52,089 nt of DNA from a virus. Taxonomy: Duplodnaviria; Heunggongvirae; Uroviricota; Caudoviricetes. Within the stretch, counting starts at the first letter, position 1. Every line of letters starts with the position of its first letter. Below the pieces are notes generated by a model. The model was not told the origin of the DNA. It saw only the letters and a list, made by a program, of their open reading frames with translations, and searched no databases. This document shows positions 1 to 52,089 of the stretch, one piece after another. The stretch covers positions 1-52,089 of IMG/VR virus record IMGVR_UViG_3300041407_000207, one strand, 5' to 3'. The position numbers and the translations under genes are program-made.

Positions 1-866
1 GAACTAAGGCTCAGCCAGATATTCAGAACCATGTCGATCTGATCTTCACCCACCTCTTCCGAGAAGTCAATCATTTCATCCAATGCCAGAATCCACGGCG
101 GTTGGAAGGTGAAGGCCCGAGGGGTATCAAAGAGATTGAACCAAAGGGACTCAGCGTCAGAATCTTTCAGAATCTTCGACCAAGGATCGATTTTGATGAT
201 CGACTTGGTGTGGGGATCATCTGAACGAACTTCTTGAGGTTCGATGTCCTCCAACTTGCCGATGCCTATTTTGGAGAGCTTGAGCCCAGAAGCTTCTCCG
301 ATGCAGGACGCCATGTAAGCGGAGCAGATAGACTCCGAGGAGAGAACCGTTACATCGCGGATTGATGGAGGGGACGCATGTGCCCCGAAAGGCTGAAGTT
401 CCTGAGTCAGATGTTCTGTCAGGTAATTCACCTCAAGCATGTCGGACATACCTTCGAAGTGATGCTGGTGCCAGGCCTTGCTAGCCGCTGCAGCAGCGAT
501 CATGCCTTCAAGATAGTCACCCTTAACTCCGAGCAAGATATAGCCGCCTAGCTTTGTCACGGCGATGTCAAAGCGTACTGGGAAGCTTGGATCTTGGTGT
601 GCCCAGGAAGAGGCTGCCGCGTTGAAAACTTGTTCCTTGCGGAGACTTCCGAACTGTGGAGTTTCAAGAGGATCCCCGGTAGCGAACAGATTATTCAAGG
701 CTACTGGGACTCGACCTGCGTAATCCATCAAAGCATTGACCAAATTAGTCGGATGTTCTTTAACAACGACCATAGACCCTTCGGACCAATGGCTTGGATC
801 AAGTCCTTTATTGGAGATTCTAGTCTGCCAGTTAGGACGTACGGAAACGGACTCTTTAGAGAGCAT
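1..866 (-). CDS. hypothetical protein, partial (runs off the window start)
   Basis: Own translation: ATG at 866 (MLSKESVSVRPNWQTR...) with no stop before position 1. Absent from the ORF track because it lacks a stop. No family recognised. Confidence 0.7.
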   Translation of the reverse strand, partial: MLSKESVSVRPNWQTRISNKGLDPSHWSEGSMVVVKEHPTNLVNALMDYAGRVPVALNNLFATGDPLETPQFGSLRKEQVFNAAASSWAHQDPSFPVRFDIAVTKLGGYILLGVKGDYLEGMIAAAAASKAWHQHHFEGMSDMLEVNYLTEHLTQELQPFGAHASPPSIRDVTVLSSESICSAYMASCIGEASGLKLSKIGIGKLEDIEPQEVRSDDPHTKSIIKIDPWSKILKDSDAESLWFNLFDTPRAFTFQPPWILALDEMIDFSEEVGEDQIDMVLNIWLSLS

Positions 867-897
867 GTGGGTCACCTTGTAATTTCTATTTTTTAAA

Positions 898-919
898 ACA
901 ACGACCGAAGTCGTTGTTA
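898..919 (-). terminator. intrinsic terminator-like hairpin
   Basis: Minus strand AACAACGAC-TTCG-GTCGTTGTT followed by TTT, directly after the stop of 917..1150. Confidence 0.55.
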
Positions 920-1150
920 TTTGGCAGTCTTTACCGCAGGTTTTTGACGACGGTTTTTAGCTGGTTGATCTGACTCCGGTAGATCAGATCCCTTGTGTCG
1001 AATTGCGCCTGGGCAGTCTTCTTCCAAACCGTCCATACTACGGTCATCCCCCTCTACTCGGACTTCCTTGAACCGTTCGAATCGTTCTGCGAGAGAACGA
1101 CTCATAAGATGGGAACCACCCTTCGGTCGTACTCTATGGCTAGCACTCAT
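917..1150 (-). CDS. hypothetical protein (77 aa)
   Basis: AAGGA RBS upstream, GGTATAAG motif at 1205-1211, hairpin after the stop. Confidence 0.6.
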   Translation of the reverse strand: MSASHRVRPKGGSHLMSRSLAERFERFKEVRVEGDDRSMDGLEEDCPGAIRHKGSDLPESDQPAKNRRQKPAVKTAK

Positions 1151-1204
1151 ACATTATCCTTTTTAGTTATTAGGGGAGAAACGTACATTTCTCCTACACA
1201 ATTC

Positions 1205-1211
1205 TTATACC
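1205..1211 (-). promoter_or_regulatory. class E (putative early) promoter motif GGTATAAG
   Basis: TTATACC on + strand, intergenic, upstream of a minus-strand gene. Confidence 0.65.
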
Positions 1212-1218
1212 AGAACGG

Positions 1219-1542
1219 CTAGTCACGTTTGACTAATTTACGCCTAGGACCGTCATCTTCGCCTGCGATTACACGAGGAATCATACACCAAAACAATGGG
1301 TCTACGATATATCCGCTATCTGCTATGTATTTCCCACCAAGGTAATACCCGGTAGATATCATTTCTTTATCCATGACCAACCAGACATGCATACCTGGCT
1401 TTGGTGGATTATTTGCAGAATTTACGAAAACTGCTTTATGAAGAATCTCTGTAACTTTGATTACTTGAGTATTCAAATAGTCAACTTGTTTGGAGAGATG
1501 ATCCATGCCATCTCGATAACCTTGCTCATATTCTGGAGTCAT
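1219..1542 (-). CDS. hypothetical phage protein, DUF551-like C-terminal half
   Basis: Pattern PPKPGMHVWLV...GYY...W.MIP resembles DUF551 phage proteins; start overlaps the thyX stop. Confidence 0.45.
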   Translation of the reverse strand: MTPEYEQGYRDGMDHLSKQVDYLNTQVIKVTEILHKAVFVNSANNPPKPGMHVWLVMDKEMISTGYYLGGKYIADSGYIVDPLFWCMIPRVIAGEDDGPRRKLVKRD

Positions 1543-2225
1543 GAGATTTCACCTAGAACATGCTTTTTGAAAGCTGCCAAAGTAACCGGGATGTACGGCT
1601 TGATAAGTTCCAAGATGGCCTTGGCATATACCTGGATTTCATATTGAGAATGAGCGTGGTCGCGAAGACGCAAGAACCCAAACAGGTTATGGAGATCGAC
1701 CGTACCGAAGAAGTGAGTGTAGATATTCATAGGCAGGACGCCGCGAGCAATCTCTCGGGGAACTCCACGGGCAATCAAGGTAAGGTACATTTTGTACGCT
1801 ACTTCGTTTGCATTGGCGATAAGACTGAGAGTTTCTGCTTCGTGTTCAGGATCGATGTCTACTAGATCCCGCATCTGCTTGTTGTCTTTATTCTGAACAC
1901 CTAGCAGTCCTTTTTCAGGAACGTACATCTCATCTGGAAGAACCGAATACCGAGCAGAGACTTCACTGTAACCCCAAGCACGGTGACGCATCCATTGACG
2001 GGCAACGAACATCGGGCACTTTACTTCGAAGGTGAACTGAACAGATTCTAGAGGACTTGTGTGATGATTTTTTACGAGGTAGTTGATTAGTCGAGTATCG
2101 CTTCCTTCGTCTTCCCCGGCACGCCAATCAGCGTCATAGCTAACTCGGGCGTTTCGAACTACCGAGAGATCAGAACCCATGTGATCAATCAAACGAATGA
2201 ACCCGTGGTCAAGTAACTTAATCAA
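1539..2225 (-). CDS. thyX: FAD-dependent thymidylate synthase ThyX
   Basis: ThyX signature ARQWMRHR...SEVSARY, H.SPLE.V.FTF, and LHNL.GFL.LR...HSQYEI. Confidence 0.96.
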   Translation of the reverse strand: MIKLLDHGFIRLIDHMGSDLSVVRNARVSYDADWRAGEDEGSDTRLINYLVKNHHTSPLESVQFTFEVKCPMFVARQWMRHRAWGYSEVSARYSVLPDEMYVPEKGLLGVQNKDNKQMRDLVDIDPEHEAETLSLIANANEVAYKMYLTLIARGVPREIARGVLPMNIYTHFFGTVDLHNLFGFLRLRDHAHSQYEIQVYAKAILELIKPYIPVTLAAFKKHVLGEIS

Positions 2226-2368
2226 AGAAAGTGCTCCATATAGATAATGAATACACTCTATCGAAATCTAAAAAAAGCCGCAAGATATAAAAAGGAGATG
2301 CCGGAGGGGAAGCCCGACATCTCAAAACCTCCAGCCGGACCTTTACAGCTGGAGGAGGTGTAAATCTC

Positions 2369-2485
2369 TTAATCGCAACAAACGCCGTTTACGAGCAGTC
2401 CGATGATGAAGCCCAAGAATAGAATTCCAAGTGCGATACCACCGATTGTCAGAACTATGCCTGCAAGAAACCCTAGAAGTCCCAT
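2369..2485 (-). CDS. small single-pass membrane protein (38 aa, not in ORF track)
   Basis: Own translation MGLLGFLAGIVLTIGGIALGILFLGFIIGLLVNGVCCD*; start overlaps the end of 2473..2802. Confidence 0.5.
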   Translation of the reverse strand: MGLLGFLAGIVLTIGGIALGILFLGFIIGLLVNGVCCD

Positions 2486-2802
2486 GGGTCTTTCTTCCGA
2501 GTGAATAGATCTGGGACAGCCCCTAGATCTGTATAGATGTATTCGCGTTCGAGCTTTTCGAGTTCGCTGTCAGTAACCTGGACTCGCTCTTTGCGGATAT
2601 TCCGTTTGAAGCATTGAACATCAAGTATTACGTGGAGCTGTTCCTCGTTCTTGTGAAGCTTCTTTTTCATCTGAACAATTGAATCCAACCGATTTGCAGC
2701 CTCGGGTACCTTAATCAACTTCTCTCGTGGAACCAATTTGCCTGTAGAAGGTTTGGTCACGGTTACCCGAAAGTCAAATTCGTACATGCGATGTCCTATC
2801 AA
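2473..2802 (-). CDS. hypothetical protein
   Basis: ORF downstream of the class E motif at 2855. Confidence 0.65.
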   Translation of the reverse strand: MIGHRMYEFDFRVTVTKPSTGKLVPREKLIKVPEAANRLDSIVQMKKKLHKNEEQLHVILDVQCFKRNIRKERVQVTDSELEKLEREYIYTDLGAVPDLFTRKKDPWDF

Positions 2803-2854
2803 TTTATAGTTCTGGGAAGGAGAAGTAGCGAGTCGTTGTTTCTCTCTACTTCTC

Positions 2855-2861
2855 TTATACC
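2855..2861 (-). promoter_or_regulatory. class E promoter motif GGTATAAG
   Basis: TTATACC, intergenic. Confidence 0.65.
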
Positions 2862-2872
2862 AGAATTGATGG

Positions 2873-3619
2873 TCAACTCATGAATCGCCCAAACATCTCA
2901 TTCATCATTTCAGCATGGCCGACTGGGGCAGGCTTAGTGACGACTTCCTTAACATACGCAGGAGCGGGTTTAACTGGCTCAGGGGCTTGTTGATTTTCAG
3001 GCTTAGACGCCCAAGGAGCGGGTTCCGGAGCCTTTGGCATTTCCCAAGCAGGGGCCGGTACTGGCCGAGCAGAAGCAAACGCATCTGCGAATTGGTCAGC
3101 CAACGACTTCTGAGAACCCAGTTGTTTCAGAACATCCGCAGGAGAAGGCATCGCCGGGATGACGGAGTTCCAGCCGATATCTGCCATCAGATTTACGGGA
3201 GGCTGAGGGGAGTTAGAGCTATACGCCCCTACACTCAGTTTGCCACTAACGTTGATGGATTCCCCTCCATCACAGTAGTTGTAGGCTACTCGGGTGTAAC
3301 CGTTGAGATACTCGAGGTCGAGAACCTCTCCGTGATCTTCGGAGATGATTACGTCAAGTCGAAGTTCCGGCTCCATGGCCAAACGACGGTCATGAAACCA
3401 CGGAGTCTGAACCAACGCCAAGGAAAGACCGTGATCGTCCATGAGCTCTGTTTGTTTCGGAGTAGCACGAACCTGGAGCAGGCCGTTAATACCGTGGCAA
3501 CCGCCGAGATATTCTGCTTCAGCAATGGGGCCGATAAATCCGATACCGCGAAGTTGTTCATAGGTGAGAACTTGTTCACCGTCGATAACTACGAAACCAG
3601 TAAAAGTTGTTACAGACAT
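2873..3619 (-). CDS. hypothetical protein with Pro/Ala-rich C-terminal tail
   Basis: 248 aa ORF; low-complexity PAPAWEMPKAPEPAPW tail. Confidence 0.75.
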   Translation of the reverse strand: MSVTTFTGFVVIDGEQVLTYEQLRGIGFIGPIAEAEYLGGCHGINGLLQVRATPKQTELMDDHGLSLALVQTPWFHDRRLAMEPELRLDVIISEDHGEVLDLEYLNGYTRVAYNYCDGGESINVSGKLSVGAYSSNSPQPPVNLMADIGWNSVIPAMPSPADVLKQLGSQKSLADQFADAFASARPVPAPAWEMPKAPEPAPWASKPENQQAPEPVKPAPAYVKEVVTKPAPVGHAEMMNEMFGRFMS

Positions 3620-3668
3620 TTTGTCTCTCCAGGCTATTTAAAGCTAAAGAAAAAAGTCAGGAAAACAA

Positions 3669-3690
3669 GAGGAGCCCCCGAAGGGGCCCC
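3669..3690 (-). terminator. intrinsic terminator
   Basis: Minus strand GGGGCCCC-TTCG-GGGGCTCC followed by a T-rich tract, after 3720..4100. Confidence 0.65.
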
Positions 3691-3719
3691 ACTTATATAC
3701 TACGACCGGCGAGTGGAAA

Positions 3720-4100
3720 TTACTCGGCAGCGCTTACGACGCCCAGGGCGCTTGCGATGGACGAATCGGCCAGGAAGCCGTTGATCAGGCCTTCGATGTT
3801 GAAGTCGCGGAACACTTCGGTGTAAGCCGAAGTAACGCCTGCGTAGGCCAGTTTCTGCAGAGCAACATGCTCAGGCTTGAAGCGCTGAACGGCAACCATC
3901 AGCAGGTTGGCCAGAGCCAGTTTGCCCAGCGGCTCGGAAGCGTAACCGCGAACCAGAACAGGCAGTTTCGGGCCGATCAGTTGAGCCAGTTTGTTGTTGA
4001 CGATGCGACCAGCTTCCAGATACGCGGCGGTTTTTGCCAGGTCTTTGTTGGTAGCGAATGCGACGGAAGCAGCTGCACCGAGGTTCAGGGAAGTCGACAT
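3720..4100 (-). CDS. hypothetical protein (Ala/Leu-rich, helical)
   Basis: 126 aa ORF between the class E motif at 4182 and a terminator. Confidence 0.75.
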   Translation of the reverse strand: MSTSLNLGAAASVAFATNKDLAKTAAYLEAGRIVNNKLAQLIGPKLPVLVRGYASEPLGKLALANLLMVAVQRFKPEHVALQKLAYAGVTSAYTEVFRDFNIEGLINGFLADSSIASALGVVSAAE

Positions 4101-4181
4101 ATTTTGAGTCTCCAGGTCTTTCGAAAGATAAAGGATATTGCCAGGAATAAGCTAACTAAAGAATACTCTCTCGCACTATTG

Positions 4182-4188
4182 TTATACC
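4182..4188 (-). promoter_or_regulatory. class E promoter motif GGTATAAC
   Basis: TTATACC, intergenic. Confidence 0.6.
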
Positions 4189-4201
4189 AAGGTTACTGCA
4201 T

Positions 4202-4408
4202 TTATTGAATTTTTCGCCAATAGATCTGACCGTCTTTACCACGATATTGTTCGTGAGGGCGCATCTTCATCAGACAGACCTTCTTCTTGTTGCATTCGGT
4301 AACCATGAAATTACGAATGATCGGTTTTGGTTTTGCGGCGGGCTCGGTATGTGCCGAGATAGTTGGGAGGAGAAAGATAAACAAAAGCATTAAATTCAAA
4401 GGGTTCAA
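4202..4408 (-). CDS. small hypothetical protein with signal-peptide-like N-terminus
   Basis: MNPLNLMLLFIFLLPTISA hydrophobic leader. Confidence 0.45.
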   Translation of the reverse strand: MNPLNLMLLFIFLLPTISAHTEPAAKPKPIIRNFMVTECNKKKVCLMKMRPHEQYRGKDGQIYWRKIQ

Positions 4409-4465
4409 AGTACACCTCTTCTTCGAAGCCTGGTTTATCCCAGGCCTCTGATTAGTAGATTGTAC

Positions 4466-4798
4466 TTATTTAAGAATCCAATTGTTATTCAAAGTTGTAC
4501 GAGTTTCATTGCGGTTAGGGAACGCATGGATAGTAGCCCGTTTAGCCAGAGACTCCCGAGTGTTCTTGGCAACAGTATCAATCGCCCCTGCACCGAATAC
4601 CGCCATTTTGTAAAGCATCATGGATGGCACGTCATTGAAGCCTTCAAGTTCGAAGCGCAATTCAGTTTGACGACCAGCCATTACCATGATGCGAAACGCT
4701 TGGCGGTGTTCCTCATTGAAGGGGTCAAAGACCACCTTTTCTTTCGAGATCGTTGTTACCGTTTTTTCAGTAGTACGAGTTTTAAGAACGGTGGTCAT
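4466..4798 (-). CDS. hypothetical protein
   Basis: 110 aa ORF downstream of the class E motif at 4855. Confidence 0.7.
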   Translation of the reverse strand: MTTVLKTRTTEKTVTTISKEKVVFDPFNEEHRQAFRIMVMAGRQTELRFELEGFNDVPSMMLYKMAVFGAGAIDTVAKNTRESLAKRATIHAFPNRNETRTTLNNNWILK

Positions 4799-4854
4799 AA
4801 GATTCCCCTACAATTTATAGTTTGAGGCAGTGGATATATTCCTCTGCACTACTC

Positions 4855-4861
4855 TTATACC
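4855..4861 (-). promoter_or_regulatory. class E promoter motif GGTATAAG overlapping the upstream stop codon
   Basis: The TAA in the motif is the stop of 4855..5175. Confidence 0.65.
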
Positions 4862-5175
4862 GGTTGAGGGTCCTCTGGTTGAACTCTACCGTTGAAGGTA
4901 TCGAGACGTTCTTTCAGTCGACTCATCTTGTATTCGATCATCTCCTGCACCTCAGATTCACCAATCATAATTGCAAGTTGATTCGCCATAATAAATGCGT
5001 CTGCAATCTCTCCTGCGAATTTCTTACCGTCAATCCGGCCACGTTTGAATTGGTTGATGGCGGTGATGCACTCCCCGAATTCTTCGTTGGCCATACCGAA
5101 TTGTTCTTCGTAACCCCAAGTTTCCAGAGCATCAATCAAAGTTGGGTAGCTTGCAAACGGAAGCTTAATACTCAT
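4855..5175 (-). CDS. MazG-like nucleotide pyrophosphohydrolase
   Basis: EEFGE...GEIAD acidic helical motif pair typical of MazG-like all-alpha NTP pyrophosphatases. Confidence 0.8.
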   Translation of the reverse strand: MSIKLPFASYPTLIDALETWGYEEQFGMANEEFGECITAINQFKRGRIDGKKFAGEIADAFIMANQLAIMIGESEVQEMIEYKMSRLKERLDTFNGRVQPEDPQPV

Positions 5176-5178
5176 TTT

Positions 5179-6942
5179 TCAAACCTCTACTTTTCTGCTA
5201 TTGACGAAGTCCACCATCATGGAGTCCTTCACGTCTTCTTTATCGCCGAGTACTTTATACACGTATCTTTCGACATCAAAGTCAGATAGGAGTAGAAAAT
5301 ATTCGCACGCTCGTTCCTGACCGATTCGATGAATCCGGTCCTGTTGTTGCAAAAACACTTCTAGGCTGAAGTTCAGACTCATAAAAATCTGAGTGTAGAC
5401 CTGACTGTCGACATTACTGAAAATAGTACCTTCTTCGACTTCCGAGTCTTCCTTGTGGCCTAACACGGTAACGCCGTAGTTCACTGCTTTGGCTTGGCAT
5501 AGGAGAACTTGGTACTTCTTATTCAGGTTGAATTCCTTGACCTTGCCGAAGGTATCTTTTTCACCTCCTGCGATTGTCAGGAAGTCGATACCTGCATCTT
5601 GTAGCGCTTTCTCTGCTAATACACGTTCAGCTTGTAAGTTGTACCAGACCATAACTCTTCGATCTTTTAGTCGATCAGTTAGAAGGTTGTGAAGCTGAAC
5701 GATCTTTGGCTGTTCATCAAAGTAGAGAATTTCCCGTTTAGTAGGCGCTGTCTTTTTTCTCTTCTCACCACTGAACTGACGTTCTCCGAAGAAATCCAGT
5801 TCTTCTCCTAGGAGGTCTGGGCTTTCAGTGTAGTAGATAAATCCATTTGCTACTTGGCACTGCTTGGCCGCTAAAACTAGCGCACTAGGTACTTCTACGT
5901 TTCGTCCTTGGAACTCGGCAACGTAGTTAGACTGGAGTTCGCCAAAGACTCTCTTTTGTTCTTCTGAAACGAAGCAGTCGATGATTGTGAAGGTCTTGTC
6001 TGGAAGGGTGAGCCACTCAGTCTTCTTCATCACGATGCAGCAAGACTCTAGAGTATCTCGCATTTCATCTACGTTTTTGTAGCCTACAACGAACTGGCGT
6101 TTCGGTTTTCCGAACTGATCTTTTCCAGGAGGGGTCTCGATGGCATAGAGGTTCTTGAAGACTTTGTAGTCTCTTCCAACCAGAGAGGGTTCTAAGTACC
6201 GCACTGGAGAAAACAGATCCAGAGGTGAGTTGTTGATCAAGGTACCCGAGTTGATCACCTTGCTCTTAACGTCTTTGCTGATTTCAGTGAGACATTTGGT
6301 TCGAGCAGTAGTTGGTGATTTGATCAGGCCCTCATCGATGTTCATCGAGTCGAATTGAATCTCAGTAGAAAGACCTTCAAACAGGCGAACAGCTTTGTCG
6401 TAGTTGATCACCACGAGCTGAGCTGCTTTCATCTTTGGAAGTTCTTCTTTCCAGTTAGTGGTCTCGACAACATAGACTGTTATTTCGGGACGGTGGATAA
6501 GAACTTCTTCTACCCAAGTACCTAGCAATGCCTTCGGGCAAACTACTAGACTACGTTTGAACTGCATCAAGAAGATGAAATCCAAATAGACCTTCGTTTT
6601 CCCCATGCCCGGTTCAAGTAGAAGACCTGCACTGATCATGGTGTAGAGGAATCTAAGAGCGATCTCTTGGTGAGTCTTCGGAGAGGTGTGATAGGTAAAC
6701 CATTCAGGAAGAGTCTTTAGTTTCAAAGTACCTTTCGCAGTGGCGTACGTTTCTCTATCTACATTCAAGGCTCCGAAATGAACCTTCAGCCTTTTGGCTA
6801 AGTTCTGAACTACCAGAGGTTTATTCATCGCAAGGAATCTGGCCCCACTCCGAAAAAATCCGGGGAAGGCCATCATCTGTTTGATCTCTTTCGAGGTCTC
6901 GGGAATTGCTTCGATGTATTGGCCTACCGTGATCAGTCTCAT
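5179..6942 (-). CDS. SNF2-family (SF2) helicase/ATPase
   Basis: Motif I EPGMGKT, Ia LVVCP, II IDEG, III SGTLINNSPLDL, V QAKAVNYGV, VI QQQDRIHRIGQ. Confidence 0.9.
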   Translation of the reverse strand: MRLITVGQYIEAIPETSKEIKQMMAFPGFFRSGARFLAMNKPLVVQNLAKRLKVHFGALNVDRETYATAKGTLKLKTLPEWFTYHTSPKTHQEIALRFLYTMISAGLLLEPGMGKTKVYLDFIFLMQFKRSLVVCPKALLGTWVEEVLIHRPEITVYVVETTNWKEELPKMKAAQLVVINYDKAVRLFEGLSTEIQFDSMNIDEGLIKSPTTARTKCLTEISKDVKSKVINSGTLINNSPLDLFSPVRYLEPSLVGRDYKVFKNLYAIETPPGKDQFGKPKRQFVVGYKNVDEMRDTLESCCIVMKKTEWLTLPDKTFTIIDCFVSEEQKRVFGELQSNYVAEFQGRNVEVPSALVLAAKQCQVANGFIYYTESPDLLGEELDFFGERQFSGEKRKKTAPTKREILYFDEQPKIVQLHNLLTDRLKDRRVMVWYNLQAERVLAEKALQDAGIDFLTIAGGEKDTFGKVKEFNLNKKYQVLLCQAKAVNYGVTVLGHKEDSEVEEGTIFSNVDSQVYTQIFMSLNFSLEVFLQQQDRIHRIGQERACEYFLLLSDFDVERYVYKVLGDKEDVKDSMMVDFVNSRKVEV

Positions 6943-7499
6943 AGAAGATCTTCCGTGGATTGAGCAAAGCCATCTTTGATGATCATAAGCATGTATCTAC
7001 CTGGGTACATCGAGTAGCTATCTGCGATCAAATGGGATAGCACCCCTTCATATCCGGAGACGTTGGCTACGTAACAGTCAAGATGAGGGTCTTCATGATT
7101 CATAGACACCTCGTCTGCCTTCGCTTTCCAGAACGTCTCAGAAACCTTTTTGTTTAAAGGAATCATTATCAGATACGTACCGTCCGAAAGATTACGGCTT
7201 AGATAGGTCTCTACCGCAGTATTTAAAGAGAAAGCGTGAACGTCAACTTCGTCATGCCAGGACTTTAAAGGGTTTACTTGTGCTTCGTAGTTAGACACTA
7301 CGTAACCAAAGAGAACTTTATGAGAGTGGTAATGGTTATAGATCTCAATGCCTTGAGGATTTGTCACCGTAACAAGATACTTCATTCCGCCAGAAAGCTC
7401 TTTTCGCTTCCAAGGCCAAACCTTAGTAAGTCTTGCTACCAGCCCACGATGAAGCTCAGTCTCGGAGACTATCCTCCCCACATTGTTAAAATTCCACAT
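6939..7499 (-). CDS. hypothetical protein
   Basis: 186 aa ORF whose stop overlaps the helicase start (translational coupling). Confidence 0.75.
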   Translation of the reverse strand: MWNFNNVGRIVSETELHRGLVARLTKVWPWKRKELSGGMKYLVTVTNPQGIEIYNHYHSHKVLFGYVVSNYEAQVNPLKSWHDEVDVHAFSLNTAVETYLSRNLSDGTYLIMIPLNKKVSETFWKAKADEVSMNHEDPHLDCYVANVSGYEGVLSHLIADSYSMYPGRYMLMIIKDGFAQSTEDLL

Positions 7500-7564
7500 A
7501 ATACGGGTACCTATTTTCTAGAAGCCTAAAGTTTACGCAGATTACTCTGCAGGGTCCATATCTC

Positions 7565-7571
7565 TTGTACC
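7565..7571 (-). promoter_or_regulatory. variant class E motif GGTACAAG
   Basis: One mismatch to the consensus; upstream of the 7499-4855 minus-strand operon. Confidence 0.4.
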
Positions 7572-7601
7572 AATATAAACTCGTTTAGTGGGTAAGCCCA
7601 C

Positions 7602-7607
7602 TAAAAT
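7602..7607 (+). promoter_or_regulatory. class L (putative late) promoter hexamer TAAAAT
   Basis: Intergenic, upstream of the tail fibre gene. Confidence 0.5.
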
Positions 7608-7636
7608 CCAAAGATCACATTCCCAGGAGTCACTTA

Positions 7637-8611
7637 GTGTCTACCCCAACATTCAATCCAACGGCTGAAGAGTTCGATGACGTACGCTTGTACACCGAGC
7701 TTGACCCGTATTACTACACAATCGACAACCGTCCACTTCAAGACATCGTAGAAAACGTTGGGAGTTTGGGTTCTTCTTCAGATGCGGCTCGTAGGGCTAC
7801 GTTAATTGAAGCCCTAGGTTCTTCCGCAGTCCTTTCAGGCCTATTCGGATCTGCCAAGAAAATAACAGGTCTTCGTGCCACTGCGACCACCGCAAGTACT
7901 TTGACCGTTGATCCCGGCGCCATGCTGTCTCCTGGAAACATCTCTGATGGTGATACTCGCCAAATTCTTCGAGTAGCAGCAAGCCCCCTACCCGTAGTGC
8001 TTAGCTGTCCTGCCCCAGTCACTCTAGGTAGAGAATTCACGTATATCGTCCAGGCAAAGTTCACTGACTTTACTGGCGCCCAAACCTATCCAAACTACGA
8101 TGGCGCCAATGCATTTCTCCCAGCAACTCTGCTGAATGGATTTTTGCAAGTGAACATTATCGTAGGTGCAGAAGCAAACATTGGTGCTTCGGTAGCTCCT
8201 ACCGTAACTCCCGGCTGGGATCCTCTATACACGGTAGTCAGTGCAGCAGGGGCTCCTTTCCCAGTACTGACTCTGAACGCTTCTGCTCCAGCCCGGATGA
8301 ACACAGTCTCTGCTGAAGAACAGTGGATTGCACCTACGCTTACCAACGGGTGGACCAATGTGGGTGGAGCTTTCCAAGTTGCTCAGTACCGAAGAATAGG
8401 TAATCGAGTATTTCTACGTGGATCTATTGCCCCAGGTACCAGCTCCGCGTTTACCTTGCCAGTAGGATTTAGACCGGCTGCAACCAATCTATTCCCCGTA
8501 CTTAACGGTAGCTCCGGAATCCTCCAAGTTACAATCACCTCTGCCGGAACAGTAACACCCTCCTCTGCGTCGACGACAAACTTAGGACTTATCGAGTTCT
8601 TCGTGGACTAA
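7637..8611 (+). CDS. tail fibre / receptor-binding-like protein
   Basis: N-terminal DPYYYTIDNRPLQD segment and C-terminal W.APTLTNGW...QYRRIGNRVFLRG...FTLPVGFRP module typical of phage fibre tips. Confidence 0.7.
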   Translation: MSTPTFNPTAEEFDDVRLYTELDPYYYTIDNRPLQDIVENVGSLGSSSDAARRATLIEALGSSAVLSGLFGSAKKITGLRATATTASTLTVDPGAMLSPGNISDGDTRQILRVAASPLPVVLSCPAPVTLGREFTYIVQAKFTDFTGAQTYPNYDGANAFLPATLLNGFLQVNIIVGAEANIGASVAPTVTPGWDPLYTVVSAAGAPFPVLTLNASAPARMNTVSAEEQWIAPTLTNGWTNVGGAFQVAQYRRIGNRVFLRGSIAPGTSSAFTLPVGFRPAATNLFPVLNGSSGILQVTITSAGTVTPSSASTTNLGLIEFFVD

Positions 8612-8614
8612 AAG

Positions 8615-8640
8615 AAACCCCGCTCACAAGGCGGGGTTTT
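8615..8640. terminator. bidirectional intrinsic terminator
   Basis: AAACCCCGC-loop-GCGGGGTTTT between convergent genes. Confidence 0.75.
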
Positions 8641-8643
8641 ACT

Positions 8644-8982
8644 TTATATGGATTTGATCTTCTTACAAAGTCGGTAGAGATCTCTCAAACTCTCTAAGAC
8701 GATCTGTGCGCCCTCTTCAGAGCGATCCTGCACAAAGTCATTAAGTCGATGGGCAAACGTCTCAGCGAGGCTCACAAGCTTGTTGGCAGGTGCCCCAGAG
8801 ATGTTCTTGGCAACCATATGCTGACCGGTCTCGTAAATCAGGACTTCGATGTCTGTTACGAAATTCGGTCTGATCTGTGGATGCTCGTGCAGATACAGGA
8901 ATTCTCGAACGGGTTGATTTTCTGAATCTCGGTCGAGCCAAGATTTAATCGTTGGGTTTGATGCGGAAAAGTCATAGGCCAT
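8644..8982 (-). CDS. hypothetical protein
   Basis: AAGGAG RBS; 112 aa; adjacent to the palindromic element. Confidence 0.75.
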   Translation of the reverse strand: MAYDFSASNPTIKSWLDRDSENQPVREFLYLHEHPQIRPNFVTDIEVLIYETGQHMVAKNISGAPANKLVSLAETFAHRLNDFVQDRSEEGAQIVLESLRDLYRLCKKIKSI

Positions 8983-9018
8983 GGTGGTCTCCTTGATTAC
9001 AAAGTTTACGCCAGAGCG

Positions 9019-9508
9019 CTAGACAAATCTTGTCTACGTTCAAACCGTTGATTTATAAGGGTTTTATCAAGTCTTAGACAAAACCTAAAAATGCTGTCTA
9101 AGGTTTGTCTACGGCTAAACCCTTGATCTACGTGGCCTGCAGCCAAGTTTAGACAAAATGACAAGATTTAAAGTTTCACATGCACTCAGAGTGTGGATTT
9201 GTCACCTCAAGAAAATAAATCTGACTCCTGACAAACACCCCCCTTTTGTCTACCAGCACATGAGTATATTTATAAATATATTTATATATATATATGTAGG
9301 TAGGAGTTTCAAATCTTTTATATGGGGTTTACAAGCTTTGAGTGCATGTGAAACTTCAAATCTTGTCATTTTGTCTAGATCGAGGGTAAGTGCTTGATTC
9401 ATAAGGACTTTCGTCTAGACAAGACCTAGACACTCCCAACCCTATTTGTCTAGAAATCTAAAAATCCTTTATAAATCAACAGTTTAAACGTAGACAAATT
9501 TTGTCTAG
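9019..9508. repeat. 490 bp dyad-symmetric iteron array with AT-rich core (candidate replication origin)
   Basis: Inverted repeats 9150-9188/9339-9377 (38/39 match) and 9019-9061/9466-9508 (38/43) share one centre at 9263.5; many TAGACAA/TTGTCTA units; (TA)n tract at about 9265-9295. Confidence 0.8.
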
Positions 9509-9546
9509 CTAAAAACCGGGGGGTTAGCCCGGTTGTTTGGCCGCCC

Positions 9547-10089
9547 TTAAGCAGCGGTTTTGTTTTTAGAAAAGAGTCTGGCGAACAGCCCCGGCTTCTT
9601 CTCTTCTTCGGAATAGCCGTAGCTGTCGAACATATCCAGGAGGTTTTCCAGGTCATGCTCCAACACTCGGCATTTTTCTTTCAAGGACAGGTCTTCAAAA
9701 TTAATATCGACGTTGAGTAGATAATCCTCACACGTAGGATCCGCCATCGTTAACGCCTCGCTGAAATCATCCAGCGCTTTCTGCGAAAGACCTTTTTGTT
9801 TTGCAGCCATATCAGTGTCAACCTCTTCCCCAGGTATCATTTGATTAATGCCAAATGTAAATACCGCTTTGCCGGTATCGCATTCAGGATCCTCTTTCGG
9901 GATCTCTTCTGCCATAAAGACAATTTCAACCGTATCGCGATAATCAAAATCATAGGAACAGAAAAGTCGTTTTTCGCTACTACGACCGTCTACTACCCAG
10001 ATTTCTCCTACGACCCGGCCACTGAGTTTCTTTAGGAGTTCTCCAATCTCCGAAGAGTCAGGGCCTTCGTTTGATTTTTCAGCATTCAC
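9547..10089 (-). CDS. acidic hypothetical protein
   Basis: Start moved to GTG at 10089 behind a GGAGGGAG RBS; the track start at 10134 abuts the promoter motif. Confidence 0.65.
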   Translation of the reverse strand: MNAEKSNEGPDSSEIGELLKKLSGRVVGEIWVVDGRSSEKRLFCSYDFDYRDTVEIVFMAEEIPKEDPECDTGKAVFTFGINQMIPGEEVDTDMAAKQKGLSQKALDDFSEALTMADPTCEDYLLNVDINFEDLSLKEKCRVLEHDLENLLDMFDSYGYSEEEKKPGLFARLFSKNKTAA

Positions 10090-10139
10090 AGCGCTCCCTC
10101 CCCAAATACAACATACGCAAATACTTCTTCCCAATACTC

Positions 10140-10146
10140 TTATACC
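10140..10146 (-). promoter_or_regulatory. class E promoter motif GGTATAAG
   Basis: TTATACC, intergenic, back-to-back with the class L site at 10188. Confidence 0.65.
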
Positions 10147-10187
10147 GTGATATTGCTCTTGCTATTGAATCGGTAATCCTATTCCGT

Positions 10188-10193
10188 TAAAAT
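10188..10193 (+). promoter_or_regulatory. class L promoter hexamer (CGT)TAAAAT
   Basis: Upstream of the portal/RNAP unit. Confidence 0.55.
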
Positions 10194-10222
10194 CGAGATC
10201 AATCAAGGATCCCACATTCCAC

Positions 10223-11962
10223 ATGACCGATTACCTAAGCCCATCCTTTGGGAACACTCAAAACTTTGGACAGACGCCTAGTCCGTGGTTTACTGTTGCC
10301 AATCAATTCCTACCTAGGAATTTGCACGACGTTATCCGTTGGTCGAAATACATCACCACTCAATCTCCGACTACCACGGAAGTAATTCGCAAGCTTTCTT
10401 CGTACCCAATTACTTCTTTTGAGGTGGACTCGAAAGAACAGACCACCGTTGATAAATACAAAGAAGTATTCAAACTCCTAAGTCTTCGTCAAAATCTTCA
10501 AGAGATTGGTTTTGGCTACCATACCCTGGGCAACGTATTCATCTCCATCTACTACCCGATTACTCGAGTGTTGAGATGCAGAAGTTGTAAGACTGATTAT
10601 CCGGTTCGTAAGGCTCATTGGGTTTCGTTTAAGAAATACGAATTTCATGGGACCTGCCCTCATTGCAACCACAATGGGACACTGGAACGTATTGATAGAA
10701 AGTCCTTTGACATCAAGGACATGAACATCATCCAGTGGGATGCTTTGAACATGGTTGTGAATAACAACCCGATCACTGGTCGTTCAGAATACTACTACGC
10801 TATTCCTAACGAAGTTCGTCGCAAGATCACTATGGGAGACATGCTATTCCTGTCATCTACCCCATGGTCTTTCGTAGAAGCTGTTCGGCTGAATCAAGAT
10901 TACAAGTTCGATGATGATGGCATTTATCACCTAAAAGCCCCATCTCTTACTACACACAGCTTGAACGGTATTGCCGTACCTCCGCTGATTTCATTGTTCG
11001 GGTTGGTGTTTTACCAGCAGACTTTGCGTAAGGCTAACGAGTCTATCGCCACCGAGTTCCTGAGCCCGCTTCGAGTAGTTTATCCAGCACCTAGCGGTTC
11101 TAATGATCCTTCGGTGACCATGAGCCTTAGTAATTTCAAAGGCAGAATGGAGGCAGCTCTACGGAAGCACAAGCGAGACAATGCTCATGTACTGGTAGCT
11201 CCAGGCCCGATTGGTTACGGAACCATCTCAGGCGAAGGTCGAGCTCTTCTAGTCAACCAAGAAATTCAACAAGCAGAAGAAACTATGCTTTTGAGTTTGG
11301 GCGTATCGAAAGAGCTTTTGAGCGGAACTACTAACTGGACTTCCTCAACAGTAGGCCTTCGACTTCTCGAGAACAATATGTCCTCGTACGTAGCTCAGAT
11401 GGATACTTTGCTAGAATGGATGTTCGGAAAGATTGCTCAGTACCTAAGTCTTGAAGACTGTAAGGTAAGTCTGAAAGAGTTCAAGCTGATCGATGACACT
11501 ACCATGCAGCAGATGTTTGCGAACCTCGCAAGTGCTGGCAAGATGTCCATGACTAAGCTCTTCGAAAGCTTCGGTGAAGATTATGCCGAGGAAGAGGAGA
11601 ATATGAAACGTGAAGCAATCAATACAGCAGTACGCCAAGTTGAAGTCGCTATCGAATCGGAAACTGCGAAAACAACTGCAGCCCGTAAAGCTTCCACTAG
11701 GAACTCGGAAACGTCTTCCGAACAAGCTGATTTCGTACGTAGCAGTATTACTCAAGCTATGGAGTATATGTCTATGGACCCTGCTGAGGTTGAGCTACAG
11801 CTTCAACTGATGGATGCAGAAGATCCAGCCATGTCTCTCCAGATTCGTAAAATCTTGGCTGCACTACAAGAAGCCACTGCACAGGCCGTTGCTGCTGCAA
11901 ACGGTGAAACTGCACAACCAGGCCAGGAACAACCGGCAGAACCTAAGGCGACCCAAGCATGA
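10223..11962 (+). CDS. probable portal protein with Zn-ribbon insertion
   Basis: Portal-like layout (GNVFI, IYHLK, GIAVPPL...LRKANESIA, EETMLLSLGVSKELL) and size; CRSC...CPHC insert. Confidence 0.65.
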   Translation: MTDYLSPSFGNTQNFGQTPSPWFTVANQFLPRNLHDVIRWSKYITTQSPTTTEVIRKLSSYPITSFEVDSKEQTTVDKYKEVFKLLSLRQNLQEIGFGYHTLGNVFISIYYPITRVLRCRSCKTDYPVRKAHWVSFKKYEFHGTCPHCNHNGTLERIDRKSFDIKDMNIIQWDALNMVVNNNPITGRSEYYYAIPNEVRRKITMGDMLFLSSTPWSFVEAVRLNQDYKFDDDGIYHLKAPSLTTHSLNGIAVPPLISLFGLVFYQQTLRKANESIATEFLSPLRVVYPAPSGSNDPSVTMSLSNFKGRMEAALRKHKRDNAHVLVAPGPIGYGTISGEGRALLVNQEIQQAEETMLLSLGVSKELLSGTTNWTSSTVGLRLLENNMSSYVAQMDTLLEWMFGKIAQYLSLEDCKVSLKEFKLIDDTTMQQMFANLASAGKMSMTKLFESFGEDYAEEEENMKREAINTAVRQVEVAIESETAKTTAARKASTRNSETSSEQADFVRSSITQAMEYMSMDPAEVELQLQLMDAEDPAMSLQIRKILAALQEATAQAVAAANGETAQPGQEQPAEPKATQA

Positions 11963-12237
11963 ACGAAAAGGGAATGAATAAGCAGAAGGGCCAAGAGGGG
12001 AGTGCCAGCATGCCTGGTATTCTCCCGGCTGCTGCGGAAGACAATAACTACATTGCAGATAACTATACGGTTAAATATTTCCGTGGTGATCTGGATGAGC
12101 CTGGCGATCTTCTTGAGCTCCAGAGAGTTGAGACCGTAGGTCTAAAGGGTGATGAAATCGTTCTGTGTGATCGCCAGACGTATTCATTCGAGGGACGCTT
12201 CTTTGTCGTTCTTCGTTATTTCCAAAAACGAATCTAA
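11959..12237 (+). CDS. hypothetical protein
   Basis: Coupled between portal and RNAP genes. Confidence 0.7.
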   Translation: MNEKGMNKQKGQEGSASMPGILPAAAEDNNYIADNYTVKYFRGDLDEPGDLLELQRVETVGLKGDEIVLCDRQTYSFEGRFFVVLRYFQKRI

Positions 12238-12240
12238 CCA

Positions 12241-15200
12241 ATGCCTAATACTCCGTACCCAATTTTCTCAGATCCAAAGTCTATCAACGAGAAGGCAGAC
12301 AAAGCGCTGGTGAAAGGTCTCACCTCGCATTTCCCAATCGAGAACAAGCATTACTCTTTGCAAATTGACGACGTGCATGTTGACCGTAAAGAATTCGATC
12401 AGAAAGATGAAAAGGAGGCGATTCTCAAATCCAAATCGCTGACCTACCCTATTCGTGGGACTCTTTCTCTGATCCACAAAGCAAGTGGTAATGTTGTGGA
12501 CCGGGAAAAGGATTTCCCACTTATGGACTCGTTCTTCCTTACCGGGAAACATACGATGCTCTATAAGGGTAACAACTACATTGTCGCAAACCAGCTCCAG
12601 TTGAGTCCGGGAGTATTTACTCGGACCAAAGAAAACGGTGAACTAGAAGCCCACTTCAACACTCAGAAAGGTCGTAGCTTCTCGCTGACTCTGGACCCGG
12701 AACATGAGTTGATCTATCTCAACGCAGATAAGTCTACATCTCGAGTGCTGGTAGCCCCGATCTTCACTGCGATCTTCAACATCTCTAGTAAGGAAGTTCT
12801 AAAGTACATCCCTGCAGAGCTGTGGGAAAGAAACGTCCAGGCTGCTCAAGGTCAAGAACAGAAAGCAATCAAGGCTCTCTACGGTCAACTTACTTCGAAA
12901 TATAAACAGGATAAAACCCTGTCTTACGAAGATATGATCGTTGCTTTGAGAGAGGCTTTCAACGGATCTACTCTGTCGGCTAAATCGACTGAGATTACTC
13001 TTGGTAAACCTTTTGAAAACATCACTCATGAAACGCTTCTCCGTGCGATGGCAAATATGGTTGCTGTACGTCGTGGTGACCGAGAAGAAGATAACCGAGA
13101 CTCGCTTCAGTTCAAGCGTGTGCAGAACCTTCCCGACTTCCTGGCTCGTCGTTTCGAAGCAGGTCGTGAACACGAATCCGTATCCAAAGTTAAAAGCAAA
13201 CTGACTTTCAACCTCGAACGCGTAGATCATACCAATCCGAAGATTCGTCAAGTAATTCCGTCTAAGCCTTTCAACAAGGTTTATCAGAACTACATCCTCG
13301 AATCGACTCTGGTGTCTACTCCGGAAGAAACCAATGCTATCGAATCAATTGAGAACGTGGGTAAGGTCACTGTACTCGGAGCTCAGGAAGGCGGTATCGC
13401 AAGCATTCGTGCTGTTCCTAAGTCCGCTCGTAACATTGATGCGTCTCACACAGGTATTCTTGACCCTAGCCGGACGCCTGAGTCTGATCATGCTGGTGTT
13501 GACCTTCGTTTTACTATTTCTGCTCATCGCGATGATTACGGAACTCTTTACTCGACAGTGGTCGATAATGCAGGGAAGAAGCATGTAATGTCCGTTCATG
13601 ACCTTATGACTTCAGTAGTGGGATTCCCTCACCAAGAAGATAAGGCTCGAGTTCAGGCCCAGGATCATGGTGTCCTCTCAGAAGTAGAACGTAGCAAAGT
13701 TCAGTACTGGTTCCAGAGTGGTAACAGCCTCTACACCGTAACCACCAACCTAGTACCGTTCCTGAACAGTAACCATCCAGGTCGTCTGACCATGGCCGGT
13801 AAGGCTATTCCTCAGGCACTGTCTCTGGTAGACCGCGAAGCCCCCTTGGTTCAGACCGTAACTTCTCCTAGCGGTGTTTCGTTTGTAAAATCGATTGCTC
13901 AGGTGTTCAGCACTAAGTCTCCAGTAGACGGTGTAGTTAAGAAAATCACTCCTACCGAAGTCCATATCGAGACCGCAGCTGGCACTACTCATAAGGTCAA
14001 TCTGGTTAAGAACCTTCCGTTCAACATGAAAGGTTTCCTTGATGATGAAGCCCCTCATGTAAAAGTAGGAGAGACTGTCAAGAAAGGACAAATGGTTGCG
14101 GAGAACAACTACACCAAAGACGGCGTTCTAGCCCTAGGCAAGAACCTTGAAGTGGCGTATATCCCCTACAAAGGCTTTAACCACGAAGACGGATTGGTCA
14201 TTTCCGAAGGTGCAGCTGCAGGACTTTCTAGTCACCACGCCTACAAGATTGACTACAACATCATGGATTATTCAGTGCTTCGTAAGTCGCTACTGAAACG
14301 TTATTTCCCAGGCAAGTTCACGGTTGATCAACTTTCTCAGCTAGATGAACTTGGCGTAGCCCAAGTGGGTGCCATTCTAAAACATGGCGACCCGGTATAT
14401 GCTGTACTTGAAAAAAGAGAACCTACCGCTGAAGATCGTATGCTGGGGCGTTTGCACAAAACACTCGTCAATCCTTACCGCGTCAATGCAGATACTTGGG
14501 GTTATGATGACCCTGCTGAGGTAGTAGACCGCCACGTTGATGGCAAAGAGATTCGTGTGATTCTTCGGGCGGTTAAGAAGCTTGAAGTCGGAGATAAGCT
14601 GACAGGTTCCCACGGTAACAAAGGTATCGTCTCGTTGATTCTTCCAGATGAAAAAATGCCTTACAACAAAGAAACTGGCAAGCCATATGATCTCCTGTTG
14701 AACCCGGCCTCTGTAACTAGCCGTGTAAACCTCGGCCAGCTAATGGAAACTGCTGCGGCGAAAATTGCTAAGAAGACTGGTACCCCGTACTTGGTACAAA
14801 ACTTCTCCAAGAAGTCTAACGTACAAAATCTCAGTGACGAGTTGAAGTCCCACGGCCTCAGCGACACCGACGTAGTGTTCGATCCAGACAATGGTAAGAC
14901 TTATCCTAAAGTCCTGGCCGGACCTCAGTACATGATGAAGCTGTACAAGACTACCGACCAAAACTTGTCTGCTCGTAACGTAGGCGGATACGACAACGTA
15001 CTTCAGCCTACCAAAGGTGGACATGAAGGTTCGAAGTCTATTGGTTACATGGAGTTCTTGGGTCTGCTTGGTTCTGACGCACGTCACAACCTTCAAGAAA
15101 TCGGTACTTCGAAATCCGAAGAGAACTCAGAGTACTGGACTAAGTTCTTGAGGGGCCAACCGCTTCCTAAGCCTAACACCACGTTTGCAACCAAGAAGTT

Positions 15201-15600
15201 CATTGACTATCTGCATGGCGCAGGAGTTAAGGTTACTCAGAGCGATACCCATATCACTGCTAGTCCTCTGATGGACCACGACATTCTCGGCATGAGCAAC
15301 GGAGAGATCAAAACTCCAGATATGATTGCTGCGAAGAACTTGGAGCCAGAAGATGGTGGTTTGTTCGACATGAGTGTTACTGGTGGTATTCGTGGACAGA
15401 AATGGGGCCACTACAAACTGGCTGAACCTGTCGTTAACCCTGTTTTTGAAGGTGCTGTAAAACACCTTACTGGTCTCACTTCTTCTGAGTTTGATAAACT
15501 CACTACAGGTGAATACGGACTTAAGAAAGTAGGAGATAAGGAATTCCACATCGTTACTCATGGCGATGACAGTAAAGTAATCAAAAAGGTGACGATGTGA
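12241..15600 (+). CDS. rpoB: phage multisubunit RNA polymerase beta subunit fused to beta' N-terminal segment
   Basis: NQLQLSPGVF, HTGILDPSRTPES, LALGKNLEVAYIPYKGFNHED, GDKLTGSHGNKG, NPASVTSRVNLGQ, GYMEFLGL; the C-terminal SNGEIKTP...GGLFD...WGHYKLAEP matches the start of RpoC. Confidence 0.93.
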   Translation: MPNTPYPIFSDPKSINEKADKALVKGLTSHFPIENKHYSLQIDDVHVDRKEFDQKDEKEAILKSKSLTYPIRGTLSLIHKASGNVVDREKDFPLMDSFFLTGKHTMLYKGNNYIVANQLQLSPGVFTRTKENGELEAHFNTQKGRSFSLTLDPEHELIYLNADKSTSRVLVAPIFTAIFNISSKEVLKYIPAELWERNVQAAQGQEQKAIKALYGQLTSKYKQDKTLSYEDMIVALREAFNGSTLSAKSTEITLGKPFENITHETLLRAMANMVAVRRGDREEDNRDSLQFKRVQNLPDFLARRFEAGREHESVSKVKSKLTFNLERVDHTNPKIRQVIPSKPFNKVYQNYILESTLVSTPEETNAIESIENVGKVTVLGAQEGGIASIRAVPKSARNIDASHTGILDPSRTPESDHAGVDLRFTISAHRDDYGTLYSTVVDNAGKKHVMSVHDLMTSVVGFPHQEDKARVQAQDHGVLSEVERSKVQYWFQSGNSLYTVTTNLVPFLNSNHPGRLTMAGKAIPQALSLVDREAPLVQTVTSPSGVSFVKSIAQVFSTKSPVDGVVKKITPTEVHIETAAGTTHKVNLVKNLPFNMKGFLDDEAPHVKVGETVKKGQMVAENNYTKDGVLALGKNLEVAYIPYKGFNHEDGLVISEGAAAGLSSHHAYKIDYNIMDYSVLRKSLLKRYFPGKFTVDQLSQLDELGVAQVGAILKHGDPVYAVLEKREPTAEDRMLGRLHKTLVNPYRVNADTWGYDDPAEVVDRHVDGKEIRVILRAVKKLEVGDKLTGSHGNKGIVSLILPDEKMPYNKETGKPYDLLLNPASVTSRVNLGQLMETAAAKIAKKTGTPYLVQNFSKKSNVQNLSDELKSHGLSDTDVVFDPDNGKTYPKVLAGPQYMMKLYKTTDQNLSARNVGGYDNVLQPTKGGHEGSKSIGYMEFLGLLGSDARHNLQEIGTSKSEENSEYWTKFLRGQPLPKPNTTFATKKFIDYLHGAGVKVTQSDTHITASPLMDHDILGMSNGEIKTPDMIAAKNLEPEDGGLFDMSVTGGIRGQKWGHYKLAEPVVNPVFEGAVKHLTGLTSSEFDKLTTGEYGLKKVGDKEFHIVTHGDDSKVIKKVTM

Positions 15601-16739
15601 CCGAACCAGTATTGGTAGGGGGAGCGGCTTTCGAAGCGCTCCTCGGAGCCATCGACGTAAATCAGAGTCTCAAGGATCATTCCCAAGAGGCTATCCATGC
15701 TACGTCTGTGGCTAAAAGAGACAAGGCCATTAAGAAGATCAAGTATCTTGCTGGTCTTCAGAAAATGGGTACTACCCCAGATAAAGCCTATGTGATTCGT
15801 AACGTTCCAGTAGTCCCACCGATTACTCGACCCGTTATGATTCAGGGGGGTGGACGTTTAGAATTCAGTGACGTAAACCAACTTTACCGAGATCACATGC
15901 TTGTGAATAACAGCATGAAAGAGTTGAAAGGTGTTTTGCCTGACGAAGCTTTGATCGGTGAACGCCGTGAAATGTATAACGGTTTGAAAGCAGTAGTCGG
16001 AGTAGGTGACCCTATCTCAGGTGCTTCTCGTGGCCGGAATCTCAAAGGTCTTTTGGTTCAGATCGCAGGCTCAGGCTCTCCAAAAGGAGGTCTGTTCCAC
16101 AGCAAGATCCTTAGCAAGAAGCAAGACTTCTCCGGTCGAGGTACTATCTACGCAGAGCCACGTCTAGGCTTCAACGAGATGGCTATCCCGCGAGATACTC
16201 TGTGGTCCATGTACAAGTTCCATATCATTCGTGACATGGCTCGACAAGGTCACTCTTACATCAATGCGGAGAAGGCTTACAACGATAGGAACGATTCTGC
16301 TACCGCGTCTTTTGGCAAGATCATCAAGGAAGTACCGATCCTCGCTAACCGTAACCCTACGCTCATGAAGTCGAACATCTCTGGATTCTTCCCGGTTCCA
16401 GTAGAAGGTAACTCCATCGGGGTAAACCCGTTGCACCTTCCGATGTTCGCAGGGGACTACGACGGTGACGCATTGTCCCTGTTTCTGCCTATGGGCCCGG
16501 CTGCGGTGAAAGAAGCTAGAGAGAAGCTCATGCCATCTAAACAGATTTACGACGCCCGTATGGGCTTTGGGGAGTCTCTGATAGCACCTGGTCACGAAGC
16601 CATTCTCGGTTCCGTTCACCTAACTGAGCCTGACAAAGATAAAAAGCCTCAGCACTTCGAATCTGAAGCACACGTTCTCCAAGCTCTCAAAGACGGTACG
16701 GTCGATGAGAATACTCCGATCACCATCGGTGCTAGGTAA
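15597..16739 (+). CDS. rpoC: RNA polymerase beta' middle piece carrying the catalytic Asp triad
   Basis: VPVVPPITRP, KKQDFSGRGTI, NRNPTL, FAGDYDGD (NADFDGD equivalent) at 16446-16469. Confidence 0.93.
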   Translation: MTEPVLVGGAAFEALLGAIDVNQSLKDHSQEAIHATSVAKRDKAIKKIKYLAGLQKMGTTPDKAYVIRNVPVVPPITRPVMIQGGGRLEFSDVNQLYRDHMLVNNSMKELKGVLPDEALIGERREMYNGLKAVVGVGDPISGASRGRNLKGLLVQIAGSGSPKGGLFHSKILSKKQDFSGRGTIYAEPRLGFNEMAIPRDTLWSMYKFHIIRDMARQGHSYINAEKAYNDRNDSATASFGKIIKEVPILANRNPTLMKSNISGFFPVPVEGNSIGVNPLHLPMFAGDYDGDALSLFLPMGPAAVKEAREKLMPSKQIYDARMGFGESLIAPGHEAILGSVHLTEPDKDKKPQHFESEAHVLQALKDGTVDENTPITIGAR

Positions 16740-16742
16740 ACT

Positions 16743-16774
16743 AAAAAAGCCCCTTTGATTAGGGGCTTTCTTTT
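16743..16774. terminator. bidirectional intrinsic terminator
   Basis: AAAAAAGCCCC-loop-GGGGCTTTCTTTT between convergent genes. Confidence 0.8.
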
Positions 16775-16784
16775 GATGCGTACT

Positions 16785-17345
16785 TTAGTTCAGATCGTTC
16801 CGAACTTTACAAAGTGCATCTTCAACAACTTTCTTTGAGAACTCGTTGATGCTTTCGCGATCTGGAACTTGATCGGGGTGCAACGCCAAACTCATTTTCT
16901 CCATGAAGTTTGGCAGAAGGCCGTCTTCAGAGATCATGCGCATCAAAGCACCTTTGCCGAACTTCAGGTCCATGGCGCCTTCAAGCTCTACTTTGCGTTT
17001 CAGGTTCTGCTGAAGGGCTTCGATCAGTTCTGGACTCAGATTATCAAAGTCGTCAAACTTGCCTTCGCTGAATGCAGCTGTGAAAGCGTTCATGGCGGCA
17101 ATCGTATCCTCCAAATTTGCGGACTCCATCTCTGTGGCAGCAGTCTTCTGGAACCGCTCCATGATGCGATAGCCACGGGCAGAGAGCACGACCAGCTCAT
17201 CCAGGATAGAGGTCAGATTACGATCAGAGCCTTTTTCCATTTCTACCATTGTGCAACCATGCAGATCACGAAGCTCAGGATGCATCTCAGCAATTTCAGA
17301 CAGCATTGTCAGGCAAGCGTTTTGCAGTACTGGAGAAATGTTCAT
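16785..17345 (-). CDS. hypothetical protein (acidic, helical)
   Basis: Own class E motif, AAGGA RBS, terminator. Confidence 0.75.
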   Translation of the reverse strand: MNISPVLQNACLTMLSEIAEMHPELRDLHGCTMVEMEKGSDRNLTSILDELVVLSARGYRIMERFQKTAATEMESANLEDTIAAMNAFTAAFSEGKFDDFDNLSPELIEALQQNLKRKVELEGAMDLKFGKGALMRMISEDGLLPNFMEKMSLALHPDQVPDRESINEFSKKVVEDALCKVRNDLN

Positions 17346-17401
17346 ATCAAAGGTCCTTTTAGGTATTTAGAATGTGAAGATATTGTTCTTCTCTACTATT
17401 C

Positions 17402-17408
17402 TTATACC
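17402..17408 (-). promoter_or_regulatory. class E promoter motif GGTATAAG
   Basis: TTATACC, intergenic. Confidence 0.7.
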
Positions 17409-17468
17409 GGTAACGAACCTACCGAATTGAAACTAAAAAGCCAGGACCGAAGTCGAGGCTTTTAGGTG

Positions 17469-17840
17469 TTACTTGAAAGAATTTATTCGCGGAAGAAGGA
17501 TTGAGTACTTACCCCACAAAGGAGACTCAGACATATCCTTCATGTCTGCATACTTTTTAGCCAAGGCTTGAGTGACCATTGAGCATTTATCCAGTCTAGA
17601 CAGTCGAACTATTTTATCCAGATCAACTATTTCATCAGGAGTGAGAGTACTTAGATCACCCAGAGTTTTCATTAGGAACTCTTGCCAAATAGTCATGGTG
17701 CGGAAAGACTCTTCCGAACTGACGGAATCATTCAAATCTTTCATGAAAAGCCCGACAATTCTATTGAGGGTGTCTTCTTCCTCTAGAAGTCTACGGAAGA
17801 AACCAGCAGCAGCCTCATCAACCTTCACAGAATAAGTCAT
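17469..17840 (-). CDS. hypothetical protein
   Basis: Start reassigned to ATG at 17840 (MTYSVK) behind AAGGA; the track start at 17912 lies upstream of the promoter motif. Confidence 0.7.
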   Translation of the reverse strand: MTYSVKVDEAAAGFFRRLLEEEDTLNRIVGLFMKDLNDSVSSEESFRTMTIWQEFLMKTLGDLSTLTPDEIVDLDKIVRLSRLDKCSMVTQALAKKYADMKDMSESPLWGKYSILLPRINSFK

Positions 17841-17896
17841 TTTGAAATCCTTGTAGTATTTATGAACAATAGATGTATTGTTCTTTTCTACTATTC

Positions 17897-17903
17897 TTAT
17901 ACC
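17897..17903 (-). promoter_or_regulatory. class E promoter motif GGTATAAG
   Basis: TTATACC. Confidence 0.7.
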
Positions 17904-17960
17904 TGGAACCACCTCTCTAAATTTAAAAAGAAAGGCCCTAGAATCAGGACCTTACTATTA

Positions 17961-18341
17961 CTACAGAGGAGCAAGACCTCGGATCAGGACTGGACCCGTA
18001 GGTATCTCCAAAGGCTTCTCTTCCAGAGAACGCATATGCTCGTAGCATTCATGCTTGAGAATAGTCTCGATACTGAAACCCTTCAACTTCCCCAACAACG
18101 CATCATCAAGGATGTCCATTGATTTTTCATCAAGCAACGGAATCCGATCTGCGATAGGCTCCATGCGGAACTTGTTGAATTCTTCGCAGAGACGCATTAC
18201 TTCGTCAGCATTATTTCGAGGTTTTGTAAGAACAACCTGGAAATTACCGACGAACTCACGAAGACGAATTCGGTTGTTCAGCATGAACGTGAAGTATTCA
18301 CTGGCAAGAGTTTCGAGGTATTCAGCAGTATGGTCCGTCAT
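17961..18341 (-). CDS. hypothetical protein
   Basis: 126 aa, follows 18350..18850 by 8 nt. Confidence 0.7.
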   Translation of the reverse strand: MTDHTAEYLETLASEYFTFMLNNRIRLREFVGNFQVVLTKPRNNADEVMRLCEEFNKFRMEPIADRIPLLDEKSMDILDDALLGKLKGFSIETILKHECYEHMRSLEEKPLEIPTGPVLIRGLAPL

Positions 18342-18349
18342 AGCAATGT

Positions 18350-18850
18350 TTATTCCTGAGTTACGAGAGGGACTTCCGGAGTATGTTGCAGTGCTGCCAT
18401 TAGCGCCTGCGTCTCGTCTCGCTCGTTGATGAGAGAAGAGAGTTCATCGAGCAGATCCAGTTTCTTGATGCAGGACATCATCGGATCTGGTCCGAACAGA
18501 GAAATCATTTCAGCTTCCGTACCGGTGCTCATGTGAGACAGATGATCCGAAACAAGTTCTTTGATATCATCTGGAACTTCCGTCTGAACACCTGAAAGAA
18601 TGTCATACAGATACTGAGGCTTGTTGTTCTCATCCTCCCAGTTCACTGCGAGAAAGGCTTCCGCGATCATCGCCGCTGATTTCTCAGAAGACTCGATAAT
18701 CATTGGGAAAAGATTTCGAACAGCACTGACGGGGTCTTCGTCGGACATAGCCACCATGAACGTAGAGTTCAGGGAGTCCATGCTTCCTCGAGTTGTTTTC
18801 AGATTTTCGAGGAGGGTTTTTGCCGCCAGCAACAAATCGGAAGTAAGCAT
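18350..18850 (-). CDS. hypothetical protein (acidic)
   Basis: 166 aa ORF downstream of the class E motif at 18914. Confidence 0.7.
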   Translation of the reverse strand: MLTSDLLLAAKTLLENLKTTRGSMDSLNSTFMVAMSDEDPVSAVRNLFPMIIESSEKSAAMIAEAFLAVNWEDENNKPQYLYDILSGVQTEVPDDIKELVSDHLSHMSTGTEAEMISLFGPDPMMSCIKKLDLLDELSSLINERDETQALMAALQHTPEVPLVTQE

Positions 18851-18913
18851 AGGGTCTAGACCTTTAAGTATTTTTGGTTTTAAACAAGGGGTGCGATTCC
18901 CCTTACATAGTAC

Positions 18914-18920
18914 TTATACC
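18914..18920 (-). promoter_or_regulatory. class E promoter motif GGTATAAG
   Basis: TTATACC, intergenic. Confidence 0.7.
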
Positions 18921-18973
18921 GTTCTGACCTTTGCGAATGTAAAAAAGGCCCCAGAAGAATAGGGGCCTATTTG

Positions 18974-19417
18974 TCATACTCTAATTTCACCATCTCGCAC
19001 AACTCCAACCATGGTCAACGTCTCGTCCCTTATAGCTCCTGAATTAATCAGAATCTCGTTTATATTTTCAACTGCGTTTCTTAGCGAAGGCAAGGATCTC
19101 ATGTAGTCCATGTCGAGAACCATTAACTCTAATTTTGCTTTCGTAATATCCGGATGTTTTATAGGAGCTTGATTCTGGATAGTCTGAGCAAATTCTTGCA
19201 AGCTCTTGTACTGGAGCTTCAGTATCGAGTTTGTTATCAAGTACGACTCTATTACGGTAAGGTACTTCTTTGATATTGCTGAGTAAGTATCCGGAGTTGC
19301 TTCGTCCAACTCTTTTCGGATATCCATTACCTCCTTCATTTTCTCATGAAGAATTGTGTAGTCAGCGATGGTAGCTCTTAACAGAGCTCCAAGTTTTGCA
19401 ATATTTACAAGATCCAT
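18974..19417 (-). CDS. hypothetical coiled-coil protein
   Basis: Start reassigned to ATG at 19417 (MDLVNIAK) behind GAGGGAG. Confidence 0.7.
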   Translation of the reverse strand: MDLVNIAKLGALLRATIADYTILHEKMKEVMDIRKELDEATPDTYSAISKKYLTVIESYLITNSILKLQYKSLQEFAQTIQNQAPIKHPDITKAKLELMVLDMDYMRSLPSLRNAVENINEILINSGAIRDETLTMVGVVRDGEIRV

Positions 19418-19482
19418 TTTTCTCCCTCGATGTGCGTAAGATACGGCGTCTGGTGGACTCCGTGACTTTGTATACATAATAC

Positions 19483-19489
19483 TTATACC
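19483..19489 (-). promoter_or_regulatory. class E promoter motif GGTATAAG
   Basis: TTATACC, intergenic. Confidence 0.7.
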
Positions 19490-19534
19490 CGGTTAACTAC
19501 TTGACTTTTATAAGCATACAGTTAACCTCTGCGA

Positions 19535-20860
19535 ATGGATCATTCTGAATTTGAAACAAAGTCCATTCTCAGACATGGGCACCGGTACGACTACTCTCGA
19601 GTTCAGATTACGAATAATCGGACCAAGGTAGAGATTGTCTGTCAAAAACACGGTCCGTTTCTACAGGCCCCTGACCATCATATGAGAGGTCGGGGATGTC
19701 CAATTTGTTCGCGAGAATCACGAGTGTGGAGTAAGCCTTTGACTTCTGAAGAGTTCTTTACTAAGGCAACTGAAATCCACAAAGGTTTCTATGACTACTC
19801 TTCCTCTGTATTTAAAACTTCTTCCCATAAGATAAGCATAGTTTGCGCCATCCATGGAGAATTCTCTACTTTGGCCAGAAAGCATCTTCATGAAAAAAGA
19901 GGATGTCCTTCTTGTGGTAAGGTGAAAACTCGATATGCACAAAGCGTAATGTATCAGGACTTCTTTGATAGAGCCGTAGACAGACATGGCTTGGCATATT
20001 CCTATGCGGATACTTCGCTTAGATTCCTCTCAGATGATATCGACGTAGTCTGCCCCTCTCACGGCCCCTTTACGTTAGTGGCCTCAGATCATGTTCATGG
20101 CCGTGGATGTCCGAAGTGTAGACCTCAAGGATCTTGCCCGGAAAATGAGTTGGCTGACTTTATTCATAATCTAGGATTCGATATCGTAAGGAATACTAGG
20201 AAGGTGATACCGCCACTCGAGCTAGACGTCGTTTTGCCGAGAGAACGAATTGCGTTTGAGTTTAATGGTATTTTCTGGCATTCAGAGCAGGCCGGGAAGG
20301 CATTTCAGTACCATCAGAATAAAACCTTGATGGCTCAACGTTCTGGATACCGACTGTTCCATGTTTATGAATCCGATTGGGATATAAATAGAAACTCAGT
20401 TGAAGAGAAGATCTGCAGAATTCTGTCTAGAACTCCTTGCCCAACCCTAACCGGTGCCTACCCAATAGAGGAATACAACGGAGACTACCATTTGATTCTT
20501 CGTGGAAATCCCATTGCAGGATTCCGAGTGAAGGATCGTATCGCCAAAGATTCTTGGAGCATGTACGGGCTAGAGCCAATACGAATGCTACTAACCATGT
20601 CAGGAATAGATAAGATACAGACAAGTCTTGACTGGCCAGAGTACACCCTGGAGGATTTTGATAAGTTCGGATTTAAGAAGTATATGAACGTCAGACCTGG
20701 ACGTCTCTACTTCGACAAGAAAACCCTGAGAAGACTAAAAGAAAAGCCCAGAGAGTATCCGGGCTTAGAATTTCTTTCAGTGGTGGACTCTGGGGCCATC
20801 ATTTGGGATGTAGTCCAGAATCGGATTGAACAAGACGTAGTTCATGACGTTACCGATTGA
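19535..20860 (+). CDS. putative homing endonuclease: three C-x2-HG...GCP-x-C zinc repeats plus PD-(D/E)xK (Vsr/DUF559-like) nuclease domain
   Basis: Repeats YDYS...I.C..HG.F...H..G.GCP.C (x3); LELDVVLP...AFEFNGIFWH...YHQNK...GYRLFHVYESDW. Confidence 0.8.
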   Translation: MDHSEFETKSILRHGHRYDYSRVQITNNRTKVEIVCQKHGPFLQAPDHHMRGRGCPICSRESRVWSKPLTSEEFFTKATEIHKGFYDYSSSVFKTSSHKISIVCAIHGEFSTLARKHLHEKRGCPSCGKVKTRYAQSVMYQDFFDRAVDRHGLAYSYADTSLRFLSDDIDVVCPSHGPFTLVASDHVHGRGCPKCRPQGSCPENELADFIHNLGFDIVRNTRKVIPPLELDVVLPRERIAFEFNGIFWHSEQAGKAFQYHQNKTLMAQRSGYRLFHVYESDWDINRNSVEEKICRILSRTPCPTLTGAYPIEEYNGDYHLILRGNPIAGFRVKDRIAKDSWSMYGLEPIRMLLTMSGIDKIQTSLDWPEYTLEDFDKFGFKKYMNVRPGRLYFDKKTLRRLKEKPREYPGLEFLSVVDSGAIIWDVVQNRIEQDVVHDVTD

Positions 20861-21190
20861 GCTCTTACTGTTGTCACCTAGTTCCTGATCGATGAACTCC
20901 AGGAGAACAGCATTCCGGGTTACGATCATCAACGGATCTTCGGGACTCAACTTGTAGTCATACCCGAGTTCAATAGCGTTGCTCATCGAGAACGACGCTA
21001 GATTCCTCAGGGATTTAATCTCATCCCACAACGCTGTTACTTGTAGATCACAACCCTCAACATCTTCAGGGTAGATCCTTGTTCCTTCCCGGTGAGCATC
21101 CAACTCGTTTTTCATTTCTTCTACAGCGGCTTCTACACAGCGCTGCATGGTGAGCCCGGATCTACCTGCAGGTAATGAGAATTGCAACAT
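20777..21190 (-). CDS. hypothetical protein
   Basis: AAGGAG RBS and class E motif; 3' end overlaps the endonuclease 3' end by 84 bp. Confidence 0.65.
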   Translation of the reverse strand: MLQFSLPAGRSGLTMQRCVEAAVEEMKNELDAHREGTRIYPEDVEGCDLQVTALWDEIKSLRNLASFSMSNAIELGYDYKLSPEDPLMIVTRNAVLLEFIDQELGDNSKSSIGNVMNYVLFNPILDYIPNDGPRVHH

Positions 21191-21221
21191 GGCGTAAGCT
21201 CCTTCTGGCTATCTACCTATC

Positions 21222-21228
21222 TTATACC
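21222..21228 (-). promoter_or_regulatory. class E promoter motif GGTATAAG
   Basis: TTATACC, intergenic. Confidence 0.7.
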
Positions 21229-21282
21229 ACACCGCATTCGCCTAAAAGAGAGGGCCACCACCCCCTCTTTCATTGCGACCCC

Positions 21283-21531
21283 TTACGAGGTTGCAGTTTC
21301 TTTTACGGAAGCCACCGAACCACGCAGGATGTCGATCTCTTCTTTCAAAGCAGCCTTGGCCGCTTCTTCACCCTTTTTCACGCCCTTGCGATTGCCGAGC
21401 AGATAGCCCAGGCCTGCGCCAATAGCGAGCATTGCACCGCCTACCGCGAACGCAATGGTATTGCTGTTGGTGTTTTTAGCAGCAGCTTCTTCGATTGCGG
21501 CAACTGCGGTCAGGTCTTGTTCAGCGATCAT
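21283..21531 (-). CDS. small single-pass membrane protein (paralogue set)
   Basis: IAFAVGGAMLAIGAGLGYLLG helix; GGAG RBS. Confidence 0.7.
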   Translation of the reverse strand: MIAEQDLTAVAAIEEAAAKNTNSNTIAFAVGGAMLAIGAGLGYLLGNRKGVKKGEEAAKAALKEEIDILRGSVASVKETATS

Positions 21532-21562
21532 GATGAATCTCCAGGTATTAGTTTTTTGAGAA

Positions 21563-21778
21563 TTACGGTTGAGTGTTGCGACGGTTGTCCCGTTCTCGTG
21601 AACGGGTATTTGGGGAACGCCTTTCTACTTGAAGATCCCGAGCACTTTTAAGAGACGCTTTGGTCCAGCCAACTGCGAATCCCAAACCGATCAGTGCTCC
21701 TCCGATCAGTGCGTACAGGGTGCCCTCACCGGCACTCATAGGAGTGCTCGATTCCAGATGTTCTAACGGAGCTTTCAT
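21563..21778 (-). CDS. small single-pass membrane protein (paralogue set)
   Basis: LYALIGGALIGLGFAVGW helix; GGAGG RBS. Confidence 0.65.
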   Translation of the reverse strand: MKAPLEHLESSTPMSAGEGTLYALIGGALIGLGFAVGWTKASLKSARDLQVERRSPNTRSRERDNRRNTQP

Positions 21779-21817
21779 TGGGAACCCTCCTACAAGTGTG
21801 TGCCTATCTCAATTTAG

Positions 21818-21824
21818 TTATACC
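21818..21824 (-). promoter_or_regulatory. class E promoter motif GGTATAAC
   Basis: TTATACC, intergenic. Confidence 0.65.
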
Positions 21825-21876
21825 CAAGCTGAGATAGCGAATTGAGAGGGCCCTTGGGGAATCGGGCCCTATGGTG

Positions 21877-22089
21877 TTACTTTGCAACAGGTTGACGTTT
21901 TGCACGTTCCATCTTTGCAGCTGCTTCACCCTTGGCACCCAGGATGAAACCTACGCCTGCACCGATGGCCATGAACGCCGCGCCGATTAAGAATGCTGCA
22001 CCGGCATAATTGCCAGCAGCTTCGGACCGAGTTTCAGGACCTTGGTGATGGTGATACGTTACGTGGTCAGCACGAATTGGTGAATCCAT
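21877..22089 (-). CDS. small single-pass membrane protein (paralogue set)
   Basis: NYAGAAFLIGAAFMAIGAGVGFILG; start reassigned to ATG at 22089 behind AAGGA. Confidence 0.65.
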   Translation of the reverse strand: MDSPIRADHVTYHHHQGPETRSEAAGNYAGAAFLIGAAFMAIGAGVGFILGAKGEAAAKMERAKRQPVAK

Positions 22090-22150
22090 GACAGTATTCC
22101 TTGGGAAGGAGTGGGGGAAGTAGTTCAAACAGTTTTCTTCTGCACTACTC

Positions 22151-22157
22151 TTATACC
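22151..22157 (-). promoter_or_regulatory. class E promoter motif GGTATAAG overlapping the upstream stop codon
   Basis: The TAA in the motif is the stop of 22151..22714. Confidence 0.7.
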
Positions 22158-22714
22158 GGTTTTACTGGTTCAGAATTGACAATTTCATCAACGGTAATGA
22201 GGTTTACACCGCCTTTGATGTGGAGAGCAGTTTTAGATTTGATCTTTATGTTCTCCAAACCCATGAACATTTCCTGGGTCATCGTGGAAGGCCTTTCGAC
22301 CAAGAAGTTTTCCGGGATTGCAGACCCGACCTTTACTTCTTCTTTATACGACTTTTTGACGTAGTAGTACTTCGTCTCTTTCGACGTGACTTGATCGACG
22401 ACTGCACCCTTGCTTCCAAGGATGTCGCTCATCGTACGCTTCAAGTCTTCGATGGTGGACTCGACAACATTTTCTGTGGAATTTCCTGCAGGGCTTTTAC
22501 CGGCAGACTTCCGCAACTTGTCGAGCAGGTCATCCGTGAAATTGGATGTCGAAGCAGGCTTACGCAGTTTGCGGATTGATTCAGAGATCATCCCTGCGCC
22601 AATGCCCACACAGAGAACTGCCATACCAACTAGGAAGGCAGCCCCGGCGTAGTTTTTGAAAGCTTCGGACGTCGTTTCATTGGCGTCCATTACGTGAATA
22701 GTTTCTACTACCAT
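22151..22714 (-). CDS. membrane-anchored hypothetical protein (paralogue set)
   Basis: NYAGAAFLVGMAVLCVGIGAGMI helix then a soluble domain; start reassigned to ATG at 22714 behind GAGGAG. Confidence 0.7.
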   Translation of the reverse strand: MVVETIHVMDANETTSEAFKNYAGAAFLVGMAVLCVGIGAGMISESIRKLRKPASTSNFTDDLLDKLRKSAGKSPAGNSTENVVESTIEDLKRTMSDILGSKGAVVDQVTSKETKYYYVKKSYKEEVKVGSAIPENFLVERPSTMTQEMFMGLENIKIKSKTALHIKGGVNLITVDEIVNSEPVKPV

Positions 22715-22770
22715 GAGGTGTCTCCTCGGAGATGTAAGATAGTTCATATAGGGTTTACATTACACAGTAC

Positions 22771-22777
22771 TTATACC
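22771..22777 (-). promoter_or_regulatory. class E promoter motif GGTATAAG
   Basis: TTATACC, intergenic, back-to-back with the class L site at 22808. Confidence 0.7.
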
Positions 22778-22807
22778 CGAACCATACGGCCCCTATTGAC
22801 CCTCAGT

Positions 22808-22813
22808 TAAAAT
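22808..22813 (+). promoter_or_regulatory. class L promoter hexamer (GT)TAAAAT
   Basis: Upstream of the beta' C-terminal gene. Confidence 0.55.
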
Positions 22814-22854
22814 CCCCAGATACCTAACTCACTACTACCAGGCCGATACCTTTC

Positions 22855-24675
22855 ATGGCAGACACTAAATACACCACTCCCGGATCAGTAATGATCAAGC
22901 ACATGCTTCCTATCGGAGCTCGGGAAAAGTACGACCTTCACCGCGTCCTGGATAAGGGTGGAGTTCAAGGTCTAATTCAATTGCTCATCAAGAACGAAGG
23001 ATCGGACTTTGAAGTCATCAATGACCTTGCACGTCTGTTCTTCGGTAAGGCTACGGAGATCGGTGCATCAACTCCGCTGTCTGACTATATAAACGATTCC
23101 TCAGAACGAGCCGCTCTGCTTGGAGAATTCGAGCACAAAGTATCAGAAATTCTAAAAAGCAAAGTTTCAACTCAAGAAAAGTCAAACGAATTGAGTAACT
23201 TGGCTGCGGATATGTCTGGAAAGATCAGTAAGCAAAACATCAACTACCTTGCTGAACGTGGATCTACTGCTGCGAAGATGGCTCAGACGGGAGCTCGGGG
23301 TAACCCTTCCCAACTTGCTTGGGGTACATCGTCTCCCCTCATGGCTGCTGACGTACGAGGTATGCCGGTACCAATCGCGGTAATGCACTCCTTTGCGGAA
23401 GGTCTTACTCCCGGCGAATACCTCGCCATGTCATACGCTGGACGAGCCTCCACAGTAGCCGCACAGCTCTCTACCTCCCTACCCGGTGCCCTGTTTAAGA
23501 AGTTGACTCCGAACCTCTACCATGAGGTTATTACGGTCCCTGACTGCGGTACTCACAACGGTATCCTAATCCCATCGACTGATAAAAAAGCACTCGTTGG
23601 TAGATTCGAAGCCGGAACTAATCGGTTCATTGATGAAGCATACCAACGAGAGCTAGAAGAGTCCCATAAACAGGTCAAGGTACGAAGCACTCTTACTTGT
23701 GAAGCTAAGAAAGGTGTTTGTCAGAAATGCTACGGCCAAGCTTCAGACGGCAAGCTGGTAACCATCGGTACCAACGTAGGCGTAATTGCTTCACAGTCGG
23801 TATCGGAACGTCTCACTCAGGCGATGCTAGGTACTAAGCACTCCGGGGGTGTTGCAGGTAAAAAGCGAAATGCTTATGAAGAAGCAAACAACCTCCTGTT
23901 GAACCCATCCGATAACTTCCAAGACGAAGCCACTATTTCAAAATTGAATGGCAAAGTTACTGACATTCGACAGACTGCCCTGAAGGATCACGAGGTTTAC
24001 ATCAACGGTGTTAGCCACTTCGTGAGTCGTGAACAAGACCTTTCGGTTAAGAAAGGTGATGACGTTCTGTCCGGAGGAGTAATGTCCACCGGTACAGTTA
24101 ACCCTCGTAAACTCGTTGCTCTTCAAGGAGTTGGTGCAGGCCGTCTGTACATGGCTAAGAAACTTCGAGATATCTACGGCTCAGGTCTAGATACTCGTCA
24201 CTTCGATTTGATTGCCCGCAACATGATCAAATACGTCAAGGTTAACGATCCGGGCGATACCGGGTTCATGCCGGGACAAGAGGTTGACATCAACGCTATT
24301 CAGCATCACTTGAAGAATAGCAGTGAAACAGTCCCGATATCCTCTGCGGCGGGTCGTACTCTTTCACACGGTATCTTGGAAGAAACTCCAGGAACTTACC
24401 TGACGCAGAACCACGTTGATAGCTTGGCTCTGAGAGGCATCTCTTCCGTGAAAGTAAGTAACTCTGGACTAAAGGTAACCCCGATGGTTCCAGGTCTTCA
24501 GTCTGCAAAACTTCTCGATCCTAACTGGCTATCCAAACTTGCATTCAACAAGATTAGACAGACGATTCAGGAATCCGGAGCTATCGGTGCTTCTTCTGAA
24601 ATTCACGGCACGGACCCTATTACTCCGTATGTACTGGGTCGAGATTTTGGCCAAGGTAACCCTGGAGAATACTAA
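22855..24675 (+). CDS. rpoC: RNA polymerase beta' C-terminal piece (bridge helix, trigger loop)
   Basis: TGARGN, SFAEGLTPGEY, DCGT, VRSTLTCEAKKGVCQKCYG, VGVIASQSVSERLTQAMLGTKHSGG, RHFDLIARNM. Confidence 0.92.
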   Translation: MADTKYTTPGSVMIKHMLPIGAREKYDLHRVLDKGGVQGLIQLLIKNEGSDFEVINDLARLFFGKATEIGASTPLSDYINDSSERAALLGEFEHKVSEILKSKVSTQEKSNELSNLAADMSGKISKQNINYLAERGSTAAKMAQTGARGNPSQLAWGTSSPLMAADVRGMPVPIAVMHSFAEGLTPGEYLAMSYAGRASTVAAQLSTSLPGALFKKLTPNLYHEVITVPDCGTHNGILIPSTDKKALVGRFEAGTNRFIDEAYQRELEESHKQVKVRSTLTCEAKKGVCQKCYGQASDGKLVTIGTNVGVIASQSVSERLTQAMLGTKHSGGVAGKKRNAYEEANNLLLNPSDNFQDEATISKLNGKVTDIRQTALKDHEVYINGVSHFVSREQDLSVKKGDDVLSGGVMSTGTVNPRKLVALQGVGAGRLYMAKKLRDIYGSGLDTRHFDLIARNMIKYVKVNDPGDTGFMPGQEVDINAIQHHLKNSSETVPISSAAGRTLSHGILEETPGTYLTQNHVDSLALRGISSVKVSNSGLKVTPMVPGLQSAKLLDPNWLSKLAFNKIRQTIQESGAIGASSEIHGTDPITPYVLGRDFGQGNPGEY

Positions 24676-25463
24676 TGGCTACTGGAGTGGCAGGCCCATC
24701 GTCTAGTACTGAATTCAGACAAGCTCTCAAAGCTGAGATAGATACTCAGCTAGGGAGCAACTTCAGTATTCTCGGCGGATACCCTGATGTAGATAAGATT
24801 ATCATCGGGGTAATTTCCGTAGAGTCAGGTCAAGGTTTGAATTGGAACAACGTCAGTGTTGCTCACAAGATCGTCCCCGCTACTTCTGGTTTTGGTAAAT
24901 CAGTAGAAGCACATCAGGTGATTAAAGCTGCCAGAGCAAATCTGGCACTGAACCAAGGGAATATAAATCACGGAAGATTGGCCCAATCGCTACTAGGATG
25001 TATGGGGGCGTATCTCATGAGAGGTCTGCAAAACGGACCTAAGGGATTCCCACACGTACAGGGGTCTTATTCTGGCGTTGCTGAAAGTGTCGGTCTTCTC
25101 GTTAATCCGGGGCAATCTATTACTGCACTCTTTACCCAAGATCAAGAAGGGCTTAGAAGAGGTTTAGTTGCAGGGCTATGTGTCTTGGAATATAACTACA
25201 AAATATATATCAGGAAGTACAACGGGGACAAAACCAAGGCCATACAACAAACAGTACGAGTTCACTTAGGTGATCCCAACTCTGCTGACGTTGTTACCGG
25301 CATAAACTCTACTGACTATCTTGATCGAGTCATGAAAAACGCAAATGGGTATGCAAGTTCTTCTGGAGCCAACAAGTACTCAGGAATGGCTACCAACTCA
25401 ATAAAAGCCGCCGTCAATACCCAGAGCAGTCCTGGAACTGCACCCGGATGCGGTGGAGCATAA
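24675..25463 (+). CDS. putative lytic transglycosylase (SLT/lysozyme-like) protein, divergent
   Basis: IIGVISVESG catalytic-Glu-like motif, LGCMG in place of GLMQ, C-terminal A...VHLG...YLDRV. Confidence 0.45.
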   Translation: MATGVAGPSSSTEFRQALKAEIDTQLGSNFSILGGYPDVDKIIIGVISVESGQGLNWNNVSVAHKIVPATSGFGKSVEAHQVIKAARANLALNQGNINHGRLAQSLLGCMGAYLMRGLQNGPKGFPHVQGSYSGVAESVGLLVNPGQSITALFTQDQEGLRRGLVAGLCVLEYNYKIYIRKYNGDKTKAIQQTVRVHLGDPNSADVVTGINSTDYLDRVMKNANGYASSSGANKYSGMATNSIKAAVNTQSSPGTAPGCGGA

Positions 25464-25477
25464 GAAATATCTGTCGT

Positions 25478-25483
25478 TAAAAT
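25478..25483 (+). promoter_or_regulatory. class L promoter hexamer (CGT)TAAAAT
   Basis: Upstream of the head-assembly cluster. Confidence 0.55.
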
Positions 25484-25520
25484 AGACACATTAGCTTCCT
25501 AGCCGGAAAGTGGACCAACT

Positions 25521-27434
25521 ATGGATTTCCCCGAAATTGCAATGCAGAAGCTTAGCCAGACCGCACCGGAACTGGTTAATCTCATCGTCGCCTTCCGCGA
25601 CATTTCAGAAGAGGCCTCTGCGGAGAACGACGTTACCGTAGGTGCGTTCATTCTTCAATCTGGAGCGGCTACTTACTACATCCCGGTAATTAAGAAAGAC
25701 CACACTACTCACCCGATTGATTCGGTGTTCTTCTGTGATGAGAGAAAGTTCCGTCCTCTCTCAAAGAGTACTGTGAGCAAGATCATGAACGCCAGCAAAC
25801 TAGATCCTGGTAAGAAAGCCAAGATCCCTAAAGGTGTTTCCCGCAATCCAAGCGTATATGATTTGGTCAATCCTCCTCGTACCGGCAAATTTGTTTACGC
25901 CAGTGACAGTCGTGTCTCTGAGTTTTTGGCCTCAACGCCTAACCATATCAAAGCATTTGTACGTACCCGAGTTGCTGATGACAGCGGCCTGGCAAATGGT
26001 TTGAACAAGCTTTACGGAATCGAAGATTTCATCTCAGCTCTGAAAGATACCCCTGTAGAACATAAGTCTCAGTCAGAAATTCCGGCTAAGGCCGTGTACA
26101 CCTACGGAGATGAATTGACGGATCATCAGGCTCGAGAGGTTCTCGATAAAGGTTATTCACTCAATGACAAATACCCACACGCCAGTCGTGTAGCTATTCC
26201 TCAGGAAGAGTTTGAATACCACGGTCAGCTACATCACGTAAACACTGCTACTGAACAAGGCAAGTGCTTCCGCATGATGTCTGCGGATGGCGGTGTCGTA
26301 GAAGCTTACGTTTTGAAAGAAGTTATGTCGGTTCCTACCAAGATGGAGACACCATACGGTGCTCACGGCCAAGGCTACTGCCTGCCTCATTCTCGGAAGG
26401 GCGTAGTCGCAACTGCCTCAGGTCGTCTTCTCACTCTTGGCAAATTCATTGCAGTTGGTGATGAGCTTGTTGGTGAGCGTGACAACAAGGCTATCGTCGG
26501 CAGCATTCTTTCCAAGTTCACCAGTCGCAGAAATCTGATTGGGGCAAGAGACGTTCATCAAGGTGGTCACTTTGCAATCCTAGATCCAAATATGGGAATT
26601 CTCGTATCGGGTCAAGTAGAGGCTGCAAACTGGGGTCGTCATATCGTTACCCTACGCCTGAGAACTGAAGACGGAACTTGTAACGTAGCGTTTATTTCCA
26701 GCTTGAAATCCATCATCACTGATTCTTCAGGAACCATCTGCGTTCCAGAAGGGTACCCTCTGGTAGAAATGGACGAAGGCTTTGATTCGTACGAGACCGC
26801 TCACAAGATCGAATCGATGAACATCAACTACGCCCAGACTCTGCTTGCTTCTCAAGCACTGACTGCCCTAGGTGATCGCATCAACATCGGTCACGACGGA
26901 ATCGACTACAGCCTCAATGGTTCGGTAATCGGTCCTGCCCACAAAGCAATCGAACTTCTGATCATGAATGAAGGTATTGAGCCTGCCCGTGCAGAATCCT
27001 TTGTAAAACGTGCTTCCGAAGTTAAGAAGTGCGTAGTACTGATGTCGAAGAAAGCAGACTTTTCTCCAGGTCAAATCCCAGAATTTGGTGATAAACCTCA
27101 GCCACAAGCCGAAGCTCAGATGAACGGGGCTAATATCCAACAAGCACTCGACTCGGGTGATAAACAAATCGCAGACGCGATGATTATCTCGGAACTTCTT
27201 CAGTCACCAGATCTGTTCGGTGTGATTGCAGAATACCTACCTGATATCAATGAAGCAGTGGACCGTTTGGGACGTGTTTTGTTCATGAGTCGTGTGAGGA
27301 TGGATCAACTTATCCAGGCCAGCGGCAGTGAATCGGCGATGTCTACTATTGCATCAGTCAAAGCTGTTTACCGTAACCTGGGTGATAACCTGGTGAAACT
27401 GGAGCAGCTTATCTCCAATGTCAAAGCGACATAA
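25521..27434 (+). CDS. hypothetical head-cluster protein (637 aa)
   Basis: First gene of the prohead cluster; carries K-x-A motifs; no family recognised. Confidence 0.7.
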   Translation: MDFPEIAMQKLSQTAPELVNLIVAFRDISEEASAENDVTVGAFILQSGAATYYIPVIKKDHTTHPIDSVFFCDERKFRPLSKSTVSKIMNASKLDPGKKAKIPKGVSRNPSVYDLVNPPRTGKFVYASDSRVSEFLASTPNHIKAFVRTRVADDSGLANGLNKLYGIEDFISALKDTPVEHKSQSEIPAKAVYTYGDELTDHQAREVLDKGYSLNDKYPHASRVAIPQEEFEYHGQLHHVNTATEQGKCFRMMSADGGVVEAYVLKEVMSVPTKMETPYGAHGQGYCLPHSRKGVVATASGRLLTLGKFIAVGDELVGERDNKAIVGSILSKFTSRRNLIGARDVHQGGHFAILDPNMGILVSGQVEAANWGRHIVTLRLRTEDGTCNVAFISSLKSIITDSSGTICVPEGYPLVEMDEGFDSYETAHKIESMNINYAQTLLASQALTALGDRINIGHDGIDYSLNGSVIGPAHKAIELLIMNEGIEPARAESFVKRASEVKKCVVLMSKKADFSPGQIPEFGDKPQPQAEAQMNGANIQQALDSGDKQIADAMIISELLQSPDLFGVIAEYLPDINEAVDRLGRVLFMSRVRMDQLIQASGSESAMSTIASVKAVYRNLGDNLVKLEQLISNVKAT

Positions 27435-28131
27435 CTATCGGGAGATTCTTCTACGTAAAGAGCAGCAGGGTGAGGATGAGCTAGTTGATGACATCCTCAG
27501 CAATCCCACCGGATATAACGGGCTGCTCTTTCAGAAGGTCAAACCGTTAAACGAAAATGATATGAAACGGCATTATGTCGAAGCCTGCTTACTAGCCTCC
27601 AAGGATTTCAAGGAGATTGGTAGGATACTTGACATCGATGAAGAGTTGATAGAATTCTACTCTAAAATATATTACATCACTGACGACATGGATCGTTTGG
27701 ACAAAGTTCAAATGGCCAACGTCAGAAACAAAGATGAAAGTACCCTTAAACTTTGGGGTCTCACGGAAGGACTTGGATTCTTAGCCTGGAGGCTTGGTAA
27801 ACGGACTGATGTAACTCCTCCCCTGGACGGGTTGAAGCAGTTATTTGATACCTGCCTTTTCAAGGCTAAAGAAGCATTCTTCAACAACAGTGCATCGAAG
27901 GCTAGTCAAGAAAGTACAAAATGGGTGAAATTGTCTATGGACGTAGCCCGTCTCTTGAAAGCTTGGTCTACTGATAGTAATGAAGCTCAGAAGGAACTGG
28001 AAATCAGGGTTAAGGAAGTTGTTGCTACATTCCCTACAGTAAGTCAGTTTGCAGATTTGTTTGAAGACGTGAAGAAGAAACAGGCAGAGGTAGAACTACC
28101 TATCCAAAGTGAAGAAGAGATCTCGGACTAA
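27418..28131 (+). CDS. hypothetical protein with HTH-like segment
   Basis: FKEIGRILDIDEELIEFY resembles an HTH; small-terminase-like role is only a guess. Confidence 0.55.
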   Translation: MSKRHNYREILLRKEQQGEDELVDDILSNPTGYNGLLFQKVKPLNENDMKRHYVEACLLASKDFKEIGRILDIDEELIEFYSKIYYITDDMDRLDKVQMANVRNKDESTLKLWGLTEGLGFLAWRLGKRTDVTPPLDGLKQLFDTCLFKAKEAFFNNSASKASQESTKWVKLSMDVARLLKAWSTDSNEAQKELEIRVKEVVATFPTVSQFADLFEDVKKKQAEVELPIQSEEEISD

Positions 28132-28133
28132 CT

Positions 28134-29087
28134 ATGCAATTTGATCAAGACACTATCAAGGACCTTGCGGTTTACGCCGTACAGCAGTTCGTTTCGAACC
28201 AGGTTCCTCTCAACGAATCCATCGCTGAAAAGGCGAGGGGGTTGCAGCTGAACGAAGACCAGGTTCGCCGGGTAGTCGAGTCAACCAACGTCATAGCTTT
28301 TCTGAAACTTCGAGAAGGCGCAGAGGATAAAACCTTTGAATTCGAAGTTGCCAGTTTCCCAGGAGTAATGGACTGCCTGATGGGTCATTCGACCAATCGT
28401 GGGTATGTTGACCTTACCCCTGAAGAACCTGTTCTTGAAAAAGCTGCTTTCGATACCTCCTACGAAGTTCCAGTAGACCAATCCCACCAAACCCTTTTCA
28501 AAGCACATCAACATGTTCGAGCTCAGTTGGAAAAGACTGCTCAAGAACATTACAACTGTGTTTCTGATCTGGAGAGATTCGTCCCAATCCTCGTTAAGCA
28601 GGCTAACTGGCAGGAACGTCTGGAGCATGTCTCTGGTAGTGACTTCAATCGAATTATGACTGCCTTTGGCAAAAGTGGTTTTGAGAAATCTGCTAGTACC
28701 CAGAATCTAGTCTTTGTAGGCAAAGAACTCGAAGTAGCCAGCCATGTTGTATCCCTGATTAAACAAGCAGCCGAACTCCAAACTGAGCGTGCTAACTTGG
28801 AAACCATGGAGAAAAAAGCCCTTCTGGGCCTGGGAAAGTTGCTGGGCGCAGCTAAGTTCTTCGCGAAAGATCCAATCGCAGGAGTAGCTGCCGCAGTAAC
28901 CGCAGTGCCAGCAATGGCTGCGGGTGCAGGTATTAAAGCCGGTAAGATTGCAGGCAGATCGTTTAAGAAATCTGCCATCGGTATTGGCGCTTTGGCTACC
29001 GCTGGTGTTTCGGCAGCATCCTATACGCCAAAGATCAACAATAGAACAGGCCGTCCTAATGACGTCCTTAACAACATTTACAATTAA
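28134..29087 (+). CDS. putative prohead core / internal protein
   Basis: Six hydrophobic-x-K-x-A motifs, basic Gly-rich C-terminus, lies in the head cluster. Confidence 0.55.
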   Translation: MQFDQDTIKDLAVYAVQQFVSNQVPLNESIAEKARGLQLNEDQVRRVVESTNVIAFLKLREGAEDKTFEFEVASFPGVMDCLMGHSTNRGYVDLTPEEPVLEKAAFDTSYEVPVDQSHQTLFKAHQHVRAQLEKTAQEHYNCVSDLERFVPILVKQANWQERLEHVSGSDFNRIMTAFGKSGFEKSASTQNLVFVGKELEVASHVVSLIKQAAELQTERANLETMEKKALLGLGKLLGAAKFFAKDPIAGVAAAVTAVPAMAAGAGIKAGKIAGRSFKKSAIGIGALATAGVSAASYTPKINNRTGRPNDVLNNIYN

Positions 29088-29642
29088 ATGAGGAACACCC
29101 CGATGGATGTCAATCAACTCCGCGAAGAAGCCATTGAAAAAATGGGTTTCACCAATGAACAAGCGGATGCCTTTGTAGAAGGTTTTATCAAAGAAGCAGC
29201 CGCAGCAGGCCCTGCCGGAGCACCTGCAAAAGAACCTTGGTCTGCAACTACCTCAATGACTCACGGGATCGTGGATAACTTCGCTCGAAACATCGGTGGT
29301 GGCCTCGGTAATCTGGCAGTCAACTCCCTAGTTGGTGGCGTTGCGGGTCTGGTAGGTTCTGCTCGTAGTTCTTTGCTGCATCGTAACTTCACTGAATCTC
29401 TGAAGACCGTAATCGAGTCCAACCGTATCGTTCGAAACGCAGACCGTAACAAAGTCATGTCGTATGCAGATACCATCTTCCGCTTTGCCCCACACGTCGC
29501 CTCAGATGTGAACTTGCTGAGCCAACTGCTTTCGAACTCTATTCACGGTGAAGGCGTAGACCCTACTACTATCGAAACCATTACCCGTCTAGAAGAACGT
29601 CTGGGCAAAGACACCTCGTTCAAACCTAAGAATCTGACTTAA
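29088..29642 (+). CDS. putative internal head protein with glycine-zipper helix
   Basis: FIKEAAA motif; GGGLGNLAVNSLVGGVAGLVG. Confidence 0.5.
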   Translation: MRNTPMDVNQLREEAIEKMGFTNEQADAFVEGFIKEAAAAGPAGAPAKEPWSATTSMTHGIVDNFARNIGGGLGNLAVNSLVGGVAGLVGSARSSLLHRNFTESLKTVIESNRIVRNADRNKVMSYADTIFRFAPHVASDVNLLSQLLSNSIHGEGVDPTTIETITRLEERLGKDTSFKPKNLT

Positions 29643-29651
29643 GGTATTGGG

Positions 29652-31232
29652 ATGTACAAACTCATTGATAGCAGTTCGTTCTTCGATCAGGAAGATCTCC
29701 AGATAACCATCTTGAGCGGGCCCGGTTTTACCGACGGGCTCGTTAAAGCTGCTGCCGATGAACGAGTGAAGTCCTATGTAATGGACAGCCTCAAGCTTCA
29801 ACCTGGAAAAATGTATCTCCACATCAACGCCATGGGCGCTGGTGAATTCTACGGCCCAAACCGTAACGGAGATTATTTCCCAGAAGAAATTCTCAAAAGA
29901 TATTACAAGACTTTTGAAACCTCTCCAGCCCATGTATTCCGTCATCACGTAAACAAAGATCCAAACCGAGCAATCGGCAAAGTAATCTTTGCTCTTTACA
30001 ATGATCGTATGCACCGAGTTGAATTGGTTGCAGAAGTAGATCGTAACCTAGGTTCGGACGTCGAAGAAAGAATTGCGCAAGGTGACTTCCCCGCAACATC
30101 CATGGCATGTAAAACACCCTACGATGTTTGCTCTATCTGCAATAACAAAGCCCACACCCGTCAAGAGTACTGCGTTCACCTCAAGCAGCATCTCGGCAGA
30201 CAAATGCCGGATGGCAGACGAGTCATGGCGATCAACTCCGGTCCGCTTCGTTTCTTCGACATCAGTATCGTAGTTAAACCTGCGGACATCACAAGTTCTA
30301 TTCTTCAGAAAGTTGCCAGTGAACTTGATCCGGTAATTTCTTCAGCGCTTCTTGCAGAAGAGGAAGGTCTTGAGTATGGCAATGATCGTGAGAAGTCTGC
30401 CTCTATCGCTAAAGTCTCTGAGTTGATCAAGGAGATCGAAGGTTACGTACAAGGTACTGACACTCACATGGAAGGGATCCTCTCTCAGATCAAAGATCCT
30501 GAGGTTGAGGACATCAAGAAACTTGAGAGCGTACCTCTGGAAGAGTTGTTCCAGACCTTCGGAGAGCTTGGGATCAGTCCTAGTTTGAAATTCCTGGCAG
30601 AGATCATTGCCCATAGAATGGGTCATGGCACTCCGGGTATCGGACGTAAAGTGATTGAAACTCTTAACTCTTCAGAGCTTTCTGGCGTTAAGATTCCTGT
30701 AGTAGAAATGGAATCTGAGAGAGAAGTTAATCCTATGGTTAAACAAGCTTTGGCCAGATACCAAGGATCATCTTCATTTTTCCCGGAATTCATTGAGAAA
30801 CGAGCTTCGGTAGGGTATGCAGGTATGGGCCCTAAGATCGAGATGAATGAGCAAGAGATTCGCAGAGATGAACGTATGCGAATGGAAGCTCAAAGCCACA
30901 GCATCATTGATCATGTAAAAGAGCATCCTATTTCGGTACTATTGACTATCGGTGGAGCAGCTCTGTGGGCCAAGGCCTACATCAACTCTATAATTGAGAA
31001 ACGACTTGCAGCGATGCAGCCTAGGTCTCAATCCGTTATCGTCAAAATGGCAGGGATGTCGGCAGGGAAGGAAATGTCTTATGAAGACAAAGTTAGAACT
31101 GCTCAGTTGAAAGCTCTATCGAAAACGGTATCTTCACTGCAAGCTCCTAGTGGTGGTAATGCTAAGCTGACGGTTGCTTTAAAAGTCCTTGCCGCAGCTC
31201 ACAATCAAATCACTAAAGGCTCTGCGAGTTAA
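29652..31232 (+). CDS. prohead (capsid maturation) protease with long C-terminal extension
   Basis: NRNGDYF, FRHHVNKD (His), IGKV, RVELV, TSMAC (Ser) in HK97/T4 gp21-type order; CSIC...C.H zinc motif; upstream of scaffold and MCP genes. Confidence 0.8.
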   Translation: MYKLIDSSSFFDQEDLQITILSGPGFTDGLVKAAADERVKSYVMDSLKLQPGKMYLHINAMGAGEFYGPNRNGDYFPEEILKRYYKTFETSPAHVFRHHVNKDPNRAIGKVIFALYNDRMHRVELVAEVDRNLGSDVEERIAQGDFPATSMACKTPYDVCSICNNKAHTRQEYCVHLKQHLGRQMPDGRRVMAINSGPLRFFDISIVVKPADITSSILQKVASELDPVISSALLAEEEGLEYGNDREKSASIAKVSELIKEIEGYVQGTDTHMEGILSQIKDPEVEDIKKLESVPLEELFQTFGELGISPSLKFLAEIIAHRMGHGTPGIGRKVIETLNSSELSGVKIPVVEMESEREVNPMVKQALARYQGSSSFFPEFIEKRASVGYAGMGPKIEMNEQEIRRDERMRMEAQSHSIIDHVKEHPISVLLTIGGAALWAKAYINSIIEKRLAAMQPRSQSVIVKMAGMSAGKEMSYEDKVRTAQLKALSKTVSSLQAPSGGNAKLTVALKVLAAAHNQITKGSAS

Positions 31233-31306
31233 ACTAGAAATCAGTAGCAGGCAACTGGCCTGTTTAACTAAGCCCATTACTACGGGTTAAGAAACGAGGA
31301 ATTACA

Positions 31307-32356
31307 ATGAGTTTTGATATCAACGAGCTAATCAACAACCTCTCCGCAGGAGAAGGGGTTGAGAAGCAGGCCAGTGAAGCAGAGGTTATCGCAGCTCCAA
31401 CTGTTGCTGATGACCTGCGTGCAGTCCTGATGACTAAGTCTGCCTCCACTATTCAGGAAGAAGCTAGTGATCTTGGCCGTCAACTGGCACGTCGCATCAT
31501 GGAGAAAGCAGCTTCTGAAAATCCAGTAGTAACTGAAGTGGTTGTCGGAGATAATCTCTCTGCTCTTACTGCCTCGGTAGAAGCTACTTTGATCAAAGAA
31601 GCCGAAGCTGTCTCCCCTCAGCCTAACGTTGCTAATACTGACAACGCTGCTCTGGCAGCCGCTCAGGATCAAGTAAACCACGTTGCTGAGCAGAGTGGCG
31701 GTACCGTAGAAGCACAAACCGTCGAGACTATTCAAAAAGGTCTTGCCACCCCATCCGCAACTGCATCGAGTGAAGATCTTGTGCGTAAAGTAGAAGACAA
31801 AGCTGAAGATTCGAATATGCAAAAAGCCGCTGCCGTAAGTGCATTGGTTGAGCAAGGCCATTCGTTTTACGACGCTGCTGACCTAGTAGCCGTAGCCGAC
31901 GGAGAGCTTCAAAAAGAAGCTGCGTTCACTGAGCTGACTGCCGAAGGTTATTCGTTTGACGAAGCTACTTCCCTGATTAAAGCCGCCTGCGATACCTTCG
32001 TAGAGCCAGAAGAAGAAATCACCAAAGAAGCTGCCATGGCAGATCTTCTGAGTCAAGGTGTTGCTTTTAGCGATGCGGTTAACATGATTAAAGAAGCTGC
32101 TCTGAGTGATGTTATCAAAGGTGCTGCTTCTAAACTTGGTACTGCTGCAGGCAAGGCTTCGAAGTCCGCCGGTAGCGCAGTTAAGAACGCCACCAAGAAA
32201 CAATCTGCAATCGGAGGTGCGGCTGCAGGTACGGTAGTAGGTGGCTCCCTTGGTGCTGCTACTAATAAAAAATCAATGACCAAAGAAGCTGCTCTGAAAG
32301 AGTTGATGGATTCTGGTTATACCTTTACCCAAGCCCTGGAAGCCATCCAGGCCTAA
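31307..32356 (+). CDS. putative scaffolding protein with repeated helical modules
   Basis: Ala/Glu-rich; four K-x-AA...G.sF.dA repeats; between protease and MCP. Confidence 0.6.
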   Translation: MSFDINELINNLSAGEGVEKQASEAEVIAAPTVADDLRAVLMTKSASTIQEEASDLGRQLARRIMEKAASENPVVTEVVVGDNLSALTASVEATLIKEAEAVSPQPNVANTDNAALAAAQDQVNHVAEQSGGTVEAQTVETIQKGLATPSATASSEDLVRKVEDKAEDSNMQKAAAVSALVEQGHSFYDAADLVAVADGELQKEAAFTELTAEGYSFDEATSLIKAACDTFVEPEEEITKEAAMADLLSQGVAFSDAVNMIKEAALSDVIKGAASKLGTAAGKASKSAGSAVKNATKKQSAIGGAAAGTVVGGSLGAATNKKSMTKEAALKELMDSGYTFTQALEAIQA

Positions 32357-32371
32357 TCTGAGAGAGACAAA

Positions 32372-32785
32372 ATGTCGAACGAACTGATGAACACCATTCG
32401 CGGTATGATTAAAGAAGCTGAAGCAGTAGCTCCTCAACCACATATCGCTAACGAGCAGAACGCAGCTATGGCTGGCGAACAACAAGCAATCAACGCTGCT
32501 GCCCTGCAGAGTGGTGGTACTGTTGAAGCTCAACAACTGGAAAGCCTGAAGAAAGGTCTTGATACCCCTTCGGCACAAGCTTCCGGCGAAGACCAAGTTA
32601 TCGAGCTGCAGAAAGCTGCTGCCCTGACTGGCCTCGTAGCCGGTGGTATGGATTTCTACTCGGCTGTTGACCAAGTTGCCGCCATGGACGTAGAGCTTCA
32701 GAAAGAAGCTGCCTTCAATGAACTGATCAGCGAAGGTCGTACCTTCGAAGAAGCAGTTGCTTTGATTCAAGGCGCTCTGTCGTAA
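32372..32785 (+). CDS. scaffold-like paralogue of 31307..32356
   Basis: Shares EAEAV.PQP..AN..NAA...QSGGTVEAQ..E...KGL.TPSA block and two helical repeats. Confidence 0.65.
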   Translation: MSNELMNTIRGMIKEAEAVAPQPHIANEQNAAMAGEQQAINAAALQSGGTVEAQQLESLKKGLDTPSAQASGEDQVIELQKAAALTGLVAGGMDFYSAVDQVAAMDVELQKEAAFNELISEGRTFEEAVALIQGALS

Positions 32786-32792
32786 TATCACG

Positions 32793-32815
32793 AAGGCCCT
32801 TCGGGGCCTTTTTTT
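32793..32815 (+). terminator. intrinsic terminator
   Basis: AAGGCCC-TTCG-GGGCCTT followed by TTTTT. Confidence 0.8.
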
Positions 32816-32823
32816 GGTGAACC

Positions 32824-33657
32824 ATGCCCAATATTTATTTGGAAAAGATTGCCCTCACTATTGAGGACACTCGTGCTGCTCGTAAATCCGGAGATGCTGC
32901 CGAAAGGAAAGTCCGGTTGAAAGGTGCAGGTATCGGGGCAGCCGTAGGCGGAGTCACCGGTGGTGGCCTTGCATACCATTTCGGTAAAAAGATGATCAAA
33001 GATCCTATCTTCGGACAAGGACTTAGATCTACGGGATTATCCAACAGAAAATTGCAGGCCGCAGTAGCAGGTGCCGGTGTTTTGACAGGTGCGCTCTTCG
33101 GGGCTGCTTCTGGGGATGAACATTCTTACGGCGCTTCTCGTAAGAAAAAAGTAGATGCATATCATGCTCGTATCAATAAGGCTCTTACAAAATCTGCTGC
33201 TGTAACTAAAACTCAAGTTGAAGCTAGAGTTAATCGAAACGATGCTCTTAGAGATGTTTCGAGAGTTGGCGGATTTGTGGCGGGTACGGCAGGAGTAGGC
33301 GGTCTTCACCTACATAAAGCCATGAAGAATGGGGGCGGTTACGCAGCGACGAAAGACGCTATGAGAAACGCGTATCATCGTCGTAAATCAAATCCTGAAA
33401 AGAAAATTGATAAAGGTTCGTTTCTAACAAAGTTAGAAGATATCAAACCTTCGAGAAGCGTTGCTAAACATATCGACCGAAGCGGTATCGCCCGTAAAGT
33501 AGGTAATTCGTTTGGTAGCTCGCTGTCCGGTAAAGGATTGGCAGGTGTCGCCGCAGGAGCACTCCTTGGAAGCTACGCAGCATCAAAAAGCATGACTGCC
33601 AAAAATGATAAGTCAGACGTCAATTACTACTCTAAGCTGAGCAAGAAAAATGGATAA
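32824..33657 (+). CDS. basic glycine-zipper protein with NxYLEKxA leader (putative virion internal protein)
   Basis: MPNIYLEKIA; four Gly-rich hydrophobic segments. Confidence 0.6.
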   Translation: MPNIYLEKIALTIEDTRAARKSGDAAERKVRLKGAGIGAAVGGVTGGGLAYHFGKKMIKDPIFGQGLRSTGLSNRKLQAAVAGAGVLTGALFGAASGDEHSYGASRKKKVDAYHARINKALTKSAAVTKTQVEARVNRNDALRDVSRVGGFVAGTAGVGGLHLHKAMKNGGGYAATKDAMRNAYHRRKSNPEKKIDKGSFLTKLEDIKPSRSVAKHIDRSGIARKVGNSFGSSLSGKGLAGVAAGALLGSYAASKSMTAKNDKSDVNYYSKLSKKNG

Positions 33658-34018
33658 CATCTACTTAGAAAAAATTGCTCAGGATGCTCCTGTAAAGAAG
33701 CAGTCTACATTTCTCCATGCGCTTGGTACTGAGGGCACTGCCATCGGTGTTGGCCTCGGAATGAAAGCAGTTGGATCTAGGTTTGGTGGTGGAAAGTTCG
33801 GTGCTGCTTTGGCTAAATCCAAAGTAGGTAAGTTTGCTTCTAAAGCTTTCTGGGGACAGAAAGATGTTGGCGGCAGAGTTCTTACTGGAGAACTTGGTGA
33901 ATACACCGGCAGTGTTGCTGGGGTATACGGAGCTCTAAAGTTAAAAGAACATTCCGATAACAAAAAAGCGAAGAACGCTTACTTACAAAAAGCCGCGAGC
34001 TTAGTAAAAGCGCATTAA
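33650..34018 (+). CDS. basic glycine-zipper protein with NxYLxKxA motif at both ends
   Basis: MDNIYLEKIA...KNAYLQKAA. Confidence 0.6.
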   Translation: MDNIYLEKIAQDAPVKKQSTFLHALGTEGTAIGVGLGMKAVGSRFGGGKFGAALAKSKVGKFASKAFWGQKDVGGRVLTGELGEYTGSVAGVYGALKLKEHSDNKKAKNAYLQKAASLVKAH

Positions 34019-34021
34019 AAT
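34016..34021 (+). promoter_or_regulatory. class L hexamer TAAAAT overlapping a stop codon
   Basis: Upstream of the 34048-35957 capsid unit. Confidence 0.4.
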
Positions 34022-34047
34022 ACATGCATAGCAGAGGACACACCCAG

Positions 34048-34569
34048 ATGTCTGAAATTTCCCAACTGCTTCGCGATGAAGCGGGGCATATTACCGAACT
34101 ACTTGAAAAGCAGGCAGAGCAGGTTTCTCTCTTTGAGGAAACTAAGTTGTCCGCTGCACAAGCTTTGGTAGAAGCTGGGGTTAGCCCGGAAGAATCGTTG
34201 ATTATGGTTAAACAAGCTGAAGAGCTTCAAGGCCTATCTCCCCTACCGGTGTCTGTAGAACCTCAGTTCGTAGTAACAGTGCTAGAGAAGTCTGCTTCTT
34301 ATATTGAGGAGCTAGAAGGAACTATCGCTGATCTGCAAGCTAAAATCAAAAATAGCGAAGGGTTCAGTAAGGCAGCTGCCGTCTCTGGTCCTGATGCAGA
34401 AAGTCTTCAAAAATCTGGTTTCAGCAATGATGAAGTTAAGATCATGGCGGAACACGGAATTTTGGAAAAGGTGGCCCACCTCACAGGTACTCCCTGGGAA
34501 CCGGGTTACAGCTCAGGCCGCCCAACTGCTGAATCTCTGGACCCGATTGCGCGCTTCTGTTTAGGCTAA
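34048..34569 (+). CDS. putative scaffold/prohead protein
   Basis: Start reassigned to ATG at 34048 behind AGAGGA; five K-x-A motifs; coiled coil; just upstream of decoration and MCP genes. Confidence 0.6.
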   Translation: MSEISQLLRDEAGHITELLEKQAEQVSLFEETKLSAAQALVEAGVSPEESLIMVKQAEELQGLSPLPVSVEPQFVVTVLEKSASYIEELEGTIADLQAKIKNSEGFSKAAAVSGPDAESLQKSGFSNDEVKIMAEHGILEKVAHLTGTPWEPGYSSGRPTAESLDPIARFCLG

Positions 34570-34645
34570 TTTCGGTACCAGCACAATCTTAGTTAGGGGA
34601 GTTAACCTCTAACATAGTAAAAACTCTTTAGGAGAGAACACTAGT

Positions 34646-35059
34646 ATGAAGATGGAATTTGCTTTCGAAGTAATTCGCGGATACCCACAAGATGGCTCCC
34701 TGGATCGCGTCGAACCCATCAAAGCTGGCAGCACCCTTAAAAACGGTGACGTCGTAGCTAAACAAACTGACGGTACCGTTGACCTGGCTGGCGCTACTGC
34801 GACCAACAAAGTTGGTGTCGTCGTCCAAGGTAATGGCGACAGCTCTTCTGCTGCCGCTTCTGGTAAAGCTGTCGTTCTGTGGGGCAACTACATTGCTCGC
34901 GTAGCTTCGACTGCCTACACTGCAGGTGCGTATGTACCGGGCTCCAATGTAACTGGTAAGAGCGGTAAATTTGCTCTTGACGCAGGTACTGATCCGGTTA
35001 TCGGCTTTGTACTGGAAATCGTTGCCGAAGATAACTCACTGATTATCTTGGTTAAATAA
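34646..35059 (+). CDS. capsid decoration/cement protein
   Basis: 137 aa beta-rich (LKNGDVVAKQTDG...GVVVQG...YVPGSNVTGKSGKF...PVIGFVL), immediately upstream of MCP; AGGAG RBS. Confidence 0.7.
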   Translation: MKMEFAFEVIRGYPQDGSLDRVEPIKAGSTLKNGDVVAKQTDGTVDLAGATATNKVGVVVQGNGDSSSAAASGKAVVLWGNYIARVASTAYTAGAYVPGSNVTGKSGKFALDAGTDPVIGFVLEIVAEDNSLIILVK

Positions 35060-35069
35060 GGAGCCGAGC

Positions 35070-35957
35070 ATGTACGGTACTGAAACTACTAACGTTCAAT
35101 TCCTGAACCAGTCCTTCATCGACAAAGTCGACCAAGGTATGGAGAAGGAAGCTTCTGTAGCTGCTAGCGCATTCGTGCGTCAAAAGCTACGTGAAGACGG
35201 TTTTACCCGCAAGATCATGGAACCGCAAATGGTTACCGCCGCTGATCTGGATCGTCAACTTACCGACGAGCCTGCAATCATCGTCGAGAAAGAACCTGAT
35301 TCGGTAGCTGCTTCGATGAGCTTCCGTGGTCGTTCGGAACTTCGTTACTTCAAAGGCGAGCGTTACGCTGTCAACTTCCACAAGATTGAGAGCAAAGAGT
35401 TCAAGAAGTCGAAATTCGAACTGGCTACCTACCGCACCGATATCCGCACCGTTCTGCAAGAGAACAGTGTTAAAGATATCCAGAAGGTAGAAGACACCAG
35501 TTTCTACGCCAACATCTTGGGTATGGCTACTGCTGCAAGCAACGTCTACACCATTGCTGGCGGATTCAACATGCCTAACTTCCAAGCAGGTATCAAAAAA
35601 CTGCTTGCTAAGCAACTGCCTGTTGGTAAGATCCTGATGACTCAGGAAATGTATGCTGACTTCCTGGCTCAGCCTGCTACCCAAATTGGTTCGGACGCAG
35701 CTTCGTCGCTGTTCATGGGCCAAACTGGTATCGCAACTCCGTACGGCAACCAGATCATCGTTACCAACAAGAACGATATCCTGCCGAACAACCAGATGAT
35801 CGTCTTCGCACCTACCCAGTATCTGGGTCAGATGTACATCCTCCAGGATGCGATGGTCTACCTGAAGACTGAAGCTGACCTGCTGTCCTTCAAGACTTAC
35901 GAGTCTGTAGGCATCGGTTTCGGCAACGTCAACGGCGCTGCTGTCATCAACTTCTAA
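35070..35957 (+). CDS. major capsid protein (HK97 fold expected)
   Basis: Position after protease/scaffold/decoration, strong codon bias, AGGAG RBS, strong terminator; N-terminal 28 aa end in MEKEA. Confidence 0.8.
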   Translation: MYGTETTNVQFLNQSFIDKVDQGMEKEASVAASAFVRQKLREDGFTRKIMEPQMVTAADLDRQLTDEPAIIVEKEPDSVAASMSFRGRSELRYFKGERYAVNFHKIESKEFKKSKFELATYRTDIRTVLQENSVKDIQKVEDTSFYANILGMATAASNVYTIAGGFNMPNFQAGIKKLLAKQLPVGKILMTQEMYADFLAQPATQIGSDAASSLFMGQTGIATPYGNQIIVTNKNDILPNNQMIVFAPTQYLGQMYILQDAMVYLKTEADLLSFKTYESVGIGFGNVNGAAVINF

Positions 35958-35991
35958 TTCTAGCCGTCTAGGCAAGATTGAAGATTCAGAG

Positions 35992-36017
35992 AAAGCCCCT
36001 CGTTTGGGGCTTTTTTT
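35992..36017 (+). terminator. intrinsic terminator
   Basis: AAAGCCCC-TCGTTT-GGGGCTTT followed by TTTT. Confidence 0.8.
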
Positions 36018-36037
36018 GTAGCTATAGTTTGTCGGGG

Positions 36038-36043
36038 TAAAAT
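36038..36043 (+). promoter_or_regulatory. class L hexamer TAAAAT, 6 nt before ATG
   Basis: TAAAAT-agaacc-ATG, no RBS. Confidence 0.6.
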
Positions 36044-36049
36044 AGAACC

Positions 36050-36694
36050 ATGTCAAATCCCTATCTCGAAAAAGCTGCTTCACTGTATGACTTCTGGAAT
36101 GACTTTTCCGGCAAGGAACATAACGAGTTAAAGGCTCGGAAGCATCACTTTGAAAAAGCAATTGCCAACAACGACACCGTTGAGGGCTTGGCTAGTCGTA
36201 TTAAGCAGACCGGTGATAGGACCTTTAGAGCTCGAGGAAGAGTAGGCCTGGCCTCTCTGGGACTTGCAGCTGCGGGAATCATCGGTACTAAGAAGTACGC
36301 AGATCATCAAGACCGCATAGCTACGGAAAATCTTCGTAATCTTTTCTTGCTTCAGAAGCAAGCAGGGATTGCAGGAAAGACAGTTTCCGGGTTAAAGTCA
36401 GTGGGTTCAGGTGCTTTGAATATTTTGAACACTGCTCATGGTGGGAAAGTAAAACAGTTCGGCGTGGATACTTTCGGAAAGCATACCCCTAACTTTAAGA
36501 AGTTTGTGGGTTCCAATAAAACAGAACAGAAGAAATTCGTAAAAGGTCCTGAACTGGATAAGCTTAAGAAACTTCACCGCCAACAACGTTTGTCCCAAGT
36601 GGGTGTATACGGATCTGCGGGCAGTCTTACTCTCGCCTACCGTAGCAATAAGAACAAGCAGAACGCGGCTTACCAGCCTCAGTATTACTACTAA
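36050..36694 (+). CDS. basic protein with NPYLEKAA leader (putative virion internal protein)
   Basis: MSNPYLEKAAS; internal LLQKQAG; Lys-rich. Confidence 0.6.
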   Translation: MSNPYLEKAASLYDFWNDFSGKEHNELKARKHHFEKAIANNDTVEGLASRIKQTGDRTFRARGRVGLASLGLAAAGIIGTKKYADHQDRIATENLRNLFLLQKQAGIAGKTVSGLKSVGSGALNILNTAHGGKVKQFGVDTFGKHTPNFKKFVGSNKTEQKKFVKGPELDKLKKLHRQQRLSQVGVYGSAGSLTLAYRSNKNKQNAAYQPQYYY

Positions 36695-36710
36695 TTGAAC
36701 GAGGAAGACA

Positions 36711-37067
36711 ATGTACATTCTTAACCTTACTAACACTACTCTGTCCGTAGGCCAATTCGCCGATATCGCTCCAGGCAAATACCTGAAAGCAGACAAGTAT
36801 ATTTTGGAATCTGCAGAGACCGCATACGCAGTTCGAGCCAAGTGGGCTTCCCTGCATGACTCTCCTCCAAAAGAAATCGTTTTCGCAGGCGAGACTGTCA
36901 ACTTTGAAAAGGCAGCCATCGAAGGCACCACTGAGTTCCCTAAGGATGAACCTAAAGCAGTTCTGCAAGAAGAACCTGCTGCGGTAGAAAAGGAAGAACC
37001 GGCTAAAGAAGTGGAAGCCGTAGAAGAAGTTGAAGCACCTGCTAAAGCCACTCGCAAAGCTAAATAA
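36711..37067 (+). CDS. hypothetical virion protein with Glu/Ala/Pro-rich tail
   Basis: GAGGA RBS; lies between head and neck genes. Confidence 0.65.
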   Translation: MYILNLTNTTLSVGQFADIAPGKYLKADKYILESAETAYAVRAKWASLHDSPPKEIVFAGETVNFEKAAIEGTTEFPKDEPKAVLQEEPAAVEKEEPAKEVEAVEEVEAPAKATRKAK

Positions 37068-37083
37068 ACCTGAAGGATAAGAG

Positions 37084-37530
37084 ATGTCCACTCCTGTTAT
37101 AACTCCAGATGAAGTCCGAGAGTTCATCGCTGATTACGTCGAAAATAATCATCTATTAGATGGCGTTGAGTTCAGCGACACCCGTATTTCGCTGGCTACG
37201 GAGTTGGCCATCTCTGAATTCAACTTTCTACCCCCGATTGGCGGAGTCTCTCTCAACACGTTCATGCGTGCTGGTAAGTCTATTCTGATGTCGGGGATTC
37301 TATGGAAGCTATTTGAAGGTCAGATGGCTCTATTGGCACGTAACACGATGAGCTATAACGATGGCGGCATCAGTCTTCCTATCGAAGAACGTATGTCGTT
37401 GTACCAAGGTATGGCTCAACAGTTCCAACAAGCATTCCTATCTTCTGCTGGCAGAGCTAAACAGTATCTGAATATCGAATCTGGTTGGGGTGAAGTGGGT
37501 AGCGACCAAGCTAATTTCCCAGTTTGGTGA
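37084..37530 (+). CDS. putative head-tail adaptor (neck) protein
   Basis: 148 aa helical protein at the neck position; NTMSYNDGGIS pattern like head-completion proteins. Confidence 0.55.
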   Translation: MSTPVITPDEVREFIADYVENNHLLDGVEFSDTRISLATELAISEFNFLPPIGGVSLNTFMRAGKSILMSGILWKLFEGQMALLARNTMSYNDGGISLPIEERMSLYQGMAQQFQQAFLSSAGRAKQYLNIESGWGEVGSDQANFPVW

Positions 37531-37534
37531 GTTA

Positions 37535-38380
37535 ATGAGACTACGTCCTGGAGTCTTCTACTCGTCCTTTTTCTATAAAGGCGACGTACAAGCACAAATA
37601 GAAAATCCATATTTTCAAATAGAGATACTCCCTCACTGGTTCGACCGGGCACTTGTTAAATGGTCTATCCCTGCTGATTGGGGCGACTGCTCATTTAACG
37701 TCTATAAGTCTGAGTCAGAAACCGGGCCCTTTACGAAGATGAACTCCACTCCAATTCTGGGGTTGATCTTTAACGATCTCGAGCATCGTAAATTCTCAAA
37801 GTACCACCAAGACTACTACATAGTCGAAGCTATCCTACACGATAAAAACGATGCCCTCCTTCGGTCAGCCCCATACTCCTGGGAACGTCAGCAACGTAGA
37901 TGGGTAGAATTACGCAGCATTGAAATTCAGAGACGTTTCTGGTTGATGCTTCGTAAGTTCGTAGGTGTAGAAACTCAGGTATTCAAACGTAAGACTTTTG
38001 GAAAGAGATGCGGTACTTGCTGGGATCCCAGGAACCACAAAGTTACTAACGACAAATGCCCTGAATGTATGGGGATAGGTTGGTCGGGTGGCTATATGGA
38101 ACCCTACTCAACTTTGATTCAATACGACGCCACTCCGAACAACACAGAACTCTCGGTGTACGGACGGAACGAACCAAACGCCATTGTCGGTATGACAATC
38201 TCATTTCCTAACTTGGATGATTGGGACATTGTCTACCGAGTCAAAGACGGCAGAATGTACCGGGTAGATAAGGTCCTCACCACTGAGCTTCTCACGAAAC
38301 CTGTTAGTCAGAGATTTCAACTAATTGAATTGCCTAAGAATTACGCAGAATATAAATTAGTGGAGAAATATAATCTATGA
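37535..38380 (+). CDS. putative head-closure/neck protein with Zn finger
   Basis: Start reassigned to ATG at 37535; RCGTCWD...KCPECMGIGWSGGY; beta-rich C-terminus with DIVYRV..GRMYRV. Confidence 0.55.
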   Translation: MRLRPGVFYSSFFYKGDVQAQIENPYFQIEILPHWFDRALVKWSIPADWGDCSFNVYKSESETGPFTKMNSTPILGLIFNDLEHRKFSKYHQDYYIVEAILHDKNDALLRSAPYSWERQQRRWVELRSIEIQRRFWLMLRKFVGVETQVFKRKTFGKRCGTCWDPRNHKVTNDKCPECMGIGWSGGYMEPYSTLIQYDATPNNTELSVYGRNEPNAIVGMTISFPNLDDWDIVYRVKDGRMYRVDKVLTTELLTKPVSQRFQLIELPKNYAEYKLVEKYNL

Positions 38381-38961
38381 GCAAAATTACCCCTATCCAA
38401 GTGGGTCGTCTTATTCTAGAGCCAATTCGTTATTTTTTCGCTAATCGTAACCCTGATGGTGAAATGTGGTGGGATGCCGATCCCAAGAAGACTAAGATTG
38501 ATATATCTATGGTGAATGACGCCACTAAGGAACTACCAGATCACGGCATGCAGATTCTGGTTGACCGAGGAGCATTCCGAGTAAGTAAGACCGGCATAAG
38601 TGACAATATGATGGACGGTAAGCCGATGAGTGAAACTAAAGGTTTACAGGATAGAAGAAGTTTACTTTTTGCCCAAGGTTCCGCTACGGTGATAATAAAA
38701 GCCCGGAGTGAAGGGACTGTAGAAATTCTTACCGATATGGTTTTCCACATTCTTCAATGGTCAAGGCCACATATCGCAGACATACAAGGCTTTAAAGACT
38801 TCGGCCTACCAATGGACGTAAGTTCTCCAAGACCTGTAAAACCAGACGTGGAATGTTTTGAGGTGCAGATATCTGTACCTTATATGATTGAAGACGCCTG
38901 GCAATCAAACAATGACGCTCTAAAATTACGTGATCTATTCCTGAGTATTGCTAACCGGTAA
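38377..38961 (+). CDS. putative tail terminator / tail completion protein
   Basis: Immediately upstream of sheath; size and alpha/beta pattern fit. Confidence 0.5.
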   Translation: MSKITPIQVGRLILEPIRYFFANRNPDGEMWWDADPKKTKIDISMVNDATKELPDHGMQILVDRGAFRVSKTGISDNMMDGKPMSETKGLQDRRSLLFAQGSATVIIKARSEGTVEILTDMVFHILQWSRPHIADIQGFKDFGLPMDVSSPRPVKPDVECFEVQISVPYMIEDAWQSNNDALKLRDLFLSIANR

Positions 38962-38968
38962 TCCCGGC

Positions 38969-38974
38969 TAAAAT
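38969..38974 (+). promoter_or_regulatory. class L hexamer (GC)TAAAAT
   Basis: Upstream of the sheath gene. Confidence 0.55.
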
Positions 38975-39039
38975 AAACTTGAATTCACAAGGGCCTGCTG
39001 GTGCAGGTCTATAAGTTAACCCGAAGGAGTCTTAGCCTG

Positions 39040-41649
39040 ATGGCTTACGTAATCCCCTCCGTTCTCGTATACCAACAGCTAGAGAACAGCGGTGGCGTAC
39101 TCAATTCGACCCCGGACCTGCATGCGTGCATCATTGGCCCTTGCTATACCGAAGTCATTTATGAGTCAGGATCGACCGAAGCTCTGGTGAAAACCGCAGC
39201 TAAATCGGCAATCCGTACCACCGGCACCGCCGTAGTTGGCAGCAAAGATGTAACCGTCGCTTCTATCTCCGGGTTCTTCTCTGGCGATAGCATTGTACTG
39301 GAAGGTGCTGCTGCATCTGGTGGCCCTCTGGCTGCAACCGTAGTATCTGTAGTAGGTACAGTTATTACTTTGGACGTTGCTGTAGTAACCGCCGTTACCG
39401 ATGCTTCGATCTCTAAAAAAGGTCTTCTAGTAAACGCTTCTGTTCCTAACATTTACGCTCTTCCGAACGTTAAGCCTGGACAAAAAGTAGTTGCTGCTGA
39501 CACTCGTATTTACCTAAACAACGTTTTGGTATCTACCGTAGCTACTAAAGCTGAAGGCCATTCTCAGGGCAACGTCCTGTCGATCACTTCTTTCGCCACT
39601 ACTGGTGCAGCTACCGCTGCCTCTTCTGTAGTTACCGTAGCTAGTGCTTCGGGTCTGGTAGACGGAGATTTCATCACCGTTGCAGGCGCAGGTCTCGCAG
39701 GTGCGAACCTCTCCGCAAGAATCGTAGATATCACCGGCAATGTCCTCACTCTGGACCGTGCAGTTGGTACTACCGTGAGCACCGCAGCTGTCACCAAGAA
39801 TAACCCGATGCTCGTAAATGAGCTGAGCAATACCTATAACGCAGAAGCCGGTGACACCGTAAAGGTTGCTTACACCAATACCTCTTCTCAGTCTCTGGTG
39901 TTCTCGTCCCTGGTAAAAGAAGTTGTTTCTTCTGCCGGTGGAATCACTCGTCTGGTTCTGACCGATAACCTGCCAGCAGATGTGAGTGCTAAAACCACTG
40001 CTACTACCACTGCTGCAAGCAGCGACGTAACTGTTGCAAGCTCAACCGGCATTACCGTAAACGGTCGTGTTCGTGTAGTAGGTACTGGCTTCGACATCTA
40101 CACTACCGTAACTGGTATTGCAAGTTTGGTAGTTACTCTCGCAGACGCAATTCCAGCTACTCAGTCAGGTGCTCAGTTCTACGTTCTGAACTCTTCTACT
40201 GTATTTGTAGAGAAGGGATACAACGATCAACTGCTTCCACTGAATAAGCCAATCAGTTCAGGTACTAACTACAACCTGGATAACATCGGTGATGAATACG
40301 AATTCACCATCAATGCTGGTTCGGAACTGATCTACGGCCCAATCGTTTCTGCAGATGTTCACGTAGGTTACCGTGCTCTTCGTACTGACCTATCTGGATC
40401 TGTTCTGGAAATTGCAGACATCAACGATCTGGCAGGTGTGCTGGGTGATCCGACTGAGAAGAACCCGCTGTCTCTGGGTGTTCAACTTGCTCTGGCCAAC
40501 ACCACCACTTCGATTCGTGCGATTGCTATTCCTTCGGATGACCTGATGGGTTATCAGATTGCACTGGAACTGGCTGAGAACATTCGTCTGTACGCAATGA
40601 CCCCGCTTACTCAGGATATTGGCATCATCAATACTCTGAAAGCACACTGCGATCAGCTGTCTACTCCAGTAGAAGCTTCGTGGCGTGTTGCACTGGTCAA
40701 CGTTAAGACTCCGGATGAGCAATCTGTTGGTCAATACTCTGCTACGTTCTTGAACGCAGCTACCGGTATTACCATCGAGAACATCGCTGGTAAGTTTGTT
40801 CTGAACGCTGCTAACGCTACTTTCTTGAGCGATGCACTGGTTCCTGGCGACATCATCAAGGTGGTCTCTGCTACTCCAGGTACTTCGATCAACGATTACG
40901 TAGTTCAAGAAGTAGTCAGCAACCAACAAGTAGTCATTGACGCTACCGAAGCAGCTATCAACGTCTCGTACTGGGCTTCTCGCAAGCTCACCAAGACTCA
41001 ACAAGCTGACTGGGTTTCGAAGACTTCTGCACAGTTCAACGATAAACGCGTTATCAATATCCAGCCGGATACTTGTGGCGTGAGCATCGGTGGAGTTACT
41101 AAGTACCTGCCTGGCTACTACTTGGCTTGTGCGATTGCAGGTATGACTGCTGGCTTCCCAGTTCAACAAGGCTTTACCAACATCGGCCTAGCCGGTATCA
41201 CTGACCTGAAGCGGAGTAACTTCTACTTCACCCGTGCTCAGATGAACCACATGGCTGAGACCGGTACCTTCTTGATCGTTCAAGATGTTCAGGGTGGAAC
41301 TCCTTACGTTCGTCACGCGATGACCACTGATATCTCCGTACTGGAATATCGTGAATACCTCGTAGTGAAAAACTGGGACTACCTGAGCTACTACTTCTAC
41401 GACAAGTTGAAGCCATTCATCGGTACTTGGAACATCACTACCGATACTCTGAACAACATTCGCCAGACCGTCGTAGCTTCCGCAGAACTGCTGAAGTCTA
41501 AGAAACTGCCGAAGATTGGCCCTCCACTGGTTGACTACAACCTGGCGATCATTGGTCAGAATGCGGTAAACAAGGATAACATCGATATCAATCTGAAAAT
41601 TGCAGTCGTGTATCCGAACAACTACACCAACTTGTACCTGATCATCTGA
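39040..41649 (+). CDS. contractile tail sheath protein with inserted beta-rich repeats
   Basis: C-terminal sheath domain (PGYYLACAIAG...QQGFTN...FTRAQMN.MAETG...RHAMTTD...REYLVVKNWDY); start reassigned to ATG at 39040 behind AAGGAG. Confidence 0.88.
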   Translation: MAYVIPSVLVYQQLENSGGVLNSTPDLHACIIGPCYTEVIYESGSTEALVKTAAKSAIRTTGTAVVGSKDVTVASISGFFSGDSIVLEGAAASGGPLAATVVSVVGTVITLDVAVVTAVTDASISKKGLLVNASVPNIYALPNVKPGQKVVAADTRIYLNNVLVSTVATKAEGHSQGNVLSITSFATTGAATAASSVVTVASASGLVDGDFITVAGAGLAGANLSARIVDITGNVLTLDRAVGTTVSTAAVTKNNPMLVNELSNTYNAEAGDTVKVAYTNTSSQSLVFSSLVKEVVSSAGGITRLVLTDNLPADVSAKTTATTTAASSDVTVASSTGITVNGRVRVVGTGFDIYTTVTGIASLVVTLADAIPATQSGAQFYVLNSSTVFVEKGYNDQLLPLNKPISSGTNYNLDNIGDEYEFTINAGSELIYGPIVSADVHVGYRALRTDLSGSVLEIADINDLAGVLGDPTEKNPLSLGVQLALANTTTSIRAIAIPSDDLMGYQIALELAENIRLYAMTPLTQDIGIINTLKAHCDQLSTPVEASWRVALVNVKTPDEQSVGQYSATFLNAATGITIENIAGKFVLNAANATFLSDALVPGDIIKVVSATPGTSINDYVVQEVVSNQQVVIDATEAAINVSYWASRKLTKTQQADWVSKTSAQFNDKRVINIQPDTCGVSIGGVTKYLPGYYLACAIAGMTAGFPVQQGFTNIGLAGITDLKRSNFYFTRAQMNHMAETGTFLIVQDVQGGTPYVRHAMTTDISVLEYREYLVVKNWDYLSYYFYDKLKPFIGTWNITTDTLNNIRQTVVASAELLKSKKLPKIGPPLVDYNLAIIGQNAVNKDNIDINLKIAVVYPNNYTNLYLII

Positions 41650-41825
41650 TGGGTAACAAGTATTTGGAAAAGGTGGCTTCGATACTGAAGCTGCCTGGAC
41701 CAAAGGCGAACGCTTTAGGTGAGGTTGTCCGATCTGCTAAAGCGTTTTCTGGTAAAAAGAACTTCGGATTTCACTCAATGGCGAAGACGCCGATGATTGA
41801 ACGAATCAAAGCTTCACTCCATTAA
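41649..41825 (+). CDS. 58 aa basic peptide with NKYLEKVA leader (not in ORF track)
   Basis: Own translation MGNKYLEKVASILKLPGPKANALGEVVRSAKAFSGKKNFGFHSMAKTPMIERIKASLH*; ATG overlaps the sheath TGA. Confidence 0.7.
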   Translation: MGNKYLEKVASILKLPGPKANALGEVVRSAKAFSGKKNFGFHSMAKTPMIERIKASLH

Positions 41826-41836
41826 GGACCACGATT

Positions 41837-42511
41837 ATGGCTGTAACTAAACAGAATGACCAACTCGGTGCAACATCCGATTACGGTTTCAGCACTGGCT
41901 GGGACTGGAAGGGTGATTACGTCAGTAAGTTGGCGGAGGATGGCTACGAACGCTTTAGCCAGTTCTCGGCTTCTCCTGATACCACCCTTATGTTCGCAGG
42001 TCCTGCACGCTACACTGGACTTTCGGACTCTACCGCAGACTTGATTCCAATCGGTCTAACCGATGGTATCCAATACGGTGCAAGCGCAAGCCTGGCTCGT
42101 CTCTATGAGATTGGTTCAAACCGTGCGTTCTTCACTCGTGGTAAGACCATCAGTTCGATCTCGTTCGGTCGAATGCTTGCGGACAACGGTAACATCCTGA
42201 ACGCTCTAAGCCGAAATGCTTACAAGCCTCTGATGAACACCGATGGTATGAAGGCTCCTGGAGCTGACGTCCCTAGTCCAAACATCATGATGAACTTGGA
42301 CTCGGAATACTTCGCAGTTCCTTTCGGTCTCCTGCTGGTCTTCAAGACTCGTGGTGGTGACTCAGATGGCTACGGTAAAACTCTGACTGCGGTCTATCTG
42401 GAATACTGCATGATCGAAGGTTACAACTTCTCGATCAACGCTCAATCTCCAGTAATCGTAGAAGGTGTTTCCCTACAGTACGACCGACCCGTCCCTGTAA
42501 GCATCGTTTAA
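41837..42511 (+). CDS. tail tube protein
   Basis: Follows sheath; LARLYEIGSNRAFFTRGK, YLEYCMIEGYNFSINAQ, IVEGVSLQYDR typical of myovirus tube proteins. Confidence 0.82.
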   Translation: MAVTKQNDQLGATSDYGFSTGWDWKGDYVSKLAEDGYERFSQFSASPDTTLMFAGPARYTGLSDSTADLIPIGLTDGIQYGASASLARLYEIGSNRAFFTRGKTISSISFGRMLADNGNILNALSRNAYKPLMNTDGMKAPGADVPSPNIMMNLDSEYFAVPFGLLLVFKTRGGDSDGYGKTLTAVYLEYCMIEGYNFSINAQSPVIVEGVSLQYDRPVPVSIV

Positions 42512-42516
42512 ATGAC

Positions 42517-42541
42517 AAAACCCTCTTCGGAGGGTTTTTTC
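42517..42541 (+). terminator. intrinsic terminator
   Basis: AAAACCCTC-TTCG-GAGGGTTTT followed by TT. Confidence 0.85.
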
Positions 42542-42555
42542 TTGGGTTAAGATAT

Positions 42556-42726
42556 CCCCACTGGCCTTTGAGCCCCTTGCTGAAGTTGTGAAAGCAACGT
42601 AAGCCGTCTAACAAAGTTACATTCCTTGTCAATGCGCAACGCTTGGTAAATGATGATGGCTAACCGATCTGGTCCCGGAATCTACGGAAGGTCTTACACC
42701 TCGGCCCGTGCAATGCGGGCTTTTTT
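42556..42726 (+). ncRNA. candidate structured ncRNA 1
   Basis: No ORF of 60 codons on +; TAAGAT hexamer at 42548; GNRA-capped hairpins; ends in GCCCG-TGCAATG-CGGGC-TTTTTT. Confidence 0.4.
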
Positions 42727-42730
42727 ACGT

Positions 42731-42736
42731 TAAAAT
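42731..42736 (+). promoter_or_regulatory. class L hexamer (CGT)TAAAAT
   Basis: Precedes a non-coding unit ending in a terminator. Confidence 0.55.
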
Positions 42737-42740
42737 ATTC

Positions 42741-42881
42741 ATGTCTAACTAGCTCTATTCCTGCCATCTTTAAATTGTCTAAGGTGGGGTTGCTTCCGCG
42801 ATAGGAGGCTTAGGGACCGAAAGCGCGTCCACCACGAAACAAACAGGTCTTACCAACTCAACCCGTCTAGTACGGGTTTTT
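42741..42881 (+). ncRNA. candidate structured ncRNA 2
   Basis: Promoter hexamer upstream, only ATG TCT AAC TAG as coding, stems CCATCTT/AAGGTGG and GGGTTG/CAACTC, terminator AACCCG-TCTAGTA-CGGGTT-TTT. Confidence 0.45.
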
Positions 42882-42888
42882 CTTCGAC

Positions 42889-42894
42889 TAAAAT
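42889..42894 (+). promoter_or_regulatory. class L hexamer TAAAAT, 6 nt before ATG
   Basis: TAAAAT-tcatca-ATG, no RBS. Confidence 0.6.
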
Positions 42895-42900
42895 TCATCA

Positions 42901-43761
42901 ATGACTACTACCAATCCCTATCTTGAGAAATCTGCAAGCCTGTTAGCTGGGGCTGCGTTGACTCACCTCGTTCAAAACGTAGCTACAAACCAGGCCTTGA
43001 AAAACAAGAAAGTTGCCAAGTATCTGGCCAACTCTCTGACTCAGGGATACCACGGCGTAGTAGATACTTCTATAAAAGCTAAGGCCACTCGTGCCGCTGC
43101 ATCCGTAGTAGTACCAGACGTAGCCGCTGCTCATAAAGCAGCTCACCAAGCAGGGGCTAGTCTCAAAGATATTCTCAGTGGTGCTACGAATCGACAGAGG
43201 GCTGCGTCGAGGATGGCGGTAGAGGGTAAATTCGAGCAGCTAAAAAAATACAAAATGCATGAAGATCCTGTGGTTAAGAAGGTTCAGGATTTGGCTGCAA
43301 AACATTTACCTACGTTGAATGATATTTCCAAAGGCGCCTCTAAGTCTTTGAGTGATCTTTGGAAAGACAAGACTCACCCATTGCTCAGCAATATTGCGAA
43401 GAACATTGGTCGAGGTGAAATACCTAAAGGTCCTCAGTTCAAAGTTGGGAATATGAACCAAACCCTACCGACCCTAAGTTCTATAGCCATTGCACCTATC
43501 GAGCCTAGTGCTGCTGCCATTGATGGGATCAAAGCACTCGCAGGTAGCTCTGCAGTGCAGTCAACTCAGACAGGTAAGAAAGCCGTAGATTTCTTGAGAA
43601 AGACTTTCATCGACGACCCTTTGAAGAAAGGGATGAAGGCTACTGCTGAAGTTAAAGGATTAAAACATGAGGCTTCGAAATTCCTCCTCAATCCTACCTC
43701 TGCACATCTAAAAAGAACAGCGGCTGCAGTATCGCAAGCCGCCAAGTCTTCTCAGGTATGA
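42901..43761 (+). CDS. basic Ala/Lys-rich protein with NPYLEKSA leader (putative virion internal protein)
   Basis: MTTTNPYLEKSASL. Confidence 0.6.
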   Translation: MTTTNPYLEKSASLLAGAALTHLVQNVATNQALKNKKVAKYLANSLTQGYHGVVDTSIKAKATRAAASVVVPDVAAAHKAAHQAGASLKDILSGATNRQRAASRMAVEGKFEQLKKYKMHEDPVVKKVQDLAAKHLPTLNDISKGASKSLSDLWKDKTHPLLSNIAKNIGRGEIPKGPQFKVGNMNQTLPTLSSIAIAPIEPSAAAIDGIKALAGSSAVQSTQTGKKAVDFLRKTFIDDPLKKGMKATAEVKGLKHEASKFLLNPTSAHLKRTAAAVSQAAKSSQV

Positions 43762-43841
43762 GCTGCGTTATAGGCCCATAGAAATAACGCTACAACCGCA
43801 GTAGTCACAGTAATGGGGTGATCGGCTAGAAATTGCAACAT
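43752..43841 (-). CDS. 29 aa membrane peptide (not in ORF track)
   Basis: MLQFLADHPITVTTAVVALFLWAYNAAHT*; AAGGAG RBS and its own class E motif at 43868. Confidence 0.6.
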   Translation of the reverse strand: MLQFLADHPITVTTAVVALFLWAYNAAHT

Positions 43842-43867
43842 AGATTTAATCTCCTTAGTTACTTATC

Positions 43868-43874
43868 TTATACC
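43868..43874 (-). promoter_or_regulatory. class E promoter motif GGTATAAG
   Basis: TTATACC, intergenic. Confidence 0.65.
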
Positions 43875-43924
43875 CGGTTGCTACCTTTGCCCAGAACGTC
43901 TCCCTGGGCTTTTTTTATTTGACT

Positions 43925-43955
43925 AAAAACAGCGGTGTAATCCGCTGTTTCTTTT
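43925..43955. terminator. bidirectional terminator
   Basis: AAAAACAGCGG-TGTAAT-CCGCTGTTTCTTTT; a second + strand hairpin at 43889-43916. Confidence 0.7.
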
Positions 43956-43961
43956 TACGCC

Positions 43962-44867
43962 TTATTCTGCGCTTTTAGAGTTCAGCCTGGAGAAGTGATC
44001 TGCCAGGACTGTTACGATTTCAGGGTGCCACATGAGTCTTCGGTTATACCCGCCCTTTGCACCGAGTTTCACCATATCAGCAATGCCCTTTGCTCTTTCG
44101 GTAATACGCCAGGTACCGTTGGCGATCTTTTCCTGAAGACCAAGATCGAACAACGCCTTATTTACAACCATCTGCCTTAGTTTGAGCTTTTGTGCGATAT
44201 CACTAGGCAACATGGTGTATGGAGAACCTACCTCGGACGCGGATTGAGCTGCAAGAGATGACTTGTCGGCAACCACTGCTTCGGATTCTACGTCTGGAGT
44301 TTTGGCAGGGATATCCAAAACTTCTTTTGCAGGATCTTTCAGGAGCAGTTTTGCCGCAGACATATCTACGCCAAGGTTTACTTCCAAGAGAGTCAACGTA
44401 CATTCCGAGCAACTACGTTTGTCGATCCCGTCCGTGTTTGCGAGAATATCGTTTGCCATTCGAATGGCTGACAAGATGCTGTTAACTCGGACTTCGGAAT
44501 GCGCAGAGAACGCGTCTGCGGAAATCATTTGGGTATCGATAGCTTCTGGCATTGTCGGGTCTTCCTTACAATTGTTCTGAAACACCTGGTAGAGTTCAAC
44601 CTCTAGGGTGTGGCTGAGTTGATTTGCGTATTTCAACGCAATAACTTCTTCTGCGTAATACCCGCCAGCGCTACCGATAACCGGTTTACGACCGAGATGT
44701 TTCTCAAGTTTCGGCTCATAGAGTTTCATGGCTGAACTGTTTAGAAACTCCATAACTGTCAGAGGATCTTTGATGCCCTTATTACGGGCCAAATTGTAGA
44801 TATCAGCCAAAAGGTATCGGCCAAATTTATCTCGACGAAGGTCTGCATTTACAATGTGGCTGTTCAT
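43962..44867 (-). CDS. KilA-N domain protein with antirepressor-like C-terminal domain
   Basis: RRDKFGRYLLADIY...GGYYAEEVIALKYANQLS (KilA-N); SDIAQKLKL...VNKALFDLGLQ...W.ITE (KilAC/ANT-like). Confidence 0.8.
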   Translation of the reverse strand: MNSHIVNADLRRDKFGRYLLADIYNLARNKGIKDPLTVMEFLNSSAMKLYEPKLEKHLGRKPVIGSAGGYYAEEVIALKYANQLSHTLEVELYQVFQNNCKEDPTMPEAIDTQMISADAFSAHSEVRVNSILSAIRMANDILANTDGIDKRSCSECTLTLLEVNLGVDMSAAKLLLKDPAKEVLDIPAKTPDVESEAVVADKSSLAAQSASEVGSPYTMLPSDIAQKLKLRQMVVNKALFDLGLQEKIANGTWRITERAKGIADMVKLGAKGGYNRRLMWHPEIVTVLADHFSRLNSKSAE

Positions 44868-44920
44868 TTCTAGTTTTTCCTAGTTCAGGATGAATCAAGA
44901 GATATCTTTCTCTACTATAG

Positions 44921-44927
44921 TTATACC
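44921..44927 (-). promoter_or_regulatory. class E promoter motif GGTATAAC
   Basis: TTATACC, back-to-back with the class L variant at 44955. Confidence 0.65.
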
Positions 44928-44954
44928 AAAAATCACAACCCATCTTTACGACGT

Positions 44955-44960
44955 TAAACT
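44955..44960 (+). promoter_or_regulatory. class L variant (CGT)TAAACT, 6 nt before ATG
   Basis: TAAACT-gagatt-ATG. Confidence 0.5.
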
Positions 44961-44966
44961 GAGATT

Positions 44967-46049
44967 ATGAGCAGCCTATTTTCCCAAACCACCCCGCTTA
45001 CTGGCGGTTCCATCGAAGCAACTGTGCAGAGCGTAGACGTCGCAAGATGGGTCTGTACCGTTAAGACTAACAAAGGTCAACGGTACAACAATGTCATCTG
45101 GGGGATGCCTTCTGGTGGATCTGGACGATCTGGAGTTTCCTTCACCCCAAAGATGGGTGACCGGGTAAAACTCTCTACGGGAATGGGGTACCCGGTAATT
45201 GAGTGTTTCTTACCGAGAATAGACCGAGAGCCTACTTCGCCTCTATCCATCGATACAGGGAGTTCCCCTGGAGATCCTGGCAAGCTAACTCCTCTGGAAG
45301 GAACTTCTTTTAACTCCGGGAAAGCAGGAGATCAGTTGGCCGGAGATCATATCATCTCGTCAGAAGGTGGTGGATTCCTAGCCGTCCTGAGAGGCGGCAC
45401 GGTGCTCATGAAAGCCAGTGCCCTTGCTCAGGTCTTAGTAAGTAAGATAGACGACGTAGTGAGGATCGTAGGCCGTAGCACCGAGATTATTACCGAGCTT
45501 GGGGTAGAGGTTTTCGCTTCCGTAAAAGGGACTGCATACAAGTACGTCGCCTATGCCGCAACTCCCGCTGAAGCTAGAGCAGGCCTATTTCGATATACTG
45601 AGTACTACGGTGATACGCAGACCGCCGAAGTTCTGAAAGACGGTTATGAACTTGGATCTGCCGGAGGTTCTGTAACTCCAGGCGGGCCTATAAAGAAAAT
45701 CATGGTAGTAGATGCAGCCGGTTTACCTCTCCGCATCGAAACTACAGATGCTCTAGGAAACGTGTCCACCACTACGAAGACTGCAGATGGTGTTAGTTCC
45801 AGCGTTGTCAACTACGCAAATGGCCAGTGGGACCTAACCACTACCAACGGCACTTACTGCAACATCAAGGTTACAAACGCTGAAATATCAATGACTTACA
45901 ACGGAGATGCTTCCGTGACAATAAACGATCTCGGCGTAGTATCTAAAAAAGGCACCACCACTACGAAGGTCTTGGTTGACTCCATTCTCCTGGATGCTTC
46001 CGGTGGACACTTCGTACATATCCTTCCTTCCGGCGTACAAATGGGCTAA
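44967..46049 (+). CDS. baseplate central spike/hub protein (gpV/gp5-like)
   Basis: N-terminal OB-fold pattern (ATVQSVD...CTVKT...FTPKMGDRVKL...GYPVI) and beta-strand-repeat C-terminus. Confidence 0.65.
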   Translation: MSSLFSQTTPLTGGSIEATVQSVDVARWVCTVKTNKGQRYNNVIWGMPSGGSGRSGVSFTPKMGDRVKLSTGMGYPVIECFLPRIDREPTSPLSIDTGSSPGDPGKLTPLEGTSFNSGKAGDQLAGDHIISSEGGGFLAVLRGGTVLMKASALAQVLVSKIDDVVRIVGRSTEIITELGVEVFASVKGTAYKYVAYAATPAEARAGLFRYTEYYGDTQTAEVLKDGYELGSAGGSVTPGGPIKKIMVVDAAGLPLRIETTDALGNVSTTTKTADGVSSSVVNYANGQWDLTTTNGTYCNIKVTNAEISMTYNGDASVTINDLGVVSKKGTTTTKVLVDSILLDASGGHFVHILPSGVQMG

Positions 46050-46077
46050 AGAGGGCATCATGCCCTCAACCAATCCT

Positions 46078-46482
46078 TTAAGAAACTTTTGCTACTAGCT
46101 CCTTAGAACTGCGCTGGAATACCTCGTTCACAAACCTTTCAAAGCGTTTCACAGCACTGCGAGTAGTCATTTCGTCAGAGCCAGAGAGGGCATACCGCAC
46201 GGTTGCAAGCATTGCTTGAGTCCCAAAATACTCTCCAGCCAACCCAATCTCTTCTGGAGATAAAGCCGTCAATAACGATATTTCATGTTCTAGAGACAGC
46301 TTATCCATCTCCTCCATGAACTGCGCCTTGCTCCTTATGATGCCCTGCCTACGGGCGATAATTTCCAAAGAAATCTTAGCGGTCAACTCCTCGACACCCC
46401 CTTTCTTTGAAAACAGTCGAGTGAAATGAATCTCCTCAACAGCCCCATTGATATAGCGTCTGTTCCAAGTGATAGTTTGCAT
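46078..46482 (-). CDS. hypothetical protein
   Basis: Own class E motif at 46516, AGAGG RBS. Confidence 0.7.
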   Translation of the reverse strand: MQTITWNRRYINGAVEEIHFTRLFSKKGGVEELTAKISLEIIARRQGIIRSKAQFMEEMDKLSLEHEISLLTALSPEEIGLAGEYFGTQAMLATVRYALSGSDEMTTRSAVKRFERFVNEVFQRSSKELVAKVS

Positions 46483-46515
46483 ATTGGTGAACCTCTATGT
46501 GTTTCCCCATAATAC

Positions 46516-46522
46516 TTATACC
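46516..46522 (-). promoter_or_regulatory. class E promoter motif GGTATAAG
   Basis: TTATACC, intergenic. Confidence 0.7.
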
Positions 46523-46536
46523 AGTTTCGGAAGGCT

Positions 46537-46563
46537 AAAAAGAGGCCCCGGCAAAAGCCGGGA
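46537..46563 (-). terminator. intrinsic terminator of the RT operon
   Basis: Minus strand CCCGGC-TTTT-GCCGGG then GCCTCTTTTT. Confidence 0.65.
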
Positions 46564-46726
46564 AGTCCTCATAAGTGCGGGTGGTTGATGCCCATGGCAA
46601 TTACATAGCGCTTACCCAATCTGTCTTGCCTCACAGTCAGGTCTGGCCATAACGAGAATACAACCTTGAGAAGCCCGTAACACGTCATATTCATTCTCAT
46701 CATTTGAACGACGTATTAAATTTGAA

Positions 46727-47830
46727 TCACTCAGGTTGGTGTTGGTAGGGAGTTGATCGACAGATCTCTTCCCATTCCGTGCATGCCCTTTGGAACGACG
46801 AAATAAGCCTCGACGAACCTGCAGGGTTTAGCTGTCCAAACCAATTGAGTTTCCCACGAATTCTCAGCATGAATTCGTTAGGGGTAAGGTTGGTCTTGGC
46901 CGCTTCTGCTTCCAAACCATTCTTACCTGCGTTGTGAACGATTGCCCTTAGGCGGAGACGCTCCTCTTTTAAGAGGTTCACCTTTTCGTTCACTACCGTA
47001 CCACAGACATACAATCGACTGTGTCGGGTACCTTTCTTCATCACTTTCGTCTTTCCACGGTTAACTCGAAAACCGTACCGTGTAAGGACTCCGGACACAT
47101 AGTCGATAGCCTCTTTGGAATCAAAAGACTCCTTGGAGGATATCGTTATGTCATCTGCGTAGATGGTGAGGGCAAGCCCTCGATCATCGCAGTACTTCTT
47201 TACTTCAGGCCCGAAGGTCCTAGAGGCAACAATGTTGCTGATCTTTGGACTGGTCAATCCACCCTGCGGAACATTAGGACCTAAGGTCATAAGCTCCGAG
47301 AGTGTTCGGGCTGGAGACTCTCCAAAGCCAACGCTCAGCATCAAATCTTTCAGAACGTGTTGCTTAATGCTCGGAAAGTAATTCTCGATGTCTAAGCTTA
47401 CAATTTGCAAACTACCTTCATGCACCCTTGCCATGACCGGAATGGATTTGTCCCGTTCAAAAGCATAAATGTAATCCGGAATCTCGAAGTACTTCTCTAG
47501 GACCTCCTTCAAGATTCGGAACTGCAACAGACGCATTAGATCGCTTGGATTGTAAACGACGCGGTGTCCGCCCTTCTTAGGAATCTTCAGAAGCTTGTAG
47601 TGCTCGGATTTGTTCTTGGAAGCATACGTCAGCGTCGACGAGCTCTTGACTCTCAGCAGCTTCGAGAGCTCTCGGTTCGATTGAGGCATTGAGCTCAGAC
47701 TCAGTGACGTCGGGGAGTCCAAGGTGCTCAAGGTTCCCTCCAATGAGGAGAGTTGCTTGTTCAATGCTGAGTCGTCGAACGGGCCGAGCGTCGATTCGAC
47801 GGCGGTAGAGATCTCGAGGATAGACTGCAT
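46727..47830 (-). CDS. retron-like reverse transcriptase
   Basis: Y..LKIPKKGGHR...P, region X MARVH (NAxxH-like), LDIENYFPSI, PQGGLTSP.ISN, YADD, NRGKTK, region Y VCG (VTG-like), GKLNW..QLNP thumb. Start either ATG 47830 (GGAG RBS) or ATG 47689 (where RT homology begins). Confidence 0.9.
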   Translation of the reverse strand: MQSILEISTAVESTLGPFDDSALNKQLSSLEGTLSTLDSPTSLSLSSMPQSNRELSKLLRVKSSSTLTYASKNKSEHYKLLKIPKKGGHRVVYNPSDLMRLLQFRILKEVLEKYFEIPDYIYAFERDKSIPVMARVHEGSLQIVSLDIENYFPSIKQHVLKDLMLSVGFGESPARTLSELMTLGPNVPQGGLTSPKISNIVASRTFGPEVKKYCDDRGLALTIYADDITISSKESFDSKEAIDYVSGVLTRYGFRVNRGKTKVMKKGTRHSRLYVCGTVVNEKVNLLKEERLRLRAIVHNAGKNGLEAEAAKTNLTPNEFMLRIRGKLNWFGQLNPAGSSRLISSFQRACTEWEEICRSTPYQHQPE

Positions 47831-48059
47831 AAAAACCACTCCGAACAGCTCCGGTATTTTTAAGGTAAATAACGCCTACGCGAATTACCCCCACTTGCTT
47901 CTCCAGCGGAATGAACCCCGCATTGTTTGGAGTTCCCAGCACGACTGCGTATTTAACGTAATCTTGCTCCTCGGGGCGGAAACACATAAGGCCCTTGTGA
48001 GGCCTCAGGCATTTAAGGACATCCCGGAATGAGGCTTCAGTACTTTGTCGAATTGCCAT
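47577..48059 (-). CDS. RT-associated hypothetical protein (160 aa) overlapping the RT 5' end
   Basis: AGGAGG RBS; beta-rich N-terminal half; overlaps RT in another frame. Confidence 0.7.
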   Translation of the reverse strand: MAIRQSTEASFRDVLKCLRPHKGLMCFRPEEQDYVKYAVVLGTPNNAGFIPLEKQVGVIRVGVIYLKNTGAVRSGFYAVYPRDLYRRRIDARPVRRLSIEQATLLIGGNLEHLGLPDVTESELNASIEPRALEAAESQELVDADVCFQEQIRALQASEDS

Positions 48060-48080
48060 TAAAGAGCCTCCTGAGCTCGT

Positions 48081-48233
48081 TTAGAAAAGCCAGCTCTTAA
48101 CTGTTTTAAGCGTACGCACTACGAGGGTCTTGATGGGCCCGCAGCGGTTGTATAACTCAATAGCCAACCGTTGTACGAGACGAAGAAGTTCCTCAGTGCT
48201 CATTGCTGAAAAGTCGAAAGTGCTTGCGTTCAT
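48081..48233 (-). CDS. 50 aa hypothetical protein, first gene of the RT operon (not in ORF track)
   Basis: Own translation MNASTFDFSAMSTEELLRLVQRLAIELYNRCGPIKTLVVRTLKTVKSWLF*; AGGA RBS. Confidence 0.6.
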   Translation of the reverse strand: MNASTFDFSAMSTEELLRLVQRLAIELYNRCGPIKTLVVRTLKTVKSWLF

Positions 48234-48344
48234 ATTGGTTATTTCCTGAAATTAGTTATTCGATATGTAGCGTTTGATTTGCAACATCCTTGAGTGGGCT
48301 TCTCGTTGTAAAACAAACTGTGTAAGAAATCTCTTACACTACTG

Positions 48345-48351
48345 TTATACC
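48345..48351 (-). promoter_or_regulatory. class E promoter motif GGTATAAC (RT operon)
   Basis: TTATACC, intergenic. Confidence 0.65.
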
Positions 48352-48406
48352 AAAAATGCAGGTTTCCTTGAGTAGCTAAAAAAGGCCGTCCATGGCCCTT
48401 CCAACC

Positions 48407-48763
48407 TTATTTCCGTGTATCTGGGTACTTCTTCCGAAGAGCATTTAGATTTTCCAAACTTGGATCTCGGAGAAATTCGTCGAGACATTTGCAATCGACA
48501 CCCTGCTCTTTGAGAAACCCGCCAATATCTCTTTTCCACAAAGCAATCTTCTCAGCTTCTTTCTCCATAAGAGTTTTCAGAAGAGCAGACGCCTCGACAG
48601 AGACTTGATCCAATCGTTGTCGAGAGGCATTTTGTGCAGCAGTGATTTTTGAAATAACATCGTTAATTTCAGGGGGTACCGGTGACTCCCTGGGTTCACT
48701 ACGGAACAACCCTATCAGGTACAAGTACCCTTTATAGGTCATTCGGGACAGATCAGATATCAT
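48407..48763 (-). CDS. hypothetical helical protein
   Basis: ORF downstream of the class E motif at 48797; exact start uncertain. Confidence 0.6.
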   Translation of the reverse strand: MISDLSRMTYKGYLYLIGLFRSEPRESPVPPEINDVISKITAAQNASRQRLDQVSVEASALLKTLMEKEAEKIALWKRDIGGFLKEQGVDCKCLDEFLRDPSLENLNALRKKYPDTRK

Positions 48764-48796
48764 GCGTAAGCTCCTATGCGTTCTTATCTACAATCC

Positions 48797-48803
48797 TTAT
48801 ACC
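48797..48803 (-). promoter_or_regulatory. class E promoter motif GGTATAAG
   Basis: TTATACC, intergenic. Confidence 0.65.
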
Positions 48804-48839
48804 AATAGAACGTAAAAAGAGGCACAAGGCCTCAGTGGT

Positions 48840-49136
48840 TTACTCAGTAGATCTCGTTACTTTCTTGAGTCCACTTTTTCTATTTCGCAGTTCCATTATT
48901 TGAACTGCAATTCGTTGCTGCTGAACTGCACCTTTTACGGTAGCCAACCGATCAAGCAGTTCATTGATTCCGCCGTAGTAGGCATTTACAGACTCGAGCT
49001 CCGCAGTCAACGCTTGTACTTTGATTTCAAGTTGTTGAATATGATGGTCTTTACTCTCTGACACTTTCTCAACCATCGTTCTGGCTTCACGAAGTTCGTT
49101 GACAGTATCTTGCATGGACGCACTAACCATAATCAT
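48840..49136 (-). CDS. coiled-coil hypothetical protein
   Basis: AGGAG RBS; heptad pattern. Confidence 0.7.
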   Translation of the reverse strand: MIMVSASMQDTVNELREARTMVEKVSESKDHHIQQLEIKVQALTAELESVNAYYGGINELLDRLATVKGAVQQQRIAVQIMELRNRKSGLKKVTRSTE

Positions 49137-49165
49137 CTCCTGAGCGTGGTTTTACATCATACTTC

Positions 49166-49172
49166 TTATACC
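49166..49172 (-). promoter_or_regulatory. class E promoter motif GGTATAAG
   Basis: TTATACC, back-to-back with the class L site at 49207. Confidence 0.65.
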
Positions 49173-49206
49173 CAAACGGCAAGTCTGAGATGGACGGGGC
49201 TACCGT

Positions 49207-49212
49207 TAAAAT
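49207..49212 (+). promoter_or_regulatory. class L hexamer (CGT)TAAAAT, 6 nt before ATG
   Basis: TAAAAT-actcag-ATG, no RBS. Confidence 0.6.
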
Positions 49213-49218
49213 ACTCAG

Positions 49219-50649
49219 ATGAGCAAACCTACCCAAATTCTCTTTGTCCGTCAGCGGCATGACGCTAAGCGAGCCGGATTACATAATGACTATCGCGTAG
49301 TGATTGGCGAGAAGGCTTTTTCGTGGGCATCTCGTAAAGATTTTCCGGAAGTAGGTAAGCCTACCATTCTCTGGGAGCAGCCTATCCACCATGCCGCATA
49401 TCTGAATAACCCCGACATTACTATTCCGGAAGGGCAGTACGGTGCTGGTACTCAAGTAATTGATTACGCTCAGAAAGGCAACGCCATAGTTAAAAACGAT
49501 GCTTACCACCTAGAGTTAAACAACGGTGATAGGTTCTTAATAAAGAAGGCCCCCGATTCGTACGGCGAGAAGGCTTGGCTTTTCCTAAGGAAGAAGAAAG
49601 TGGAAGATAAGAAAAACCCGTATCTTGAGAAAGTTGCTGCTCTGGGCAGTTCAGACATGGCCGCAGCTCGCAGCCACATCAATAAGAAACGTGAAGAAAG
49701 TGGCAAATCCGAGATTGGATTTCACGATTTCAAAGAACAATTCGAAGACCGTAGGGGTGTAAGTCGTAGAGTAGTTGGTACTATAGGCTTGGCGAACGCA
49801 GGAGCTTTGCTCAACCGATATAATCCTGCAGCAGGAGCCTTGGTCGGAGGAGTTGCTGGGTACTACCTAGGTAAATCTTTCGACAATAAAAATGCTCGTA
49901 AGAACATGATCAAAGAAGCCTCCGAGGATAAGCGTACTAAGGCCACTGCAGCTAAAGAAATTGCAGTAGGTGCGTACGGTCTAAATCATGTTTCGAAAGC
50001 CCCAAGTAAGCTCCTGGGCTATCACAATATGTACCACGGCACTTCCAAAGAGAACGCGAAGTCTATCCTGAAGAACGGCCTGAATAAATCTAAAGGCGGT
50101 AGTCGTGGGGCTAAAGTGTCTATCGGTGGAGAAGATTCTCTTAATGAATTTGTAAATACCGCTAAAAAACATGTCTATATGACTAAGAACAAATTTATAG
50201 GAAGAACCTTCGCAGGCGATAGTGCTAAGCACATTAATACTCACGGGGTAAACAGTGCCAAGGGCACCATCGAGACTCTGAAAGATGGATTTAAAAATGG
50301 CAAGGTGCTAAAGGCACGGGTGTCTCACGGTACTTGGGAGAAAGGCTTCAAGATGGATCCGGACTCCTTCCCTCTGCATATGCGGATGTTTACTGAGGAG
50401 AGCAAATTGAAGCCTATCGCGGCACGCTCTAAGCACAACATAAGCTCAAAGTCTTTTGTTGGCGGTAAGGATGCTCACGGTATTAAAGCCTTCGCCACCA
50501 AGAAAAACCTTCGTCGCTACTACTCCACTGCCAGCGGTAAAGCTCGCGGTAAACTAGGAGCATTCCAGCTAGCTGCCGGTACTGCTCTCGCTGCGGGTGC
50601 TGCGGTACATAACAAAAACAGTGGCGGCGTACTGTCGAAAGGTAAGTAA
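49219..50649 (+). CDS. fusion: LigD-type DNA 3'-phosphoesterase domain, glycine-zipper segment, ADP-ribosyltransferase-like (YHGT) domain
   Basis: QRHDAKRAGLHNDYR, SWA, HHAAY, IPEGQYGAG (PE); NPYLEKVA and MIKEA linkers; YHGTSKENAKSILKNGL...VYMT...FA...VLKARV (ART-like). Confidence 0.78.
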   Translation: MSKPTQILFVRQRHDAKRAGLHNDYRVVIGEKAFSWASRKDFPEVGKPTILWEQPIHHAAYLNNPDITIPEGQYGAGTQVIDYAQKGNAIVKNDAYHLELNNGDRFLIKKAPDSYGEKAWLFLRKKKVEDKKNPYLEKVAALGSSDMAAARSHINKKREESGKSEIGFHDFKEQFEDRRGVSRRVVGTIGLANAGALLNRYNPAAGALVGGVAGYYLGKSFDNKNARKNMIKEASEDKRTKATAAKEIAVGAYGLNHVSKAPSKLLGYHNMYHGTSKENAKSILKNGLNKSKGGSRGAKVSIGGEDSLNEFVNTAKKHVYMTKNKFIGRTFAGDSAKHINTHGVNSAKGTIETLKDGFKNGKVLKARVSHGTWEKGFKMDPDSFPLHMRMFTEESKLKPIAARSKHNISSKSFVGGKDAHGIKAFATKKNLRRYYSTASGKARGKLGAFQLAAGTALAAGAAVHNKNSGGVLSKGK

Positions 50650-50679
50650 GACGATGAACCCTAGAGGAACCAAGGTATA

Positions 50680-51588
50680 ATGAACGCTTATCTTATTAAG
50701 GTAGCCTCTATGTTTTCCCGTGCTAAATATCATGACGATATGGAAAAGATTAGGAACGCTGAGGAGAGAGTTACCTCGTTGAAATATGACGGGGCTAACT
50801 ACTTTCTTAAGTACGACTCTAATGGCGTTCCTACTTTTACATCTCGTAGACTTTCTGTGAAAGGAGAACCTATTGAAAAAGTTGACCGTGTTCCTCATCT
50901 GGCTAAGGTCATTCCTTCTCAAGCAGGTAAAGTCTATAACGTTGAGCTTATTCATACTGGTCATGATCCTCATACTTTTGAGAGTCACTCTCGTGTCTCA
51001 GGTCTACTCAACGCTCTCCCCGAACGCTCAACCAGAGAACAAAACGTCGACGGTCCTATTCGTGCCGTAGTCTTCGATGTGATTCATCCTCCGATTAATA
51101 CCTTTAAGGAGAAGATGGAACATATGAAGGGTCTGCAAGAGGACTTCGGGAATAAGGACCTTTTATTTCATCCACATTTCGAATTCGGGGAGGATGGGAT
51201 GGAGCGACTAATCCAGCAGTCTAAAGCCGAAGGGCGAGAGGGGGTTATCACCTTGGATTTGACCAAGGATGAGTCTAAGAACCCTAGGATTAAACTTGTA
51301 CATAAGAAGTACTACAACTTGAAGGTTCGTGGGATTCTACAAGAACGAGATATTCACGGGAATCTAAAGCCAAGTGCAGGGGCTCTCCAGTTAGAGGATG
51401 CGTCTGGTAATGACGTTGGTAAAGTTGGTACAGGATTCGACCGAGCAACTCGTATCGATATCCATGAAAATCCGAATGCCTGGCTTAACAAGATTATCCA
51501 GGTAAAGGCTATGAAGCCTACTGCTAGTAAAAAATTACGTCAGCCTGTCTACAACGGGGATGCTGACGGAGACGTGGACACAGTCTAA
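50680..51588 (+). CDS. ATP-dependent DNA ligase with NAYLIKVA leader
   Basis: Motif I KYDG, FTSRR, III VELI, IIIa VFDVI, IV EGVI, V IKLVHK, OB domain GKVGTGF, VI LRQPVY. Confidence 0.9.
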   Translation: MNAYLIKVASMFSRAKYHDDMEKIRNAEERVTSLKYDGANYFLKYDSNGVPTFTSRRLSVKGEPIEKVDRVPHLAKVIPSQAGKVYNVELIHTGHDPHTFESHSRVSGLLNALPERSTREQNVDGPIRAVVFDVIHPPINTFKEKMEHMKGLQEDFGNKDLLFHPHFEFGEDGMERLIQQSKAEGREGVITLDLTKDESKNPRIKLVHKKYYNLKVRGILQERDIHGNLKPSAGALQLEDASGNDVGKVGTGFDRATRIDIHENPNAWLNKIIQVKAMKPTASKKLRQPVYNGDADGDVDTV

Positions 51589-52089
51589 ATGCATGAAGAA
51601 CTATTTCTAAATCTGCTCAAACAATACGAGCAGGGAGGACTGAGTCTAGATCGAGTCATTACTGATCCTAGATTTAAAACTATGCCTCTCGCAGAAAAGG
51701 TCCGTCTTCTAAAAGAGCATGGTCATACTATCCACAACGGTAGTAAGATGGATAGTAAGTTTTGGAAAGATCTTGCTATGGGTGCAATGGGTACGGCTAT
51801 TATGGTTGCCGAACCTGCAATGCATGCAGTCTCTGATTTGAAAAGGGGCTACCAGTACGGTGAAGCCGTACGAGCTTCTCATGATGAAGGGAAATCCTAC
51901 GATGGAGAGATTCCGTCAATAGATTTCAAGACGTATAAGAGTATCGCTATCTCTGCTGCCGGTGCAGGTATCGCAGCACCAAAGTTCTACCAAGCCCTTC
52001 AGGCACGAAATAACATGAGAATGGTTAAACGCCTTCTACATGAACAGCCTGGATCGAACACACAAGAAGACGCAATCAACGTAATAGCC
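51589..52089 (+). CDS. hypothetical protein, partial (runs off the window end)
   Basis: ATG directly after the ligase stop (MHEELFLNLLKQYEQG...), open to the end of the window; two hydrophobic Gly/Ala segments. Confidence 0.65.
   Translation, partial: MHEELFLNLLKQYEQGGLSLDRVITDPRFKTMPLAEKVRLLKEHGHTIHNGSKMDSKFWKDLAMGAMGTAIMVAEPAMHAVSDLKRGYQYGEAVRASHDEGKSYDGEIPSIDFKTYKSIAISAAGAGIAAPKFYQALQARNNMRMVKRLLHEQPGSNTQEDAINVIA

Follow-up and report, generated by a model that had tools for sequence, protein, structure and literature searches.

Three open reading frames (ORFs) in the window, a DNA stretch of 52,089 nucleotides from an uncultured large phage, together encode, judged from their sequences, the complete catalytic core (~2,105 residues) of a bacterial-type RNA polymerase (RNAP), and a comparison covering about 100 related phages suggests that their layout came about when an ancestral beta-beta' enzyme of one chain, lacking alpha and omega, was broken up. 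A three-piece, bacterial-type enzyme of a non-phiKZ phage lineage had been proposed in a first-pass annotation of this DNA, and the domain content, the break points and a phage-only clade in our trees bear this out. We regard the identity and evolutionary origin of the enzyme as highly probable; the explanation as a whole, comprising the core enzyme, its origin by fusion and fission, sigma use and virion loading, is probable, with rather more reserve. The features, in positions of the window, are as follows.

10186..10193, + strand: GTTAAAAT, late-type promoter-like motif, 37 nt upstream of the portal gene
10223-11962, + strand: portal gene (PHROG portal match)
11959-12237, + strand: conserved 92-aa ORF, tightly spaced between the portal and beta genes
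12241..15249, + strand: beta module of piece 1 (Pfam Rpb2_6, E. coli beta alignment, conserved residues)
15250..15600, + strand: beta' N-terminal clamp segment fused in frame to beta, ending at break site 1 (alignment)
15597..16739, + strand: piece 2, with clamp helices, catalytic double-psi beta-barrel and DYDGD (Pfam, alignment to E. coli beta' 180-532)
16785..22747, no single strand: 6.1-kb block at break site 2, with six minus-strand small ORFs, an HNH gene and one further + strand ORF
19535-20860, + strand: HNH homing-endonuclease gene in the site-2 gap (PHROG match, E 2e-52)
22806..22813, + strand: GTTAAAAT, late-type motif, 42 nt upstream of piece 3
22855..24675, + strand: piece 3, with TTPG segment, bridge helix, trigger loop, second Zn site and C-terminal clamp (Pfam, PDB alignments)

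Piece 1 (P0001, 12241-15600, 1119 aa) matches Rpb2_6 in Pfam (E 2e-53), and its residues 1 to ~1003 are beta, complete to the equivalent of the last E. coli beta residues; this module aligns with E. coli beta 420-1341. In pairwise alignment, residue 1341 of the 1342 in E. coli beta corresponds to P0001 ~1002 and beta' residue 25 to P0001 1007, so that the beta-beta' junction lies at nt ~15247-15260 with 3-4 linking residues, in agreement with the earlier description of a full beta running into the beta' N-terminus at about 15250. The beta' part, in which residues 1009-1047 give a weak Rpb1_1 match (Pfam), corresponds to E. coli beta' ~25-175 minus the Zn-binding domain, with ~115 residues retained. 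The alignment shows that E. coli beta' residues 64-95, the Cys4 Zn-binding domain, are missing from P0001, and the columns of this domain are gaps in 69/69 phage enzymes and hold Cys in 57-58 of 58 bacterial rows.

The other two ORFs likewise contain what had been ascribed to them. Piece 2 (P0002, 380 aa) starts at the GAEAI-equivalent, its residue 7 aligning with E. coli beta' 180 (MGAEAI), and holds the catalytic loop, with DYDGD at residues 287-291; beta' D460, D462 and D464 are invariant in the 69 phage and 58 bacterial rows of our residue check. Piece 3 (P0003, 606 aa) starts 6 residues ahead of TTPG (E. coli beta' ~570), the predicted TT(P/I)G segment, and matches Rpb1_5 (E 2e-20) and Rpb1_4 in Pfam. 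PDB alignments locate the bridge helix and trigger loop in it, His936 is kept, and the second Zn site retains all four Cys (C814, C888, C895, C898). The residue check further found beta R678, E813, D814, K1065 and K1073 conserved in the window's family, with beta H1237 replaced by Lys and trigger-loop Arg933 not conserved; except for these two, the checked active-site residues are kept in the window's enzyme. Lineage-specific inserts are all absent from it, as is the N-terminal Zn-binding domain.

Pfam models of alpha, omega and sigma match nothing in the window, as had been claimed for it, and nothing in the whole 116-kb contig, but sigma is not absent from the genome, which has a sigma-like gene at contig 70,909-71,604, 19 kb beyond the window. 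Homology to gp10 of Salmonella phage Arash was the sole query type that matched there; nothing in the contig was matched by Pfam models of sigma or by the sigma proteins gp196 of Arash and of Vibrio phage D69. Searching the contig, two complete relatives and the Arash and D69 genomes at E <= 1 for alpha (PF01000) and omega (PF01192) gave nothing; the controls of this search matched in 14/14 genomes, and divergent alpha or omega analogues would escape it. Sigma70_r2 genes are present in the complete relatives, which have two, and in one relative the beta' (mid+C) gene is directly followed by a sigma gene. The 116 kb contain a single Rpb2_6 match, that is, one enzyme set with beta as one module. 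We propose that the three pieces reassemble non-covalently, that the covalent beta-beta'N link would replace the alpha-dimer assembly platform, and that promoters would be chosen by phage sigma-70-family proteins, the gene 19 kb downstream encoding one of them; sigma dependence of the window's enzyme seems likely to us.

Among 99 non-redundant phage loci, 74 encode a single ~2,050-aa beta-beta' chain, 12 have two pieces cut after the catalytic barrel, as in Arash, and 7 have three pieces with the window's extra cut. These counts, together with the tree of the phage clade, make the three-piece form a derived and rare variant. The split layout described in the first-pass annotation is thus real, but it is a derived state, and its beta-beta'N gene is the remnant of the complete beta-beta' fusion usual in the clade. 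The best 150 cluster representatives comprised 71 of the Arash type, 33 single chains and 2 stand-alone middle pieces. Also seen was a layout broken at site 1 alone, in which a 977-aa mid+C gene accompanies beta-beta'N, and the census found genes starting at the first fission point in more distant lineages as well.

In a FastTree phylogeny (128 sequences x 1915 columns), 69 phage enzymes formed one clade outside 57 bacteria, with support of 1.0 for the phage clade, 0.947 for bacteria, 0.997 for the split clade and 0.98 for the three-piece subclade. An IQ-TREE analysis with reduced columns (LG+C20 PMSF, 32 x 622) gave 100, 94 and 90 for the first three; in this tree the placement of the fused L016 within the family had low support (64). 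In these trees the enzyme nests in none of the bacterial phyla sampled. State changes on the tree were one for site 1 and two for site 2. If bacteria are taken to show the starting state, a single fusion at the clade's base was followed by a fission after the catalytic barrel, common to the window, Arash and D69, and then by a second fission at beta' ~176-179 in the window's subclade. A megablast search of the phage collection found no DNA-level relatives of the RNAP region.

The sole outgroup of these trees was a Mollivirus-like giant virus, and because the root rests on this one long branch, the position of the phage clade outside Bacteria could be an artefact of long-branch attraction. Host rpoBC genes could then have been captured recently and diverged fast, their true place being within a bacterial group; all branches of the phage clade are indeed long, its stem measuring 0.83 substitutions per site in FastTree and 1.43 under the C20 model. 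This history is improbable, however, as the best 80 bacterial matches are spread over many phyla, all with 27-32% identity and none preferred, and as bacteria are monophyletic under the site-heterogeneous model (support 94). The Zn-binding domain is lost in 69/69 phage enzymes and beta and beta' are fused in 67, whereas the domain persists in 58/58 bacterial rows and only a single unrelated genome, of the Paceibacterota (candidate phyla radiation), is fused.

Arash (gp206, 1525 aa, and gp216; PMC10585845) and the Vibrio phages D69 (1527 aa and 609 aa), D148 and D181 are 45-55% identical to the window's enzyme over all three pieces. Arash and the D69-like phages share with the window the beta-beta'N fusion and the break after the catalytic barrel, fall in a common clade with it (support 1.0) and have sigma genes in their genomes, but the first gene of Arash and D69 (1525-1527 aa) continues through the catalytic barrel, whereas the window has a further cut at beta' ~176-179. 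Portal, small ORF and RNAP are annotated in this order in Arash, and D69 has same-sized genes in the same order, unannotated. The Arash and D69 records give beta subunit or hypothetical protein, without mention of a fusion.

Break site 1 (beta' ~176-179) is common to at least 13 independent metagenomic relatives, being seen in L005/L111, L007-L014, L017-L019, L108, L109 and L187, so the split at 15597 is not an assembly error. Junctions among the relatives consist of a 4-nt overlap, gaps of 230-290 nt or inserts of 0.7-3.6 kb; in L014 the fission is minimal, with just one codon between the stop and the new start, and L006 is without a beta gene upstream of the break. Were the break instead due to a frameshift, whether through sequencing error, in a pseudogene or by programmed -1 slippage near AAAAAG (15583-15588), an Arash-like protein of 1,500 aa would be the real product. 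Arash, D69, L016 and L110 do have one continuous ORF across site 1, and the A5G run lies 9 nt before the P0001 stop, with the downstream frame open across it. Nevertheless, the cut falls at an identical residue position in 7 relatives in the tree and in L007-L012 and L017-L019, and most site-1-cut relatives have gaps of 230 nt to 3.6 kb, some of which hold other ORFs, while L006 lacks the upstream beta altogether. The GTG start of P0002 overlaps the P0001 TGA (GTGA) and has AAGGTG 5 nt upstream, as in a normal coupled junction, and the three-piece forms are one clade (support 0.98). A frameshift is thus very improbable, and its programmed form at AAAAAG was rejected because of the long intergenic gaps in relatives. 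As to the makers of the site-1 fission, homing endonucleases are unsupported: no endonuclease family was found in ten ORFs tested, situated either within the site-1 gaps of L013 and L017-L019 or immediately after the middle piece of L013, which gave only weak DnaJ, collagen and glycine-zipper matches.

At break site 2 the gap measures 0 to 7.5 kb in relatives. GGTATAAG occurs at 17401, 17896, 18913, 19482, 21221, 22150 and 22770, and the minus-strand small ORFs of the block in the window's gap stand behind it. The break points had been called non-canonical, which is true of the fusion and the first break; the second lies only 17-20 residues from the cyanobacterial rpoC1/rpoC2 site and is therefore only partly so, and a review places the jumbo-phage beta' split at the same post-DPBB site. 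In the rpoC1/rpoC2 genes of cyanobacteria and plastids, beta' is likewise divided in the linker after the catalytic barrel, but the phage break is 17-20 residues nearer the N-terminus: in phages the C piece opens 2-7 residues ahead of TT(V/P)GR, whereas gamma ends 15 residues past TTVGR in Prochlorococcus and a Synechococcaceae genome. The tree points to an independent origin of the two splits.

It had been noted that the RNAP genes stand behind late-class sites together with structural genes, and we indeed found GTTAAAAT preceding both RNAP transcription units among virion genes; the copy at 10186 heads a unit of portal, 92-aa ORF, beta and beta'-mid. GTTAAAAT has 6 exact copies, 6/6 on the + strand, against 1.9 expected, a number reached in 0/100 shuffles, and GGTATAAG has 15 copies, all on the - strand, against 1.0 expected. 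In the virion proteome of Arash, gp206 is the top protein (3516 spectra), gp216 the fifth (1210) and the sigma gp10, covered at 100%, has 467 spectra (PMC10585845). Because these homologues are abundant there, packaging is plausible, though unproven, in the window's phage. The RNAP genes would be transcribed late from GTTAAAAT sites together with the portal gene, and the enzyme, loaded into virions with sigma, would be the first to transcribe the minus-strand genes of the GGTATAAG class once the next host is infected; we lean slightly towards such packaging and early-gene role.

Alternatively, the enzyme could be made during infection for the late (GTTAAAAT) genes and stay out of the virion, its detection in Arash being due to carry-over. 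GGTATAAG resembles a TGnTATAAT-type extended -10 element, so host polymerase could read the early class, and the N-terminal tag MxNxYLEKxA, present on four other proteins of the window, is missing from the RNAP pieces. The Arash virion list, moreover, runs to 116 proteins, with many metabolic enzymes including ribonucleotide reductases, and its authors allow for contamination by lysate carry-over (PMC10585845). On the other hand, the RNAP genes lie behind the late-type motif in the portal operon, so that a reader of late promoters would depend on its own product, and gp206 is the most detected protein in Arash particles, with sigma fully covered (PMC10585845). We consider a non-virion enzyme rather unlikely.

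The clade may represent an undescribed minimal bacterial-type RNAP, an ancestral beta-beta' chain of ~2,050 residues without alpha, omega and Zn-binding domain that uses phage sigma-70-family proteins and is packaged with sigma in the virion, a reading that we put forward tentatively, at somewhat below an even chance. The clade's enzyme would then be the first sigma-dependent virion RNAP, and its strategy would lie between known types, packaged as in phiKZ or N4 and sigma-dependent as in cells. It would also be a compact self-assembling RNAP, of about 2,100 residues against about 2,700 for bacterial beta plus beta', with no alpha or omega. The three-piece form would mark two places at which the chain is naturally split, E. 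coli beta' ~176-179 and ~552-567, and the series from fused through two-piece to three-piece enzymes would show tolerated cut sites and the course of gene fission, from the minimal case of L014 to later stages with kilobases of inserted early genes and a homing endonuclease. We found no account, in the literature searched, of the fusion, of where the breaks lie or of the missing Zn-binding domain; Arash gp206 is annotated as beta subunit only.

The metagenomic phage lineage to which the first-pass annotation assigned the enzyme would correspond to the multisubunit-RNAP-encoding Caudovirales (mReC) of Weinheimer and Aylward 2020 (PMC7481178), of which the window's phage is at most a putative member. 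They resemble the window's clade in being metagenomic tailed phages of ~100-300 kb with bacterial-like beta and beta', whose enzymes branch outside the cellular clades at the same deep position, and some samples are in common (e.g. 3300017989, 3300018080). In their table beta and beta' are distinct proteins, of about 1000-1490 aa and about 890-1300 aa respectively, and in the main text fusion and split are each mentioned once, about crAssphage and not mReC (PMC7481178). A split at site 1 only would, from the gene lengths, give protein sizes like these; wider IMG/VR scans found no loci with the published mReC gene sizes. None of our contigs was found in the portion of the mReC contig list covered, and none of the present metagenome IDs in the supplements (PMC7481178). 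Among ten downstream window ORFs, Pfam gave no match to PF07068, the T4-like major capsid protein of mReC, and revealed no capsid family.

The enzymes of the phiKZ/AR9 type are likewise phage beta/beta' homologues without alpha or omega, have beta' cut just past the catalytic barrel and include one set packaged for early transcription (PMC7598289, PMC7824862). They differ in that beta is in 2-3 pieces and two paralogous sets exist, against one set with intact beta in the window, in that gp68 or gp226 takes the place of a sigma-70-family factor, whereas the window's genome has a sigma-like gene, and in being far more divergent (PMC7598289, PMC7824862).

Fusions that join the beta C-terminus in frame to the beta' N-terminus occur naturally in Helicobacter and Wolbachia, where the full beta' including the Zn-binding domain is present and alpha and omega are still used. 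The Paceibacterota MAG L098 encodes a beta-beta' fusion of 2,284 aa and nests among other candidate-phyla-radiation bacteria. Unlike all of these, the phage fusion has dropped the first ~20 beta' residues and the Zn-binding domain, and its origin is separate.

The window comprises the initial 52 kb of a linear IMG/VR viral contig of 116,089 bp (CheckV completeness 65%). Both coordinates and Pfam content agree with the three RNA polymerase (RNAP) ORFs that the first-pass annotation had described at 12241, 15597 and 22855:

12241-15600: P0001, 1119 aa; strong match to Rpb2_6 and weak match to Rpb1_1 (residues 1009-1047)
15597-16739: P0002, 380 aa; matches to Rpb1_1 and Rpb1_2
22855-24675: P0003, 606 aa; matches to Rpb1_4 and Rpb1_5

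We placed the break points by alignment with E. coli rpoB and rpoC. The penultimate beta residue aligns at about residue 1002 of P0001 and beta' residue 25 at residue 1007, so that beta indeed runs into beta' near nt 15250, through a join of 3-4 residues, and the Cys4 Zn-binding domain (E. coli beta' 64-95) is missing. P0001 ends at about beta' 175 and residue 7 of P0002 is beta' 180, within MGAEAI, which bears out the proposed opening of this ORF at the GAEAI-equivalent. The same residue aligns to beta' 456 in Thermus, so the break between the two pieces (site 1) coincides with the place of a ~280-residue insert specific to the Thermus lineage. DYDGD lies in P0002, whose end falls in the linker that follows the catalytic barrel (site 2), and P0003, starting 6 residues before TTPG (beta' ~570), holds the bridge helix, the trigger loop and the second Zn site, as had been described.

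At the P0001/P0002 junction the stop and start codons overlap in GTGA, and AAGGTG lies 5 nt upstream. Because an A5G run lies just before the junction, a sequencing error or a programmed shift can be considered as a possible source of the break, but 15 close IMG/VR loci argue against both. A relative with 86-88% identity has the same overlap, six loci (L007-L012) have gaps of 230-290 nt at the same residue position, four others (L013, L017-L019) have 0.7-3.6 kb holding other ORFs there, and one (L006) has the middle piece without an upstream beta gene; only L016, Salmonella phage Arash and the Vibrio phages are uninterrupted across site 1. These breaks likewise contradict an assembly error. 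No natural RNAP is known to us that is cut at site 1 or retains a beta-beta'N join, and the literature searched yielded neither such an enzyme nor a description of the three-piece, beta-beta'N architecture.

At site 2 the situation is different. In Prochlorococcus and a Synechococcaceae genome, the cyanobacterial gamma subunit extends 15 residues beyond TTVGR, whereas the phage C pieces start 2-7 residues before this motif. According to a jumbo-phage review, the beta' split of phiKZ and AR9 lies at the cyanobacterial site. Since these splits fall in the same linker, site 2 is a convergent cut rather than a new location, and the earlier claim of non-canonical break points holds for the fusion and site 1 only. 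L014 (7144-7152) shows the smallest possible split at site 2, in which the TAA of the middle piece, one codon and the ATG of the C piece follow in the same frame. The window has a long block between the middle and C-terminal genes, which includes:

19535-20860, + strand: HNH homing-endonuclease gene (PHROG match, E 2e-52)

In an 88%-identical relative (L111), this gene alone of the whole block is conserved in DNA sequence (69% identity).

Two profile-guided scans of IMG/VR and one of 185,579 species genomes yielded 158 further viral loci (some contigs counted twice) and 80 bacterial loci, the latter all matching at 27-32% identity regardless of phylum. Gene pieces were rebuilt per locus for a census of 99 non-redundant, fully covered phage loci, in just two of which beta and beta' are separate.

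RNAP layouts in phage loci
Single beta-beta' chain, ~2,020-2,200 aa: 74/99
Cut at site 2 only (Arash type): 12/99
Cuts at sites 1 and 2 (window type): 7/99
Other cuts: 6/99

When P0002 was searched exhaustively against 1.84 billion cluster representatives, 1,180 matches reached E <= 1e-30. The best 150 of these, each closer than any bacterial beta' from the species-genome scan, were classified as Arash-type N pieces (71), single chains (33), stand-alone middle pieces (2), genes running from site 1 to the end (3, one starting at a contig edge) and fragments or other layouts (41).

Several individual layouts deserve description. One of the genes running from site 1 to the end, in a more distant relative (L272/L273, 8001-11971), is a 977-aa beta' gene; a 344-aa sigma gene (regions 2 and 4) begins 2 nt behind it, and there is no beta gene within 8 kb upstream. 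L198 and L201 are cut within beta at ~750-790, the remainder being fused to the entire beta'; in L166, cuts at the beta/beta' junction and site 2 give three genes in a layout resembling that of cyanobacteria; and in L155 beta is spread over three short frames. In Vibrio phages D181 (L003, 13519-14467) and D148, ~0.9 kb with a homing endonuclease interrupts beta within the fused gene between the equivalents of P0001 residues 510 and 511, which may represent an intron or a recent split of the gene; beta is uninterrupted in their sister phage D69. Two Acidobacteriota loci (L100, L107) have 2,700-2,800-aa open frames over beta'.

Concatenated beta and beta' of 128 sequences (1,915 columns after trimming) were rooted with RPB2 and RPB1 of a Mollivirus-like giant virus, and two trees were built, with FastTree (LG+G, 128 x 1915) and IQ-TREE (LG+C20 PMSF, 32 x 622).

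Support for clades (FastTree; IQ-TREE)
All 69 phage enzymes: 1.0; 100
57 bacteria and one misfiled viral contig: 0.947; 94
20 split forms (12 Arash-type, 7 three-piece, L166): 0.997; 90
11-member family of the window: 1.0; 100
7 three-piece forms: 0.98; not resolved (64)

Thus the window enzyme is not nested in a sampled bacterial clade, the phage enzymes standing apart from the bacteria in both trees, though with only one, long outgroup and a long stem to the phages this position outside Bacteria may be exaggerated. Two characters do not depend on the tree: the Zn-binding domain is lost in 69/69 phage enzymes and 0/58 bacterial rows, and the other is the beta-beta' fusion itself. The FastTree topology shows one change of state at site 1 and two at site 2; with bacteria taken as the reference, fusion came first, and the chain was then split at site 2 and finally at site 1. 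Deep-branching RNAPs of phages are described in the mReC paper, where the main text speaks of fusion only for crAssphage and the table gives beta and beta' as separate proteins (PMC7481178).

The misfiled contig (L175, IMGVR_UViG_3300029491_000146) has an ordinary two-gene rpoB and rpoC, nests inside Bacillota and is probably bacterial DNA. A 2,284-aa beta-beta' fusion from a Paceibacterota MAG (L098) nests among other candidate-phyla-radiation bacteria.

Models of alpha and omega found no match in the contig, two complete 165-170-kb relatives, Arash or D69, so that the reported lack of recognisable homologues of both subunits in the window extends to the whole contig. Sigma70_r2 genes are present in 4/4 of these relatives, and the reported lack of sigma is true of the window but not of the contig:

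70,909-71,604 (contig): sigma-like gene, homologue of Arash gp10 (41% identity)

Its product gave weak but consistent matches to SigA, RpoS and FliA structures. Two jumbo-phage papers deal with phiKZ-type enzymes only; according to both, sigma is lacking in those phages.

Two promoter-like motifs occur in the window far above shuffled expectation, GTTAAAAT (also written cGTTAAAAT) with 6/6 sites on the + strand and GGTATAAG with 15/15 on the - strand. As first proposed, the RNAP genes lie behind the late-type motif with structural genes: GTTAAAAT heads a unit of portal, a 92-aa ORF, beta and the middle of beta', and separately beta'C. GGTATAAG precedes small ORFs of the minus strand, among them those that fill the 6.1-kb gap at site 2; its -35 is not conserved, and a hairpin and T-run often lie just before it. 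The two motifs form back-to-back pairs at 10139-10193, 22770-22813 and 49165-49212.

In the Arash particle proteome, gp206 ranked first by spectral count, and gp216 and sigma gp10 were likewise abundant, among 116 proteins called virion proteins, with carry-over allowed for by the authors (PMC10585845). The MxNxYLEKxA tag is absent from the window RNAP pieces and Arash gp206; it opens four other window proteins:

32824, + strand: tagged ORF
33650, + strand: tagged ORF
36050, + strand: tagged ORF
41649, + strand: tagged ORF

Weighing the Arash counts against the length of the virion list, the possible carry-over and the missing tag, we lean slightly towards packaging of the window RNAP in the virion.

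Other genes of the window include:

1539-2225, - strand: ThyX thymidylate synthase
5179-6942, - strand: SNF2-family helicase
49219-50649, + strand: protein with a LigD-type 3'-phosphoesterase domain

Follow-up and report, generated by a model that had tools for sequence, protein, structure and literature searches.

The conserved peptide M-(x)-N-x-Y-L-E-K-x-A, carried by otherwise unrelated proteins of an uncultured phage, is probably a capsid-targeting and processing tag resembling the capsid-targeting sequence (CTS) of T4, in this case read by a protease whose cuts do not fall after Glu. The tag core is likely to be the cutting signal of the phage's own head protease, so the tag probably loads cargo into the capsid in the T4 style. 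The assignment is drawn from sequence comparisons and structure modeling.

The tag and its carriers

The motif N-x-Y-L-x-K-x-A occurs eight times in the window, the whole 52,089-nt stretch of DNA that was analyzed (Table 1). The number expected from six-frame composition is 0.024, and 200 triplet shuffles of the window averaged 0.025 copies and never exceeded 1. All eight copies are on the + strand, with none on the - strand and none in bases 1-32000. Positions and readings agree exactly with those of an earlier note on this DNA, as does its count of six N-terminal copies, which start at residue 2-5 of their own ORFs. Synonymous codons vary among the copies (AAT/AAC, TAT/TAC, TTG/TTA/CTC/CTT, GAA/GAG, AAA/AAG), showing that the signal is at the protein level and is not a DNA repeat. 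The note had described the carriers as otherwise unrelated, and this holds: all-against-all BLASTP among the seven carriers in the window aligns the 10-residue tag alone. The motif listing that it called for, extended over the 116-kb record, adds a single tagged ORF at 110402, where MNQYLTKIA, with a TTG start, heads an SNF2-type helicase.

Table 1. Positions in the window of the tag copies and of the head-assembly genes that share their core
Feature	Coordinates	Strand	Details
317-aa head-module protein	28134..29087	+	five core sites
Prohead protease with C-terminal extension	29652..31232	+	526 aa; phrog_18299 head maturation protease, E 8.6e-9
Acidic scaffold-like proteins (two)	31307..32785	+	349 aa, pI 4.4; 137 aa, pI 4.2
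N-terminal tag MPNIYLEKIA	32824..32853	+	NIYLEKIA at nt 32830
N-terminal tag MDNIYLEKIA	33650..33679	+	NIYLEKIA at nt 33656; 122-aa basic protein (33650-34018)
C-terminal copy NAYLQKAA	33974..33997	+	same 122-aa protein (33650-34018); six residues, then stop
181-aa acidic protein	34024..34569	+	three L-E-K-x-A sites
Major capsid protein	35070..35957	+	phrog_2522, E 4.7e-14
N-terminal tag MSNPYLEKAA	36050..36079	+	NPYLEKAA at nt 36056; 214-aa basic protein (36050-36694)
N-terminal tag MGNKYLEKVA	41649..41678	+	NKYLEKVA at nt 41655; 58-aa basic protein (41649-41825)
N-terminal tag MTTTNPYLEKSA	42901..42936	+	NPYLEKSA at nt 42913; 286-aa basic protein (42901-43761)
Internal copy NPYLEKVA	49615..49638	+	residue 133 of 476-aa product (49219-50649), module junction
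N-terminal tag MNAYLIKVA	50680..50706	+	NAYLIKVA at nt 50683; ATP-dependent DNA ligase (50680-51588)

The carriers are mostly basic, with a pI of at least 9.7 in seven of the eight tagged proteins of the record versus 14% of all genes. The first of them (32824-33657) is a Gly/Ala-rich protein of 277 aa and pI 10.4 with a weak Pfam Gly-zipper match, and Gly/Ala-rich hydrophobic stretches of glycine-zipper type occur in several carriers. The 33650 product has a tag at both ends. Its N-terminal tag is retained in the close relatives L002 and L003 despite differing downstream sequence, and its C-terminal copy begins 14 residues ahead of the stop, with similar copies 11-14 residues ahead of the stop in L012, L057 and L064. 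The 36050 gene lies immediately downstream of the capsid gene, and the 41649 gene sits between the sheath and tube genes. In the 49219 product a LigD-type 3'-phosphoesterase domain (residues 12-81) precedes the internal tag copy, and the C-terminal part has ADP-ribosyltransferase-like features (residues about 260-420); in L064 a matching N-terminal domain and tag lead into a shorter C-terminal module of another kind. The tag likewise heads the ligase homologs of L008, L018, L047 and L064. Tagging of a DNA ligase is thus conserved in five lineages and suggests that end repair is delivered by the virion, a role that would be new to biology.

In IMG/VR, a pattern scan located the tag at 82 loci on about 60 contigs, all of one clade, and about 30 of the 82 loci carry homologs of the major capsid protein (MCP) or protease of this phage. 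The 144 unique N-terminally tagged proteins from these loci, clustered with the tag removed, fall into at least 75 clusters with no similarity to one another; SNF2 helicase, DNA ligase, LigD_N and PARP are among their Pfam domains. Among close relatives with 94% identical MCP, tags are retained and the cargo genes are different. Some proteins carry full tags 3-6 residues from their C-termini. Conservation is near total across N-K-Y-L-E-K-I-A and collapses right after the Ala. The next residue is Ser, Ala or Gly in 54% and Glu in 18 of 151, and Lys and Leu are also seen, which is loose for the P1' position of a scissile bond. Across 596 Gb of bacterial and archaeal genomes the consensus tag is all but missing, with six matches, two of them deep in ordinary ORFs and four in no ORF of at least 40 residues. 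No head genes were found near any of the six.

A shared core in head-assembly proteins

The long tag is an extended form of a shorter code, hydrophobic-x-K-x-A-(S/A/G), found in the head-assembly proteins. With the tagged genes left out, the head-module proteins contain 17 such core sites versus 1.26 expected (about 13-fold), a number reached in 0 of 2000 shuffles, and a looser form gives 35 versus 5.8 expected from shuffles. The tail proteins have 0 core sites with 0.36 expected from shuffles. Genome-wide, the density of core sites is about 15-fold greater in the head module. The Asn and Tyr that are conserved in the terminal tag copies are missing from the internal core sites.

The protease gene is directly upstream of the scaffold-like genes, 1.6 kb upstream of the first tagged gene and 3.8 kb upstream of the MCP gene. 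Its catalytic domain spans about residues 35-215, and K-x-A sites are located at residues 30-35 (nt 29739-29756), 218-223 (nt 30303-30320) and 381-386. The second of these, SSILQKVAS, is directly C-terminal to the catalytic domain. Residues K32, A34, L218, K220 and A222 are invariant in 16 protease homologs, which places a conserved K-x-A at both ends of the domain, and the core site after the domain is also conserved in gp19 of Bacillus phage G. An AlphaFold2 model of the protease (pLDDT 68.7) gave T4 gp21 (5jbl) as the best Foldseek match, with probability 1.0, E 5e-4 and TM scores of 0.38/0.54 (0.54 by target) for what is a moderate-confidence model. The next matches were the assemblins, i.e. 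the proteases of the herpesviruses PrV, KSHV, HCMV, HSV-1 and EBV. As modeled, the enzyme has the T4 gp21/herpes assemblin fold. Residues H57, H99, S150 and H176 are invariant in the 16 homologs, which makes them candidates for a Ser-His-His catalytic triad.

The two acidic scaffold-like proteins contain 11 core sites (349-aa protein) and three (137-aa protein), and they are built of repeats with a unit of about 30 residues, each opening with hydrophobic-x-K-x-A-A. Since this motif opens a repeated helical unit, it could be a structural element and not a cut site. In the capsid protein a core site, GMEKEAS, is found at residues 24-29 (nt 35139-35156), and its K-E-A is invariant in 20 homologs that include the cultured phages Arash and D69. 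Homologs of the 317-aa protein in Salmonella phage Arash (gp220) and Vibrio phage D69 have nine core sites each. In these two cultured phages the core sites keep their positions; the long tag itself is absent from Arash.

Proposed function and alternatives

In the favored reading, the C-terminal half of the tag (hydrophobic-x-K-x-A, usually followed by Ser, Ala or Gly) would be the recognition site of the prohead protease. Such sites would flank the enzyme's own catalytic domain, dice the scaffold-like proteins and trim the N-terminus of the capsid protein. The additional conserved Asn and Tyr would turn the terminal version into a docking peptide that recruits unrelated, mostly basic proteins into the core of the assembling prohead; the receptor may be the substrate groove of the protease itself. 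After assembly the protease would remove the tag, probably cutting after the Ala, and the cargo would remain in the head and likely be delivered along with the DNA. The proposed cargo comprises the DNA ligase, the fusion of LigD phosphoesterase and ADP-ribosyltransferase-like parts, the SNF2 helicase and the glycine-rich basic proteins. The earlier note had proposed a portable load-and-cleave tag, and every computational test that was run fits that proposal: the core is common to the protease-flanking, scaffold-like and capsid N-terminal sites, at least 75 unrelated clusters including enzymes carry the tag, conservation ends at the Ala and the carriers are basic. Packaging, cleavage, the scissile bond and ejection of the tagged proteins are inferred from these patterns.

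The chief competing explanation, which appears unlikely, is that the tag is an uncleaved docking helix, short and amphipathic with Tyr, Leu, Ile/Val and Ala on one face. It would bind a component of the head core in the way that scaffold repeats bind each other or the coat, and the K-x-A motifs of the scaffold-like proteins would be the starts of structural repeats. The variable residue after the Ala and the motif opening each scaffold-like repeat agree with such a helix, as do the full tags at the very C-terminus of some proteins and the protein tagged at both ends. Such C-terminal tags argue for a docking role beyond that of an N-terminal propeptide; a cut there would shed no more than a stub, and cleavage may not be what the tag is for at that end. 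The wider clade is represented by two proteomes, one from Salmonella phage Arash and one from Bacillus phage G. The Arash study lists 116 "virion" proteins, among them the scaffold-like gp223 with 100% coverage, which means uncleaved K-x-A-S bonds in that preparation and is again what a docking helix would give; the preparation evidently also held non-structural proteins. An uncleaved helix does not explain why the motif is invariant on either side of the protease catalytic domain, in the place of the herpesvirus release site, or why it is found near the capsid protein N-terminus, these being classic processing positions, and the sharp edge of conservation at the Ala suits a cut site. The converse possibility, that the tag provides a cleavage site but no targeting and that proteins entering the prohead by other means are trimmed or activated by the protease, is improbable. 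It would account for the core shared with the presumed protease sites, but trimming 9-10 residues from 75 unrelated families seems purposeless unless the peptide itself acts. In addition, the terminal copies conserve an Asn and a Tyr that internal sites do not have, and the tagged proteins have no other common feature that could target them.

A function outside the virion is rated lower still. The tag, carried by late proteins, would then bind a membrane or a host factor, to which the glycine-zipper-type stretches of several carriers might point, or mimic a host N-terminal signal. A precedent for the latter is the N-terminal extension of L27 cleaved by Prp, a host processing signal used by Staphylococcus phage 80alpha. 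Mimicry of this type was rejected, as no host protein with the N-terminal motif was found in the 596 Gb of cellular genomes and the tag is therefore left with no host signal to imitate; its core is, moreover, tied specifically to head-assembly proteins. Finally, a chance motif, a DNA-level repeat or the remains of one fast-evolving paralog family would fit the low complexity of some carriers. This was ruled out with near certainty by the eight copies against 0.02 expected, the variable codons and the 75 clusters, and the tag is carried by unrelated enzyme folds: ligase, SNF2 helicase, LigD phosphoesterase and a PARP-like domain.

A broader form of the capsid-targeting reading is evenly balanced between true and false. 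It holds that the phages of an entire uncultured clade, about 115-190 kb in size, share a cargo code not described before, in which an assemblin-fold protease reads hydrophobic-x-K-x-A and N-K-Y-L-E-K-I-A, at the N-terminus, at the C-terminus or between polyprotein modules, docks and releases an interchangeable injected arsenal. The arsenal would consist of DNA ligase, 3'-phosphoesterase, an ADP-ribosyltransferase-like enzyme, SNF2 helicase and membrane-active glycine-zipper proteins. If the tag works as proposed, the injected proteins of this clade of large uncultured phages could be listed from sequence alone, and the list would name the phage proteins that act earliest in the cell, including candidate anti-defense and DNA-repair enzymes. 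A second short tag would also become available to try for loading foreign proteins into phage heads.

Comparison with known systems

Encapsulin cargo-loading peptides, which attach directly to the shell protein and stay uncleaved, operate with no protease or scaffold. They resemble the tag in being short terminal peptides, at either terminus, that bring enzymes of many kinds into an HK97-fold shell, but their sequences are unrelated to it. Giant phiKZ-like phages such as SPN3US are likewise large and have many proteins inside the head that a gp21-like protease processes; the cleavage motif there is S/A/G-x-E and the capsid protein is of another family (PMC5694885, PMC7411985). A short shared N-terminal tag of this kind is not known from them.

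The similarity to herpesvirus assemblin extends beyond the fold. Both proteases have an Ala-ending site of the self-cleavage type at about residue 222-226 followed by a scaffold-like C-terminal part, and the site after the domain matches the position of the herpesvirus R-site, YLQA-T226 in PrV (PMC4498786). Ala is at the presumed P1 and is followed by Ser or Thr (PrV YLQA-T226, VQA-S) (PMC4498786). The residue two before the Ala is hydrophobic in herpesviruses, whereas here that place is held by an invariant Lys. A specificity ending in Ala would bring the phage enzyme nearer to the herpesvirus proteases. We know of no use of the site as a portable cargo tag in herpesviruses.

In T4, a 10-residue CTS on IPI, IPII, IPIII and Alt is removed by the prohead protease gp21, and Alt is processed at both termini (PMC9026906; PMC8442874; PMC3012670). 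The T4 internal proteins are highly basic (PMC8442874). Both systems have an N-terminal peptide of about 10 residues on unrelated, mostly basic proteins, and in both the end of the tag is the motif of the head-protease sites in scaffold, capsid and protease, the cut sites here being presumed ones. Cargo sets turn over among close relatives and include enzymes (T4 Alt is an ADP-ribosyltransferase), and the 33650 product, with a tag at each end, might like Alt undergo processing at both termini. Even the spacing is similar, Y-Q-E-F-I-A in T4 and Y-L-E-K-I-A here. If the tag acts as proposed, the T4 targeting principle has arisen or been retained outside the T4-like phages with another peptide and another protease specificity. 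The gp21 consensus (L/I)-x-E does not apply here, where the conserved end is K-x-A, and the protease is related to gp21 only distantly, by fold (15-16% identity), and has a Cys-rich insert as well as a long C-terminal extension. Unlike in T4, full tags are also found at C-termini and at internal module junctions, as read from the sequence. The phage itself falls outside the T4-like group: its capsid protein is 295 aa long, and it carries split genes for a multisubunit RNA polymerase, the Arash counterparts of which were detected in virions.

A peptide on otherwise unrelated proteins

The sequence N-x-Y-L-x-K-x-A occurs eight times in the window, always on the plus strand and within open reading frames, and a six-frame regular-expression search recovered exactly the copies that the earlier note had listed. 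As it claimed, six of the eight lie within the first five residues, beginning at residue 2-5; one of the remaining two is 14 residues ahead of a stop codon and the other is internal to a 476-aa protein, at residue 133. By composition 0.024 copies are expected, and 200 triplet shuffles gave a mean of 0.025 with a maximum of one. The genome-wide search that the earlier note proposed, run over the record, added one further copy, on an SNF2-type helicase. Different copies encode N, Y, L, E and K with different codons, which points to selection on the peptide and rules out a DNA repeat. Paralogy of the carriers is ruled out as well, since BLASTP among them aligns the tag and nothing beyond it.

Scanning IMG/VR with a degenerate DNA pattern for M-x-N-x-Y-L-E-K-x-A found 82 loci in about 60 contigs, many of them carrying multiple copies. 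About 30 of these loci encode a homolog of the capsid protein (58-94% identity) or of the protease (40-76%), indicating that these belong to one clade, no member of which was found among the cultured phages searched. A looser regular expression finds 215 tag copies in these loci, about nine in ten of them 1-3 residues past the start codon. The 144 unique N-terminally tagged proteins fall into 75 clusters (proteins of at least 45 residues, tag removed, no similarity at E < 1e-4 between clusters). Most cluster representatives have no Pfam family; those found are SNF2 helicase, DNA ligase, LigD 3'-phosphoesterase and the PARP catalytic domain. Tagged DNA ligases occur in at least five lineages, and tagged SNF2 helicases also in clade members L030 and L073. 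In close relatives, whose capsid protein is 94% identical, the tags persist although the cargo genes are partly different.

The tag logo, M-(x)-N-K-Y-L-E-K-I-A, hardly varies, and conservation drops abruptly right after it: the following residue is Ser, Ala or Gly in 54% of cases, and Glu, Lys and Leu are tolerated there too. Across 596 Gb of genomes from bacteria and archaea, the consensus is all but missing. The six matches there are at chance level, two deep within ordinary open reading frames and four without a copy in a frame of at least 40 residues, and head genes are near none of them. Thus the tag does not mimic a cellular signal. A full-text literature search for YLEKIA returned unrelated papers only, and no paper describing the peptide was found.

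Features of the window and of the whole record (G000)
Feature	Position (nt)	Strand	Evidence	Core sites or remarks
Split multisubunit RNA polymerase genes	10223-16739 and 22855-24675			just upstream of head module
RNA polymerase beta pieces	12241-16739
HNH homing endonuclease gene	19535-20860			between RNA polymerase genes
RNA polymerase beta-prime piece	22855-24675			with Rpb1 domain 5
317-aa head-module protein	28134-29087			5
Protease with C-terminal extension	29652-31232			3-4
Cys-rich insert in protease domain	30108-30179			residues 153-176
Acidic scaffold-like protein	31307-32356			11
Acidic scaffold-like protein	32372-32785			3
Terminator-like GC-rich hairpin and T-run	32785-32823			directly before first tagged gene; kept in close relatives L002 and L003
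Acidic protein	34024-34569			3
HK97-type major capsid protein	35070-35957		phrog_2522	1, residues 24-29 (GMEKEAS)
Contractile-tail sheath	39001-41649
Reverse transcriptase	46727-47839	-	Pfam RVT_1, E 9.8e-18	between baseplate and ligase genes
ATP-dependent DNA ligase	50680-51588
Tag copies	32830, 33656, 33974, 36056, 41655, 42913, 49615, 50683	+	regex
Acidic 283-aa protein	G000 52101-52952			about nine K-x-A-S sites; just past window, adjoining ligase genes
SNF2-type helicase, TTG start	G000 110399-111871		regex over rest of record	tag MNQYLTKIA; ninth tagged gene of record

A shorter motif shared by head proteins and the protease

The tag is the extended form of a shorter motif that the earlier note had overlooked, hydrophobic-x-K-x-A with, as a rule, Ser, Ala or Gly behind it. 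With the tagged genes left out, the head proteins hold 17 strict core sites against 1.26 expected from residue shuffles within each protein; for loose sites the figures are 35 and 5.8, and both observed values exceed those of all 2000 shuffles. Six tail proteins, the 882-aa sheath and the tube among them, lack strict sites (0.36 expected) and hold only two loose ones (2.5 expected). Across the record as a whole, the head module stands out with an about 15-fold higher density of core sites. Proteins with many such sites have a low pI (4.2-4.9), an acidity typical of scaffolds. The 283-aa protein, encoded away from the head module, may be an additional component of the core or scaffold. The scaffold-like proteins contain repeats of about 30 residues, hydrophobic-x-K-E-A-A-x3-L-x3-G-x2-F-x2-A, that look like a helix-extended-helix unit; the motif stands at the start of this repeated helical unit, where its role might be structural.

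Core sites are found at the same positions in the cultured Salmonella phage Arash and in Vibrio phage D69, in the protease, the scaffold-like proteins and the N-terminus of the capsid protein, where the K-E-A is invariant in 20 homologs. The long tag is not found in the structural region of Arash. A basic 151-aa protein of D69 (L087 23211-23666) begins MDNVDTLLEKIAAK, a tag variant without Asn-x-Tyr, and this cultured relative could be an experimental entry point. In Bacillus phage G, gp38 (L088 16219-16734) begins MKRLIKKAS and gp17 similarly LKRLIKKSN, which may be a different N-terminal tag ending in the same K-x-A-S code.

Over its N-terminal 220 residues the protease is similar to PHROG 18299, annotated as "head maturation protease" (E 8.6e-9). 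An AlphaFold2 model from 16 homologs (pLDDT 68.7, residues 35-207 ordered) has as its top Foldseek matches three chains of gp21, the T4 prohead protease (5jbl; probability 1.0, E 5e-4 to 2.5e-3, TM 0.54 by target), followed by the pseudorabies, KSHV, HCMV, HSV-1 and EBV proteases; phmmer against PDB sequences gave no match. Invariant in the alignment are K32 and A34 (G-L-V-K-A-A) and L218, K220 and A222 (S-S-I-L-Q-K-V-A-S), both sites being just outside the ends of the folded domain. The second lies where herpesviruses have their release site, at which assemblin is separated from the scaffold portion of a common polypeptide (YLQA-T226 in pseudorabies virus; PMC4498786), and both end in Ala. 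The site after the protease domain is present also in phage G gp19. Mycobacteriophage Catera, whose protease is a distant relative, was dropped as a comparison, having no clear K-x-A pattern. Position and distribution suggest that the K-x-A code is the cleavage signal of the phage's protease. The Cys-rich insert looks like a zinc site, with C160, C163, C174 and H176 invariant and C153 nearly so in the 16 homologs; such a site is not known from T4 gp21 or the herpes proteases.

Proposed targeting and cleavage

In T4, diverse basic internal proteins carry a 10-residue N-terminal capsid-targeting sequence, MKTYQEFIAE, that suffices for packaging foreign proteins and is removed by gp21 at a motif that serves for processing the capsid and scaffold proteins too; Alt is processed at both termini (PMC9026906, PMC8442874, PMC3012670). 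The logic here would be the same, but the peptide differs and the protease would not cut after Glu. The Y-x-E-x-I-A spacing common to both is a resemblance, not evidence of homology. By analogy, the short N-terminal peptide would direct cargo into the prohead, where the phage's own protease would cut at the K-x-A code. A prohead protease acts inside the prohead, so that a conserved site on a protein implies a protein inside the prohead.

That the tag is both a targeting and a cleavage signal is the reading we consider probable. If it were a cleavage site without a targeting role, the K-x-A ending shared with the head proteins would be accounted for; yet the conserved Asn and Tyr of the tag are missing from internal core sites, and full tags lie 3-6 residues from the C-termini of the 33650 product and of proteins of three relatives (L012, L057, L064). 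These two features indicate that the long form does more than present a scissile bond, and cleavage alone appears improbable. Docking is the natural reading of this extra role. Docking without cleavage would also fit the C-terminal tags and is a less likely alternative, set against the invariant K-x-A sites that flank the protease domain; a complex prediction for protease residues 35-214 with a 58-aa tagged protein scored 0.00, which gives no verdict on binding. Other functions are about as improbable as cleavage alone. The Arash virion proteome lists 116 proteins, ribonucleotide reductases and kinases included, with the scaffold-like gp223 at 100% coverage (PMC10585845); reported as coverage per protein without peptides, it is compatible with cutting or no cutting at K-x-A and neither confirms nor excludes it. 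The Bacillus phage G paper has nothing on processing sites (PMC12484599).

The earlier note had proposed a portable load-and-cleave tag. Its portability is borne out by the 75 clusters, enzymes included. The interpretation as a whole is partly supported, with loading and cutting probable. Peptide and protease specificity together would make a different version of the T4-like logic. The original observation is confirmed and much extended.

Carriers and the phage

A pI of at least 9.7 is found in seven of the eight tagged proteins of the record, against 14% of all genes, and several carriers have Gly/Ala-rich hydrophobic stretches. Five of seven carriers have no match in Pfam or PHROGs. In the 49219 product the internal tag stands between a LigD phosphoesterase domain and a downstream module with a Y-H-G-T motif (residues about 260-420, window 50020-50480), whose nearest Atlas clusters are all ADP-ribosyltransferases (PARP, Tox-ART-HYD1, Arr, DarT and exotoxin A; scores 0.75-0.82). 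As a lead only, this module may be an Alt-like packaged ADP-ribosyltransferase. One relative combines this N-terminal domain and tag with another module downstream, and a 659-aa protein of L030 and L073 is tagged both at its start and at residue 506, ahead of a distinct C-terminal module. Such internal copies indicate that tags also mark the junctions of multi-module proteins.

The 116-kb record, whose initial 52 kb form the window, is estimated by CheckV to be 65% complete. Its closest cultured relatives by capsid protein are Arash (54% identity) and three Vibrio phages (50%), with Bacillus phage G distant; a megablast search with 20 kb found no match among 50,697 phage records. No template/variable repeat pair is present within 5.8 kb of the reverse transcriptase gene, which is therefore probably not part of a diversity-generating retroelement. 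The RNA polymerase subunits of the window do not carry the K-x-A tag; those of Arash are the most abundant proteins in its virion preparation (PMC10585845).

Follow-up and report, generated by a model that had tools for sequence, protein, structure and literature searches.

In phage T4, a capsid-targeting sequence (CTS), MKTYQEFIAE, is carried by the internal proteins IPI-III and by the packaged enzyme Alt (PMC8442874, PMC3012670, PMC9503650). This peptide of about ten residues is strictly N-terminal, links proteins that are not otherwise related but whose genes lie with the head genes, and is removed when the head protease cuts at [LI]-x-E. Injection is predicted for polyvalent proteins and MuF-fused effectors, which are multidomain phage proteins embedded in the virion (Iyer et al. 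2017, summarised in PMC9503650). In bacteria, LigD (PE-LIG-POL), the partner of Ku in NHEJ, carries a 3′-phosphoesterase (PE) with a full catalytic set beside an ATP-dependent ligase (PMC8656161, PMC3082917, PMC3300020). PE catalysis involves six side chains: Mn2+ is bound by two His and one Asp, the phosphate is contacted by an Arg and another His, and a Tyr completes the set. Little is known of what the LigD 3′-phosphoesterase family does apart from bacterial NHEJ (PMC3082917). Among cultured relatives of the phage considered here, a virion proteome is available only for Salmonella phage Arash (OQ632216; PMC10585845).

Unlike bacterial LigD, the PE and ligase described below are encoded in a virion operon, and both carry a short peptide tag. 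They lie near the end of the window, the 52,089-nucleotide stretch of viral DNA that was analysed (IMGVR_UViG_3300041407_000207:1-52089), within a 116-kb record. The features of the locus are these:

49204–49212, plus strand: promoter-like box CGTTAAAAT, 6 nt 5′ of the ATG of the ORF at 49219–50649
49219–50649, plus strand: 476-aa ORF (ORF list) holding PE, tag, glycine-zipper segment, ART-fold domain and a C-terminal glycine-rich helix
49237–49593, plus strand: LigD-type 3′-phosphoesterase domain, residues 7–125 (profile and solved-PE matches, catalytic residues)
49615–49638, plus strand: internal tag NPYLEKVA, residues 133–140, at the junction of PE and downstream module
49639–49890, plus strand: basic, glycine-zipper-type hydrophobic segment, residues 141–224 (sequence, module comparison)
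49891–50646, plus strand: ADP-ribosyltransferase (ART)-fold module, residues 225–476, with its core at about residues 266–422 (50014–50484) (Arash gp96 homology, model)
50680–51588, plus strand: minimal ATP-dependent DNA ligase with nucleotidyltransferase and OB domains, 302 aa (profiles, model, motifs)
50683–50706, plus strand: N-terminal tag NAYLIKVA, residues 2–9, directly on the conserved ligase core, so that the protein starts MNAYLIKVA
50782–50784, plus strand: ligase motif I lysine K35 (KYDG)
51589–52089, plus strand: 169-aa ORF with glycine-rich hydrophobic segments, its start abutting the ligase stop and its end 9 nt past the window

The PE and ligase ORFs head a plus-strand unit of six genes that spans 49219–53871 of the genome record and is closed by a strong terminator. 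Its ORFs abut and are co-oriented with virion protein genes. For the final three, the Arash homologues are gp242, which is a virion protein, gp243 and the gp244/gp245 region. The box CGTTAAAAT is present four times in the window against 0.47 expected, a count reached in 0 of 100 shuffles. All four copies are on the plus strand, each 5′ of a virion ORF, and those elsewhere precede the portal gene (10223), a gp218-like gene (25521) and a tagged gene at 42901. An earlier note on this DNA had placed the pair behind a class L promoter with no replication genes nearby and had proposed that it is made late; the late-type box holds, and expression with virion genes is supported. The PE and ligase are therefore probably transcribed together with virion genes, and the shared box suggests late timing. 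No Shine-Dalgarno sequence precedes the PE ORF, so its mRNA may be leaderless. A blastn search of cultured phages with the locus returned no match. Just downstream of the unit lies an E1-like (ThiF) gene with a ubiquitin-like conjugation cassette, and ThiF is similarly placed in the related locus L007.

On profile and residue matches, the N-terminal domain of the first gene is a LigD-type 3′-phosphoesterase with an intact active site, as the earlier note had proposed. Residues 7–125 align with archaeal PEs of known structure (3p43, E 1e-6; 3p4h, E 0.0018). The match to Pfam LigD_N (PF13298; E 1.5e-5, 25.6 bits) falls under the 31.1-bit cut-off, above which relatives L024 and L030 score, and many homologues have a precomputed PF13298 match. 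Residues Q12, H14, H22, D24, R26, H57 and Y61 correspond to the CkoPE catalytic residues Q7, H9, H15, D17, R19, H51 and Y55 (PMC3082917) and show no variation among 23 relatives; the motif IPEGQYGAG is also found. The N-terminal peptide of bacterial PEs is missing, as it is in archaeal stand-alone PEs. The protein has no match in PHROGs, and tblastn against cultured phages recovered Arash gp96 alone, through the C-terminal module.

The phosphoesterase had been read as ending just before NPYLEKVA. The domain does precede the tag, but the gene runs on for about 340 residues (141–476) through the glycine-zipper segment and then an ART-fold domain that had been missed. In relatives such as P0015 the zipper segment is a separate tagged module, and across 30 homologues of the PE ORF the part 3′ of the tag varies.

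The C-terminal module is homologous to the Arash virion protein gp96 and, on its predicted structure, has an ADP-ribosyltransferase fold with an H-G-[ST] NAD-binding motif, as a putative member of the H-Y-[EDQ] clade. Its family spans 131 clusters, and the family consensus opens with the tag. The motif here is YHGT, and H273 and D380 are unvaried in 46 sequences. The model (pLDDT 92.8) has a single long helix before the NAD lobe. A structural search placed Tpt1/KptA at the top, with a Z of 8.2 that is only just over the tool's quoted background level and an rmsd of 3.2 Å over 86 residues. Further matches were Rhs TreX, Arr, pertussis S1 and DarT, every top match being an ART enzyme, and weak Pfam PTS_2-RNA/PARP matches sit on the YHGT motif. 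In Tpt1/KptA, an N-terminal RNA-binding lobe bears the catalytic Arg-His-Arg-Arg set. Assignment of the module as a full Tpt1/KptA 2′-phosphotransferase is disfavoured, as only the NAD lobe (chain residues ~88–178) aligns and the RNA lobe is missing.

The adjoining gene is, on its motifs and predicted structure, an intact minimal ATP-dependent DNA ligase of the NTase-OB type, which agrees with the compact ligase beginning with NAYLIKVA that had been described. It matches the ATP-dependent DNA ligases of phrog_114 (1e-19), and its family profile matches DNA ligases in the PDB (9fzx, 4e-13; Chlorella virus ligase, 6e-7). Foldseek comparison of the AF2 model (pLDDT 89.4) returned the ligases of T4 (2.4e-15), a Rhizobium phage (2e-14) and Chlorella virus (1.7e-13), and Lig E (5.7e-13). 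The motif I lysine K35 (KYDG) and the residues of nucleotidyltransferase motifs III, IIIa, IV and V (E89, F132-D133, E187-G188, R203 and K205) show little or no variation among 20 members of the family. Residues 1–10, which include the tag, are modelled at pLDDT <50 as a short helix detached from the body, and in relatives lacking the tag the core begins MFxRAKY. Cultured phages searched by tblastn yielded remote ligases only. In close relatives a 125-aa domain X, which has no Pfam match, is fused to the ligase; it is absent from this record.

No second ligase was found in the 116-kb record with PF01068, PF01653 and PF09414. In three complete or near-complete relatives, PF01068 and PF01653 gave nothing besides a sub-threshold 15.6-bit match in G002, although PF01068 misses this family's own ligase too, so that a divergent second ligase could escape detection. 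The ligase beside the PE is thus the only recognisable DNA ligase in the record and these three relatives.

The pairing of the two enzymes extends across the clade. In each of the 16 related loci compared, where the ligase is 42–77% identical, a PE gene lies 5′ of it in the same orientation. Between the two genes is a variable set of tag-bearing genes, and the whole sits within the block of virion and virion-RNA-polymerase genes. A tag follows the PE in every related locus, either as a regex match or as a visible variant (for example NKYLKQIS in L005), and a recognisable copy is missing from two aligned PE homologues. Single proteins joining PE, tag and ligase occur in P0064, P0084, P0116 and P0141. 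In L024/L025 and L030 the tag joins the PE to an SNF2 helicase orthologous to Arash gp217, while PE-ART fusions are present in only a subset of relatives. In distant relatives the ligase is untagged and the adjacency with the PE is kept, so the pairing predates the tagging of the ligase. The clade consists of myophages of roughly 165–185 kb that package their RNA polymerase, and tag-bearing members are found in metagenomes from rhizosphere, plants and food. Searches of cultured phages found no cultured relative carrying the tag, the PE or a ligase of this family, and cultured relatives of the SNF2 gene are limited to Arash and Pseudanabaena phage PA-SR01.

Compared with bacterial LigD, the full PE catalytic set again stands beside an ATP-dependent ligase. 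The PE comes first, as it does in Pseudomonas LigD, and in the fused relatives it is N-terminal to the ligase. The POL/primase domain and Ku, however, are absent. Pfam searches found no POL domain in either ORF, and Ku (PF02735) had no match in the record or the three complete or near-complete relatives. Nor do LigD ligase domains show detectable close kinship to this ligase, as that of M. tuberculosis (1vs0) is a weaker match than the T4, Rhizobium-phage, Chlorella-virus and Lig E enzymes. In the literature that we searched, nothing relevant turned up on LigD-type PEs of phages or on DNA ligases carried in phage virions.

The feature that ties these enzymes to the head genes is the tag, which the earlier note had correctly recognised in both proteins (NPYLEKVA in the PE ORF, NAYLIKVA in the ligase). 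Its consensus is N-x-Y-L-x-K-[VIA]-A, with the K as the most conserved polar residue. The 116-kb record has 10 matches against 0.94 in shuffles, and nine copies lie in long ORFs, all on the plus strand. Codons vary synonymously among the copies, which indicates selection on the protein and not the DNA. Copies outside the PE and ligase genes include:

32830–32853, plus strand: N-terminal tag of the 277-aa ORF 32824
33656–33997, plus strand: 122-aa ORF with a tag at both ends (33656–33679 and 33974–33997)
36056–36079, plus strand: N-terminal tag of a 214-aa ORF just 3′ of the gene for the major capsid protein
41655–41678, plus strand: N-terminal tag of a 57-aa ORF whose start lies at the stop of an 882-aa sheath-like gene
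42913–42936, plus strand: N-terminal tag of the 286-aa ORF 42901

In complete related genomes, canonical tags are confined to virion modules: all 10 of those in G003 fall in the stretch bounded by the RNA-polymerase genes and the terminase gene, as against 9 of 10 within the virion module of G001. Small basic glycine-zipper proteins encoded amid protease, scaffold-region and capsid genes also start with it. Further copies are C-terminal or internal, including some near the C-terminus in the PEs of L005 and L028 and in domain X of L005. Up to three may occur in one polypeptide, at boundaries between modules that elsewhere are separate ORFs starting M-N-x-Y-L-E-K. The copy at the junction before the ART module is degenerate here and intact in P0015. 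The residue following the I/V-A of the tag in this phage is S, A, Q, L or K, with no common cleavage motif downstream. Head-module proteins and small tagged ORFs have no match in Pfam, and the putative head protease (29652–31232) matches a PHROG family only, with nothing in Pfam or the PDB.

These properties recall the T4 CTS. Both peptides share Y-x-E-x-I-A in the same register from Met1 (PMC8442874, PMC3012670), and in both systems they are carried by an enzyme of ADP-ribosyltransferase type as well as by small basic proteins. As a short peptide on unrelated proteins in a head-gene context, the tag appears to be related to the T4 CTS in kind. Yet it is also found at C-termini and internal junctions, and the E that would follow I-A at a T4-type cut is missing in this phage. 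The set of tagged proteins also differs in comprising a LigD-type PE, a DNA ligase and an SNF2 helicase. Polyvalent and MuF-type proteins likewise combine fast-shuffling domains that act on nucleic acids or modify macromolecules, such as SNF2 helicase and ART, are encoded with head genes and have a predicted role on entry. Their domains are joined through portal/MuF fusions, whereas here a short peptide joins or heads modules, which are as often separate genes as fusions. Two surveys of such proteins do not name LigD-PE or DNA ligase as cargo types.

The virion proteome of Arash provides an indirect view of where tagged proteins go. The virion/RNA-polymerase module of Arash is syntenic with that of this phage at 30–55% protein identity, and all four tag-bearing families with an Arash homologue correspond to virion proteins detected there by mass spectrometry (PMC10585845). 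The ART module corresponds to the abundant gp96 (15 peptides, 816 spectra), the SNF2 helicase to gp217, a major virion protein (38 peptides, 1148 spectra), and the 52101 family to gp242 (21 peptides, 550 spectra). The 42901 family is linked to the gp100 region (9 peptides, 471 spectra) through a G003 protein in which it is fused after the PE, a match that is not domain-mapped, and ORF 42901 has no direct Arash match. The Arash list holds 116 of about 272 proteins, so detection in it is not very specific. A search of Arash itself found 0 tag copies and neither a LigD_N domain nor a ligase of this family. Its proteome therefore cannot speak for the PE or ligase directly and, since Arash packages gp96 and gp217 untagged, the tag is not the sole route into the particle.

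The sequences show what the two enzymes are, that their active sites are intact, that they are tagged, and how their gene neighbourhood compares among relatives; late expression, loading into the capsid, ejection and the in vivo substrate of the pair are what we infer. The likeliest reading, to which we give an even chance, is that PE and ligase are loaded in the particle and freed with the genome for nick or gap repair. The tag would load both enzymes into the prohead as cargo, and they would leave with the genome. The manganese-dependent PE would convert 3′-phosphate or 3′-ribonucleotide ends to 3′-OH and the ligase would seal the resulting nick, so that 3′-blocked nicks and gaps in the entering (or packaged) DNA would be cleaned and closed before new phage proteins exist. 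Such repair would be of the nick/gap type and not Ku-type joining of double-strand breaks. The earlier note's proposal of packaging and injection gains support from the likeness to the T4 CTS, the confinement of tags to virion modules, the four Arash families and the PE-SNF2 fusions, all of it indirect. With chances that we place slightly below even, the tag may act more generally as a position-independent capsid-loading address. The head would then be pre-loaded with PE, ligase, SNF2 and ART proteins beside the RNA polymerase, to act in the first minute after delivery with the genome, and the bracketed array would be a locus of cassette exchange by recombination between tags.

Several other explanations must be weighed against packaged repair. 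It is less likely that the pair is simply the general and only ligase system of the phage in the cytoplasm, acting on Okazaki fragments, recombination intermediates and ribonucleotide nicks. The virion-operon position would then reflect genome organisation, and the peptide would be a shuffling relic or an intracellular docking motif, for example for RNA polymerase/SNF2 or a clamp-like factor. As the sole recognisable ligase, the enzyme would have to serve replication as well, or exclusively, which counts against packaging and leaves room for an ordinary replication or repair role. The untagged ligases that keep their PE neighbour in distant relatives point the same way, as do the nucleic-acid enzymes among tagged proteins (PE, ligase, SNF2, ART-fold) and the untagged SNF2 and gp96 homologues in Arash particles. 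However, the tag also heads small basic glycine-zipper proteins with no plausible replication role amid protease, scaffold and capsid genes. Its absence from the non-virion half of complete genomes, its CTS-like core, and the abutment and co-orientation of the PE and ligase genes with virion protein genes also speak against this reading. An improbable alternative is that the tag is mainly a site of processing or modification, with PE and ligase as substrates: either a junction cut by the head protease (PE/zipper/ART) or a lysine acceptor for ubiquitin-like conjugation. Tags at module boundaries, the stand-alone counterparts of those modules, the conserved K and the ThiF gene immediately downstream here and in L007 would suit this. 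Yet cutting at near-C-terminal copies (L005 and L028 PE, L005 domain X) would free merely 3–6 residues, sequences after the tag share no cleavage motif, and the putative protease lacks a Pfam or PDB match. Further, the decay of internal copies, as at the ART junction, fits one signal per polypeptide better.

We consider it very improbable that the genes form an RNA-repair kit, in which PE would heal 2′,3′-cyclic or 3′-phosphate RNA ends, the ligase would join RNA, and a Tpt1/KptA-like ART would remove the junction 2′-phosphate, countering anticodon nucleases by analogy with T4 Pnkp/Rnl1. The Tpt1/KptA NAD lobes as the best structural matches of the ART module, the weak PTS_2-RNA matches and the Ro60/Y-RNA and tRNA-like RNAs that the genome also encodes are consistent with it. 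Against it, the ligase has an OB domain and a DNA-ligase fold, with DNA ligases as all its top structural matches. The ART module aligns with Tpt1 over the NAD lobe alone, no 5′-kinase was seen in the six-gene unit, and the PE-ART fusion is limited to a subset of relatives. The earlier note had cast the pair as a counter-defence against restriction or CRISPR-type cleavage, and this part of it is not supported. Restriction and CRISPR nucleases leave 3′-OH/5′-phosphate ends, which need no PE. Moreover, Ku was not found, the pair predates the ligase's tag, and this ligase is the only one recognised.

Some implications stand independently of packaging. A whole clade of phages uses a LigD 3′-phosphoesterase, and natural fusions of PE with ligase, SNF2 and ART point to its partners. 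A short, portable, position-tolerant capsid tag would also be of practical use for bringing proteins into phage heads. Virion-borne DNA end repair is otherwise known from large eukaryotic DNA viruses. If packaged repair is correct, virion-delivered DNA end repair would, within the scope of our literature search, be new for phages. DNA repair would then join transcription, host takeover and anti-restriction among the functions that phages pre-package.

Two predicted DNA end-processing enzymes, each bearing a copy of the short peptide tag N-x-Y-L-x-K-[VIA]-A, are encoded one after the other behind a promoter-type box:

49204-49212 (+): CGTTAAAAT, promoter-type box
49219-50649 (+): PE gene, 476 aa; N-terminal LigD-type 3'-phosphoesterase (PE) domain, tag NPYLEKVA (residues 133-140), basic segment of glycine-zipper type (residues 141-224) and predicted ADP-ribosyltransferase (ART)-fold module (residues 225-476)
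50680-51588 (+): ligase gene, 302 aa; predicted ATP-dependent DNA ligase

They belong to a 116-kb IMG/VR virus record with an estimated completeness of 65%, whose first 52 kb make up the window. The virion module of this record (portal, two large RNA-polymerase subunits, PHROG-level head protease, capsid protein, sheath-like protein and baseplate genes) is syntenic with that of the cultured Salmonella phage Arash, at protein identities of 30-55%. Arash is a 181-kb myophage that carries RNA polymerase, a sigma factor and a helicase inside its particles (PMC10585845). The record's relatives in IMG/VR include complete genomes of 165-185 kb: G001, which has terminal repeats, and G003. Between the baseplate-region gene and the PE unit sits a reverse-transcriptase (RT) cassette (46078-48233, - strand) comprising a 370-aa RT (RVT_1, E 1e-17) and ORFs of 160, 50 and 134 aa; the RT is kept in the same place in G001 (81% identity) and G003 (50%).

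On sequence grounds, the N-terminal domain of the PE gene product is a genuine LigD PE superfamily member. The solved archaeal PE 3p43 aligns with residues 7-125 (E 1e-6), CkoPE (3p4h) aligns too, and Pfam LigD_N matches under its curated cut-off (E 1.5e-5), which relatives pass. Residues Q12, H14, H22, D24, R26, H57 and Y61 align with catalytic residues of CkoPE, for which mutagenesis shows Mn2+ and scissile-phosphate binding (PMC3082917), and all seven are invariant across the 23 relatives compared. The earlier note's description of a LigD-type domain followed directly by NPYLEKVA therefore stands, but the gene does not end there: it runs on through residues 141-476.

The model of residues 225-476 (pLDDT 92.8) has only ADP-ribosyltransferase-fold proteins as top structural matches. 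Tpt1/KptA ranks first through its NAD lobe (Z 8.2, rmsd 3.2 A, 86 residues), ahead of Rhs TreX, Arr, pertussis S1 and DarT. A YHGT motif is present; Pfam PTS_2-RNA/PARP matches are weak. Because the RNA lobe of Tpt1 is absent, Tpt1 orthology was rejected, and we assign the module as a predicted ART-fold domain. Its family comprises about 131 sequence clusters, mostly stand-alone proteins of 220-250 aa, with a consensus that opens with a tag-like MxNxYLEKIA. The module's Arash homologue is gp96, which carries the annotation 'structural protein' and is present in the virion proteome (15 peptides, 816 spectra).

The second gene appears to encode a true minimal ATP-dependent DNA ligase, confirming what had been read from its sequence, including the opening NAYLIKVA. 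It matches phrog_114 (1e-19); a profile of its own family matches solved DNA ligases; its AF2 model (pLDDT 89.4) is closest to the T4, Rhizobium-phage, Chlorella-virus and Lig E ligases (E 1e-15 to 1e-13); and the nucleotidyltransferase motifs, K35 of KYDG included, are invariant in the family. In the model, the first ten residues, with the N-terminus MNAYLIKVA, form a detached, low-confidence helix. Ligases of distant relatives are untagged and begin MFxRAKY; the tag seems to have been gained only within the sub-clade holding this phage. The ligase C-terminus (51540-51585) bears an acidic motif, P-V-Y-N-G-D-A-D-G-x-x-D, that is invariant across the family and, to our knowledge, not recognised from known ATP-dependent ligases.

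The promoter-type box proposed ahead of the PE unit is also borne out: CGTTAAAAT occurs four times in the window against 0.47 expected, each time upstream of a + strand virion ORF. Here it ends 6 nt from the PE-gene ATG with no Shine-Dalgarno sequence (49204-49221), which suggests a leaderless PE-gene mRNA. The remaining copies lie 30-164 nt from their ORFs. From 49219, six ORFs abut or overlap until a strong hairpin terminator closes the series (~53885-53920 in record coordinates); ORFs four to six are homologues of Arash gp242, gp243 and the Arash gp244/gp245 region. Given the shared box and this Arash-like ending, PE and ligase are likely co-expressed with virion genes.

The pattern N-x-[YFW]-[LIVM]-x-K-x-[ASG] has 10 copies in the 116-kb record versus 0.94 in shuffles, and the + strand carries every copy that falls in an ORF >40 codons (9/9). 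The copies differ in codon usage, and are therefore conserved at the protein level. The core Y-L-E-K-I-A resembles Y-Q-E-F-I-A of the T4 capsid-targeting sequence (CTS), MKTYQEFIAE (PMC8442874; PMC3012670), in identical register from Met1. In complete genomes canonical copies keep to the virion block: the interval from the RNA-polymerase genes to the terminase gene holds 10/10 of them in G003, and the block holds 9/10 in G001, where the SNF2 gene is the exception. A pattern search of the Arash genome returned no copies. Of the tag-bearing families, four have a detectable Arash homologue, and all four are represented in the Arash virion proteome: the ART module (gp96), SNF2 (gp217), the 52101 family (gp242) and, indirectly via the G003 PE-fusion protein, the 42901 family (gp100 region). 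Further tagged ORFs of the record include:

33650-34018 (+): 122-aa protein tagged at both ends, NIYLEKIA (residue 3) and NAYLQKAA (14 residues before the stop), both kept in its G001 homologue; candidate adaptor or core protein
41649-41822 (+): unannotated 57-aa ORF, N-terminal tag, its start coinciding with the stop codon that ends the 882-aa sheath-like gene; also conserved in the related locus L007 and, at 64% identity, in G001
42901-43761 (+): 286-aa protein; its G003 counterpart is fused behind a PE domain (419-aa ORF)
110399-111871 (outside the window): SNF2-family helicase, N-terminal tag, TTG start

Across 16 related loci (ligase identity 42-77%), the ligase is invariably preceded on its own strand by a PE gene, at a distance of 0-5.5 kb, and the tag follows PE in 16/16. 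In L005, L028 and L034, PE stands alone (134-156 aa) with the tag a few residues before its C-terminus; elsewhere the tag is the junction to further modules. The PE-to-ligase interval holds variable ORFs opening M-N-K-Y-L-E-K-I-A, many of them glycine-zipper proteins, and a recurrent large ORF encoding a SNF2 helicase, a full-length orthologue (38-43% identity) of the product of 110399-111871 and of Arash gp217, an abundant virion protein (38 peptides, 1148 spectra). The gp217 gene directly follows an RNA-polymerase subunit gene in Arash, and the helicase may serve the packaged polymerase as a RapA-like partner. Fusions include PE-tag-ligase (P0064, P0084, P0116, P0141), PE-tag-tag-SNF2 (L024/L025), PE-X-tag-SNF2 (L030) and, in the closest relatives, X-tag-ligase. 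The G003 PE-fusion protein has its Arash match in the gp100 region (27% identity, E 9e-13), which indicates that PE fusion partners come from virion-type proteins.

Domain X (~125 aa, 'FNPDLTPEQM...GWFxWY') occurs in P0034-P0043, L005:10890-11303, L023, L030 and L032, with a C-terminal tag, fused ahead of the ligase or between PE and SNF2; it has no match in a Pfam search and is absent from this record. A tagged ~160-aa protein directly upstream of the ligase (L022:5488-5973) or fused to it (P0140, residues 1-160) scores weakly for helix-hairpin-helix (HHH_5, E 0.026), which makes it a possible DNA-binding partner of the minimal ligase.

The chemistry rests on firm ground: the predicted PE would clean 3'-phosphate or 3'-ribonucleotide ends, and the predicted ligase would seal nicks. 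The place and time of their action we infer. The best single reading, to which we give an even chance, is that both enzymes are loaded into the capsid. It draws on four lines: the tag with its likeness to the T4 CTS, the way this tag keeps to virion modules, the ties to the Arash virion proteome and the fusion of PE to a virion SNF2 orthologue. Arash packaging homologues without a tag, and the untagged ligases of distant relatives, weigh against it. So does the finding of no second recognisable DNA ligase in this record or three complete or near-complete relatives, from which an ordinary replication or repair role for PE and ligase, possible though less likely, gains. Under capsid loading, the locus would work like the T4 CTS/internal-protein system, and resembles the 'polyvalent' or MuF-fused injected effectors that comparative genomics has described (PMC9503650). 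It differs in its cargo, LigD-PE plus DNA ligase, and in a tag that may be N-terminal, C-terminal or internal; unlike the T4 CTS, the tag lacks the T4 cleavage residue.

A role in defence against restriction or CRISPR cuts, as the earlier note proposed, is weakened on two counts. Restriction and CRISPR enzymes leave ligatable 3'-OH ends, and Ku was not found in this record or the three complete or near-complete relatives, for which reason a Ku-LigD NHEJ system was also rejected for this locus. The PE-ligase kit looks like one for healing nicks and gaps rather than for joining double-strand breaks.
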